Below, in pieces: positions 1 through 64,000 of a DNA stretch of 64,000 nucleotides (positions are counted from its first letter, which is position 1; the number at the start of each line of letters is the position of its first letter). Source of the stretch: Mobula hypostoma (Eukaryota); assembly GCF_963921235.1 (NCBI RefSeq), contig NC_086097.1, forward strand, positions 34,846,001 to 34,910,000, given 5' to 3'. The notes under the pieces are model-generated. The model was not told the DNA's origin, did no database searches, and saw only the letters and a program-made list of their open reading frames with translations. Position numbers and translations under genes: made by a program.

Positions 1-796
1 CTGTTTTTGCATTGTATCCAAAACAATATATCATAAATTAAGTAGGCTAAAACTGTACACAGTATGATCAGACAAAAGTCATGTGCAGCTGTAACAAAAT
101 TTCCCTATGGTTTGCACTCTGTCTCTGTGGCAATAAAGAATAATAGAGAGCTGAGGCTGAGAATGATTTTTGTGCTTTGGGGGAATTCATGGTTTGTGAG
201 AACCAGACAGATTTGTGGTAGTTGACCTCTTGTGGATGAATTACTTTGTAGGTTTGAGGGACCATATGGTTTAGTCCTACTTGTATAATCTGAAAAAATT
301 TAAAGTGGAGGGTGATTGCCAAGTCTAAAAACATGGAATTCGTAGATTGCAATTTACTTTTTGCCCTCTTGTGGCCAGAAAATGAATATGCAGGTACGGC
401 CGATTACTCAGACACTCAGTTCCTGCTTGGTGGAGGATACCAAGTCTTCTCTGAGCAATATGAAATAGTCTCAGATAATTTAAATAATATACTTTTCCAT
501 TCTTTGTTTTGAAGTGAATAGCATAATTTCCCCATAATATTACTCAATTTGTTGTTTTGAGCATTTTCTTAATCTTTTCATATCCCTTTACAGACTTTGT
601 CTTCATCCCAAAGCAGATGCTGGAAAAATTAAACAAGGTAGAAAATGCTGGGAAAACTCAGCAACTGTGGAAAGGGAAAAGGTTAACGTTTCAAATGAGG
701 GGCTTTTGATCAAACCTGAGAAGGGAAATTAAATTGGTCTAGCTAGCAGAGAAATCTTGGTGAAACCCCGAGAATTTCTGATAGAGTGAACACATG

Positions 797-2420
797 CAGT
801 ACCTTGGAAAAAGTATTCAGTCCTGCCCCCCCCCCCACAACTATTTTCACATTTTACTGTCTCACCTTCTAAACTTAAAATATATTAAAGTAGGATTTTT
901 GAGCTAATCTACAAAACATTGTGCATCATGTCAAATCAAAAAAAAATTCAAAACCTGTCAACAGTTTATTAAAAATTAAAAACCAAAATTGTGAGGCTGA
1001 AAAAGTACTCACCCTCTTTGTAGTTAGTACGCTAACTTTCCTCAGGTACAATACTGTATATTCCTTTAACAACTCACTCAATTTGTTGATGTAGAAAATT
1101 GGAGGATCACCTGTTTTCAATAAATTCATAAGAATAAATACTCCTCTCTCTGTAAGGTCCAAAAGTATGGTAGATTCTTAACAGATCAAACCAAAATGAA
1201 GACAAAAGAGCATGCAAGACAAGTCAGAAAAATGATAATAGAGAAACACAAACCTGGAGAAGGGTACAAGACTATATCAAAGGCGCTGAATATGCCTCGG
1301 AGCTCACTGCAGTTCATCATGAAAAAGTGGAAAAAATCTGAAACATGGCCACACTGCCTAGGTCAGGTCGCCCCCTAAACTTAGTCCCTGGAGAAGAATG
1401 GCACTTGTAAGAGAGAGGCTATTGTGATGCCAGTGGTCACTCTATGAGTGAGCTGCCAAAGTCAGAGGCTACAACTCGAGATGAAGTTCATGGCACCACA
1501 ATCTCTAAGGCCTTGCACATAAAGGGTGTTTATGGAAAAGTGGCAAGAAAGAAGCCCTGTCTGAAAAAGAACTTATCCTCGCCTGTCAAAGCTTTGCAAA
1601 GCATCACTTAAAAGATACTGTAAAGATGTGGAAGAAGATTTTGTGGTCAGATGAGACTGAAGTGAACTTATTGCCCTCAACACTAAGCGGTACTTGTGGT
1701 GTAAGTCTAAAATAACTACACATCAGCCAGGTAACATCATCCCTACTGTAAAGTATGGTGGTGGTAGCATTATGCCAAGGAGATATTTTACAGCAGCAAG
1801 GACTAGAAATCTGGTCATGATTGATGGGAAGATGAATGCTGCTAAATACAGAGAAACCCTGGATAAAAAACCTGCTAGCCTCTGCCTGAAAGCTTAAACT
1901 GGGGAGGAAGTTAATCTTTCAGCAGGGCAATGGCCCAAAGCACACTAACAGAGCAATGATGGACTGGCCTCCAGTGAAGAAAATTAATATCCTTCATTGG
2001 CCCAGTCAGAATCCTTAACCTGATCAAACATCTCTGGCAAGACCACAAGATTGCTGTCCACTGCTGCTCCCCAACTGACCTGGCACATCTTAAGCAATTT
2101 TTCAAGGAAGAATGGGCGAATCTTGTTCTATCATATTGTGCAAAGCTAACAGAGGCTTAACCAAAAAGACTACTGGCTGTAATAGCCGAGAGGTGGTTCA
2201 ACTAAGTATTGAGCAAAAGGGGGAGGAATACTTCTGAACTGTTGACAATTCTGGTTTTGCATTTTTAGATTTTATGCTTTATAGTTGGCTGTGCATTTTA
2301 AAAAAACAGGGCATGTAATTCACAAATAAAAATTCTCAGTTAAATTGATGAAAATCCCTGGTTATAATACTCATTCATGTGAAAAAAGGGTTGGGACCTG
2401 AATACTTTTACAAGGCACAG
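797..2420 (+). mobile_element. Tc1-like DNA transposon, full-length but decayed
   Basis: TIRs CAGTACCTTGGAAAAAGTATTCAG / CTGAATACTTTTACAAGGCACAG followed by TA; transposase fragments MKTKEH..GEGYKTISKAL (1196-1378) and PTVKYGGGSIM (1694-1897). Confidence 0.9.
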
Positions 2421-2975
2421 TATAGCTGATTGGTTAAAATTGAATAATTTGTTGCTGATGCTCTGGTATTCTGGGGCACGTTCAGTAAGCTTGACTATAT
2501 ATCTATATGCACACACGCCAGCACATGTGCCCACGTGCACACACACTGAGCAGGTGGTAATTGTTTTTAAATAGGAAATTTCTTATCAAGTTTTTTAAAA
2601 ACTTTTTCTTCTGTTAGTTGCTTCAGTTTTTTTAAAAACTGCATTTTGACTAGTAAAATATTTTGCTACAGTCCAACAATTTTTAACCAAAAGTTTATCA
2701 CTAACGTTTTACACAATAAACTCTCTGTCTTTGTGCTCACGTAACAGTTTAGCTAATAGTCTTACATCAAAAACTGGAATGCATGTGTCCAGGTGAATAA
2801 ACTGAGCATTTTCATTGAGGTCAGGTTGGACTGTTGTTTGCAGGGTGCAGTTGTCTTCACACTTGCAGTGAATTTTGAGATCTTTACCAAAATGACAAAG
2901 TAACAGGAGAAGTACAAGCACTTTTTCCTCATTTAACTACTGAGCAGTGTTGGGTGCACCCCGTTTAGATGAAGA

Positions 2976-4804
2976 CAGTGATTCCCAGTGGGGGGCAGTT
3001 ATGTGTCCTAAGGGAGTGTTGGGGGAAATAGAAGTCATCTGGTGGGGGGGGGTGGTGGCATTCGAGACTCTTGGGAGAGGGGGTAACTGGCACCCTAACT
3101 TGAGGCGCGAGAGCTGACTGATTGTGTCAACTTGCTGCCGTTGTCAGCATCCGATCAGCATTCCCAGTTTGCATTAATTTTTAGATATTAATTTAGCCCA
3201 GTTAATGATAAATAATCTACGTATGGCGTGATCCTTATGATTCTGAAGACGGCGAAGTCTTGAATTCTAATCCTGCTATGAAACAAACTACAGAAAGTGC
3301 ATCAATACAATGTTACATACCCAGAGTATGGTTTTATTGTTACTGTCAGATCAGTGACACCCCATGTGTCTTATTTGTAATACTGTACTGTCTAATAAAG
3401 CCATGAAACCATCAAGATTGCAGGAACACTTCTGTAAAAGACACTCTGAAAAGGCTACTCAGTTCCAGAAGATGAAGGCGTTTGATAAGCATTACACTTG
3501 AGTCATTTGCCAAGAAATCTAAAAATGACCTTGGTAGTGGCCTCATTGCTTCTTATAACATTTCAAAAATGATAGCAGTGTGGAAATTCTTATACAATTA
3601 GTGAACGATTAATAATGCCTGCTGTATCAGACGTGCTCACTACTAATCTCAAAATCGATACCAGTAGTTTAAAACTAATTTATCTGAGTAAATAACTCTG
3701 TAGCTCGTCATATTGATGAAATGAGCAAAGGTATTGAGTATCCAGTTGTGCAGAGAGCTACAAAAAACAGAATTTGGGATATAACTGGATGAGTCAACTG
3801 TGCGAGTCAATGAGGCATTGCTAAAGGCATATGTCTGGCATAAGAGAAAAAGTTTTATGAAGAGATTCTCTTTTGTAAAAAGTTTAAAAAAAATATCAAC
3901 AGACAGTCAATCTACAATGAACCCAAAATGTATATTGAGGATAAAAGTATTCCAATTAGGAACATGATTTCTTGTGCAACAGATGGTGCATCATATATGA
4001 CAGGTTGCCATGATGGTTTAGTGGCACTTATGGAAAAAAAGAAATTTCAAGTCTGTTCACAATCCATTGTGTAATTCATCGTCAACATCTTGCAACTAAA
4101 AACCTCAGCCAGCGACTTTTTTTCCCAGCATGACTCTTGTAACATCTGCTATCAACAAAATTAAAGCTCATCCATTTAATGGCAGAATAATTCACCAGTT
4201 ATGCCAAGATAACGATGAAGAGTTTGAATGCTTGCTTGCTTCACATTGAAGCGTGTTGGCTGTCAAAAGGCTGCTGCTTGAAATGTTTCTTTGATCTTTT
4301 CAACACCGTGGTTGAATTTTTGCTCATACTCGACCAGATTTTGGGAAACAAAATTGAACTTGTGGTATGTGGCCACTGTCATATGAAGTTTTCTGGTCTT
4401 TGGAAAAGAGCCAAACTGCTCTTCATTGCATGTACGTCCTCCTACCTTAATGAAAGTGGCTTCAGTGCAGTGAACCACATACTCACAAAAACCAGAAGCT
4501 GCTTGGACATTGTTATGTGTGGGGACCTGACGCTTTTGCTGTCACAACTTGAACCAAATATTTCAACTCCTGCTAAAAACCATCAAGTTCAAGGATCACA
4601 TTGATGTCGAAGCTACTGTACAGCACTTAGGTACAGTGAAAGCCAGGTTTAAAGACAAAAATTTAAAACAGAATTTTTTTTTCTCTCATTTTAGCATATG
4701 GTAGAAATGTTTTTGCACTGTGGGGTGCCGGAAAGTATATTGTGCCTAAGCATTGACAAGTATGAAAGTGCTTTAAGGGGCCTAAAAAAGGTTGGCAAAC
4801 ACTG
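2976..4804 (+). mobile_element. hAT Buster/Charlie-type transposon, internally deleted and decayed
   Basis: Ends CAGTGATTCCCAG / GGTTGGCAAACACTG; remnants reading AMKPSRLQEHF, LDEST, ATDGA..MTG, IHCVIHRQHL, WLSKG and TSSYLNESGFSAV across frames. Confidence 0.82.
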
Positions 4805-5210
4805 GACTAGGATTATTTAATCAAATATATGATGCTTCTGACATGTTCTTTGTCTGCAACAGTACGTTTGCTCTTTGGTCTCGCATTTGCCCATCCTCTC
4901 CTCCTGTATATCTTTTGTGGTGTCATCCCCATTTTGTAATTAGCTTAATATTGTTGCCTGTACTGGGATACAGTGAAAAGCTTGTCTTGCATGCTGTTCA
5001 TACAGATCAAATCATTACACAATGTGTTGAGGTAGTACAGAACGCAGAATAAAGCATAACAGCTACAGAGAAAGTGCAGTGTAGGTAGATTGTGAGGTCA
5101 AGAGTCTATCTTATTGTACTGGGGAAACAGTCAGTATTCTTATAAAAACAGAATAGAATCTGTTCCTGAGTCTGATGACACACTTTCAGTCTTTTGTATC
5201 TTCTCCCTCG

Positions 5211-6593
5211 TGGGAAAGGAAATTATAGACCAGTTAGCCTGACCTCAGTTGTTGGGAAGATGTTGGAGTCAATTGTTAAGGATGAGGTTATGGAGCACTT
5301 AGAAACAATAGGACAAAGTCAGCATGGTTTCCTTAAGGGGGAAATCTTGTGTGATGAACCTGTTAGAATTCTTTGTGGAGATTACATGTAGGATGGATAA
5401 AGGAGATGCAGTGTATATTGTATATTTAGACTTCCAGAAGGCCTTTGACAAGGTGCCACACATGAGGCTGCTTACCCACTTAAGATCCCATGGTATTACA
5501 GGAAAGACACTGGCATGGTTAGAGAATTAGCTGATTGGTAGGAGGCAGCGAGTGATAATAATAGGATTCTTTTCTGGTTGGCTGCCAGTGACTAGTCGTG
5601 TTCCTCAGGGGTTGGTGTTCGGACAACTTGGTTTTATGCTGTATATCAGTGATTTTGTTGATGGAATAGATAGCTTTGTTGCCAAGTTTGCTGATGATAG
5701 AAAAATAGGTGGAGGGGCAGGTAGTGTTGAGGAAATGGGTAGGCTGCAGAAGGACTTGGACATATTTGGAGAATGGGCAAGAGAGTGGCAAGTGAAATAC
5801 GATGTTGGAAAATGCATGGTCATGCACTTTGATAGTAGAAATAAATGTGCAGACTATTTTCTAAATGGGGAGAAAATCCAAAAATCTGAGTTGCAAGGGA
5901 CTTGAGACTTGGGAGTCGTTGTGCAGAACAACCTAAAGGTTAACTTGGTGGTGAAAATGCAATGTTAGCATTCATTTCAAGAGGTTTAGAATGCAAGAGC
6001 AGAGATGTGATGCTGAGGCTTTGATGGCACTGGTGAAGCCTCACCTTGAGTATTGTGAACCTTTTTGAGCTCTCATCTAAGAAAAGATGTACTGGCATCG
6101 GAGAGGGTTCAGAGGAGGTTCGCAAGGTTGATTCCGGGAATGAAAGGGTTATAATACAAGGAGCATTTGATAGCTCAGTGTCAGCACTCGCTGGTATTTA
6201 GAAGGATGAGGGGATCTCATTGAAATCTTTTGAATATTGAAAGACCTAGACATGGTAGATGTGGAAAGGATCTTTCCCATGGTGGGGGAGCCTAGGACAA
6301 AAGGGCATAGCCTCATGGAGGGACGTTCATTTAAAACAGAGATACGGTTTCTTTAGTCAGAGGTTGGTGAATTTGTGGAATTTATGACCATAGGCAGCTG
6401 TGGAGGCCAGTTCGTTGGGTATATTTAAGGCGGAGCTTGATAGGTTCTTGATTGGACATGGCATCAGAGGTTACGGGGAGAAGGCTGCAGAGTGGGGCTG
6501 AGGAGGGTTAAAAAGGGTCAGCCATGATTGAATGGCGGAGCAGACTTGATAGACCAAATGGCCTAATTCTGCTCCTATGTCTTATGATCTTAG
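5211..6593 (+). mobile_element. CR1-clade LINE, 5'-truncated and decayed
   Basis: NYRPVSLTSVVGK, YLDFQKAFDKVPH and KFADD reverse-transcriptase motifs plus CR1-like 3' tail; flanked by Rex/Babar-like LINE fragments. Confidence 0.92.
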
Positions 6594-7364
6594 GTATAGA
6601 CAGAGTCCACAGAGGGCAGGCTTGTTTCTGTAATGTGCTGAGCTGTGTACAGAATTCTCTGCAGATTCTCGCGGTTGCATGTACAGCAGTTGCCAAACCA
6701 AGCCGTGATACATCCAGGTAGGATGCTTTCTCTGGTGCATCAACAGAATTTGTTTTGGATCCCTTTTTGTTGCTTCCAATCTTTTCACACACTGCTCTAT
6801 AATTCTCAAGAGTGTTACATTACAAAATTACTAGATGTTTGTGCAAACAATCTTGTAGGTAATTTCTTGCAAAGAATGTGTCACCATCATGGTATCTTAA
6901 GAAGAAAATAAAGGGAATTAAGTGATTGTAATGGTCAAATGAATGGAGTTAAATTTAGCTGTTAATAATTGTTTTCTTGTTGGAATGGGAAATTAACTTG
7001 TATTTAGGATACATTGGAATATATTAATTTAAACTCAGTGTATGCTGTAATCATTTGCATTCATGCATTTAAGTAGAGTAATGTTCTAGAATACAAGAAC
7101 TTTGATTTTTTTTTCCATTACCATTTTATTCTGATGAATATGAAGAAAGGCTGCTTGATGATTTTGGGAACTAGAAACAGTTCACTATGCTTCCACGTTA
7201 ATCTCATCAGTCTGTGCTTTAACAAATTGTTCTGTTTTTCTTCTGCTATCCTCCCAGAAACTAAATGCACCTTTTATAATGCAATTATAGTCAGGATGTT
7301 GATGACCTAGGGATACAATAATGTATATTTCAGGTAATTTTACATGCATTGGGATTAATTTCTC

Positions 7365-7870
7365 TTTCTTTTCAAATCTTTTTATTGTTATATTATACAG
7401 GAAAAATAACATGAGTACATTGAAGTAACAACACTTACAATGTCTCAAAAAAGACATTATCTTAAAGATTGAAAAAAAATTCTGTGATATCAAAAAAAAC
7501 CTACTAAGCAGAAAAGTGAGAAAAAAAGGGAACCCATTAGATGTACAACCCTGGAGTCATGCGTAATACAAAAAGCTTCTAAAAATAAACATCAAACCGC
7601 CAGCAAGAAAATATACTAAAAAATTTACAATTAGATCGTGGAAAAGTTATATCAATTAACTCAAATGATAATAATGAGCAAATGAGCCCCATCTTTTCTC
7701 AAAATCAAATAAAGGTTCAAAGGTTCGACTTCTAATTTTCTCCAAACTAAGACATAGCATCACTTGAGAGAACCATTGTGACAAAGTGGGAGCTGATGTA
7801 TCCTTCCACTTCAACAAAATGGCCCTCCTAGCTATCAATGTAACAAATGCAATAACATGTTGGTCAGGGA
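7365..7870 (-). mobile_element. L1-clade LINE 3' fragment
   Basis: ORF 7656-7838 IARRAILLKWK..PTLSQW..LSLEKI..W resembles a fish L1 ORF2 C-terminus; followed by an A-rich end on the minus strand. Confidence 0.7.
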
Positions 7871-8544
7871 TTAATTTCTCTTATACAGGTTTGGAGCCAC
7901 ACATTGATCAAGCTGCACAAATGTTCGACCTCTTACACAGTTAACTGGGATACGGGGAGAAGGCAGGGGATTGGAGCTGAGAGCATAAATTAAATCAGCC
8001 ACGATGAAATGGTGGAGCAGTCTCGATGTGCCAAATGGCCTAATTTCACTCCTGTATCTTTATGGTCTTAACTGAGACTTAAACTACTAATTAGCATATA
8101 ACCGTTGATATTTTCATGTGATATAATGGTTTATGAAATTCTAAAGCTGAAAACGTGCAGCCACTTGACCAGCTAATGAAAACATTACATTTCCAGTGCT
8201 TTTCCATCTAGAGTTTCTTTTATTCTGCAGACACCATTTCTTTTGAACAATTGCAATATTCTTGAGCAAAAAACAAGCTGCTGGAGGAATTCAGCAGGTC
8301 AAGCAGTATCTCTGCAGGCAAAAGAGTAGTTGCTTGAGACTGCATCAAAACTAGGAATGAAAAGGGGAGATATAGCCAGTATAAAGAGGTAAGCGGGGGC
8401 GGGGGGGAGGGATGAGATCAGGAGGTGGATCTAGGTGAGAAGGGGTTGATGGGTAAATGGAGTCAGGTAGGAGAAGGAGATAGCAACAGAAGCTGGGAGG
8501 TGATAGTGGAGAAAACAAAGCTGTGTGGGGAATGGGGTGCAATA

Positions 8545-8756
8545 TCTGCCTGTGGCCATCAAACTTTCCAACTCCTCCCTTGGAGGGTCAGACACCCTGA
8601 GCCAATAGGCTGGTCCTGGACTTACTTCATAATTTACTGGCATAATTTACATATTACTATTTAACTATTTATGGTTCTATTACTATTTATTATTTATGGT
8701 GCAACTGTTTCGAAAACCAATTTCCCCCGGGATCAATAAAGTATGACTATGACTAT
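8545..8756 (+). mobile_element. Short LINE 3'-end fragment with microsatellite tail (probably Rex1/Babar-type)
   Basis: Ends CCAATTTCCCCCGGGATCAATAAAGT followed by (ATGACT)n. Confidence 0.5.
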
Positions 8757-8865
8757 TTCTGGTCTAGATGTGTGGCATGGGCTACATTAATTGAATTGAC
8801 CAGTTATAAAGTTGCACAAAATGAAGATGCTAATTTTAGACCCATCATTGATGATGTGGTAATAC

Positions 8866-9305
8866 TCATAGAGTCATAGAAAAGTACTGCACAGAAATGG
8901 GCCCTTTGGCCCATCTAATCCATGCCAAACCATTTAAACTGCCTATTCCCATCAACCTGCACTGGGACTGTAGCCCTCCGTACCCCTCCATGTACCTATC
9001 CAAACCTCTGAATGTTGAAATCAAGCTCGCGTGGACCACTTCTGTTGACATCTCGGTAAACACTCACGATACTCTTGAGTGAAGAAGTTTCCCCTCATGT
9101 TCCTCTTAAACGCTTCACCTTTCACCCTTAGCCCATGACATCTAGTTGTAGTCCCACCCAACCTCAGTGGAAAAAGCCTGCTTGCCCTTACCCTATATAA
9201 ACCCTTCATCATTTTGTGTGCCTCTGTCAAATCTCTCAGTCTTATACTTTCCAAGGAATAAAGTCCTAACTCAGGTCCTCCAGACCCAGCAGATTCCTTG
9301 TAAAT
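8866..9305 (-). mobile_element. CR1 LINE 3' end
   Basis: LGLYSLE..R.DL..HK..FFTQ C-terminal CR1 motifs and (CATAGAGT)n tail. Confidence 0.85.
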
Positions 9306-11153
9306 TTGGCAAAGGAAAAGTTCAGAGTTCAAATTTATTGAAGTATGTATATCATAAACAATCCTGATATTCATCTTTTTGCAAGCACTTACAAAACAAA
9401 GAAACCATAATAAAATCACACACACGCAAGACTGCCATCTATCCAATTTGCAAAATAGGTCTAATCATGCAAATAGTTTTAAAAGAAGTAAACAAAAGCA
9501 CATGGAACATGAGCTGCAGAGTCCCCAAAAGTGAGTCCATAGCTGCGGAGTCCATTCAGTGCTGAGCCGAGTGAAACCTGCCCAGGATCCCGATACTTGC
9601 CGGGCAAGATCTGCTCCTGAGCTTGACGGTGTGGACCCAAAACTTAGTGAGAAGAGAGGGAGACCGGTCATATGCAGGTAGATGCTGCTGAACATCTCCT
9701 TATTTTCCACTCCTGTCCATGAAGAATTTAATCTTGGTGGACGTTTCAATTGACACAGTATAGTGGGAACCCGTCACCGGTTCATCTTCTGCTATCAGGC
9801 GTCGAAACAGGGTCCACCCCAGTGATGGTCGCCCCAGCCATACCTACATTCTCAAGAGTCTAGTTCACCAAACTTCCAAAAGATCACAAAAGTGCCAGAT
9901 TGTTAAGGTGGTTCAAGTGTACACCCTTAAAAGGGCAATTGCCAACTGCAGTCTGCAGCGATCACAGTTCAGAAGATGTATATCTACTGGAGTATCTAGC
10001 AGTTTTGTGAGTTGTCTGCAAAATGCCGTAGTTGGTTGCCGGCACTCATCATTTGTGTGGTCACACAGTCACAGTCTGTAAGGTTTAAACCAAAAATCTT
10101 GTTTAGTCATGTCTTGGGTTTAAATAAATTGTAATTGTTCTTTTATCAAATCCATTAAAAGCTAGTAAAGAGGGAAGTTAGCATAATTAACCATCAAACC
10201 CATAACTTACCCTTCCTACCAGCTGTTGATTTTGGATTAAACTGTTTGGCAATGACGTAGAAATTAGTTTTTTTAAAGGAGTTAATAGCAACCTGCTGTG
10301 TTAATGACAGATTGTAGCAAACGTTTGGACGGTTAAGCATATTCTGAGTGCATTCACTTTTGAGTACAAAAATCATTTATTTTCTCTGTTAGAATTAATT
10401 CAGAATCTATTTTATAAATAGTGCTTTTTTTTATTGTTTTGGTACCACATTGATTAGTTGTGTTTAGAGGTTATAATTTTAAATATGGAAGAAAATTAAG
10501 TGCAGATGCTTGTGAGTTTAAAAAAAGTGAATATACAAGAACAATGGCCTGTGTTAATTGGTATCCTCACTCACACTAAATGTATGGTTGGTTGTTTGTT
10601 AGTTTCCTATTTTCATGATGTGCATTCAGTCCATTTGATATATTTATGTATCAATCATTAAATAGATGATCTTATAAAAATCACATTAGCATATTTTAAC
10701 TATCTTTGTTTTACAATATGTCTATAATGAAATTAGTGTATTGTCACTACTGGCTTGAATTGTGATAAAAGTCTGATTTTTACTGTAGTCATTAGTTATC
10801 CTTCATGACAGCTATTCTGTAGGGTAGAAAGCTACAGAGACTTAATTACCTCTGAGAGAAGCTTTTTTCTGATAAGCCCAACAGCTGTAGTTATCAGCTG
10901 TTATTCTTTTTGTTATCATATATAATGAAGCATTGCTGTATCACACCACATAATTACTTTCTTGATGGCAGCTGTTACTTTGACTATTTTTTATGTGCTT
11001 CAGAATCAATAGAAAGTGAGTTCATTAAGTTTGTTTATTATTTGAATTTTATCTTCTCTTCACAGCAGAATTATAGTTTGTATTAATGTCCATGTTGCAT
11101 ATTAGAATTTGTGACCCTTGAGCCTGGGTCCATAATCACATTGAACTTGAGTT

Positions 11154-11396
11154 ACACACTCAACAAGCTGAAGGAACTCAGCAGGTCAGGCAGCATCTAC
11201 TGAAAAGAGTAACCAGTCGATGTTTTGGCTGAGACCCTTCACCAGGACTGTTGAAGTGTCCTGATGAAAGGTCTCGGCCCAAAACATCGACTGTTTACTC
11301 TTTTTCATTAGATGCTGCCTTTCCCGCTGAGTTCATCCAACTTTTTGTGTGTTGCTTTGGATTTCCAGCATCTGCAGATTTTCTCATGTTTGCGTA
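11154..11396. mobile_element. Palindromic Penelope-like 3'-end insertion with two decayed hammerhead motifs
   Basis: Inverted arms 11154-11248 and 11258-~11352; exact 11-bp TSD GAACTTGAGTT at 11143-11153 and 11397-11407. Confidence 0.85.
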
Positions 11397-12809
11397 GAAC
11401 TTGAGTTTACTTTACATGTGTTGGTCACTTTGCCTTCCGTTACTCGAGAAAGTGAGTTGCTTACTAGCACAACTTTCATGTTGTCTATTACAATATTGCT
11501 CCCCTATTTTATTCATGTTGATATATAATGCAAACAGGATCTTACAGCTGGATCACTATTCACCTTGGACCTTTTGTCAAGAATAATACCTTGCTAATTG
11601 CATACAGTGCATGCTGAATCATTTTTGTTAACTTTGAATGTTTCCTGTAATGGCACCTTGTGTGTACTAAAGTTTGCCCTTTGTGAAGTGTGCCGCCTAC
11701 CAACTAATCCTTCATGGTCTTCGACTGTACCGTTGTCTGAACAGGAAATAAAAATTTGCACTTAAGAAATTTGTTTGGGGAAAAGAAGAACAATTTTGCT
11801 GTCATTTTGTGATAAGAAGGTAATAGGCTTTGCATTATGGGAAGACCCGATAGGGACCATTTTCTATGAACGCAGCCATCCCCCTACCCACCCCTAATGA
11901 AATCTAGGGGTCACCTATTTAATCTTTATAAACCTATGCGACCCATTTCTTTTCTGTGGATTAATATACAAAGCTGTAAATTATATTATTTGTCATTACA
12001 GTTACTGTAGCATGTTTGTAGTCTTTTTGATTTATGTTCTCTGAATTCAGTGAGTCAAGTCCATTAGCATCAAAATACTGTTGCTTCTCCACAGCTTCTA
12101 TTAATGTTTCTAATTTGGTGTTTTGTTTTGAAATGGATGAATTCACACTTCTCCCTCTTTGTACTCCATCTGCTATATTTTTGCTCACTCTATATTCCTT
12201 ATGACACAGGAGGTACATTCAGTCCCTCAAATCTGTTATTTGCTTTCTGCATAATGTCATCAACCCTATCCCTCCATTATTTCTTTCTCTCACATTCCTA
12301 TTACCTGTAGGTTAGGGGACTGTGTGTTTACAGTAGGCAATCAACCCAGCTATTGTAACTGTGAACAAAGTCACTGGAGAGGCACTGAAGCTAGTGATAT
12401 AGAAGTGTTTATTCAGCATTTGAAGCACTCTTGGAAGAAGAAGTCTGCTCGACCCAATATTACATGACATTTTATATGCCAAAGATCAAAGGTAACAACA
12501 GGCCATTTCTATAGTTAGTGTGTCTGCAGTGCTTCCTTTGAATTATATATAGTTTGCAAACACCACCTTCTTTGCACACATACTCCAGATATCCAAAATG
12601 AATGTTAATCCCTACCTACTGTATGCCACATTCATGCATATACAGGTAACTGAGGTCTAAGTGGAGTGTTTCTTTGTTTGTGATTGACTCCAACCTGCAG
12701 CTCCAGAAACCCCAATGTTCTGAGCTGCGTTTTAAATTCAGTCTGCAATCCACATTCTGATCTGAAGAATGGTTGCTGTTGAAATTATTATTTGCTATGT
12801 ACCCTAACT

Positions 12810-12970
12810 CCACCAACAACTAGTACACCTTTAGGAAAAGGAGGAACCTGGAGCACCCTGCGGGAAACCTAGGCTGTCAACTATAGAACGTGCAAGCTTC
12901 CCACAACACTCGAGATCAGAACTGATCCTTCACAGGTGCTGTGAGGCTGCTGTACTGTGTGCAGCACTAC
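12810..12970 (-). mobile_element. V-SINE/HE1-like SINE, decayed
   Basis: Minus strand carries GGTTTCCCGCAGGGTGCTCCAGGTTCCTCC, matching the V-domain core of the other copies. Confidence 0.6.
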
Positions 12971-13499
12971 TCTGTTACCCCTCCTCCACTGAGCTTTCTG
13001 ATTTCTAATGAGAGATGTTGTAGCACTTTTTATACAAAAATTGATTAACACTACCTTTGGTGACTAGGTCTGTCTTTATTTATCCCAAGATGGAGCTGGC
13101 AGTGTACAGTGATGGTTTGCAGATAGCTCAAAAAGCTTGTTAGTACTACATATCTTTCTTCTGAACTATGATCAGTACAACCTGCAGCCTTTACTTTCCC
13201 TTAAACAAATGTGCTTTTGAACCAACTAAACAAATTAGTGATTGTATGATCTCCTGAGGGATTCAGTGAACTTGAATTTCAATAGTGCAGTTACGGCCAG
13301 GGCGGCCATTGCTAGGGGCTGTATCGAGGCCTGAGGGCAGAAAATGACCATGCTTAGCTCCATTAATCTGCACCAGTTAAAGCATCGAGCCAGGTTAAAA
13401 TGTTGGAAATCGAGCCAATATTCAGTACCTTCTGCCTGTGTTTGACCCGTCTTCCTTCCTTCCCGCGACTACCATCAGGCAGAAGGTACAGGAGTCTTC

Positions 13500-16400
13500 G
13501 GTGGTGACAGGACAACTGTGTCCTGGTCAAATGCATCCAGGTCATTGGCGTCCCTGGACATTTGTGTCCGTTTTTCTTGCGTCCCAGACATTTGTGTACC
13601 AATATATGTACAAACCCCATTTCCAGAAAAGTTGGGATATTTTCCAAAATGCAATAAAAAACAAAAATCTGTGATATGTTAATTCACGCGAACCTTTAAC
13701 TGACAAAAGTACAAAGAAAAGATTTTCAATAGTTTTACTGACCAACTTAATTGTATTTTGTAAACATACACAAATTTAGAATTTGATGGCTGCAATACAC
13801 AACAAAAGTTGGGACAGAGACATGTTTACCATTGTGTTACATCACCTTTCCTTTTAATAACACTTTTTAATCGTTTTGGAACTGAGGAGACTAATTGTAG
13901 TAGATTTGCAAATGGAAATTTTGTCCATTCTTGCTTGATATAAGACTTCAGCTGCTCAACAGTCCTTGGTCTCCGTTGTCTGATTCTCCTCTTCATGATG
14001 CGCCATACATTTTCAATAGGAGATAGATCTGGACTGGCAGCAGGCCAGTCAAGCACACGCACTCTGTGTCTACAAAGCCACGCTGTTGTAGCCCGTGTAG
14101 AATGTGGTCTGGCATTGTCCTGCTGAAATAAGCATGGACGTCCCGGGAAGAGACGTCGCCTTGATGGCAACATATGTCTCTCTAAAATCCTAATATACGC
14201 CTCAGAGTCAATGGTACCTTCACATACATGCAACTCACCCATGCCGTGGGCACTGATGCACCCCCATACCATCACAGATCCTGGCTTTTGCACCTTTCAC
14301 TGATAACAATCTGGATGGTCATTTTCATCTTTGGCACGGAGAACTCGATGCCCGGTTTTCCGAAAACTAGCTGAAATGTGGACTCATCTGACCACAGCAC
14401 ACGGTTCCACAGTCTTTCGGTCCATCTGAGATGAGCTCGGGCCCAGAGAACTCGCCGGCGTTTCTGCATAGAGTTGATGTATGGCTTCCTCCTTGCTTAA
14501 TACAGTTTAAAGTTGCATTTCTGGATGCAGTGACGGACTGTGTTGAGTGACAATGGTTTTCCGAAGTACTCCCGAGCCCAGGTGGCTATAATTGTCACAG
14601 TAGCATGACTTTTCTGTGCACTTTTCCAATCTTATTTTAACTCTGTCCCAACTTTTGTTGAGTGTATTCCAGCCACCAAATTCTAAATTTGTGTATATTT
14701 ACAAAATACAATTAAGTTGGTCAGTAAAACTATTGAAAATCTTTTCTTTGTACTTTTGTCAGTTAAATAAAGGTTCACGTGAATTAACATATCACAGATT
14801 TTTGTTTTTTTGCATTTTGGAAAATATCCCAACTTTTCTGGAAATGGGGTTTGTATATTTCATATTAAATTTGTGTCCCAATATGTGTATATTTCATAAA
14901 AGGTATAATTTTACATATTCGTGTAATTTTTAAAATCAAAAACAGTTTTATTAAAAAAGGGATTATAGCATGCATTTTATTGATTAAAAAATTTGATTTA
15001 TAAGTCCAAACTTAAAAAGTATGCATGTTGTGGGCAACCCCTCATAAGAAACTTAATTTGTCCTCAGGATTATAACGTGCAATTAATGATTGAAGGCGCT
15101 TATTGATACTGTTATTTCTTGGTTGGACAATAATCTTTCTTTGGTAGTCAATTTTCTTCTTTGTGGCCATAGCTTCCGCTTTCTTCAACGCATCAATTAA
15201 TTTCCAAACAGAGGGGTGTTGACAAGTAATTGAATTTTGAATAGCATTATGCCACCCCTCTAAACTATTGTTAGATCTAGGCAAGTCGTTCATTGTTCGA
15301 TCATGAACATTCCAAGTTGTGGTGGAAAAGCTTGCTGCAATCCTGTGCCCACATCTACCTCTTGCTTGGCCAATGTATGTAACTTCAAAGTATGCGATGA
15401 ATTCGGGAGGTAAGTCATGATCTTCACTCAGATCCAAGAAGCCTGTTACCACATCATTTACTGGAAGGAAAGCTAATGCAGAGAAACATCTAATTTTTAA
15501 ATTGAATTCTTGATCTTCGTTATATTGTTGTCTTAAACCAAGGTCGCATATTTTCTTAAGGATGGATTTTGACAAATGAAAAATACATGAGCTTATTGTT
15601 GCATTAGGATATGTTTCTGCTATACTCTTTCTTGCTCCTATTTCAAAATCCGTCAGCACTAATTTGGGATTAAGTTGAGGGCGAGTCTGCAACAAAAGAC
15701 TGAATAGGCGGTCATATGTAGAAGAGCAAAAGCACAGGGAATACTGAATGTACCATCTTGGACATGGATGCAGTACAATTGATAATAGATTTGTGGCAGA
15801 TTTTAGAAGTGCCATCTGCTGCCCAATTCTGAAATCGTGTCAAGTCATCCAGATCCTCTTCAGAAGCAAAGATGAGCATTCTATTTTCATCATTTATGCC
15901 AGTATCAATTGCAAGAAACCATTGTCCTGTGGGGAGAATACAATATTCTTCTGGTATTTCGTAATTACATTTTTGGTTTGGTATAGATGAAGAATTTTGT
16001 GCTTTCTGTCTCCAACGATGAACATTTCTCCCCATTGCAGAGACAGAAGGCACTTCTGCCATTGAAAATTCATCATGTTTTGACAAAGTTGTTCCAATGA
16101 GATGTCTTGTTGGTTCTTGTGAGGATATCGCAGTTTTTCAACTCTAAAATCGATCCTTTTGCTCTAATTGCAGCAGCAGAAGAACCATGGTTATGCTCAT
16201 TAATTCGTTTTGTTATTACATTGCTCTTGGTATGAACTCTTGCTTTGCAGGATCGTACCACACATCTCCAGTAAGTTTTCGTGCCCGCAGCATTTTTCTT
16301 ATGATAGTAATAGATATAATTTCCGTCATCAACAAGTGTATTTCCAGCTTTGCTTGATTTCAAGAACTGTGACATAGCTTAATTTCTGAAAAAAAAGTAA

Positions 16401-16674
16401 ATTTAAAGTCAAATTGTAATAGGAAACGTGGGGGTTTGTTTATAAGTAGCTCAGTCGCAAACGAGGCATGCCTCATTTGCCTACAATTACCCTAATTGAT
16501 TAGACGGTTGCTTTTTGAGCTGAGATAAGAGGCTTATATAACACAGGGTTTGTTACCCAGTAATGGTTACATATAGTGGGACGCAAATGACCGGGACGCA
16601 AAAAAAAGGATGCAAATATCCAGAGACACTAGTGACTGGGACACAATTGTCCAGGACGCAAATACCCTAGTACC
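13500..16674 (-). mobile_element. Mutator-like (MULE, Phantom-like) transposon with FLYWCH domain, frameshifted
   Basis: FLYWCH motif Y.Y..YWRC..CKARVH..HNH (16073-16375); DGT, DFE, C.FH and NN.LEGWHN MULE motifs (15042-16086); inverted subterminal arrays of ~15-bp repeats; flanking GTCTTC duplication. Confidence 0.85.
13611..14853 (-). mobile_element. Tc1 DD34E transposon with ~210-bp TIRs, internally deleted, nested in the MULE
   Basis: TA|CAAACCCCATTTCCAGAAAAGTTGGG ... CCCAACTTTTCTGGAAATGGGGTTTG|TA; WSDES, QDNARPH and SPDLSPIE motifs with 34 residues between the second D and E. Confidence 0.95.
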
Positions 16675-17662
16675 GTCTTCAGTTCCTTGCCACAGTGTTT
16701 GGGAGTAGTTGTTGTCCTGCAGCTGTGGACTCACTTTCGGAAATCTGCAGATCATGTTCTATGAATTATTTGTTTACTTTTTTTTTACTAATTGCACTCT
16801 TGTTCATTGGATGTTTCTCAGTCTTTGTGACTTTTTGTGGGTTCTATTGTGTTTCTTTGTTGTGTAGCTGCCTGCAAGAAGATGAATCTCAAGGCTGTGT
16901 ATGGTATACATACTTCGATAATAAATTTGAAATTTGAACTTTACCTTTGATTGTCTTGGCTGGAATTGATGAGAGATTGGAGTGGAACCCATTTTTATAC
17001 AGTAGTCTAATATAACTAAGACATGCAAGAGGTGCTGCTTATTATGAGCTGGATTTGCCACTGCTTTCATATTGGAAATCTGCAATCAATGGCCAGGGTT
17101 GTGTCAAAACACATCACCCTCTTTATTTGTCTATACAAAGGACTGAATGCCTATTGAAGCTTGGTTGATAATATCGGGCTGTTCTCATCGCAGAATTTTC
17201 CATCTTTTAAGGTTGAACAGTTGGTTATAAACTGAGATACATTTTACCAATGTATTTCAACATGGAACTGAGTAGATCAGAATTACCCTTTCCTCCTGGT
17301 CATTAAAATCTTATGAGCTACCACTGTCGAGCTGGCCATGCTTTCCCTTTTGGAAAAATAATCGTTGACACAAGGGAATGATTTAAGTTAAGACTATACA
17401 AAAATACTCAAATATTGAAGCTTTGTGGTGAAACAGCTACAAATTTAGATTACATTGTGGGATTCCTCAGTTTAAAAACTGCAAGTGAGAAGTCTGGAGA
17501 TGAAATATCTTCAGGTTTTGTTTCTAAAAGCAGCCGTGGTTTGTATTTTGAACTGCAGCCAAGGTTTAGGTGGTGTAATTTTAGATCATATCATGGGATG
17601 TTTTCACATTTTAACTGAAAGTATACATTTTTAAGTATATGAAACACAAGGTTTTATTGATA

Positions 17663-18996
17663 CAGGTGGCCCCCATTTTCCAAACGTTTGCTTTACGACA
17701 CCTCGCTGTTACGAAAGATCTACATTAGTTACCTGTTTTCACCGACAAAGGGTGTTTTCACTGTTACAAAAAAAGGCAGCATGCCCCCGAACAGCCAAGC
17801 TCCTCCCCCGGAACTGCATTCTAGCCGGCATTGCTTATACGCGTGCTTTATCTTGATTTATTTTGTACATCTGTTAGCAAGATCGGTTCTAAGGTATCGG
17901 AAAAGCCTAAAAGAGCTCGTAAGGGTGTTACACTTAGCGTAAAACTAGACATAATTAAGCGTTTCGATCGTGGTGAACAAAGTAAGGACATTGTTCATGC
18001 GTTGAACTTGCCTGCGTCCACCATTCGCACTATTTCTACGCAGAGAGAAAGAATTTTGAAAGCTGCCAATGTTACTGTTGGTTCTGCTCGTAGCAAAGTG
18101 GTCTCTCTTAATCCGCATCCAATAATAGATAAAATGGAAAGTCTATTGCTTGAGTGGATTGATGGGTGTACAAAGTGTGGTGATCCGTTAAGTTTTCTTA
18201 TACTTAAGGAGAAATCAGTCAGTCTTTTTAATAAGCTAAAACAGAAAGCACTGGACGATGGTGATGAAAGTGTTGCGAAAGTGGAATTTAAAGGTAGTCA
18301 TGGGTGGTTTGATCAGTTTCTGAGGCGAGGGCAGCTTCATAGTTTAAGCAGTGGTCCCCAGCCTCCATGCTGCGAAGAATAGAGTGGTGCAGCGGTAGTC
18401 GGGACACATACAGCACATCTTTAAGAAAAAAGCCGAAATAAACAAGTTAATTAATTAGGTGCCGCCTGGCACGTAAATGTCAGCCCAGATCAGAGGCGAT
18501 TGCCGATTGCGTCAGGTGGTTATTCGTATAAGCAAGTGTTTAACAGTGACGCAACTGCAATTTATTGGAGTCTTCCCGATTCCGGTAAGTGAAACTACAC
18601 TGTACATACATTATTTCTACTTTATATAGGCTGTGTATTTTTATGTGTTGTTTGGTATGATTTGGCAGCTTCATAGCTTAAAAGTAACTGGAGAGAGTGT
18701 TTCTGCCGAGAGCGCTTCCGCGAGATTTTCGCTGCGCTAGACAGTGCTGCAGAAAAGTATTTCTACTTTATATAGGCTGTGTATTTATCATATCATTCCT
18801 GCTTTTACTATATGTTACTGTTATTTTAGGTTTTATGTGTTATTTGGCATGATTTTGTAGGTTATTTTTTGGGTCTGGGAACGCTCAAAAATTTTTCCCA
18901 TATTAATAAATGGTAATTGCTCATTCACTTTACGACATTCCGGCTTAAGAACCGTTTCATGGGAATGCGCTACCTTCGGATAGCGGGGGAAACCTG
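17663..18996 (+). mobile_element. pogo/Tigger-like non-autonomous transposon
   Basis: TA|CAGGTGGCCCCC ... GGGGGAAACCTG|TA; ORF 17831-18382 has CENP-B-type HTH motifs (KLDIIKRFDRGE; FKGSHGWF) but no DDD domain. Confidence 0.9.
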
Positions 18997-19503
18997 TATT
19001 CAATTGTGTATAGAGTCTGAGTATGAAAGGAAGAGGTGAAAACATTGATGCAGTGGGGTGTAACATCTGGAAAAAGTTTACTTATTTCAGATTAATGCAT
19101 TTTCTTTACATTCCAAGGCAATCTGCTTGAAAGGAATATACTTGAAATAGGCAGCCTATGACAGTGGCCAAGTATTTTTTTTTGTATTAATATAATATCA
19201 TGCACCTATAGGAGTTAAACATGATTTTGAGAGAATATTGGATGGGTCCAGCTCGCATGTTTCTTTTGAACTTGAATATGGATATTAAGTAGATCCCAAG
19301 GTTCCCCAAGGAAAATAATGCTCGACATTATTTTTGTTGGGTTACTTTTCTATTGGTTTGTTTGAATGGTTGGTAGCTAACTTTGACTTTCTGCTTGCAT
19401 TAATGGAAATCATTTTGAAAACAAATGGTATATAAAAATGGAAATGCACTTGCTTTCAACTGGATGGTTGTTATAATTCTCATCCATTTTGGCTTTTTTG
19501 TAG

Positions 19504-19700
19504 ATGTTTCAACAACGGAGAAAGTCATGCTCTTTCAGAAGAAATTACAGCAGTGTTGTGTCGTATTTGATTTCATGGATTCATTAGCAGACCTTAAAAT
19601 GAAGGAGTATAAGCGCTCAACCCTTAGTGAATTGGTAGACTTTGTTGCTGTGGGTCGAGGAATCTTGACGGAACAAACATATCCTGAAATAGTTAAAATG
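19504..19700 (+). CDS. PPP2R5E: PP2A B56-epsilon-like coding exon A
   Basis: TAG| acceptor and |GTAAGT donor; encodes (D)[75 protein letters not shown] and LTEQTYPE are epsilon-type motifs. Confidence 0.93.
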
Positions 19701-21365
19701 GTAAGTTTGTTAACTTGCAAATTGTCCTTTTTCATTTGGACATTTTTTCCTCTTAATCCCATCATTTTCTAATGCCAGCACACTTCAACTGTACATTGTG
19801 GAATTTATTAGTCATCTACAACCGTATCTCTCATTTTCAAAACCTCTTAGTATTTATTTTTGCATCAAAGTAATAAAAGAAAAAGTGGAGTAATTTTTAT
19901 GGTGTGATAGAAATTTAATTGGGTGGCGTTCTCGAGTGGGTTGGCTCTTTGTCAAAGGAAAAAGATTCAGATTTATTTACCATACGTAATTGGAAATATG
20001 CAATAAAACGCATCGTTTGTGTTAACAATCAGCATGTATGTGCTGGGGGTGGCAGCCCGCAAGTGATTGAATTTAAAAACAATAGATTAAAAACCAAACG
20101 AAAACTTACTAGAGTAAGACACATAAGCTATTCAACTAATTGGAAATCCCAATAGTGCAGGGGCTAACTCACTAGGACCTTGGTTCCCAGGCTGTCTCTG
20201 ACATACTTGAGACCTGGTACCTACTCTACACTCCCTTTATACTTGGTGGCTTTACTGGAAAATCTGTTATTCTACTGTGTAACTGCTTTAAAACAAAATG
20301 TGAATTAAGTGTAGAGGTAATAATATCCAATAATGTACGTTAGTCCAGAAAACTTGATAATCCGGCATTACCAAAGAGCTGAAAATGACAAGATTATTGG
20401 AATTTTACTGTAACTGAATTACTCTAGTGGCTTCACCAACAAGCTAATCCATTGGTGACTGCCTTTGAGAATGTGCTGGTGAGCTGTGTGCTTCCACAAA
20501 TCCGTTGGGTCAAGGAATATAATTGTGACCAATTAACTAGGCTGAAACTGTGATAGATGCATAAGGACATGGAATTACTTGCAAAGAGGCCTTGGCATCT
20601 GGTAGAGAGTAAGCACCAGAGTGGTATTGATGAATGGACTGGATGAATGATGCTAATCAGTTGGCTTGCTTTGGTGTCCCTCTGCATAACTCTTGCAGCC
20701 ATCCTGACTCAAACCAATCCTGCCCTTCACTAGGTACATATATTTTTTATTACAAAAATTCTTGCAGGTGTATTTGCTCTTTTAATAATTATTCATTTTG
20801 TTTGTTTCCTCATAGTGAAGTTGCTGAAGTGATTAGTAAATTTGTATTTGCTTAATATATTATGTTAAAATTATTCTTTTCTTTTAAGCTTATTATAAAC
20901 CACTGGATAGAACTACCACATTGAATCTATAGAGAACGTTTCAATGTAGTATACCTGCATATTAATATCTATTTTATTTGTACTGACATTTCAGTACAAG
21001 AACCAAAGGGGAAGTTCATCGGGTATACTTGTTTAACAGGTATTTCTTCAAGAATCTTTATCAGTCTTTTAAAATGTGGAAATTACAAATGATTTATGCA
21101 TGCTATTTGGAGATTACAAACTGTAATTTGCAATATTCTCACTAATTCTGTTGAATTGTTTCTGCAAATCATTGCATCAGTTTATGAGCTGCGATATTGA
21201 AGGCAACAATATTTTTTGATCCTGAGATTGTGATGTATTTCCAGGTCCGTATGAAGTGTCACTATTAAACCTCTGTTCTTGTTCTTCTCGGTTGCTGCTG
21301 GTTAAGATAACTAAGTTTTTTGAGAAGGATGTTCAATATGTAATTTCTATTCTATTTTGCCATAG

Positions 21366-21467
21366 GTTTCTTTAAATATTTTTAGGACACTCCCACCTTC
21401 AGATACTTCAGAGTTTGACCCAGAAGAAGATGAACCAACACTGGAGGCATCCTGGCCTCACTTACAG
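21366..21467 (+). CDS. PPP2R5E: B56-epsilon-like coding exon B
   Basis: CATAG| ... |[40 protein letters not shown] (B56 acidic loop). Not in the ORF track; translated by hand. Confidence 0.95.
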
Positions 21468-22444
21468 GTAAACTCTACAAGTTCTTATGTAAAATTAATA
21501 TGGTATCTATATTAGATATCTAGCTTGGCTAGCTCTGTAATATTTTGGTACAATGGCAATCAGAATATTAAATGTTTCAGACCACTGAAAGTCTAAAACT
21601 TTCCAGTCCTGTAATTTAAATTTAATAGTTTTGACTGGAATAAACCAAGGATTGCACAAAATGATGATCAGCACTACTTAAAAAAAAATTTTCAGTGATA
21701 TGGATGGTGCTAGCACTATTAATTGTTCTAATTTTAACATTCTTGAGGGCTCTTAAGTATCTATCATACAATGGAAATGAGGGTCATTTACTTCCAAGCA
21801 AGATATAGGTATCAGGGTCCCTTTCTGAAGAATATTTTTCCTCACAAATTAGTTGGTTTTCTTAGTCAATCCAGTTTTCACATTTGTTTTAATTGGTAAT
21901 ACCCATCAATATAATTGCTTCATACTGGAACTTGGCTTTGTGTAATTTAACTTTGCCACTTTTGGATTCCTAATTAATTACCATTTCCATGTGAATACTC
22001 TTCATTTATAGAGTTCAATGATTTTAAAAATTATTGTCTTTTAGATAAATTACCAATGTTCAATCTCACTTTTTGCATTCATTCAATTAATTTGACCTTT
22101 TGGCTGATGCAATTTCAACATTGCTCTTGGCATTGCTATTAATTGAGGAACTTCTGAGAGCATTAATAGTTGTGTTATCCTACAATCCATGCCTTCCGGG
22201 CTGTTTTACCTGCAAAATATTTATTAAAACATGTTTTACTACTAATAAATTACTTAAATAACATTAGGTTGCGCTCAGCATCGAGAATTCCAGTGGAAGA
22301 AATGGTACAAGCAATATTCAACTTCACTTGAAAAATTAGAAATCCAGAGCTTGCTTTTCTATAGATGTCATTAGTTAAAACAATCAACATAATTGAAGCT
22401 TTGAATTATCACATGAAAATTGTAATATAAAGTTGTCCTTTGGA

Positions 22445-23710
22445 GTCAGAATCAGGTTTATTATCACTGCCGTAGGTCATCAAATGTGTTATTTCGTGGC
22501 AACAGAACAGTGCAAGACAAAATAACTATAAGTTCAGATGAAGAATAGCAAGGTAATGTTCATGGACCATGCAGAAATCTGATGGCAGAGGAGATGAAGA
22601 TGTTCATAAGAACGTTGTCTCTGGACCTTCAGCTCTTGTACCTCCTTTTGGTAGTAATGAGCAGAGGGCATGTCTCATACTGTGAGGGTGCTCAATGATG
22701 GGTGTCACCACCATGAGGCACTGCCTTTTGAAGGTAGCTGTGATGGTGGGGGGGGAGGGTTGTGCCCATGGTGAAGCTGGCTGAGTCTACAACCCTCTGC
22801 AGCCTCTTTATGTCCTGGCTTTGGAGCCTCCACACCAGGTGCTGATGCAACCGGTCAGAATGCTCTACACAGTACATCTGTAGAAACTTGCTACAGTCTT
22901 TTGTGACATACCAAATGTCCTTAAACCTCTAATGAATTATAGCCACTGGCATGCATGACTTAGCAAATATTTCGATGTGTTGGGCCGGAATTGATCCTCT
23001 GAGAAGCTGACACCCAGGCACTTGGAGCTGCTCACCATTTCACTGCTGACCTCTCAGTGAGGACCGGTGCATGTTCTCCTGACCTCTCATTCCTGAAGTC
23101 CACAGTCAATTCCTTGCTTTAACTGATGTTGAGTGCAAGGATGTTGTTGCAGCAGCACTTACTGACCAGGTATCTTGCTCCTGTGCACCACCTCCTCCCC
23201 ATTTAAGATTCTGCTAACAACAGTGATGTCATTGGTGAATTTATAGGTGGTATTTGAGCCATACAGTTGTGAGTGTAGAGAGAGTAGAGCGGTGGGCTAA
23301 GCACACATCCTTGAGGTGCACCGGTGTTCATTTTTATTTTTTATTTAGCGATCCAGCGAGGATTTGGCCTTTCCGGCACTTCGAGCCATGCCACCCAACA
23401 AACCCTGACAACCCTGATTTCTAATCATGGGACAATTTACAACAACTGTTTAACCTACCCGGCATCTTTAGGCTGTGGGAGGAAACCAGAGCACCTGGGG
23501 AGAACCCACATGATCCACAGGGAGGATGTACTAACTCCTTCCAGAGGTTGCTGGAATTGAAATCTGAACTCTGATGCCCTGAGCTGTAATAGCGTCTCAC
23601 TAACTACCACGCTGCTGTGTTGATTGTCAGCGGGCAGGAGATATTTCAACTGATCTGCACTAATGAGGAAATCAAAAATCCAGAGGGAGGTTCAGAGGCC
23701 CAAGTTTTGA
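22445..23710 (-). mobile_element. Rex1/Babar-like LINE fragment, decayed, with nested SINE
   Basis: YCVEHS..KRLQRVVDSA peptide; similar to the 39925-41040 copy; sequence resumes after the SINE. Confidence 0.7.
23325..23618 (-). mobile_element. V-SINE/HE1-like tRNA-derived SINE
   Basis: Minus strand: tRNA-like head, GGTGCTCTGGTTTCCTCCCACAG V-domain, A-rich tail. Confidence 0.8.
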
Positions 23711-24404
23711 AACTTCTGTATGACAATGATGCTATTTCAATATAATTGGCATATGTTGATGCCACTATTTTAAAGTGTGGGCTGTTTGTCACAAGGAAAA
23801 TAGCCCATCAATGACAGAATTATTTTGTATTGTACCTGAAGGCGACTTGCAAAGCACAAATTTTTTTGTGAACAACTGTTTTATTTTGGGGTAAAATAGT
23901 AAATTAATTAAGTGGCTATTATCATTTTTCTGTCCTGAAAGTGGGAGATGCGTGGCAATTAAATTTCCAGTGTATACTACACAGTAGCGAGCTGCAAGAC
24001 TAAGTCAAATTGGTATGAATTACCTGCAATAATTATAGGTAAAATACAGGAGGTAAAAGTGAGGCCTTTTGTGAAGTCTTAGCATTTAGAGATACAAAAC
24101 TGATGACCATAATGAAATATAATGGTCTTCCTTATATTTGAGTGACCTTCATGATCAGTCTGAAAAATCTGTATCATATGTTGCTTTGATGCCAAGTAGT
24201 TTGAATTATATGTCATTATTTGCTCTATAAGAATTGTGTTCCTTATTGATATGTACAAGCCAATTAAATTAAGGCCAGCTTTTGGAACACTGCCTCTTTA
24301 TTTAGCTCTTAATATCATTTTCAACATTCCCATAAGAATATTAAATATTGCAAAATCTTCTTTCTCCTTTATAGTTAAAAACAGACTTTCTTGGTATCTT
24401 TTTC

Positions 24405-25340
24405 ATATACCATAAAATATTTGGAGCAGAATTAGGCCATATGACCCGTTGAGCCTGTTCTGCCATACCATCATGGCTAATCCATATTTCCTGTTAGCTC
24501 CATTCTCTGGCCTTTTCCCCGTATCAAGACTCTAGCAACCTCTGCCTTAAATATACATAAAATCTTGACCTTCACAGTTGCTTGTGGCAGCAAATTCCAC
24601 AGATTCAGCACTCTCTGGTGAAAGGAATTCCTCTTCATCTCTGTTCTAAAAGGATACCCCTCTATTATGAGGACGTATCCTTGGGTCTTAGACACTCCCA
24701 CTATAGGAAGCATCCTCCCCACATCCGCTCAATCAAGGCCTTTCACCATTCAATAGGTTTTTATTAGGTCACCCCTCATTCTTTTGAATTTCAACAATGC
24801 AGGCCCAGAGCTATCAGATGCTCTTCATATGACAAGCTGCTTAACTCTGGAATCATTTTTGTGAGCTTCCTTGAATCCTCTCCAGTTTCAGCACATCTTT
24901 CTAAGATAAAGGGGCCCAAAACCACTCAGAAACGCCTCTGAGGCCTCACCAGTGCTTTACAAGGTCTCAACATTACATCCTTGCTTTTATGTTCTAGTCC
25001 TCTTGAAATAATGCTAACATCACGTTTGCTTCCCTACCACAGACTCAACCTGCAAATTAACCTTTAGGGAATACTGCACGAGGACTTCTAAATCGCTTTG
25101 CACCTTAGATTTTTGTATTTTGTCTCCATTTAGAAAATCATCTACCCTTTTATTTCTTCCAAAGTGCATGACCATAAACTTCCCGACCCTGTATCCCATC
25201 TGCCATTTCTTTGCCCATTCTCCTAATCTGTCTGTCTTTCTGTAGCCTACTTCCTCAAACCACCTGCCCCTCCACCTATCTTCATATCATCTGCAAACTT
25301 TGCAACAAAGCCATCAATTCCATCAACCAAATCATTGACA
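24405..25340 (-). mobile_element. CR1 LINE 3' fragment
   Basis: KFADD region through C-terminus (FRTEMKRN..QRVLNLWN) and 3' tail. Confidence 0.88.
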
Positions 25341-25430
25341 TAATCTTTTACAATGGTTTTACTATTGTTAATAAGGTCAAATGTTCCCTTCATTAGAATT
25401 GATTCCTCTCTAATCTTTACATGTACAGTA

Positions 25431-26938
25431 TCTTTCTATATGCTACTAAAACTCTAATGCTCTGTCTGTCTGTTTGTGACCTCCAATTAGCGCAAACGGT
25501 GCAATACAGTGGCACTTTTTCTTTTGGCTAAATCGAATTAAAATGTGCTAACTTACAGAATGCAGGCAAAGTTCAGGGTTATATATTTGTATAAAATTGC
25601 TCATTCACCAAAAATCAACAGGCTGCCTTTCACCCGAGACCCGATTGGCCATCATGGAGACTGCAATGCCACAGCCCGACGCATGCGAACGGCCAGCCTC
25701 CGCGCGCCTCACGATGCTCACAGAGCCGGCTCCACCTTCCATGGAGACTGCGACGCCACAGCCCAACGCATGCGCGCGGCCAGCCTCAGCAGCTTGGAGG
25801 CTTGGTGTTACTGCTTTCTATCTTCTATCAAGCATTAGGGTAAAAATATATGGATAGCCTAATTATGCCGCGTGGAAAGAGAAGGGGGACATTATGGTCA
25901 AGAGGTGACGCACAACATCGTCGGGAAGCAGCAAGGAGAGGGAGAGAACAACAATCGGTTGAGGCCAGGGCCGCACGACTCCAGGATCAAAGAGTCAGGA
26001 CAAAAAAGATGAGGGAAGACGAGACAGGGGAGGACAGGCATGCACGTCTCCAAAATGACAACAATAGGCACAGATGGAGGAGAGAACAAGAATCCGATCA
26101 GGCCTGGGCCGCACGACTCCAGGATCAGAGAGAAAGAACAAATGGTAGAAGAAATGAAGAGACAAAGGATGAAAAGGCTGCGCGTCTCCAGAATGACAAA
26201 AACAAGCAGAGGAGGAGGAGAGAGGAAGAGACAGAGGAGAAAAGGAAAGATCAACTCGAGAATATGCGGCACAGAGTAATTATTGCGAGAGTTGCTGAAG
26301 ACGACAATGGCCGCTTTCGATGACAATACCTCGACAGAGAAGGAGCAAGGCAAAATGCACAACTCACATGCCGTCACATTTCTGCTTATGTTGCTTCGAT
26401 GACCAGAGTATGCCCTCACTGTCATGCCTTCCTATTCACTGCAGAAACCACACATTTCTGCTGTATGAAGGGAAAGGTCAGGATAGGCAATTTGCAGCCT
26501 CTATGTAATGAACTCCTCAATTTGTACAGCAATGATGAACCTATTGCAAACGAGTTCAGGAAGAACATCAGACAATATAATTGCCTCTTCCAAATGACAT
26601 CCTTTGGTGCCAAAGAAGTCATTCCAACTAGGAATCGATGGAATCCTTCTGTGATTATTCAAGGCCAAATCCATCATTACATCGGACATTTAATTCCAGA
26701 CCCGACCCAGCAAGCCCGATTCCTTCAAATTTACTTCATGGATATTTAATGTTCATTCTGATCACATATTTGTCTTGCTATGCGTCTTTCTTCTTTAATA
26801 AGCTGAGTTTTTCTTCTTTAATTTCCAAATCAAAGAGATAGCAATAGCATTCAGGAAAATTTAATGTTCATTCTGGTCACATCAGACTGCACTACCCTTC
26901 TCCCAAAGGGTGCCCCAACGGGTCACCCCGTTGTCTAG
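25431..26938 (+). mobile_element. Non-autonomous Helitron retaining the RepHel N-terminus
   Basis: A|TC 5' end; GC-rich hairpin then CTAG|T 3' end; ORF 26399-26749 CPHCHA..CCMKGKV..FRKNIRQYNCLFQMTSFGA is a typical Helitron N-terminal region; charged repeat ORF 25850-26323; no Rep or helicase motifs. Confidence 0.9.
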
Positions 26939-27179
26939 TTAACACTAACTTTGAATCATGTTTATTAATTTTATGTGTTGCAACATGCCTTACAAATCAC
27001 TAGAATATTTAAATATTTGTGTGTGTGTGTTACATATTGCATTGACTTGGTGGGATTAGAAATCTGGAATTAGTAATTGATTAATGTTACTAATAAATCT
27101 TTTTATGCCTGACTTCTGTGCTGAAGTTTTTTTAATGTGTTTTTTCTTTAGTAATTTTACTCTTTCTTGTCTATTCCAG

Positions 27180-27272
27180 CTTGTATATGAATTCTTCATT
27201 CGATTCTTAGAGAGTCAAGAATTCCAGCCCAGCATTGCCAAAAAATATGTAGATCAGAAATTTATATTGCAG
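27180..27272 (+). CDS. PPP2R5E: B56-epsilon-like coding exon C
   Basis: TTCCAG| ... |[37 protein letters not shown]. Confidence 0.95.
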
Positions 27273-27767
27273 GTATTTAAGCAAAACTGTCTTAACTGAG
27301 TAAAGAAATAATGAGATGCATTTCCTTGTATTTACTTACTATCCAAGTTACATAGCGGTTTATGAGTGTAAACTTTGTCCATTAGTTCATGGTAATTGGT
27401 GAGTAAGCTGTGAATATCATGATACTTAATGAAATTGGTATTGTAAACTTAACTCATCTATTTCAAGTTTAATATTTTGTTTTGAAAACTTACTACTGTT
27501 TTCATGTGTTCAATATACTTTAAACTACCTTTGTAAATTTTAGTATAAGTGTATAGTAATCATTGAATAGGCTTTACTATTGCTAAGATGATATATAATT
27601 AATCTTTACACAGATTAGCATGTTTACAATGGAATTATTGTATAATTATTTTTTCATGAATTTGGCAGGCCTGTTTCAAGTTTAGCATTTTTGCTTTGAA
27701 AGCATAGTACAATCAGGTGATCAAGAATGTTTATTGTACTTGTTGTGAAGTACGACTAAAAATGAGA

Positions 27768-28170
27768 TCTGTCTGGGTAGCCTCCAACCTGATAGCATCA
27801 ATATCGGTTTCTCTATCTTTGGCAATTTCTCCCTGTTCCCTCTCTTCTTTCCATTCCCCATTCTATCTCCCCTCTTTCCCTTTCTCCTCACCTGCTTGTC
27901 ACCTCCCTCTAGTAATCCTCCTCCCCTTTATCCCATGGTCCCCTCTCCTGTCTTATCACCTCCAAGTTTCTCACTTCATCACCCCCGAACCACTTACTTT
28001 CACCTATCACTACCTAGCTTCTTCTTTTTCCCCTCCTCCACCTTATTCTGACTTCTTCCCCCTTACTGTCCAGTCCTGATGAAGGGTCTCGGCCCTAAAT
28101 GTTGCACTTTATTCCTCCCTGTAGATGCTGTCTGACCTGCTGAGTTCTTTCAGTATTTTGTGTGTCCCAC
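27768..28170 (+). mobile_element. Penelope-like element 3' fragment, decayed
   Basis: CTGGGTAGCCTCCAACCTGAT, pyrimidine-rich tract, GTCCTGATGAAGGGTCTCGGCCC; homologous to 32200-32650. Confidence 0.85.
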
Positions 28171-28220
28171 ATGAGATTAAATAAAGCTGATTCTGGGGCT
28201 TCTAACTATAAAAGGAAATC

Positions 28221-29010
28221 ATAGAAACATAGAAAACCTACAGCACAATACAGGCCCTTCGGCCCACAAAGTTGTGCTGAACATGTCCCTACCTTGGAAA
28301 TTACTAGGCTTACCTATAGCCCTCTATTTTTCTAAGCTCCATGTACCTATCCAAAAGTTTCTTAAAAGACCCTATTGTATCTGCCTCCACCACTTTTGCA
28401 GGCAGCCCATTCCATGCACTTACCACTCTCTGCGTTTAAAAAAAAAACAAACTTACCCCTGACATCTCCTCTGTACCTACTCCCCAGCACCTTAAACTTG
28501 TGTCCTCTTGTGGCAACCATTTCAGCCCTGGGAAAAAGCCTCTGACTATCCAAACAATCAATGCCTCTGATCATCTTATACACCTCTATCAGGTCACCTG
28601 TCATCCTCCATCTCTCCAAGGAGAAAAGGCCGAGTTCACTCAACCTATTCTCATAAGGCATGCTCCCCAATCCAGGCAACATCCTTGTAAATTTCCTCTG
28701 CACCCTTTCTATTGTTTCCACATCCTTCCTGTAGTGAGGCGATCAGAACTGAGCACAGTACTCCAAGTGGGGTCTGACCAGGGTCCTATATAGCTGCAAC
28801 ATTACCTCTCGGCTCCTAAATTCAACTCCACAATTGATGAAGGCCAATACACCGTATGCCTTCTTAACCACAGAGTCAACCTGTGCAGCTGCTTTGAGCA
28901 TCCTATGGACTCGGACCCCAAGATCCCACTGATCCTCCACACTGCCAAGAGTCTTACCATTAATACTATATTCTGCCATCATATTTGACCTACCAAAATG
29001 AACCACTTCA
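28221..29010 (-). mobile_element. CR1 LINE 3' part
   Basis: LYRTLVRPHLEYCAQF and ERVQRKFTRMLPGL; ATAGAAACATAGAAAAC tail; same subfamily as 58123-60072. Confidence 0.92.
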
Positions 29011-29144
29011 GATCTTTTATTTCTTTTACCATGCTTTTTTTTCCAAGAAATTAGCAATATACTCTGACCGAACACATGGTATGTTTTATGCTCTTGTATG
29101 CTTGTGTGCTCTATTTGAAATTGGCACCTTTTGCAGATAACTTC

Positions 29145-29734
29145 TGTAACCCTGAGGTTTGGCTAGCATGCGTTTGTCTAGGAGAAGACAGCCTCTGGTC
29201 CAGCCAAACTGAGAAATCTCGTTTTGTGTGGATGCTGCATGATGTGTTGCCCGGTTACAATTCCGAACCGCAAAATATCAGGCAGTACACCATATGCAAT
29301 TCAATGATTGAACTTTATAAATTTTAATCTGACTGTAGGGTTAGTAAAAAAAGTTTAAAAAGGGGCCCATTTTAATGAAGCAGTCTAATTTGCACGTTGG
29401 AGCTCACAGATTCGTCCATTTGTTCCCCATCAACCTCCTCCAAGCGTCACTGACTGTTGGACCCCCACTCTGAGTCCACTTTGTCCGCCGGTCTGCCAAC
29501 TCTTTCCATTTACGTCTTCTCTCTTCATCTCCTACCGACAAAGGACTGTGAAATCCCTGCTCTTAGACCCACAAGAAAGAACAGCATGCCTCTCATTGGC
29601 TAGCACACATTCCAAAGCCCCCGTTATCTCTAGTCATAACCCAAACATTGCCGCTACTGAGAAACCATTACTTTACCAGTGAAATATTACAGAGAGGCTA
29701 TTACATAAGCAGTGAAGCTTTACAGTGTGTTACA
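29145..29734. mobile_element. Probable solo LTR (590 bp)
   Basis: TGTAAC...GTTACA termini; 4-bp flanks CTTC/TTTC (one mismatch); internal similarity to 38570-39110. Confidence 0.65.
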
Positions 29735-30363
29735 TTTCATTACATGGATAAATAGATTTGGGGTTCTATTAAATCTTGTACTTGTGATGTGACCAATTAA
29801 GGCAGCATTGAATTTTGTGCTGGCCACGATACTCCTGTGGCTGACGTTGAAGTTCACAGATATGGGTTGACAGAGATAAAACAAAAATCAGTATTCCTAA
29901 CAACTACGGAATTTCAAATCATTAGATCTGTTTTATCCTTGGAATTGCCTTATTGCTGCTCTTTAGAGTATTTTATTTAATCTTTCCCCCATTTAGGGGA
30001 TACTTCCTTGAACAAGTTATTCTTTGGATTTGACTTCTACATTTTTATGACTTGTGTAGCTTCTTTGTGGGATTTGAAGGTTCATTGCTAATCTGTCACT
30101 CATCTGGCTCTGTATGAAACTAGGATCTGATGATTATCTACCTGTGCAGATTTCAAAAGTGTTGAGCCCTGCTGTTTGATTTTTGCTCCTTTAATTAAAC
30201 TACTTTTTAGTTTCAAGTGATTTGAACTAATCTGATATGAGTATTTGTTTCATTGCTTATTTTAGGGGATTGCTGTTTCTTCATATGTAATGATTTCAGT
30301 GTTCAAGCTGCTGAATTGAAACCCCATAATATTTACAGCAAAGATTTGTTTGTTACTTTTCAG

Positions 30364-30494
30364 CTTTTGGAGCTGTTCAACAGTGAAGATCCTCGGGAGC
30401 GAGACTATCTGAAGACCGTCTTACACAGAATCTATGGAAAGTTTCTTGGACTTAGGGCGTTTATTCGAAAACAAATTAACAATATTTTTCTACA
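30364..30494 (+). CDS. PPP2R5E: B56-epsilon-like coding exon D
   Basis: TTTCAG| ... [51 protein letters not shown](Q); ends in phase 2. Confidence 0.95.
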
Positions 30495-31232
30495 GTAAGT
30501 ATATATTTTCCTTGTCAGCTGTTGCTTCCAAAGTAATTAAACATTATTTCAAATATTTACTATTTGTACTTTTTTAGACTTGGAGAGGAATATTACTTAC
30601 TCAACCCGATTTTATAAACATGGTATTTCCTTCTACCAAATTTAATAGATTTATTCATAGGTCATAGTGGCTACACTGAGGAACGTAAACCCAAAACTTG
30701 TTACGAGGAAAATTGCAATAGCATAAGGTTACAAATTATACTTTGGACAGTTTTCTGGACCAACAAAGCTATAAGATAATTGAGAGCAATTAAATATAAC
30801 CCTTAACATTAGCTGTGTCATTACAGTTGTCACCATTGGGACTAATTGGGGAATTCTTGAAGAAAGAATTGATCTCTAAGTTTGAATAATTCTGCTGAAT
30901 TGATCTTTGTTTAAAAGGTCCTTCCGGTAAGAGGCTGGAATCTTCCTAAATTTCCATTAAAACTGTTTCTAATCTGGCCAGTGACAAATCAGTCAGACTG
31001 AACTTCAAGGCAAAGTTTTCCTATCTTTTTGTTCCTCAAACGCTTTAAGTTGCTGATTTTAACAATTAAGTTCAAAAATGTATAATATACCTCCTGGGCT
31101 CTCCTGGAACACACTTAGAGACCCTTAGATGGGCACATGAATGAAATAAAAGTAGTGGGCTATGTGGGAGGAAAGCATTAGATCAATCTTGGAGATCGGC
31201 ATGACATTGTGGGCTGAAGAGGCTGTATTGTA

Positions 31233-32650
31233 ACTCGTTGACTTTATTAACTTTGCCTCCAACTTTCACCCTGCCCTCAAGTTTACCTGGTCCATTTCCG
31301 ACACCTCCCTCCCCTTTCTAGATCTTTCTGTCTCTGTCTCTGGAGACAGCTTATCCACTGATGTCTACTATAAGCCTACTGACTCTCACAGCTATCTGGA
31401 CTATTCCTCTTCTCACCCTGTCTCTTGCAAAAACGCCATCCCCTTCTCGCAATTCCTCCGTCTCCACCGCATCTGCTCTCAGGATGAGGCTTTTCATTCT
31501 AGGACGAGGGAGATGTCTTCATTTTTTAAAGAAAGGGGCTTCCCTTCCTCCACTATCAACTCTGCTCTTAAACGCATCTCCCCCATTTCACGTACATCTG
31601 CTCTCACTCCATCCTCCCACCACCCCACTAGGAATGGGGTTCCCCTGGTCCTCACCTACCACCCCACCAGCCTCCGGGTCCAACATATTATTCTCCGTAA
31701 CTTCCGCCACCTCCAACGGGATCCCACCACTAAGCATATCTTTCCCTCCTCCCCTCTCTCTGCATTCCGCAGGGATCACTCCCTACACAACTCCCTTGTC
31801 CATTCGTCCCCCCCATCCCTCCCCACTGATCTCCCTCCTGGCACTTATCCGTGTAAGCGGAACAAGTGCTACACATGCCCTTACACTTCCTCCCTTACCA
31901 CCATTCAGGGCCCCAAACAGTCCTTCCAGGTGAGGCATCACTTCACCTGTGAGTCGACTGGGGTGATATACTGCGTCCGGTGCTCCCGATGTGGCCTTTT
32001 ATATATTGGTGAGACCCGACGCAGACTGGGAGACCGCTTTGCTGAACATCTACGCTCTGTCCGCCAGAGAAAGCAGGATCTCCCAGTGGCCACACATTTT
32101 AATTCCACATCCCATTCCCATTCTGACATGTCTATCCACGGCCTCCTCTACTGTAAAGATGAAGCCACACTCAGGTTGGAGGAACAACACCTTATATTCC
32201 GTATGGGTAGCCTCCAACCTGATGGCATGAACATTGACTTCTCTAACTTCCGCTAGGCCCCACCTCCCCCTCGTACCCCATCTGTTACTCTTTTTTATGC
32301 ACACATTCTTTCTCTCACTCTCCTTTTTCTCCCTCTGTCCCTCTGAATATACCTCTTGCCCATCCTCTGGGTCACCCCCCCCCGTCTTTCTTCCCGGACC
32401 TCCTGTCCCATGATCCTCTCGTATCCCCTTCTGCCTATCACCTGTCCAGCTCTCGGCTCTATCCCTCCCCCTCCTGTCTTCTCCTATCATTTTGCATCTC
32501 CCCCTCCCCCTCCAGCTTTCAAATCCCTTACTCACTCTTCCTTCAGTTAGTCCTGACGAAGGGTCTCGGCCTGAAACGTCGACTGCACCTCTTCCTATAG
32601 ATGCTGCCTGGCCTGCTGCGTTCACCAGCAACTTTGATGTGTGTTGCTTG
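31233..32650 (+). mobile_element. Penelope-like element (Neptune-type), 5'-truncated, young
   Basis: Open frame through the RT C-terminus (DVYYKPTDSHSYL..SSHP), Cys linker CKRNKCYTC..FTCES and GIY-YIG nuclease (VIYCVRC..YIGET..R..EH..E); inserted into a CR1 tail. Confidence 0.93.
32549..32584 (+). ncRNA. Minimal type I hammerhead ribozyme motif, intact core
   Basis: AGTC-CTGACGA-AGG-GTCTCGG-CCT-GAAA-CG-TC-GACT: stem I AGTC/GACT, stem II AGG/CCT, palindromic ACGT in place of stem III, GUC cleavage triplet. Confidence 0.85.
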
Positions 32651-32954
32651 TACTGTTCTGTTTTGTGTTCTGTGTGTCCTTTTCTGGTTTGTTCATGCCA
32701 CTTTGTTTTATGGCCCATTTGAATATCCCCACTTCGGCAGAGCAGTTGTCATGCCAAGCTGTAAGGTATAGAATAGGATAATTTCTGTAGTACATTGATC
32801 AAAAATTGATGAGGGTCAATGGAGACATTGTGAATTTCCTTAGCATTGTGAGGAACTAGATGCACCGCTGTGCTTTCATGGCCATAGTATCACTGCAGTT
32901 GGGCCAGGACAAGCTGGTATTTATATTTAGGAATGTGAAACTTACAAAGATGAA

Positions 32955-33270
32955 GTGGCGGCACAGTAGAATAGTGGTTAGCGTAACGCTGTACAGTGCC
33001 AGCAATCTGGTTTCAATTCTTGCTGTTGCTTATAATGAGTTTATACGTTCTCCCTGTGATGGCATGAGCTTCCTCTGGGTGATCTGGTTTCCTCCCACAT
33101 TGCAAAGATGTACGGGTTGGAGTTAGCAAGTTGTGGGCATGCTATTTTGGTGCTGGAAATATAACACTTGTGGGCTGGCTGCAGCATATCCTCATGCTGT
33201 TGGTTGTTGATGCAAATGATATATTCTGCTGTATGTTTTGATGTACATGTGACAAATAAACCTAATCTTT
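32955..33270 (+). mobile_element. V-SINE/HE1-like SINE
   Basis: GGCGGCACAGTAG..TAGTGGTTAGC head, CTGGTTTCCTCCCACA core, ACAAATAAA tail; inside a LINE remnant. Confidence 0.8.
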
Positions 33271-34296
33271 TCATCTCCACCTCAGCATTATTGATACCTA
33301 CAAGGGCTGCTTCCTGAAGTCAGTGAATGGCCAGCTCTTTTGTTTTGCTGACATTGAGGAAAAAGTGGCCTAAATTGTCCTAAAGCTACATGTGCTCTTC
33401 TGGTCCTCCTTTTGCGATGGGCAATAAGGTGTTTGCCCATTATCTATTTTATTTGTTTTAACTATCTTGTCTTTTTTGTTTAAAAGGTCAAAATTTTGCA
33501 CCTAAGAGTGGGTGAACAATGTGACTAAATCACAAGCTGAAGGTGGCTTTGCTGTCCTGTCAAGTTGCTCAATGTTTTAAGACCGTTGTGGAGGATAGAC
33601 ATCCCTGTCTTGCTCCATATTGCCAACTCTTAAACTACTTTCTGACTTGTATCATGTACAGGTGTTACTGATTTTATTATCAAATCCATTGACTTCCTTA
33701 CTGCTTTGAAAACAAACACAAATTCTTATCTAATGTTTTTGAAGTAACAAAATATCCTAAGGCAGTTCATGAGAGTAATCAATTCTAATTTGGAACTACA
33801 TAAAATGAGGGAAATTTGAAACTTTGTCAAAAATAGCTGTCATGCAGGAAAGGAAAAGCTGGAAAAGTAATGATTCAGGAAGGCAATTCCAGAGCTTCAG
33901 TTCAGTATGGCTGAACGGACATCAGAGGGAGAATGAATGGGGGCCATGATGAACAAGCGGAGTTGATTGGGGAGTGGGGTGGTGGTGTTGGGGAAAGGGG
34001 ACTAAACAATAGAATATATTATACTCTAAATGTTTGTCAGTGAACTGAGAAAAGAATCAAAAGTCCATTTTGAGGCAAACAAAAGAACATAGAAAGTAAA
34101 TACCTGATTTGTTGGTCACACCACATTCTTTCTTGAAAAGACGGTAGTTGTCACATGTTGGGCAACCAAATAAAACATTGAAACCAAAGTTACTTGGAGA
34201 AAGAAAAATATTAAATTCACTGTGAAAATACTAGTGTTCATGTTTTTATTTTTTATTTTCTTTGTTGCTCATGGTTAACTTGTATTTTCTTTGCAG

Positions 34297-34356
34297 ATTT
34301 GTTTATGAAACAGAACATTTTAATGGTGTAGCTGAGCTTCTGGAAATATTAGGAAG
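34297..34356 (+). CDS. PPP2R5E: B56-epsilon-like coding exon E
   Basis: TTGCAG| ... AG|GTAAAA; (Q)[19 protein letters not shown](S); phases match both neighbours. Confidence 0.95.
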
Positions 34357-34371
34357 GTAAAAATATTAATT

Positions 34372-34622
34372 TCCATCCTGTCCAGCCCTTTATCTTTCCT
34401 ATTCACCTGGCTTCACCTACCACCTTCTAACTATCCTCCTTCCCCTCTCCCCACCTTTTTACTCTGGAGTTTTTCCCCTTCCTTTCCTGTCCTGAAGAAG
34501 GGTCTTGGCCCGAAAGGTTGTCTATTTATTAATTTCCATAGATGCTGCCTGACCTGCTGAATTACTTCACCGTTTTATGTGTGTTGCTTTGGATTTCCAG
34601 CATCTGCAGAATTTTTTGTGTT
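34372..34622 (+). mobile_element. Penelope-like 3' fragment just downstream of exon E
   Basis: Pyrimidine tract, GTCCTGAAGAAGGGTCTTGGCCCGAAAG, long tail TTTCCAGCATCTGCAGA. Confidence 0.85.
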
Positions 34623-35479
34623 AAAGGTTTTTTCTAATTGTTTCAACTTTTCCTACTGGATTACACTTGCACAATATTCTGGTACCTCTCCAAAATGGTT
34701 GTTCCTTTTGTCCACGTCAAAGTAGGAAGTGTCAGGTGGCAATTTCTTTAAGGAAGCATTGGGACCAAACCTCACCAACTATTTAAACTCATTTTCATCA
34801 TTTAGCATTCTTTAATGTGTACTGAGAAAAACTTATCAAGAGATGGACAATTTTGAATGCATCAACAATGCATTAGTAAAATGCCAAAACTGTAGTGCAG
34901 CTGATATTATAAATATTATGTACTGCTTTTTATTGTAAATGAATATTAAACAATTCGTAATTAGTTCATGCTGACCTACATTTCTTGGTCTCCAAGGCAG
35001 TGAAAGACAATGAAAGAAATGAGGCAAAAGTGAAAATGGAGATTGAAGATTTCTCATATTGAACATCAATGCCTCACTGTTTATCTTCATAAAATACTGT
35101 CAGTTTTGGTGGTTTAGTTGGGCTTTCTGCAATCTGGTGTAGTATTTTCCTTATAGAGCATGGAGGATTTTCAAATTAGAATTAATATTACTGTATGAGA
35201 TTTCAAATTTTGCCATTCTTGTTAGAGTTGCAGATGTTTTAACCCTTTATTATAATTTGTGATGAAATAGGAATCTTAACTATGATTTATTTAATTTGAA
35301 CATAACATGGACAAATACTTGATGTTTAGAAAAATACTTATTAATATACCTTGTTCAAGATACTCATTTTTAGATAGAAGCTGTTTCTATGCCACATCCT
35401 TTTTAAAATTTCTAAAGACTGAACTTTGGTATGTAAGTCTACTGAATAAAGTAGATAACTTTTTCTCTTTCCATTACAG

Positions 35480-35588
35480 TATAATAAATGGGTTTGCATT
35501 GCCTCTCAAGGCTGAACACAAGCAATTTCTGATCAAGGTGCTGCTGCCTTTACATACTGTGAGGAGTTTATCACTTTTCCACGCACAG
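35480..35588 (+). CDS. PPP2R5E: B56-epsilon-like coding exon F
   Basis: TTACAG| ... |GTAGGG; (S)[36 protein letters not shown]. Confidence 0.95.
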
Positions 35589-36479
35589 GTAGGGATGATG
35601 CTTGACTTCTTTATAATATGGTTTACTTATACCTTATTTATTCAGCTAAATACAGAGTAAAAGAATTCTCTATTCTTTTGGTGGATAAAAAAGTCACACT
35701 GGAAAAGGTAAATTTGAGAACTTTGCTATAACTGCCAAATCTGATGAATTCTCAATGTATTGTATACTAAGCTTTTATGAAGGGAATTTCACTTCGGGAT
35801 ACAGAGTTAATTGTTTTCTGCTGTAGAAACTATTTCAGATAGAGATATGGCTATTTATTGGTTCCCTTAACAACTGACAATTGGCTTTTCAGATTGTTTT
35901 TGTTCTCCTCATATTTTTGTAGCCTTTCTTTCTCCCAAAGTTGCCAAACATAAAATAGAGCAGTTTATAGATTTTTATTGGCATTACGTCTCTGAGTTGG
36001 TTTCAAGCCCATTTGTCTCAAACTTACCCTGTAGTCATTTCAAACAACTCTGGATCTATTATGTGTTCTTCTGAGTGATCAACTTGTACAAATCTTTGCT
36101 TGTTTTCCATGATCTCATGACTTCAGTGTGTTGTTTGCTTGGAATTCTGCATGGAGTTTATTTGATATGCTCTTTCAGCTTGTATAGTTCATTGTGAAAA
36201 ATAGTATAATGGAGAATATTCCAGTATTAAATGAAAGGTGTCTTGATTCCTTGAATTGCTTTTGTCAATGATTGAGTTGCAACCTTTAAAATCCACTGTA
36301 GAAATTTTGAAATATACTGGTTTTCTGATAGTATCTCACGAACATATTCACAACACAGTTGTCAAGGCCAAAAATAAGCAGTCACCCTATACTTGGATGT
36401 ATTGTCATTTTGAGTCTTGGTGACAGATTAAATTCAGCAAGGAGGTAACACCTGCATTCTGCCCAGGTTGTTTGATAGC

Positions 36480-38150
36480 AAGTTAATTCAGTGTTTGAGA
36501 ATATCAGATAGGCTGATGATCCAGCCAAATGAAGGGTGACTGGAGTGATACAATCACAGTCACTAAAAAGGTAATGATCAACAAACTAGTGGGTCTAAAG
36601 GTGGACAAATTCCCTGGTCCTGAGGGGTCCATCCCAGGGTCTTGAAAGAAATGGTGGAAATTATAGCAGATAATTTACAAAAATTCTCTGGAGTATGGGC
36701 AGGTCCTATTGGCATATTGGAAAACAGCCAATATCATGCCATTGTTTATAAAATAATGTAGGCAAACGGTGGTTAACTAGAGGCCAGTTAGCTTAATGTC
36801 TGTAGAGAGGAAAATGCTTGAAGCTATCATCAAAGAAGAAATAGTGAAGCATTTGGATAGAAATAGTTCTGTCAGGAGGATACAGCTTGGATTCATGAAG
36901 ATGAATTCATGCCCTGTTTGACAAAGTTACTGGAATTCTTTGCAGATATAGTGAGCTCAGTGGATAGAATGGAACAGGTGGTTATTGTGTACTTGTATTT
37001 CCAGATGGCATTTGATAAGGTACTGTATAAAAGACTGATCCATAAGATAAGGATCTATGGAGTTGGGGGTAATGTATTAACATGGATAGAGGATTAATTA
37101 ACAAATGGAAGGCAGAGGGTTGGAATAAATGGGTGTTTCTCTGGCTAGCAGTCGGTGGTGAGTGGAATGCTGTAAGAATCAATGTTGGGCCCACAACTGT
37201 TCATGACATATATGTTTGGAAGAGGGTTTAGAGTGTAGTATGTCTAAAGATTTGCCGATGTCACTAACTTATGTGGAACAGCAAAAAGTGCAAAGGATGC
37301 AGAGAGAGATAGCTGGATTAAATGAGTGGGAATGGATCTGGGAGATGGAGAACAACATTGCAAATTGTGTGATCATCCTCTTTGGAAGGAAAAATAGAAG
37401 ATCAGATTATTTAAATGCTGTTGTTCAATAGGATTTGGGATTGCAGGAAGTTGGTTTGCAGGTGCAGCAGATTATCAAGTAGACAATTGTTGGCCATCAT
37501 TGCTAAAGGGATTGAATTTAAGAGCAGGGAGGTAATGCTGCAACTGTACTGGTACTGGTGAGGCCACAGCTGGAATATAGTGTGCAGTTCTGGTCTCCTT
37601 ACTTCAGGAAAAGCATACTGGTTTTGGAGGCCTTGCAGAGGAGGTTCACCAAGTTGATTCTGGAGATGAAGTGGTTAACCTTTGAGGAGAGATTGAGCCA
37701 CCTGGAAGTATACTCGCTGGAACAGAATGAGATCTTATTGAAACAACTTTCCTGCCTCTGTCTCATCTATTCCTCTCATATAGATCTATGGAAGAAATAT
37801 ATAAGAGAGGCAGAAAAGTTGTTTCCACTGGTAAATGAGATGAGAACTAGGGGATGTCCCCTCAAGATTTAGGGGAATAGATTTAGGACAGAGATGAGGA
37901 GAAACTGCTTTTCTCAGAGAATAGTGAATCTGTCAAATTCTCTGCCAAGGGAAGCAGCAGACACTACTTCAACAGATATATTTAAGACATAGTTACATAC
38001 TGTAGAAGTTTGCACAGCAGAGGAATTCAGGGTTATTGGGGGAAAAATGGGTAGGTGGATCTGAGTCCACAGCCAGATCAGCCAAAATTCTTATTGAATG
38101 GTGGAGTAGGCTAAACAAGCCAGATGGCCGACTGCTGCTCCTATATCAGA
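36480..38150 (+). mobile_element. Old CR1 LINE, heavily decayed
   Basis: CLTKLLEFF, YLYFQMAFDKV and RPQLEYSVQFWSP motifs. Confidence 0.88.
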
Positions 38151-38569
38151 ATGAGGCTTAATATCACTGCCATATGTTGCGAAATTTGTTTTTATGTGGC
38201 AGCAGTAGATTTCTTCTGTTATTATGTTCTGCTGACTGCATCAAATGGCTATACTCATTAAAACTGCATAATAGTGTTATCTCAGTGAAAAATACTGATG
38301 GATACAAGAATGATCATCATTATGTGCCGTGTTGTATAAAGTGGCTGATTGTGGTTTTCCATCTCTCTTTAATCTGAGAGATTCTAATAAGCACTGCAAC
38401 CCTCTCACCGGACTTGTATACAAACTTGGCTTCTTAGCTAACTCTGCTAACAGCCACGTGACGCAGTGGTGAGAAAGCCACCTTTCATAAGGGTCAGTAT
38501 GATTTGGGGTTCAACCAAACAGGAAAGTTGGGGTGTTCTGGGGAGGAACATTGAGTGTAGTGAATGCTG

Positions 38570-39110
38570 TGTAATTACTGCTCTATGCAAATATATCGTT
38601 TGCCAGAAAATTAATAGATCTTACAGCTGCATAAAATTATGAAAGAAATATATTTACCGAATTTTCAACTTTTAACAAACAGTTAAAGAAAAAGAAGACA
38701 AAATTAGAAGGGCCCATTACAGTTGAAACAGTCTACTTGTGCACATAAACATTGGAGCTCATTTCTGGAGTAGTCGGGTATATTGCTTTACTCGTGCTGA
38801 ACTCGTGGTCTGAGTGAAAACACCTGCCATAGTCTGAATTCGCCTTGAAGACCATCTCGAATAAACTGGCTCTCTCAGGAGTATTGGCCCTTCCTCCTTG
38901 AAGTCACTCATCTGCACAAAGCACTTCTTACGATCGGGACACTCCTTCAAACAGCATTCTGCTGCATCTTTCCCTGTGCCCCTTATGGCTCCTTCTCTTT
39001 AGCCAAAGCCAAAACACTCTTACAGGACACACTGCTTTTACAGAAAACTACTAAAATTTAAAAAAAATACCTCACAGCATAGCAGCAGAAATCTTACCCA
39101 GGGCATTACA
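38570..39110. mobile_element. Probable solo LTR (541 bp)
   Basis: TGTAAT...ATTACA termini; flanks GCTG/GCTC; shares AGGGCCCATT..CAGTCTA..TTGGAGCTCA with 29145-29734. Confidence 0.6.
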
Positions 39111-39119
39111 GCTCTTAAA

Positions 39120-39625
39120 AACTTTCACCTGTCATCCCTTGATGTAGCTCATGGATGTCATGCGCTGTTGACTACGGCTTTTTCTTTCATGAATTTTTCC
39201 CATCACTGCAAGACGTTCGAGCTTTACTTTCCTCAGTACGTGTCCCAGAAATTCCAACTGCCATTCCCTGATTGACGATATCAGCTCTCTTTTTATTCTG
39301 CCTTTTTGCAACACTTCCTCATTTGTTACTTTTCTCCATGATATTTTCATCATTCTTAAGAACCACATTTCTACAATTTTGAGTCTTCCCTCATTTTGCT
39401 TGATATTGTCCAACTTTCGCTTCTTTATGTTGGTGTGGAATGAACATAGCACCACAGTACTCTGAGTTTTGTACCCATAGAAATGATGTTATTCTTTGGT
39501 ATCTTACTCAAATGTTTGAACGTGTATTTAACAATCCCAATCCTTCTGCTCATTTCAACATCAGCCCTACCATCAGATGTTATCGTGCTCTCTAAGTAAT
39601 AAGAATTTTCTTTTACTTGCATTTG
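39120..39625 (-). mobile_element. RTE-clade LINE fragment
   Basis: YLESTITSDGR..RRIGI..TKLRVL.CYV and EMWFLRM.KISW.KVTNEEVL..FLGHVLR motifs. Confidence 0.85.
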
Positions 39626-39924
39626 GGAAACTTAACCATAAATATGTGAAATTATTTTTTTGTTAACGTACAGACAGAATTGGTATTTGTGGCATGATCA
39701 TTACAAAGTAGTTTTATGACTTTGTAGTGTAATAACAAATGGGAATTTACAGTTTAAATGTAGATCGTATACACATTCAGCATTTGCACAGGGATAACTT
39801 CCTCATGGTCCTAAGGTAAGAACAGTTTTCCCTGCCAAAAGGCTCAACATTGTGGTCAATGCGTGCAGTGTGGCTAAAATAAACACTAATAAAGTTAATA
39901 CAAGTATTGGAATACCAGTCATTT

Positions 39925-41040
39925 CAAAATTGAATTTGACTTTACTACTTACATCCTTCATATACATGAGGAGTAAAATCTTTACATTACGTCTCCATCT
40001 AAATGTGCAATGTGCAATTTATAATAAATATTATGTACAACAGAACAGTCAATATAACATAGAAATATGGTTGCATCAGCGTGAATTAATCAGTCTGATG
40101 GCCTGGTGGAAGAAGCTGTCCTGGAGCCTGTTGGTCCTGGCTTTTATTCTGCGGTACTGTTTCCTGGATGGTAGCAATTGGACCAGTTTGTGGTTGGGGT
40201 GACTTGGATCCCCAATGATCCTTCGGGCCCTTTATGCAAACCTGTCTTTGTAAATGTCCTGAATATTGGGAAATTCACATCTATAGGTGCACTGGGCTGT
40301 CCGCACCACTCTCGGCAGAGACCTGCGAATGAGGGAAGTACAGTTCCCATGCCAGGCAGTGATGCAGCCAGTCAGGATGCTCTCAATTGTGCCCTTGTAG
40401 AAAGTTCTTAGGATTTGGTGGCCCATACCAAACTTATTCAACCATCTGATGTGAACAAGTGTTATTGTGCCTTTTTGACCACACAGCCGGTACGTAGGGT
40501 CCACGTGAGATCCTTGGTGATGTTTATGCCAAGGAACTTAAAGCTCTTCACCCTCTCAACCCCAGATCCATTGATGTCAATAGGGGCTAGCCTGTCTCCT
40601 TCCTCCATAATCAGCTCCTTTGTTTTTATGACGTTAAGGGAGAGGTTGTTTTCTTGACACCACTGTGTCAGGGTGATGACTTCTTTTCTTTCGGCTGCCT
40701 CACAGTGTAGTGTCGTCAGCAAATTTAATTAGCAGATTGGAGCTGTGGGTGGTGACACAGTCATGGGTATACAGAGTAGAGGGGACTTCGTACACAACCC
40801 TGAGAGGCACCTGTGTTGAGGGTCAGAGGGGCAGAGGTGAAGGAGCCCACTCTTACCACCTGCCAGTGATCTGACAGGAAGTCCATGATCCAGCTACACA
40901 AGGCAGGGTGAAGACTGAGGTCTCTGAACTTCTTGTTGAGCCTGGAGGGAATTGTGGTGTTGACATTCTCACATAAGCATCCTTCTTCTCCAGGTGTGTA
41001 AGGACAGTATGTAGAGCTGTGGCTATGGCATCATCTGTAT
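39925..41040 (-). mobile_element. Rex1/Babar-like LINE 3' part
   Basis: WCQENNLSLNVIKTKELI..FKFLGINI..VKKAQ and FY.GTIESILTGCITAWHGNC. Confidence 0.85.
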
Positions 41041-41687
41041 GTAATGTTTTTGGATTAGTAATTTGTAGAATAAAGTGTATTCGTATGTAATTTTGTTTAA
41101 AAATAACTAAGTTTGCCTAGAAGCTGTGGTAATTAAAAAAAACAATCCCCTTCTCTGTCCTGCATTGAACATATGTTTGTGTTTTTCTGTGCACCTAATT
41201 ACATGAGTTGTTCCAAATCCTTAAGCAATCCTTGAGTAAAATATCAGCTTGAATCAGAAATTTTAAAAATGTGTTTTTTTTTAAACTTTTGATTCAAGCT
41301 GGTATTTTACAAGATAGAAAAGGCTGATGAAAGAATTTTCATTGGTTGATAACTTGGTTTAACAACCATCAATATGGGCAGAATTTAGTAGTTTGCCTTT
41401 TGTATGCATTTGACTAATGTTTCAATTTTTCTTATGACTACACAGAACCAAATGGTAAGGCCTGTGAGTTGCATTAACGCATCCTGGCATTTAAGTTGTC
41501 AACATTATTAAAAATAAACATTTGCAGCAGCAAAGGATTAAAATGAAAGAGTTTGGCTTATAACCATTCAGCCCATACAGAGTACTGTTTTACAAATTAT
41601 AAACTTTGCTTAAACTAAAACATTGATCTTTTTATTCAAATGAGTGGATTATCTGGTTGAATTGTTATACTGCAGTTTTATGAAATA

Positions 41688-42305
41688 GTCATAGAGTATG
41701 ACAGCACAGGAACAGGCCCCTTAGCCCATCTGGTCCATGCCAAACTGTTATTCTTCCTAGTCCCATCGACCTGCACCTGGACCACAGCCCTCCATACCCC
41801 GCTCGTCCATGTACCTCTCCAAATTTCTCTTCAATGTTGAAATTGAACCCGCAACCATCACTTCCACTAATAGTTTGTTTCACTCTCTCACCACCATCTA
41901 AGCGAGAAATTCCCTCTCATGTTCTTAAATATTTCACCTTTCACCCTTAATCCATGACCTCTAGTTGTAGTCTCACAGAAGCTCACTGCAAAAAGCCTGC
42001 CTGCATTTATCCTGTCTAGACCTCTCATAATTTTGTATACCTCTGTCAAATCATTCTCCAACCCACCAGGAAATAAAGTCCTAACCTATCCACCCTTTTC
42101 CTATAACTCAGGTCCTCAAGTCCCAGCAACATGCTTAAAATTTTCTCCCTACTCTTACAATGATATTGATATCTTTCCTGTAGGTAGGTGACCAGAACTG
42201 TACACAATGCTTCAGATTAGGCCTCACAAATGTTCTTCTTGTACAACTTCAACATTACATCCCAACTCTTGTATTCAATATTTTGATTTATAAAGGTCAA
42301 TGCTT
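41688..42305 (-). mobile_element. CR1 LINE 3' fragment
   Basis: Homologous to 8866-9305 and other CR1 tails. Confidence 0.82.
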
Positions 42306-42747
42306 TGATTTATGAAGTTTTTCATTCTGTAATTTTGTGAAATACTTGATCAGTGATGTCTGCTGGATTATGTTCCAGGTTGGTTGATGTTGCTTTGGTA
42401 AAAGTAAATTGGTTTTAAAAACATTGTGTTACTTAGATACAGTTTTGGCTTGAGTAAGAATTTTGTTAGCTAATTTCTTGCAGATGGAAAGAAAATGTAT
42501 TAAAGAAGTTAGGCATTTATCTTGATTTCATATTCCCTCCATGTGATAATATTTTTTAGTTGTCATCCATGGGTTTTTCTTTTACAATGCTGAAAGAAAA
42601 ATATATATAGTGGAAGCAAGTACCAAAAAATTGTGAATTGTGGGTGACACTCTGAAGCATTGAGAGTAACAAGAATGGATGCATTCTTGTTATGCTGGGG
42701 AGATTTGATATGTCCATTTCATAAAAAAACGTAAAACACCTACTTAA

Positions 42748-43471
42748 GCAACACACATCAAAGTTGCTGGTGAACGCAGCAGGCTAGGCAGCATTTTTAG
42801 GAAGAGGTACAGTCGACGTTTTGGGCCGAGACCCTTCATCAGGACTAACTGAAGGAAGATCTAGTAAGAGATTTGAAAGTGGGAGGGGGAGGGGGAGATC
42901 CAAAATGATAGGAGAAGACAGGAGGGGGAGGTATGGAGCCAAGAGCTGGACAGGTGATTGGCAAAGGGGATATGAGAAGATCATGGGACAGGAGGCCCAG
43001 GGAGAAGGAAAAGGGGGAGGGGTGGGAAAACCAGAGGATGGACAAGGGATATAGTGAGAGGGACAGAGGGAGAAAAAGGAGAGAGAGAGAAAGAATGTGT
43101 ATATATAAATAAATAACGGGTGGGGTACGAGGGGGACGTGGGGCATTAGCGGAGGGTAGAGAAGTCAATGTTCAAGCTATCAGGTTGGAGGCTACCCAGA
43201 CAGTATGTAAGGTGTTGTTCCTCCAACCTGAGTGTGGCTTCATCTTTACAGTAGAGGAGGCTGTGGATAGACATATCAGAATGGGAATGGGATGTGGAAT
43301 TAAAATGTGTGGCCACTGGGAGATACTGCTTTCTCTGGTGGACAGAGTGTAGGTGTTCAGCAAAACGATCTCCCAGTCTGCGTCGGGCCTCGCCAATATG
43401 TAGAAGGCCACAGCAGGAGCACCGGACGCAGTATATCACCCCAGCCGACTCACAGGTGAAGTGTACCTTAC
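42748..43471 (-). mobile_element. Penelope-like element, 5'-truncated, with 14-bp TSD
   Basis: Close copy of 31940-32650; GIY-YIG ORF 43146-43439; TSD AAACACCTACTTAA at 42734-42747 and 43472-43485. Confidence 0.93.
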
Positions 43472-43629
43472 AAACACCTACTTAATTGTTTTGCAACATT
43501 GATCGAACCAAAGATGTGAGAGAAACATAGGTGGAACTAGAGTTGTAGAGTGATACAGCATGGATACAAGCGCTTTGGACTAATGAGTCCATACTGACCA
43601 TAGACCACCCAGCTAGTCTCAATGTCCAG

Positions 43630-45580
43630 CATTCAAGGTTCAAAGTAAATTTATTACCAACATCGTTTGTACATAAATGTCACCAACCTGTGTATGTTAC
43701 CAGATACTACAACTAGGTTAATTTTCTTGCAGTGTTTATGGCAATAAAGAAATGCAATAAAATTTTATGACAACTGTACATAAGCAGGCTGATAATAATC
43801 AACCAATATGCAAATGAAGACACTGAAAATAAAAATGATACTGAGAGCATGAGTTGTAAAGAGTCCCTGTAAGTGAGTATTTAGATGATAGAAGCAGTTC
43901 AGAGTAGTGGTGATTGAAGTTATCCACGCTGGTTCAGGAGCTAGTGGTTGTAGGGTAGTAACTGCTGAACTTGGTGGTATTTGACCTAAGGCTTCTGTAT
44001 CTCCTACTTGATGGTAGTAGTGAGATGAGGGCATGGCATGAATGCAAGGCGTCATTAATAGTCGATACTGCTTTTCTGTGACAGTGCTCCATGTAATTGT
44101 GCTCAATGGTGGGGAGTTCCCAGTGATAGACAGGGGAATAATCATCCCTTTCTGTAGACATAAACAAGAGAAAATCTGCAGATGCTGGAAATCCGAGCAA
44201 CACACACAAAATGCTGGAGGAACTCAGCAGACCAGGTAGCTTCTAGGAAAAGAGTACAGTCGGCGTTTCAGGCTGAAACCCTTCAGCAGGACTGGAGAAA
44301 AAAAAGGCTGAGGAGTAGATTTAAAAGGTGGGTGGAGGAGAGAGAAAAACACAGGGTGATTGGTGAAACTTGGAGCGGGAGGGATGAAGTAAAGAGCAGG
44401 AAAGTTGATTGGTGAAAGAGACAGAAGGCCATAGAAGAAAGAAAAAGGGGGCAGTGGGTGAGCAAAAGATAAGGTGAGAGATAGAAAAGGGGATGGGAAA
44501 TGGTGAAGGAGGGGAGTTTGGGGGGTCATTACCGGAAGTTTGGGAAGTCGATGTTTATGCCATCAGGTTGGAAGCTACTGAAACAGAATAGAAGGTGTTG
44601 TTCCTCCAACCGAAGTGTGGCCTCATCGCGACAGTGGAGGAGGCCATGGATGGGGAGATCCCGCTTTTTCTGGCGGATGGGGTGTAGGTGCTCGGCGAAG
44701 TGGTCTCTCAGTATATGTCCGGTCTCACCGATAGACAAGAGGCCACACCGGGAGCACCAAACACAGCATGTAACCCCCAACAGACTCCCAAGTGAAGTGT
44801 CTCCTCACCTGGAAGGACTGTTTACGGCCCTGAATGTTAGGTATATTGGTGAGACCTGATGTAGATTGGGAGACTGTTTTGCCAAGCATCTATGCTCCGT
44901 CTGCCAGGAAAAGCAGGATCTCCCATTTTAATTCCACTTCCCATTCCCATTCCAATATGTTCATCCATGACCTCTTCCACTGTCGTGATGAGGCCACACT
45001 TGAGTTGAAGGAACAACACCTTGTATTTCGTTTGGGTAGCTGCCAACCTGAAGGCATGAACTTCAATTTCTCAAACTAATGGTAATTCCCCCCCACCCCT
45101 CTCCTTCACCATTTCCTTTCCCCTTACCCCTTTCTCACCATGTTTGCTTGCCCATCCATCGCTTCCCTCTAGTGCACCTCCCTGTTTTTCTTTCTTCCAT
45201 GACATTCTGTCTCTTTCACCAATCAACTTCCTGGATTTTTACTTCATCCTCCCTCCTCCAGGTTTCATCTATCACCTTGTAATTTGCTCTCCCCTCCCCC
45301 TACCTTTTAAATCTACTCCTCAGCTTTTTTTCTCCAGTCCTGCTGAAGTGTTTCGGCCCAAAACGTTGACTGTACTTTTTTCCTAGATACTGCCTGGTTT
45401 GCTGAGTTCCTCCAGCATTTTGTATGTGTTGCACCTCTTTCTATAGTCTTTTCCATTCCTGGGAATTGATGTTTCCATACCAGACCATGATGCAATCAGT
45501 TAAGACACTTTCCACAGCGTATCGACAGTTGTTTGTCAAAGATTCAGGTGACATTTGGAAACTTCTAAGAATGTATCATT
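43630..45580 (-). mobile_element. Rex1/Babar-like LINE 3' remnant interrupted by an inverted Penelope-like pair
   Basis: HALISLLPSSRRYRSLRSNTTKF and HHGLVWKH fragments; contiguous across the 44158-45431 insertion. Confidence 0.7.
44158..45431. mobile_element. Head-to-head inverted pair of Penelope-like 3' ends
   Basis: Minus arm 44158-~44835 and plus arm ~44841-45431, both GIY-YIG remnants with decayed hammerhead; degenerate TSD CATCCCTTTCTGTAG / CACCTCTTTCTATAG. Confidence 0.88.
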
Positions 45581-46693
45581 TGGTTCATAACCCTTTAAGC
45601 CCTTCCCCTCCATGTACCTATGCAAATACGCCTAAAATGTTGCAGCTGTACTTGCCTCAACCACTTCTTCTGGCAGTTCATTCCGGGTACTCACTACCTG
45701 TGCAAAGAGGTTACCTCACAGGTCTCTTGTAAATCTCCCCCCTCTTATCTTGCATCTGTGCCCTCTAGTTTAGGACTTCCCAACCCTGAAGAAAAGACGA
45801 TGACTATACAGAAGAATTGATGAGATGAGAAGCATAACGGAGAAACTGGTAAAGGAACAGAAGAAGAAAGTTCCCTGAAAGTTACAGCTGTGAGGTGTCT
45901 GTGTACAGATTGAGTGAATTGAGTCTTGGCCTGGTTCTGTGCTTATATTCTACTTATTTATTTCAGTGTACTTTTATGATCTTTGGATATAAAAGAATTT
46001 GTATTTTTTTTTGCCACTGATGGTAGTGGAGGCTAAACCATTTAAGTTAGAGATCAATATTTGAAAGGGGTCAAGCATTTGTGGATTAGAACAAGCACAG
46101 AAGAGTGGTTGAGGCCATTGTAGATCAGTCATAATATTGAATGCTGGGACAGGATTGAGAAGTCTTGTGACTTATTTCTGCTTATATTTTCATATATTCT
46201 TCAGTATTGGTCATTACTTCTGAGAGGATATCAGTTTCTATCTTTCACTTGGAGATGATTGCCACATTTGCCAAATAGTTGCTTTGTTCGTTTCCTTGTA
46301 TTGATGGGGAGGACGTACAGACACCTTTCAGAGGATGCCGGGATTAAAATCCGACCCCCAGTGCTTCCAGCTGTAATCGCGTTACGCTAGCCACTATACT
46401 TCTATGGTGGCCAACATAGAGTAGTGGTTATCTGGAATGAGATGCCTGAGCAGTTGGTAGAGGACGATGTTTAAAAGGCACATGGATGGGTACTTAAATA
46501 GAAGAGGAGTGGAGGGATGTTGCTCTAATCTGGATTTATGGGATTAATGTAGATTGGTGTTACAGGTTGTGCCATAGAGCTGATTTCTGTGCTCTACAGC
46601 TCTGTGTAGGAATTTTCAAGATTTTGGTGTACCAGAAATAAAAGAAAGCTGTTTCATTTTTCGATTCAACCTAACAGTCACTAAAATAACTCC

Positions 46694-46975
46694 TCAACCA
46701 TTAACAACAGTAAGCACCTCTGCCAACACAGAAAGCACATAACCTTTGTCAAAGCTGAAGATAAACCACAGCCTCAGCCCAGATCACCAGCAGGCTTGCT
46801 CTCTGTGGCATCTGACTGGCAACTGAAAGTTGATCTTGGCAAATAATTAAAATTCCCTGACTTCATCGCATCATCATCACTGAGGCCTGACGAGGTCATT
46901 CTATCAGAAACCGTGAATCAGTGGTCATAATAAAACTGAAGTTGCCTTGGGAAGAGTGGATTGAGGAGTCCATTG
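46694..46975 (+). mobile_element. Hero-like (RLE-type) non-LTR retrotransposon fragment
   Basis: Hand translation: ITFVKAEDK..GLLSVASDWQLKVDLGK*LKFPDFIASSSLRPDEVILSET / ..LKLPWEEWIEE, a restriction-like endonuclease region. Confidence 0.75.
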
Positions 46976-46984
46976 ATGAATATA

Positions 46985-49950
46985 GGACTGAAGTTGTTAT
47001 ATTTGAATGCACACAGTATACAAAATAAGGTAGATGAACTTGTAGTGCAGTTAGAGAAGGGCAGGTATGATATTGTGGGCATTTCTGAGTCGTGGCATAG
47101 TGGTTAGCACAGCGCGTTACAGTACCAGCGACCCAGGTTCAATTCTCACCGTTACCTGTAAGGAGTTTGTACGTTCTCCCTGTGACCGTGTGGGTTTCCT
47201 CTGGGTGCTCCGGTTTCCTCCCACAGTCCAAAGACCTCCCGGTTGGTAGGTGAATTGATCATGGTAAATTATCTCGTGATTAGGCTAGGATTAAATTGGG
47301 GGTTGCTGGGCAGCGCAGCTTAAAGGGCCTATTCTGTGCTGCATCTCAATAAATAAATAAAATAAAATAAGATAAATCATAGTTGAGAGCTTATCATCCA
47401 ACCATACACATTGTATCAAAAGGACAGGCAGGTAGGCAGAGGGGGTCGGGTGGTTCCACTGGTAAAAAATGAAATCAAATCCTTGGTAAAGGGGATATAG
47501 GATCGGAAGATGTTGAATCCTTGTGGGTAGAGTTAAGGAACTGCAAGGGTTAAAAAGACTGATGGGAGTTGTATACAGCTCTCTAAACAGTAGCTAGGAT
47601 GTCGGGTACAAGTTAAAACGGGAGACAGAAAATGCAGGTAAAAAGAGCAATATTGCAATAATTATGGGAGATTTCAATGTGTAGTTAGATTGGGAAAATC
47701 CAGTTGGTGCTGATCCCAAGAGAAGGAATTTGTAGAATACCTATAAGATAGCTTTCCAGAGCATCTTGAGGTTGAGCCCACTTAGGGATCGGCTATTGTG
47801 AGTTTGGTGTTATATAATTACCCAGATTTGATTAAGAAGCTGAAGGTGAAGGAGCCCTTAGGAGACAGGGATTATAATATCTTAGGATTCACCCTGCAGT
47901 TTGAGAGGGCAAAGGTAAAATTGAATGTATCCAGATTACAGTGGAGTAAAGGGAATTACGGCAGCATGTGAGAGGAGCTGACCAAAGTTGACTGGAAGTG
48001 GACGCTAATGGATGATGACAGAACAGCAATGGCAGGTGTTTCTGGGGAAAATTCAGAAGGTGCAGGAAAGATGCATCCCAAAGAAATTTTAGTGAGAGGA
48101 TGAGACAACCATGGCTGACAAGGGAAGTCAAAGTTAACATAAAAGCAAAACAGAGGTCAATTAGCAAAAATTAGTGGGAAGGTTAGAGGATTGGGGAAGC
48201 TTTTAAAAACCAACAGAATGCAACTAAAAAACCCATAAAGAGAGAAAAGATGAAATATGAAGGTAAGCTACCCAATAATGTAAAAAAGAATACAAAAAGA
48301 TTTTCAGATATATAAAGAGTAAAAAAGAGACGAGAGTGGATAGCAAACTGCTGGAAAATGAGGTTGGAGAGATATTAATGAGGGACAAAGAAATGGCGAA
48401 CAAACTTAATAAGTATTTGGAAGACACTGGCAGAATGCCAGAAATGCAGTGATGTCAGGGCAGAAGTGAGTGTCGTTGCTGTTACTAAGGAGAAGGTTCT
48501 TGGGAATGTGAAAAGCCTAAAGTTAGATAAGTCACCTGGACTAGATGGACTACACACCAGTATTCTGAAAGGGGTAGCTGAAGAAATTGTACAGGCATTA
48601 GTAACAGTCTTCTGAGTATCATTAAATTTTGGAATGATTCCTAAGTGCTGGAAAATTGCAATCTCCACTCTAAGAATGGAGGGAGGAAGAAGAAAGGAAG
48701 TTATAGGCCATTTAACCTGAATTCAGTGGTTGGAAAGATGTTGGAGTCTTTATAAGAATGAGGTTTTGGTGTACTTGGAGTCGCATGATAAAATAGGCCA
48801 AAGTCAGCATGGTTTTCTAAAAGGGAAATCTTGATTGACAAATCTTCTTTGAAGATATAACAGGTAGGATAAACAAAGAAGAATCGGTGAATGTTGTTTA
48901 CTTGGATTTTCAAGAGGCGCACATGAGGCTGCTTAACAAGCTTGTGGTATTACAGGAAAGGTCCTGGCATGGATAGATGATTGGTTGACTGGCACAAGGC
49001 TAAAAGTGGGAATAAAGGGGACCTTTTCTGATTGGCTGCCGGTGACTAGTGGTGTGCCTTAGGGGTTGGTGTTGGGACCACTTCTTTTCATGTTGTATGT
49101 CAGTGATTTGGATGAAGGAATTGATGGCTTTGTGGCCAAGTTTATGGATGATACGAAGATAGCTGTAGGAGCGGGTAGTGTTGAGGAAGCAGGGTGTCTG
49201 CAGAAAGAATTAGATAGATTGGGGGAATAGGCAAAGAAGTGGAAGATGGAATATAGTGTAGGGAAGTGCATAACCGTGCACTTTGGTAGAAAGAATAAAG
49301 GCAAGGACTGTTTTCTAAATGGGGAGAAACCTCAAAAATCAGAAGGTCTTAAGAGTCCTCGTGCAGGTTTCCCTAAGTTTAAGGTTTACAGGTTGAGTCA
49401 GTGGTAAGGAAGGCAAATGGCATCTCATGCATTTTTGAGATGACTAGAATACAAAAACAAGGATGTAATGCTAAGGCTTTATAAGGCATCGGTCAGACTG
49501 CACTCAGAGTATTGTGAGCATTTTTAGGCCCCCTATCTGAGAAAAGATGTGCAGTCCAGAGGGGTTTCATGAGAATGATTTCAGAAATGAAAGGGTTAAC
49601 ATAAGAGTGTTTGTTAGCTCTGGGCCTGTACTCGCTGGAGTTAAGAATGAGAGCAGATTGAATATTGAAAGGTCTGCATAAAGTGGATATGGAGAGGATA
49701 TTTACAATAGTTGGGGAGTCTCAAACCAGAAGCCACAGCTTCCAATTTGGGGGACACCCATTTAGAACAGATGAGGAGAAACTTCTTTAGCCAGAGGATG
49801 GTGAATTGGTGGAATTTATTGTCACAGATGGCTGTGCACCAAGTCAATGGGCATGTTTAAGACGGGAGTTTGATAGGTTCTTGATTAATCAGAATATTAA
49901 AGGTTACGGGGAGAAGGCAGGAGAAAGGTGTTAAGAAGGATAATAAATCA
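46985..49950 (+). mobile_element. CR1 LINE ORF2 (APE + RT), decayed, with nested SINE
   Basis: Collinear with 52430-55290 (LNA.SI, MGDFN, DKSPG.DG.H, KF.DD); many stops and frameshifts. Confidence 0.88.
47092..47370 (+). mobile_element. V-SINE/HE1-like SINE
   Basis: TGGCATAGTGGTTAG A-box-like and GGTTCAATTC B-box-like motifs; GGGTGCTCCGGTTTCCTCCCACAGTCCAAAGAC V-domain; (AAAT)n tail. Confidence 0.88.
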
Positions 49951-50567
49951 GCAATCACAATCACTACATATGCCTTTCAATATTAGATAAGGTTCAATGA
50001 GATCCCTCTCATTACTTGAGGAATCTGTTCATGTGCAGCATATTTCTGAAGGTAGACCTCTGCACCTCATGTATTGGTGCTGAATTTCTTCTGAATTTCT
50101 CATTTGCCAGCAATTAATGCGACAATATACCATGAAGAGAGTGCACATTATGAAAATGGAACCAGTTCTACATAGATTCTTGTTACACCTAGCAGTGTTG
50201 TTGTGAACAGATATTTCTGTGAAGGGTAAACTATTGATCTAACATTTTCATCCTCAGCAACATTAAGTTGATGGAGTCTTCTCAATGTTGGATGAGCAAT
50301 GTGAGAAATTCTTGAATAGTTGAGGGCAGATGGGAGAGCTGGAGCTGAATATTTCCATCTAGTGTTTTGTTCTTTGCAAGATCAAAATGGATACATTTAA
50401 ACCAGGTCTTACTGTCTAGTTTGTAAATTTTTTTGTGTACAAATATAACTTATTCCTGTTACAACAGCCCAGATATATTATAATTATTAAAATTCTGCAT
50501 CAAAGCAAACTCCTGTGATTTTTTAAAAAGTGCATTCTTCTTCTAACATTTTATTTTTCTTTCGCAG

Positions 50568-50621
50568 TTGGCATATTGCATTGTACAGTTTCTTGAAAAA
50601 GATCCAACATTAACTGAACCG
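50568..50621 (+). CDS. PPP2R5E: B56-epsilon-like coding exon G
   Basis: TCGCAG| ... |[24 protein letters not shown]. Confidence 0.95.
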
Positions 50622-50709
50622 GTGAGTTCTATGATGCTTGTCAATTAATGTTATTAGATAAAATTCAAGTGGATTGACCTTAATACTTTTGACTTTTATG
50701 CTTCTTCAG

Positions 50710-50760
50710 GTCGTCAGGGGTTTACTAAAGTTTTGGCCAAAAACATGCAGTCAGAAAGAG
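50710..50760 (+). CDS. PPP2R5E: B56-epsilon-like coding exon H
   Basis: CTTCAG| ... |GTAATG; VVRGLLKFWPKTCSQKE; follows an 88-nt intron. Confidence 0.95.
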
Positions 50761-51961
50761 GTAATGATATGATTTCATTCTCTCCTGTTGGAATAAAAAA
50801 AATTGCTTATGCTGAAGTAATCATTATATTTAAATGAAATGCAATTTATATTTTTGAGATTTTGAAATGCAAAAAATAAGAAAATTTAGTGCTAAATTAC
50901 TCCATGATGTTCTTAAGCATTTTGTTGTACTGATTCAGAATGTGAATTTGAGACTTTTTGGACTTACAATATATTCACCCTCTGGGAACTATTCTCAGAA
51001 AGTTGTAACAGATTATAGTCACCAATAATTTGGGTACACCGTACATTATGTAGAAATGTATTCTGATCACTGCTTTGGAAAAAATAATTGCAATAGGGAC
51101 TGACTGCGCCATAGTGTTCATATGGATGTATTAGTGTTGACTGCTGCTATTGTAGTTTTCTGTGAAATCAGTAAATGAGTAATAACTGAAAGGAAGGTAC
51201 AAGTTTAAGTTGAGTAAATCAATGTGCAGACTATTTAATTTCCAATTAAAACGTAAGAACTTGTTAATGACAGATTTTTGGAATGCTGTGACCAAATTTC
51301 ATTTTCTGATGCATTGTTCATTTTACTTACAATTTTTTCAAGTTTTGAAGCCTTTACTTTTTTCATAAACAAAAGCTTTTCTTCATAGAATCTTCATCGT
51401 AATTAAAAGATATCCTCATACCATTTCATAGGTGTGTGCCTCCAAATTTATTTTTCTGAAGTATGCAGATGTCCTGATGTCACAATTTCCATCTTCTCCC
51501 ACTTCCCCATTGCTTGGTGAGATCTATGTTCTGTGTGTCAGCTATGATTGCCTGTCAGTCATCTCTGACACTGAACCAATCATATTCCAGGTTTCCAAGT
51601 CAGACAATGGGGACAGGCATTCCAGCATATTCGGGTCAGAGCAGCACCCCAAGACTTTGACAAAATAGTGATCGTGGTGAAGTAGTAAGACTCCTTATTA
51701 CTTTTTTTTTGCATCCCAAGCAGCGGAATTTTCTAAATTAGCCATATCTTCTACTATTGAGTGAATCTTCTGTAAACAAAGCAAATCCTTAAGGCTCTTG
51801 ACCAGGTTTGTTCCAGAATATAGACATTTGCAGGATGTACTTAAATCCTACAAGTCAGCTATTTATGTTGATTTTAGAAGAAGTGATGGGCATGGAAAAT
51901 ATATATAATATTGGTTGAAATTGAGGAAATCCATTACAAGTGCAATTCATAATTGACAATG

Positions 51962-54900
51962 ACAAGTACCAATGACATAGCAAGGAAGAGTGAGGAGGTC
52001 CTGGAGAGTGAGTATAGGGAGCTTGGTAGGAAGTTGAAAAGCAGGACCTCGAGGGTGGTAATCTCAGGATTGCTACCTGTGCTATATGCCAGTGAGGGTA
52101 GGAATAGGATGCTCTGGAGGATGAACAAGTGGCTGAGGAACTGGTGCAGGGGACAGGGTTTCAGATTTCAGGATAATTGGGACCTCTTCTGGGGCAGGTG
52201 GGACCTGTACAAGAGAGACGGGTTACACTTGAACTACAGGGGGACCAATATCCTTTCAGGGAGGTTTGTTAGTGCTATTGGGGAGGCTTTAAACTAGATT
52301 TGCAGGGGGATGGGAACCAGAGTGCCAGAGCTGACAGTGTGGCTGGGGTGAAAATAAGTGATATTAAAAGTTCAAGCAAATCCGCTAATAGAAAGGTTGT
52401 GAGTGGTGGTAAAAATCTTCTGAGGTGTATATATCTCAATGCTAGGAGTATTGTGGGGAAGGCGGATGAATAGAGGGCGTGGATTGATACATGGAATTAT
52501 GACGTTATAGCAATTAGTGAAACTTGGCTACAGGAAGGGCAGGACTGGCAGCTTAATATTCCAGGGTTCCGATGTTTCAGATGTGATCGAGGCAGAGGAA
52601 TGAAAGGTGGGGGAGTAGCATTGCTTGTTAGGGAAAATATTACAGCAGTGCTCAGGCAGGACAGATTAGAGGGCTTGTCTATTGAGTCCTTATGGGTGGA
52701 GCTGAGAAACAGGAAAGGTATGGCCACATTAGTGGGATTGTACTACAGACCAGCCAATAGTCAACGAAAATTGGAAGAGCAAATCTGCGAGAGATAGCAG
52801 GCAACTGCAGGAAACATAAAGTTGTGGTGGTAGGGGATTTTAATTTTCCATATATTGATTGGGACTCCCATACTGTTAGGGGTCTAGATGGTTTAGAGTT
52901 TGTAAAATCTGTTCAGGAAAGTTTTCCAAATCAATATATAGAGGGACCAACTAGAGGGGATGCAATATTGGATCTCCCGTTAGGAAACGAGTTAGGACAA
53001 GTGACGGAAGTCTGTGTAGGGGAGCACTTTGGTTCCAGTGATCATAACACCATTAGTTTCAACTTGATCATGGACAAGGATAGATCTGGTCCTAGGGTTG
53101 AGATTCTTAACTGGAAGAAGGCCAAATTTGAAGAAATGAGAAAGGATCTAAAAAGCGTGGATTGGGACAGGTTGTTCTCTGGCAAGGATGTGATCGGTAG
53201 GTGGGAAGCCTTCAAAGGAGAAATTTTGAGAGTGCAGAATTTGTACGTTCCTGTCAGGATTAAAGGCAAATTGAATAGGAATAAGGAACCTTGGTTCTCA
53301 AGGGATATTGCAACTCTGATAAAGAAGAGGGAGTTGTATGACATATATAGGAAGCAGGGAGTAAATAAGGTGCTTGAGGAGTATAAGAAGTGCAAGAAAA
53401 TACTTAAGAAAGAAATCAGAAGGGCTAAAAGAGGACATGAGGTTGCCTTGGCAGTCAAAGTGAAGGATAATCCAAAGAGCTTTTAGAGGTATATTAAGAG
53501 CAAAAGGATTGTAAGGGATAAAATTGGTCCTCTTGAAGATCAGAGTGGTCGGCTATGTGCGGAACCAAAAGAAATGGGGGAGATCTTAAATAGGTTTTTT
53601 GCGTCTGTATTTACTAAGGAAACTGGCATGAAGTCTATGGAATTAAGGGAAACAAGTAGTGAGATCATGGAAACTGTACAGATCGAAAAGGAGGAGGTCC
53701 TTGCTGTCTTGAGGAAAATTAAAGTGGATAAATCCCCGGGACCTGACAGGGTGTTCCCTCGGGCCTTGAAGGAGACTAGTGTTGAAATTGCAGGGGCCCC
53801 GGCAGAAATATTTAAAATGTCGCTGTCTTCAGGTGAGGTGCCGGAGGATTGGAGAGTGGCTCATGTTGTTCCGTTGTTTAAAAAAGGATTGAAAAGTAAT
53901 CCGGGAAATTATAGGCCAGTAAGTTTAACGTCGGTAGTAGGTAAGTTATTGGAGGGAGTACTAAGAGACAGAATCTACAAGCATTTGGATAGACAGGGAC
54001 TTATTAGGGAGAGTCAACATGGCTTTGTGCGTGGTAGGTCATGTTTGACCAATCTATTCGAGTTTTTTGAGGAGGTTACCAGGAAAGTCGATGAAGGGAA
54101 GGCAGTGGATATTGTCTACATGGACTTCAGCAAGGCCTTTGACAAGGTCCCGCATGGGAGGTTAGTTAGGAAAATTCAGTCGCTAGGTATACATGGAGAG
54201 GTGGTAAATTGGATTAGACATTGGCTCAATGGAAGAAGCCAAAGAGTGGTAGCAGAGAATTGCTTCTCGGAGTGGAGGCCTGTGACTAGTGGTGTGCCAC
54301 AGGGATCAGTGCTGGGTCCATTGTTATTTGTCATCTATATCAGTGATCTGGATGATAATGTGGTAAATTGGATCAGCAAATTTGCTGATGATACAAAGAT
54401 TGGAGGTGTAGTAGACAGCGAGGAAGGTTTTCAGAGCCTGCAGAGGGACTTGGACCAGCTGGAAAAATGGGCTGAAAAATGGCAGATGGAGTTTAATACA
54501 GACAAGTGTGAGGTATTGCACGTTGGAAGGACAAACCAAGGTAGAACATACAGGGTTAATGGTAAGGCACTGAGGAGTGCAGTAGAACAGAGGGATCTGG
54601 GAATAGATACAAAATTCCCTAAAAGTGGCGTCACAGGTAGATAGAGTCGTAAAGAGAGCTTTTGGTACATTGGCCTTTATTAATCAAAGTATTGAGTATA
54701 AGAGCTGGAATGTTATGATGAGGTTGTATAAGGCATTGGTGAGGCTGAATCTGGAGTATTGTGTTCAGTTTTGGTCACCAAATTACAGGAAGGATACAAA
54801 TAAGGTTGAAAGAGTGCAGAGAAGGTTCACAAGGATGTTGCCGGGACTTGAGAAACTCAGTTACAGAGAAAGGGTGAATAGATTAGGACTTTATTCCCTG

Positions 54901-55300
54901 GAGCGTAGAAGAATGAGGAGAGATTTGATAGAGGTATATAAAATTATGATGGGTATAGATAGAGTGAATGCAAGCAGGCTTTTTCCACTGAGGCAAGGGG
55001 AGAAAAAACCAGAGGACATGGGTTAAGGGTGAGGGGGGAAAGTTTAAAGGGAACATTAGGGGGGGCTTCTTCACACAGAGAGTGGTGGGAGTATGGAATG
55101 AGCTGCCAGACGAGGTGGTAAATGCGGGTTCTTTTTTAACATTTAAGAATAAATGGGACAGACACATGGATGGGAGGTGTATGGAGGGATATGGTCCGTG
55201 TGCAGGTCAGTGGGACTAGGCAGAAAATGGTTCGGCACAGCCAAGAAGGGCCAAAAGGCCTGTTTCTGTGCTGTAGTTTCTATGGTGTCTGTGGTTTCTA
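51962..55300 (+). mobile_element. Young near-complete CR1 LINE (ORF1 esterase C-terminus plus full-span ORF2)
   Basis: TNDI..VISGLLPV..DGLHLN SGNH-type ORF1 (to 52297); APE (VGDFN, SDH) and RT (FADD) ORF2 with a few stops and frameshifts; (GTTTCTATG)-like tail. Confidence 0.95.
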
Positions 55301-55977
55301 TAATTGGCAATAAAAAGTAATTGGTGCTTTGAACTGTAGGGGACAAAGAAATGAAAACAAACTATATAGAATGGATAACCTGTTGTACAATCCGAGAGGA
55401 AGATTTCCTTTACATTATCTTCAATTGGGTTGGGTATATAACAAATAGATGACCCACTGCCACGTAGAGTATTTCATAGTTTTACCAAAGGTAAAAGGCC
55501 TGCCCATGATTTCAAAGAACAAAATTAATTTTAAGATTGCCGGAAGAGACTATAACAAAATGTATTGACACAGCGGGGTGCCAAGGCTTTATTTAATGTT
55601 TTCTAATGAGCTCTTTTGTCACAGGTTTTCAAATAAAACAGTTGTCATATTGAAAATAAATGTTTTGTAATCCTCACCGAATTACTGAATTTATCTTTGC
55701 AGATGAGCATTGTTTTGAAATGCTCTTATGTATTCCATCTTATGAGATAAAAATTGTTATATTGATTTCTCATTAAATATGGAAATACTTTAGTAATTGG
55801 GCAACAATTATGCCTGAGTTTAATGCTGACTTTTGTGGTGCATTTTCATTGCTCTTTCAGTGATGAAATATAGTTCTGATTAGTTAAGCTTTGCCAACAT
55901 AGTAAAGACTGAAGATAAACTGGTATAAGCAGTTTTGTTCTGATTTGTGTGATGGCTAACAAAGTGAACAAGCACAA

Positions 55978-56732
55978 CAGTGGATTCTGGTTTATTGGGC
56001 CATCGTTTAGTCAGTGCAGCTGCTTATTTGGGACAACTCTTATAGAACAGAAACTGAAAAATAGCCGGGATTCCCTTTGTTTATTTGGGATACTATTGTG
56101 ACGGAGCCTGTTGCTGAACAGTTTCCAACTAGCATCAGATATGTGCTCTTGTGTGGCTGCTGGACACGACACTGTGCTTAGAGTAAACAGTTTCCAAATA
56201 GTGTCAATTGTGTGTGTCTGTGTTCAAAAAAGCAATGATTTTTGCCATTGATAGAAATAAGCAGTGTTAATTGGGAACTGTTTTGCTCACTGCGGTTTCA
56301 AGGATTCGGGTTTGGAGATGCCAGAAACGGCTGGGGATGAAATTGAAATGATTTCATTACTTCAGGTTAGGAACTACAAAGAATTTGAAGGTATCAACAA
56401 CCATCTTGAATGTTACGATGAAAATGAAGATTTGGAGGATGCCTTTTTTTGAAAGCATTGCATGAAGACTGTCCATTATCTGCACTAGGTGTCTGCACTG
56501 ATTTTATTCATTATGCACGCTGGATGAATTCCTCTGTCTATACTACTGTAGTAGTATTGGTAGTGTTCTAATTTGTTCTGTATTTCAGTTAAATACATAA
56601 TTTGTAACTCAAACAGTGGTCTGTCTTGTTTATATCTTTTAACTATTTCCATAAAACTGGCTAATTGGGACACCGCTTAATTGGGCCAAAATGTACTGGT
56701 CCCGATGTGTTCCCATTAACTGGAATCCACTG
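55978..56732 (+). mobile_element. Tigger/pogo-derived non-autonomous element
   Basis: TIRs CAGTGGATTCTGGTT / AACTGGAATCCACTG|TA; IGNCFAHCGF transposase C-terminal remnant. Confidence 0.8.
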
Positions 56733-57418
56733 TATTTGTTTCTGTTGTGTGAGAATGTATTCTTGAAACGTTAATGTTGCTCTAGAACATCTGCACACAA
56801 ATATACAGTTACTAATGTTTTAGCAGGTATAAAATAAAATAACTGGAATAATTCAAAGTCATATGTAAAGTTTGATGCACTGGTGTCCCTAATATCTTGT
56901 CCATGAAGAATATATAACTGAACTCTGCAGCTCGAAAGGTTACGGATTTGATTCCTGGACTGTGGTTGTGTTATGTAGTCCAATGTCATTTTCCAGAAAG
57001 TATGCTTGTAAGAATAGTACTTTAATAAGCATGGTGTTTCAGGATACCCATGGAAAATGCCAATATTACTGACTAGTAATTCCGAATAGAAAGTGGGTGT
57101 TGTGTGAAGATTCGATGATGCCGATTATTGATAAGTCGGCCAACAGCAAACCCATAAAGACCGAGTATCTGGTTGAACTGCAGCAGCATCATTTCACTTG
57201 CAGACTGGTAGCTTCATAAAATGACCCTCTGAAGGGTGGGATTTAGGGGAAACCATTTTCAAAGAAAGATCCTGAGTTACTGAAAATTAGCATATTGGGG
57301 TTAGAGATATGCAATGTTAGATAATTAGTATCCAAAAGATTACGGCAATAATATATATTGTGTTACTGAAAGCGCTGGAAATTTGTGAATTATTTTGTGT
57401 TACTGTTTTCTAAACCAG

Positions 57419-57538
57419 GTCATGTTTCTTGGGGAAATGGAAGAAATCCTGGATGTTATTGAGCCTACACAGTTTGTAAAAATTCAGGACCCACTCTTCA
57501 AGCAAATTTCCAGATGTGTTTCCAGTCCTCATTTCCAG
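57419..57538 (+). CDS. PPP2R5E: B56-epsilon-like coding exon I
   Basis: AACCAG| ... |[46 protein letters not shown]. Confidence 0.95.
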
Positions 57539-59406
57539 GTTCGTTGGCTGAAGTGCCTTAAATTTGAAACATTTTGATGGTAGCGCGGCCATTCTGATGG
57601 TTTTAAAGTGTATTGTTTTCTGTAAACACCACAAAGAGCATCAGAGGCCTGATATACGGTAAGGTATGGAAACTTTAGGTATGGATAGAAGCAATACTCA
57701 TTACTCAGGGTTTAAGGATTAGATGGGAGAGGTTTTAAGTAATTAGTAAAAGATTTGGGTTTTGATATGAAGAAATAAATGTGCAGTATGTATCTATGAA
57801 TTAAAATATATTGCCTAAGAGTGTAACAGATGCAAATTTAATTAAGAATTTCATAATTGAATCAAATAAATACTTAAGTTTTTAAAAAATCTGTAGGGAA
57901 ATTGAGTTGACTGAATTGCATTATAATGAATCTGCAGACTTAACCACATGGAAGATTCCTGTGCTGTTTTGATTCTGTGAACCTTGATTAGTTACAAGAA
58001 TTTTCATCATCCCTCACTGTGTAATGTTGTTAGGCTCCTGATGTAACAATGCATTTCATTTTAGAAAAGCTCTCATCATTATTTTCAAATCACTTCATGG
58101 TTTTACCCCTTCCTGGCTTTGTAGAAACATAGAAAACCTACAGCACAATACAGGCCCTTTGGCCCACAATGCTGTGCCGAACATGTACTTACTTTAGAAA
58201 TTGCCTAGGGTTACCCATAGCCCTCTATTTTTCTAAGCTCCATGTACCTATCCAGAAGCCTCTTAAAAGACCCTATCGTATCCGCCTCCACCACTGTCGC
58301 CGGCAGCCCATTCCATGCACTCACCACTCTCTGCGTAAAAAAACTTACCCCTGACATCTCCTCTGTACCTACTTCCAAGCTCTGTAAAACTGTGTCCTCT
58401 CGTGTTAGCTATTTCAGCCCTGGGATAAAGCCTCTGACTATCCATACGATCAACGCCTCTTATCACCTTATACACCCCTATCGGATCACCTCTCATCCTC
58501 AGTCACTTCAGGGAGAAAAGGCCGAGTTCACTCAACCTATTCTCATAAGGCATGTTCCCCAGTCCAGGCGACATCCTTGTAAATATCCTCTTCACCCTTT
58601 CTATAGTTTCCACATCCTTCCTGTAGTAAGGTAACCAGAACTGAGCACGGTACTCCAAGTGGGGTCTGACCAGAGTCCCATATAGCTGTAACATTACCTC
58701 TCGGCTCTTGAATTCAATCCCATGGTTGATGAAGGCCAATACACCGTATGCCTTCTTAACCACACAGTCAACCTGTGCAGCAGCTTTGAGTGTCCTGTGA
58801 ACTCAGGTCTCAAAATCCCTCTAAGACTCCACACTACCAAGAGTCTACCATTAGTACTATATTCTGCCATCATATTTGACCTACCAAAATGAACAACCTC
58901 ACAATTATATGGGTTGAATTCCATCTACCACTTCTCAGCCCAGTTTTGCATCCTATCGATGTCCCGCTGTAACCTCTGACAGCCCTCCACACTATCCACA
59001 ACACCCCCAACCTTTGTGCCATCAGCAAATTTACTAACCCATCCCTCCGCTTCCTCATCCAGGTCATTTATAAAAATCATGAAGAGAATGGGTCCCAGAA
59101 CAGATCCCTGAATCACACCACTGGTCACCAACCTCCATGCAGAATATGACCCGTCTGCAACCACTCTTTGCCTTCTGTGGGCATGCCAATTCTGGATTCA
59201 CAAAGCAAGGTCTCCTTGGATCCCATGCCTCCTTACTTTCTCAATAAGCCTTTCATGGGGTGCCTTATCAAATGCCTTCTGAAATCCATATACACTACAT
59301 CTACTGCTCTACCTTCATCAATGTGTTTAATCACATTCTCAAAAAAATTCAATCAGGCTCATAATGCACGACCTGGCTTTGACAAAGCCATGCTGACTAT
59401 TCCTAA

Positions 59407-59540
59407 AACAACAGGAATTCTGCAGATGCTGGAAGTTCAAGCAACACACATCAAAGTTGCTGGTGAACGCAGCAGGCCAGGCAGCATCTGTAGGAAGAGG
59501 TGCAGTCGACGTTTCAGGACGAGACCCTTCGTCAGGACTA
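59407..59540 (-). mobile_element. 134-bp Penelope-like insertion (hammerhead plus tail) inside CR1
   Basis: Exact 11-bp TSD ACTATTCCTAA at 59396-59406 and 59541-59551. Confidence 0.92.
59504..59539 (-). ncRNA. Minimal type I hammerhead ribozyme motif, intact core
   Basis: Minus strand AGTC-CTGACGA-AGG-GTCTCGT-CCT-GAAA-CG-TC-GACT; differs from the 32549 copy only in loop II. Confidence 0.85.
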
Positions 59541-60106
59541 ACTATTCCTAATCATATTATGCCTCTCCAAATGTTCATAAATCCTGCCTCTCAGAATTTT
59601 CTCCATCAACTTACCAACCATGGAAGTAAGACTCACTGGTCTATAATTTCCTGGGCTGTCTCTACTTCCTTTATTGAACAAGGGAACAACATCTGCAGCC
59701 CTCCAGTCCTCTGGAACCTCTCCCGTCCGCATTGATGATGCAAAGATCATTGCCCAGAGGCTCAGCAATCTCCTCCCTTGCCTCCCACAGTAGCCTGGGG
59801 TATATCTTGTCCGGTCCCAGTGACTTATCCAACTTGATGCTTTCCAAAAGCTCCAGCACACCCTCTTTCTTAATGTCTATATGCTCAAGCTTTTCAGTCT
59901 GCTGTAACTCATCCCTACAATTGTCAAGGTCCTTTTTCGTAGTGAATACTGAAGCAAAGTATTCATTAAGTACCTCTGCTACCTCCTCTGGTTCCATACA
60001 CACTTTTCCACTGTCACACTTGATTGGTCCTATTCTCTCATGTCTTATCCTCTTGCTCTTCACATACTTGTAGTTTAAGTCTACAATCCTTTACTTTTCT
60101 ATCTAT

Positions 60107-60208
60107 GCAAACACGAGGAAATCTGCAGATGCTGGAAATTCAAGCAACACACACAAAATGCTGGTGGAATGCAGCGTGCTGCGTTTCACTAGCATTTCGT
60201 GTGTGTTG
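60107..60208. mobile_element. Mini fold-back insertion of the Penelope-like tail
   Basis: ~33-bp inverted arms around a 2-nt spacer; 13-bp TSD CTTTTCTATCTAT / CTTTTCCATCTAT (60094-60106, 60209-60221). Confidence 0.8.
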
Positions 60209-60859
60209 CTTTTCCATCTATACCTTAGATTATCCCTGATTTTAATTCCTTCATAGTTGACAGTCACATATTCAACTGTTAGGGCCCAAATCCTAGCAAT
60301 TCCACCCCCCCCGAAACTTGTCTAAATCTAGGTATATGGGACTAATGCAAGAAAGTGGCACTGAGGCAGAGATCACCTGTGTTCTTATTGCATGATGCAA
60401 CAGGCTCAAGGAGCCAAATGGCTTACTCTTGCTTCTGTTTATGTTCTTGCATAAACCAGACCTTTTGGCCTCATTCCTCCTCTGAAGTTTTGCTCTTCCA
60501 GCATATTTTAGGCCATTTGCACCAGAATGATCTTGTCTACCTGGTGCCATAACGTGACAAAGCTGTGGATCACCAAAGGCTGTTTTATGCCATTGAGTAG
60601 CCTGCATAAATAAAAGTTACTGTTTGCTGGATGACAGGAGAGCAGGAGTTTGATGCTGAGCATATTTCTCTTAACTTGGTAACCTGACAGGTAAGTCATC
60701 GAACCAGGCAGTTTATGAAACCTGTCAGGGCCCGGTATAATGACTGATGCCCCAGTTCACTTGTTGGGATCCTGGTTGAATATGCCCTCATGCTAATTCT
60801 CAGTTATAGAGTGGGTGAAACACCCACTTTGCCATTTCTTCAACTTCTCAAGTTCTGCA

Positions 60860-62865
60860 TAGGTGTGTTCCATTGAGGCAGGGAAAGGATGGTAGATTTA
60901 AAGAACCATGGTGTACAAAGAATGTAGAAAATCTGGTTAAGAAGAAAAGAAAAGCTTACAAAAGGTTCAAGAAACTGGGTACTGTTAAAGCTGTAGTAAA
61001 TTACAAGGTTGCTAGGAAGGAGCTTAAGAATGGAATTAGGAGAGCCAGAAAGAGCATGAGAAGGCCTTGGTGAGCAAGATTAAGGAAAACCCCAAGGCAT
61101 TCTACAAGTATGTGAAGTGCAAGAGGATGAGCTGTGTGAGATAGTGGAAACGTGTGCTTGGAGACGGAGGAGGTAGCGGAGGTACTTAATGAATACTTTG
61201 CTTCAGTACCAGGGAAAAAGACCTTGGCAATTGTGGGGATGACTTGCAGTGGACTGAAACGCTTGAGCATATAGACGTTAAGCAAGAGGATGTGCTGGAG
61301 CTTCAGAAAAGCATTAAGTTAGATAAGTCACCGGGACTGGATGAGATATACCCCAGGCTACTGTGGGAAGTGAGGGAGGAGATTGCTGAGCCTCTTGCGA
61401 TGATCTTTGCATCATCAATAGGGACAGGAGAAGTACCGGAGGATTGGAGGGTTGCAAATGTAGTTCCCTTGTTCAAGAAAGGGAGCAGAGATAACCCAGG
61501 AAGTGAGTCTGACTTCAGTGGTTGGCAAGTTGTTGGAGAAGATCCTGAGAGGCAGGATTTATGAGCGTAAGGAGAGATGTAATCTGATTAAGGATAGTCA
61601 GCATGGCGTTGTTAAGGGTAGTTCGTGCCTTATGAGCCTGATTGAATTCTTTGAGGATGTAAAAAAAAACATTGATGAAGGTAGAGCAGTGGATGTAGTG
61701 TATATGGATTTCAGTAAGGCATTTGATAAGGTTCCCCATGCCAGGCTCTTTCTGAAAGTAAGGAGACCTTGCTTTGAGGATCCAGAATTGGCTTGCCCAC
61801 AGAAGGCAAAGGGTGGTTGTGGATGATTCATATTCTGCATGGAGGTCGATGACCAGTGGTGTTCTGCAGGAATCTGTTCTGGGACCCCTCCTCTTCGTGA
61901 TTTTTTTTTATAAATGACCTTGAAGAGGAAGTAGAAGGATGTGTTAGTAAGTTTGCTGATGACACAAAGGTTGGGGGTGTTGTGTATAGTCTGGAAGGTT
62001 GTCAGAGGTTACAGCGCGACATCAATAGGATGCAGAACTGCACTGAGAAGTGGTAGATGGACTTTAACCCAGATAAGTATGAAGTGGTTCATTTTGGTGG
62101 GTCCAGTTTAAAGACAGAATACAAGATAAATGGCAAGACTCTTGGCAGTGCAGAGGATCTGAGAGATCTTGGGGTCCATGTTCGTAGGACACTCAAAGCT
62201 GCTGCGTAGGTTGACAGTGTTGTTAAGAAGGCATATGGTGTGTTGGCATTCATCAAACATGGGATTGAGTTCAAGAGCTGTGAGGTAATGTTATGGCTAT
62301 ATAAGACCTTTGTCAGACCTCACTTGGAGTACTGTGTTCAGTTCTGGTCACCTCATTACAGGAAGGGTATGGATACTATAGAGAGAGTGCAGAGGAGATT
62401 TACAAGGATGTTGTCTAGATTGGAGGGTGTATCTTATGAGAATAGGTTGAGTATACTTGGCCTTTTCTCCTTGGAGTGACAGAGGATTTGAGGTGACCTG
62501 ATAGAGGTGTATAAGATGATGAGGGACATTGATCATGTGGATAGCCAGAGGCTTTTTCGCAGGGCTGAAATGGCTAACATGAGGGGGCATAGTTTTAAGG
62601 TGCTTGGAAATAGGTAACCGAGGTGATGTCAGGGGTAAGTTTTTCACACAGAGAGTGGTGGGTACGTGGAATGCACTTCTGGCGGTGGTGCTGGAAGCAG
62701 ATAAATAGGGTCTTCCAAGAGCTTCTTGGATAGGTAGATGGAGCTTAGAAAAAAGAGGGCTATGTGCTAGGGAAATTCTAGGCAGTCTCTAGAGTAGGTT
62801 ACATGGTCAGCACAACATTGTGGGCCAAAGTGCCTGTAATGTGCTGTAAATGTCTATGTTCTAGA
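60860..62865 (+). mobile_element. CR1 LINE, 5'-truncated
   Basis: DKSPGLDEIYPR, YMDFSKAFDKVPH and VRPHLEYCVQFWSP; same subfamily as 58123-60072, opposite orientation. Confidence 0.93.
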
Positions 62866-63280
62866 TTTACTTTCATTTATCTGTAAGCTAACAATTTAGA
62901 TAAATATTTGTAAAGTTCATTCACCGTAAAGAATCACTGATTTATTATCGATTTATCAAATTCTGGTTGAAATCCATAAATGAGACAGACCAGCAAAAAT
63001 TGGTGAAATTCAATTTGGGATATTTGATTGTATTATTATAGCTAGTGTATTCAATGGAGTTGAGTCTATGAAGACGTGGTAAACAACTTCCTCTGTTTAT
63101 ATTGCTTTCCACACAATAATTGACATAGCTAAGTTAGAATTGGACACTGATTTTAATCATAAGTTGATAAAACAGTGATTTACCAAGACCTGAAAAGATA
63201 CTGCCTGGAATTGGTATTGTTATCAATAATATTGCCTTTTTTAAAAATGCCGAATACTTATTTTCTTTCTTCCTCTCAAG

Positions 63281-63408
63281 GTGGCCGAGAGGGCGCTCTA
63301 TTACTGGAACAATGAATACATTATGAGTTTGATAGAAGAAAATTCAGCTGTAATCCTCCCCATCATGTTTCCCAGCCTCTATAGAATCTCCAAAGAACAC
63401 TGGAACCC
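63281..63408 (+). CDS. PPP2R5E: B56-epsilon-like coding exon J
   Basis: CTCAAG| ... [50 protein letters not shown](P); gene continues beyond the window. Confidence 0.95.
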
Positions 63409-64000
63409 GTATGTATAGTTCTAAAGCAAAAATATTTCTATTGTCTTTAAGAGCTTTTCCTGTATACTTTTTGGCTATGTTGTTTTACCACTTTGTCTTT
63501 TGTACAGCTTTAATAGTGTAAACCATCTGATTCTCATTAGTCTGAACAGAAAGCCATATTGTCTTCTCTTGTCTATTATGCGAGTACTTGCCTCCATCTC
63601 CCTCACCTCAGACAATGTTAGCCTTGAATTCAAAAGCTGGGAATCTTGAACAATTATAAAGTGCTGAAGGTCCATAGAAGAGCAGAATGGCTTTCAGAGT
63701 TTGTTCAGCTGAATATTCATTGAATAATATGATTATGTCAGGAGCACAGACACTACACTGATCAAGAGGTTGTATAGAGTTACACCTGGAGTCATTTGGG
63801 GTGAGAATTTGCATTGTTATCACTGGCAGGTGGATATGAGATATCCTGTGACACTGTTTTAGTAAGTTTTATAATGTTCTGGTCATTAAGTAGTAACACA
63901 GCAAAATGGATTGTCTGGTCATTGTAACGTTACTGTTATAGGGACTTCCTCTGTACATATTGGTTATTGTGTTTCCTCCATTACAATAATGACTGCTTTT

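Follow-up and report, generated by a model that had tools for sequence, protein, structure and literature searches.

How does a retroelement come to leave two inverted copies of its own 3′ end, each finishing at a different place, inside a single target duplication (TSD)? The window analysed here, a 64,000-nucleotide stretch of Mobula hypostoma contig NC_086097.1, poses this question three times. Insertion A (11154–11396) is a head-to-head double copy of the 3′ end of a Penelope-like element inside one TSD, insertion F (44158–45432) consists of inverted head-to-head arms of such a 3′ end within one enclosing TSD, and insertion H (60107–60209) is a fold-back of two short Penelope-like arms, again enclosed by one TSD (Table 1). 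The original prediction had described three head-to-head insertions, each with one long and one short terminus, and this is confirmed: in every case one arm stops at ..GTGTTGC or 3 nt short of it, and the other continues for a further 37–41 nt, here called the tail.

Table 1. Positions of the inverted insertions, their arms and TSDs, the single-orientation copies and the hammerhead-like motif in the window.
Feature	Position	Strand	Description
A left TSD	11143–11153	+	GAACTTGAGTT; matches right copy 11/11
A short arm	11154–11250	−	Runs from the hammerhead boundary and stops 3 nt short of ..GTGTTGC, the short terminus
A junction spacer	11251–11257	.	7 nt; weakly resembles element sequence, on the short arm's strand
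A long arm	11258–11396	+	Tail 11356–11396, 41 nt
A right TSD	11397–11407	+	Identical to left copy, 11 bp
Copy B	27768–28165	+	Falls about 5 nt short of the short terminus; TSD of 7 bp
Copy C	31234–32648	+	5′-truncated; 340-aa frame spanning the end of the RT thumb, a CX4CxxC linker and GIY-YIG; ends at the short terminus; weak TSD, 7/8
Minimal hammerhead-like motif, copy C	32545–32592	+	Core CTGAYGA..GAAAC, palindromic helix III; about 60–100 nt upstream of the short terminus
Copy D	34372–34624	+	Long terminus; no TSD found; 5′ boundary approximate
Copy E	42748–43471	−	Short terminus; perfect 14-bp TSD, 42734–42747 / 43472–43485
F left TSD	44146–44157	+	10/12 versus right copy
F long arm	44158–44840	−	Tail 44158–44196 (39 nt), 3′ UTR, end of GIY-YIG coding region
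F unpaired part of long arm	about 44737–44840	−	Extends ~100 nt further 5′ than short arm
F short arm	44841–45432	+	Ends ..GTGTTGC; junction microhomology 0–2 nt
F right TSD	45435–45446	+	10/12 versus left copy
Copy G	59407–59541	−	Young; within CR1-type LINE; long terminus; 11-bp TSD; 5′ end coincides with the 5′ edge of the hammerhead
H left TSD	60095–60106	+	11/12 versus right copy
H long arm	60107–60175	−	69 nt; tail 60107–60143, 37 nt
H centre	60176–60177		2 nt between arms
H short arm	60178–60209	+	32 nt
H right TSD	60210–60221	+	11/12 versus left copy

One TSD does enclose each insertion, as predicted, but its length, put at 11–15 bp, is in reality 11–12 bp; 15 bp is reached only at F, with three mismatches. 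Anchored TSD scores were 11 for A, 10 for H and 7 for F, the weakest of the three, and were equalled by 4, 5 and 31 of 2500 random position pairs, respectively. The claim that the arms overlap fully did not hold, because the long arm of F reaches about 100 nt further 5′ and the short arm of A reaches 2–9 nt further than its long arm; in H neither arm reaches further than the other. Both arms of an insertion carry the same private variants: a short insertion after the hammerhead in A, CTGCTGA in the hammerhead core together with the same 3′ UTR in F, and GCTGC(G/A)TT(C/T)CAC in H. The arms of F are mutual best matches at 87% identity; those of A, which are 84% identical to each other versus 84–85% to other copies, are not clearly so.

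Five further copies of the family (B, C, D, E and G), absent from the original list, lie in the window in single orientation, and the inverted form accounts for three of the eight scored copies, a decayed copy near 8273–8311 being left out of the scoring. The termini of the single copies are the two seen in the inverted arms, with three at the short end (B, C and E) and two at the long end (D and G); the tail is found on one arm of all three inverted copies and on two of the five single ones. The view of these insertions as single, stereotyped Penelope-like events with two defined 3′ ends is borne out, as the TSDs enclose both arms and single copies reuse both ends. All window copies are 5′-truncated beyond the RT core, and no full-length or tandem copy (direct pLTR or partial tandem) occurs in the window. 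The empty site of copy G was found in other copies of its host LINE, with a joint from 59395 to 59541 and 11 shared letters in four of four runs.

Across the genome the long end is constant: in four runs, hundreds of contigs depart from the element at this point, and the largest loose-end piles among those listed are at 60107–60109 (756+465, 747+481, 509+938 and 699+369 contigs). For the contigs aligned to 59250–60650, we examined 15 of 1610 joints and 24 of 4860 loose-end rows, leaving aside depth, which is not copy number; no strand-changing joint is among the 15 listed, and the 24 listed loose ends do not include the short terminus. In each of runs X1 and X5, a single contig spans 60147–60650, which takes in the right arm and centre of H and 30 letters of its left side, where bridging of the centre requires 31 letters. 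An assembly artefact is ruled out, as the arms are 80–87% identical and an independent contig carries the right junction of H with zero differences. In runs X15 and X9, the alignment of a flank contig starts at about 60219 (57 letters are left over in X15); the absence of H may fit this, but no joint across H is among those listed and the observation does not amount to evidence.

By its sequence, the window family is an EN+ Penelope-like element with the Neptune/Nematis linker motif. Residues 243–317 of copy C match the Pfam GIY-YIG model with an E value of 2.2e-4 (21.9 bits, slightly below the 22.6 cut-off), and its VIYC..YIGET aligns with full-length relatives. The C..C between VIY and YIG and the H271/H272 and H288/H294 region are nearly invariant in this alignment, as in the EN+ elements defined in the relevant section of PMC8557442. 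EN+ Penelope-like elements encode a telomerase-like RT ahead of EN in a single ORF; relatives at 41–65% identity carry RVT_1 and the DKG motif in one ORF. The RT–EN linker CX2-5CxxC, present as CKRNKCYTC in copy C, is given in that section as a feature of Neptune and Nematis, and not of Penelope/Poseidon (PMC8557442); membership of the Penelope/Poseidon clade is contradicted by this motif. Other EN+ Penelope-like traits in the window are the C-terminal GIY-YIG, the one-arm tail and the inverted 5′-truncated copy within one TSD. A MITE or TIR reading was ruled out, as the two arms are not equal and run without a break into retroelement coding sequence.

A hammerhead-like motif is present in every copy except H, both of whose arms lack it, and the decayed copy. 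Its predicted core and helices can be made out on visual inspection and when copy G is folded, and the motif matches the minimal hammerhead type as described in part of PMC4209133. Rfam returned no family at gathering score anywhere in the window, hammerhead included, and only four chance matches, none of them a hammerhead, around copy G. Compared with shuffled sequences, none of the RNA folds predicted for the 3′ ends reached significance (z −1.5 to +0.6); in copy G the short end is the base of a small predicted hairpin (z only −1.0).

We compared 80 related metagenome loci. Five of these (L018, L027, L034, L050 and L040) are inverted, pair a long with a short end, have tails of 50–64 nt and are bounded by perfect TSDs of 13, 13, 16, 13 and 10 nt, respectively; in L040 a later insertion separates the tail from its arm. 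In all five, the short-end arm extends 749–1391 nt further 5′ than the tail arm. Their junctions have 4 nt of microhomology (L018), 2 nt (L034), 0–2 nt (L050, as in F) or about 9 filler nt (L027). Two inverted loci with equal ends, L013 and L071, have no convincing TSD (scores 6 and 4) and are possible counter-examples. The inverted loci L016, L022, L049, L051 and L077 were excluded, an arm or flank being truncated by the end of the contig, as were L017, L072, L004 and others, in which the inverted repeat is not the 3′ end of the element. DNA pattern scans for the window family gave no match in viral or metagenome collections (the first pattern was too narrow), nor did a protein scan of viral contigs find a relative. 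Every TSD-bounded inversion, eight of eight with A, F and H, pairs long with short (chance 0.004 at even odds), and none pairs long with long or short with short; with L013 and L071 counted the pairing stands at 8 of 10 (chance 0.055 at even odds).

The inverted-copy-plus-tail pattern is already known for the Penelope-like class. A pLTR inverted inside one TSD, with a 30–40-nt tail at one end, is the architecture described in PMC3846280 and in passages of PMC8557442, and in vitro mapping on sense RNA has placed the two start sites of reverse transcription at the two edges of the tail (PMC11167929). The original prediction treated the long–short pairing as unexplained, but it is this published tail on one of the inverted pLTRs. 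The Discussion of Arkhipova et al. 2013 (PMC3846280) proposes, and a section of Craig et al. 2021 (PMC8557442) terms 'EN-mediated resolution', a route in which self-priming of an antisense transcript gives a hairpin intermediate, which is then resolved by staggered GIY-YIG endonuclease cuts about 40 nt apart, so that one arm keeps the tail. Such resolution accounts for the head-to-head geometry and the fixed pairing in the eight TSD-bounded cases, and the junction of H is a near-perfect palindrome with a loop of 0–2 nt. Most junctions, however, are non-palindromic, with loops of 100–1400 nt and 0–4 nt of microhomology or filler, and F and the five relatives differ in loop polarity. Both ends are also used by single copies with clean TSDs (14/14 in E, 11 in G), and the tail edges have since been mapped as starts on sense RNA (PMC11167929). 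We consider hairpin resolution unlikely.

Snap-back of the cDNA, which the original prediction offered as an alternative, is disfavoured and seems improbable. A long-end cDNA would fold back, copy itself, stop about 40 nt early and join the second target end. The further reach of the long-end arm fits in F, H is a tight fold-back, and the hairpin predicted at the short end of copy G could halt a polymerase. But the long-end arm must then reach at least as far as the short-end arm, and the reverse is true of all five TSD-bounded relatives, which contradict snap-back as a general rule, and weakly of A. A snap-back starting short would have no template for the tail, the centre bases of H are not the element's own continuation, and the presence of the short end in single copies B, C and E means that it is used without any fold-back. 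The strong evidence on polarity lies in other families; opposite polarity inside the window's own family, F against the 2–9 nt of A, is weak. Two separate insertions at one spot, with the endonuclease re-targeting its own end, or later recombination, would be a very improbable origin: the enzyme can nick its own pLTR (PMC11167929), the arms now differ by 13–20% and those of A are not uniquely each other's best match, yet both arms lie inside one TSD with none seen at the centre, private variants are common to the arms of F, H and A even though subfamilies at 75–97% identity coexist in the window, and the long–short pairing would be left unexplained.

We conclude that A, F and H are Penelope-like insertions in the known inverted-copy-plus-tail form, each probably arising in one event in which reverse transcription was primed from both target nicks. 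The original prediction had named both-nick priming as a candidate, and it remains a good one given the independent reach of the arms and the two loop polarities (long-end arm further 5′ in F, short-end arm in the five relatives). As the tail arm is the shorter one in those relatives, priming from both nicks probably fits better than snap-back. Both nicks would prime reverse transcription of the element RNA, likely with the short site as the start of one cDNA and the long site, 37–41 nt downstream, as the start of the other, and the two truncated cDNAs would then be joined head to head. The window insertions and their relatives combine two inverted arms, one TSD, arms of independent 5′ reach and junctions with 0–4 nt of microhomology or short filler. 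By analogy, the family may act like the Poseidon element studied in vitro, in which both strands of the target undergo cleavage and extension, reverse transcription begins at two sites and a dimer is predicted (PMC11167929, whose main text is silent on inversions). We infer that both cDNAs come from one event, in which a protein dimer would act either on a single tandem transcript or on a pair of RNAs, and that they may be fused by end-joining in the host.

In that in vitro system the start site does not differ between strands (PMC11167929), and equal use on both strands also predicts long–long and short–short inversions. The pairing in eight of eight TSD-bounded inversions is a hint of coupled use of the two sites. 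Such a pairing is what one would predict of a protein dimer that binds a single RNA end and whose two subunits are tied to different start sites. We tentatively suggest that, in the window family and in distant relatives, whenever both nicks are used one starts short and the other long. No printed version of a twin-priming model for Penelope inversions was found in the literature searched, which covered few subscription papers.

The EN+ Penelope-like unit of Pen2a_Av and others, as described in Arkhipova et al. 2013 (PMC3846280) and parts of Craig et al. 2021 (PMC8557442), has the same head-to-head inverted copy, one TSD of 9–10 bp (11–12 bp in the window) and a one-arm tail of 31 nt (37–41 nt in the window, and longer also in the metagenome relatives), and shares with the window family some palindromic junctions; its terminal-repeat hammerhead motif has a putative counterpart in the window copies. 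Unlike that unit, A (97+139 nt) and H (32+69 nt) are arms alone with no ORF, and H has no hammerhead either. PAc, the Poseidon element of Anolis carolinensis (Frangieh et al. 2024, PMC11167929), resembles the window family in having two 3′ ends roughly a tail apart, about 100–140 nt downstream of a hammerhead or hammerhead-like motif, AT-rich targets and genomic ends on both sites. Whereas PAc belongs to the Penelope/Poseidon clade and starts in an AC-rich stem-loop inside the ORF, the window family has the Neptune/Nematis linker, its sense strand is GT-rich at the short end, and its tail showed no conserved ORF running through it. In L1 twin priming, both target nicks prime, the 5′ segment is inverted within one TSD, junctions have short microhomology, and the arms are non-overlapping RNA segments that start at the poly(A). 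The window arms, in contrast, both hold the same 3′ sequence, with two fixed internal starts and no poly(A).

The pattern is textbook for Penelope-like elements and carries little weight as a discovery. The small mechanistic addition is that arm-reach polarity and the eight-of-eight pairing provide two genomic tests of double priming against snap-back and hairpin resolution. Models of both 3′ ends belong in repeat libraries for the host group, which should not label these hairpins as MITEs or miRNA precursors. If true, coupled double priming would give the tail and the inversions a common mechanism, and the model of antisense self-priming could be abandoned.

Inverted insertions of a Penelope-like element occur at three places in the window (A, F and H; Table), each combining a long and a short end within a single target site duplication (TSD), as the original prediction had stated. 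One arm ends at, or 3 nt before, the short terminus ..GTGTTGC, and the other is 37-41 nt longer at its 3′ end, a stretch that we call the tail. When both duplication copies had to fall no more than 5 nt from the insertion ends, the TSD scores of A, H and F were matched by 4, 5 and 31 of 2500 random position pairs, respectively. The arms had also been claimed to overlap fully, which describes H, in which the 5′ reach is equal, but not F, in which the long arm goes ~100 nt beyond the short arm, or A, in which the short arm goes 2-9 nt beyond the long. This inverted-plus-tail structure is real and its architecture is already known; the same Penelope-like features are listed in a curation guide (PMC8969392), and a bioRxiv paper on retrozymes contributes nothing further.

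Table. Positions of elements and neighbouring features in the window.
Feature	Position	Description
Insertion A	11154-11396	Inverted; 97-nt reverse arm, 7-nt spacer, 139-nt forward arm; perfect 11-bp TSD
Insertion F	44158-45432	Inverted; 683-nt reverse arm, 592-nt forward arm; TSD 10/12
Insertion H	60107-60209	Inverted; arms of 69 and 32 nt, 2-nt centre; TSD 11/12
Copy C	31234-32648	Single orientation; 340 aa: RT thumb end, CX4CxxC linker, GIY-YIG domain with CCHH cysteines
Inverted repeat pair	13695-14767	106 nt, 97%; flanks a transposase frame
Transposase frame	13826-14296	Presumably Tc1/mariner-like
Frame	15042-16137	MULE-type transposase, by assumed resemblance
Frame	25844-26749	Helitron Rep/helicase N terminus, by assumed resemblance
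PP2A B56 regulatory subunit gene	about 34300-34357, 35295-35660	Exons
CR1-type LINE copies (RVT_1)	52761-55026, 58221-60073, 61193-62788	Two face each other about insertion H

The protein of copy C has 89 longer relatives, in most of which one ORF also includes RVT_1. Among long alignments, the highest identity (65% over 56% of the query) is to a relative from Chiloscyllium punctatum, which suggests a cartilaginous fish host. Because its linker motif agrees with the definition separating Neptune and Nematis from Penelope and Poseidon in PMC8557442, the family is putatively placed in Neptune or Nematis, by motif definition rather than by a tree. A minimal hammerhead-like motif, which receives no Rfam score, precedes the short end by 60-100 nt and resembles a minimal type described in PMC4209133. 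The 5′ ends of both A arms (11249-11258) and of copy G (59541) fall at the hammerhead 5′ edge, with the predicted cleavage site ~35 nt downstream of them, and may reflect run-off where the transcript starts instead of cleavage by the ribozyme. At ~35.4 kb, coding sequence for a B56 phosphatase subunit (Pfam B56) suggests that the insertions are intronic; copy D starts ~15 nt past an apparent splice donor of this gene.

Self-BLAST and motif searches recovered five further scorable copies in the window, every one in a single orientation. Copies D and G run to the long site; B, C and E reach the short site or stop just before it. Copy E has a perfect 14-bp TSD; copy G has an 11-bp TSD, which is confirmed by empty sites in other copies of its host LINE in 4/4 sequencing runs (joint 59395 to 59541, 11 letters shared). 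Since single copies stop at either site, both are ordinary ends of the family, with or without inversion. Loose-end piles at 60107-60109, with unrelated A-rich flanks, occur in all four runs (756+465, 747+481, 509+938 and 699+369 contigs) and are the largest per run among those listed, which means that the genomes of four organisms share one fixed long end; the rows listed for these runs include neither the short end nor strand-change joints. In copy G (59407-59470, reverse strand), the short terminus lies at the 3′ base of a small predicted hairpin nested in a longer stem with the tail, a fold not significant against shuffles.

A profile scan of metagenome contigs, presumably animal host DNA, provided relatives (best 80 of 529 loci, 35-52% protein identity), of which 12 are inverted at the element 3′ end. 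Contig ends interrupt five, and two (L013 and L071) have equal ends and an unconvincing TSD. Five others (L018, L027, L034, L050 and L040) have perfect 10-16 bp TSDs and a 50-64 nt tail confined to one arm, parted from that arm in L040 by a later insertion (2627-3096), palindromic and ~470 nt long, almost exactly where short site and tail meet in the inverted arm. In 5/5, the short-end arm outreaches the tail arm, with a further 749-1391 nt of ORF on its 5′ side; the scan is biased to far-reaching arms, not to the terminus carried. Single copies in these families stop either at the long site or ~50-60 nt before reaching it. Tails from the window (for example, 44158-44196), L027:3507-3563 and L034:2137-2186 have a faint common motif by eye, AA.CTG..G.TGCTG (reverse strand), possibly a candidate conserved protein-binding site; some finish in ..TTGTTT.

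Separate insertions are a very improbable origin for the paired arms, given the single TSD around both in A, F and H and the variants that the arms have in common: a variant hammerhead core and 3′ UTR in F, whose arms are mutual best matches (87% versus 76-85% to others), two diagnostic positions in H and a short insertion in A, although the A arms are not uniquely closest by overall identity (84% versus 84-85%). The original prediction invoked a stereotyped mechanism, either snap-back or priming from both target nicks. The second probably applies, with both polarities allowed: it would leave the loop, the unpaired part of the longer arm, on either arm, and joints of short microhomology. Readable joints have 0-2 nt (F), 4 nt (L018), 2 nt (L034), 0-1 nt (L050) or ~9 filler nt (L027); that of L040 is unreadable. 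Priming from both nicks also agrees with in vitro work on the Anolis carolinensis element PAc, in which the purified protein cleaved the two strands of the target and extended each, with reverse transcription starting at two tail-bounding sites (PMC11167929); all steps after these sites are ones that we infer.

Snap-back, with cDNA begun at the long end folding back on itself, predicts a loop on the long arm, as in F, but is improbable given the loop on the short-end arm in five relatives; begun at the short end, it would leave the tail without a template. An antisense hairpin resolved by staggered endonuclease cuts, as outlined in PMC3846280 and PMC8557442, is somewhat less unlikely, accounting for the fixed long and short pairing and the tight palindrome of H, but more poorly for long loops and single copies.

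In a small sample of mixed families, all 8 inversions bounded by a TSD pair a long with a short end (probability by chance 0.004, given even odds); adding L013 and L071 makes this 8/10 (0.055). No printed statement of this pairing was found in the literature searched, whose coverage leaves key older papers outside. According to PMC11167929, the start site did not differ between strands in vitro; the pairing is more ordered than that predicts, which hints at coupling within a dimer.
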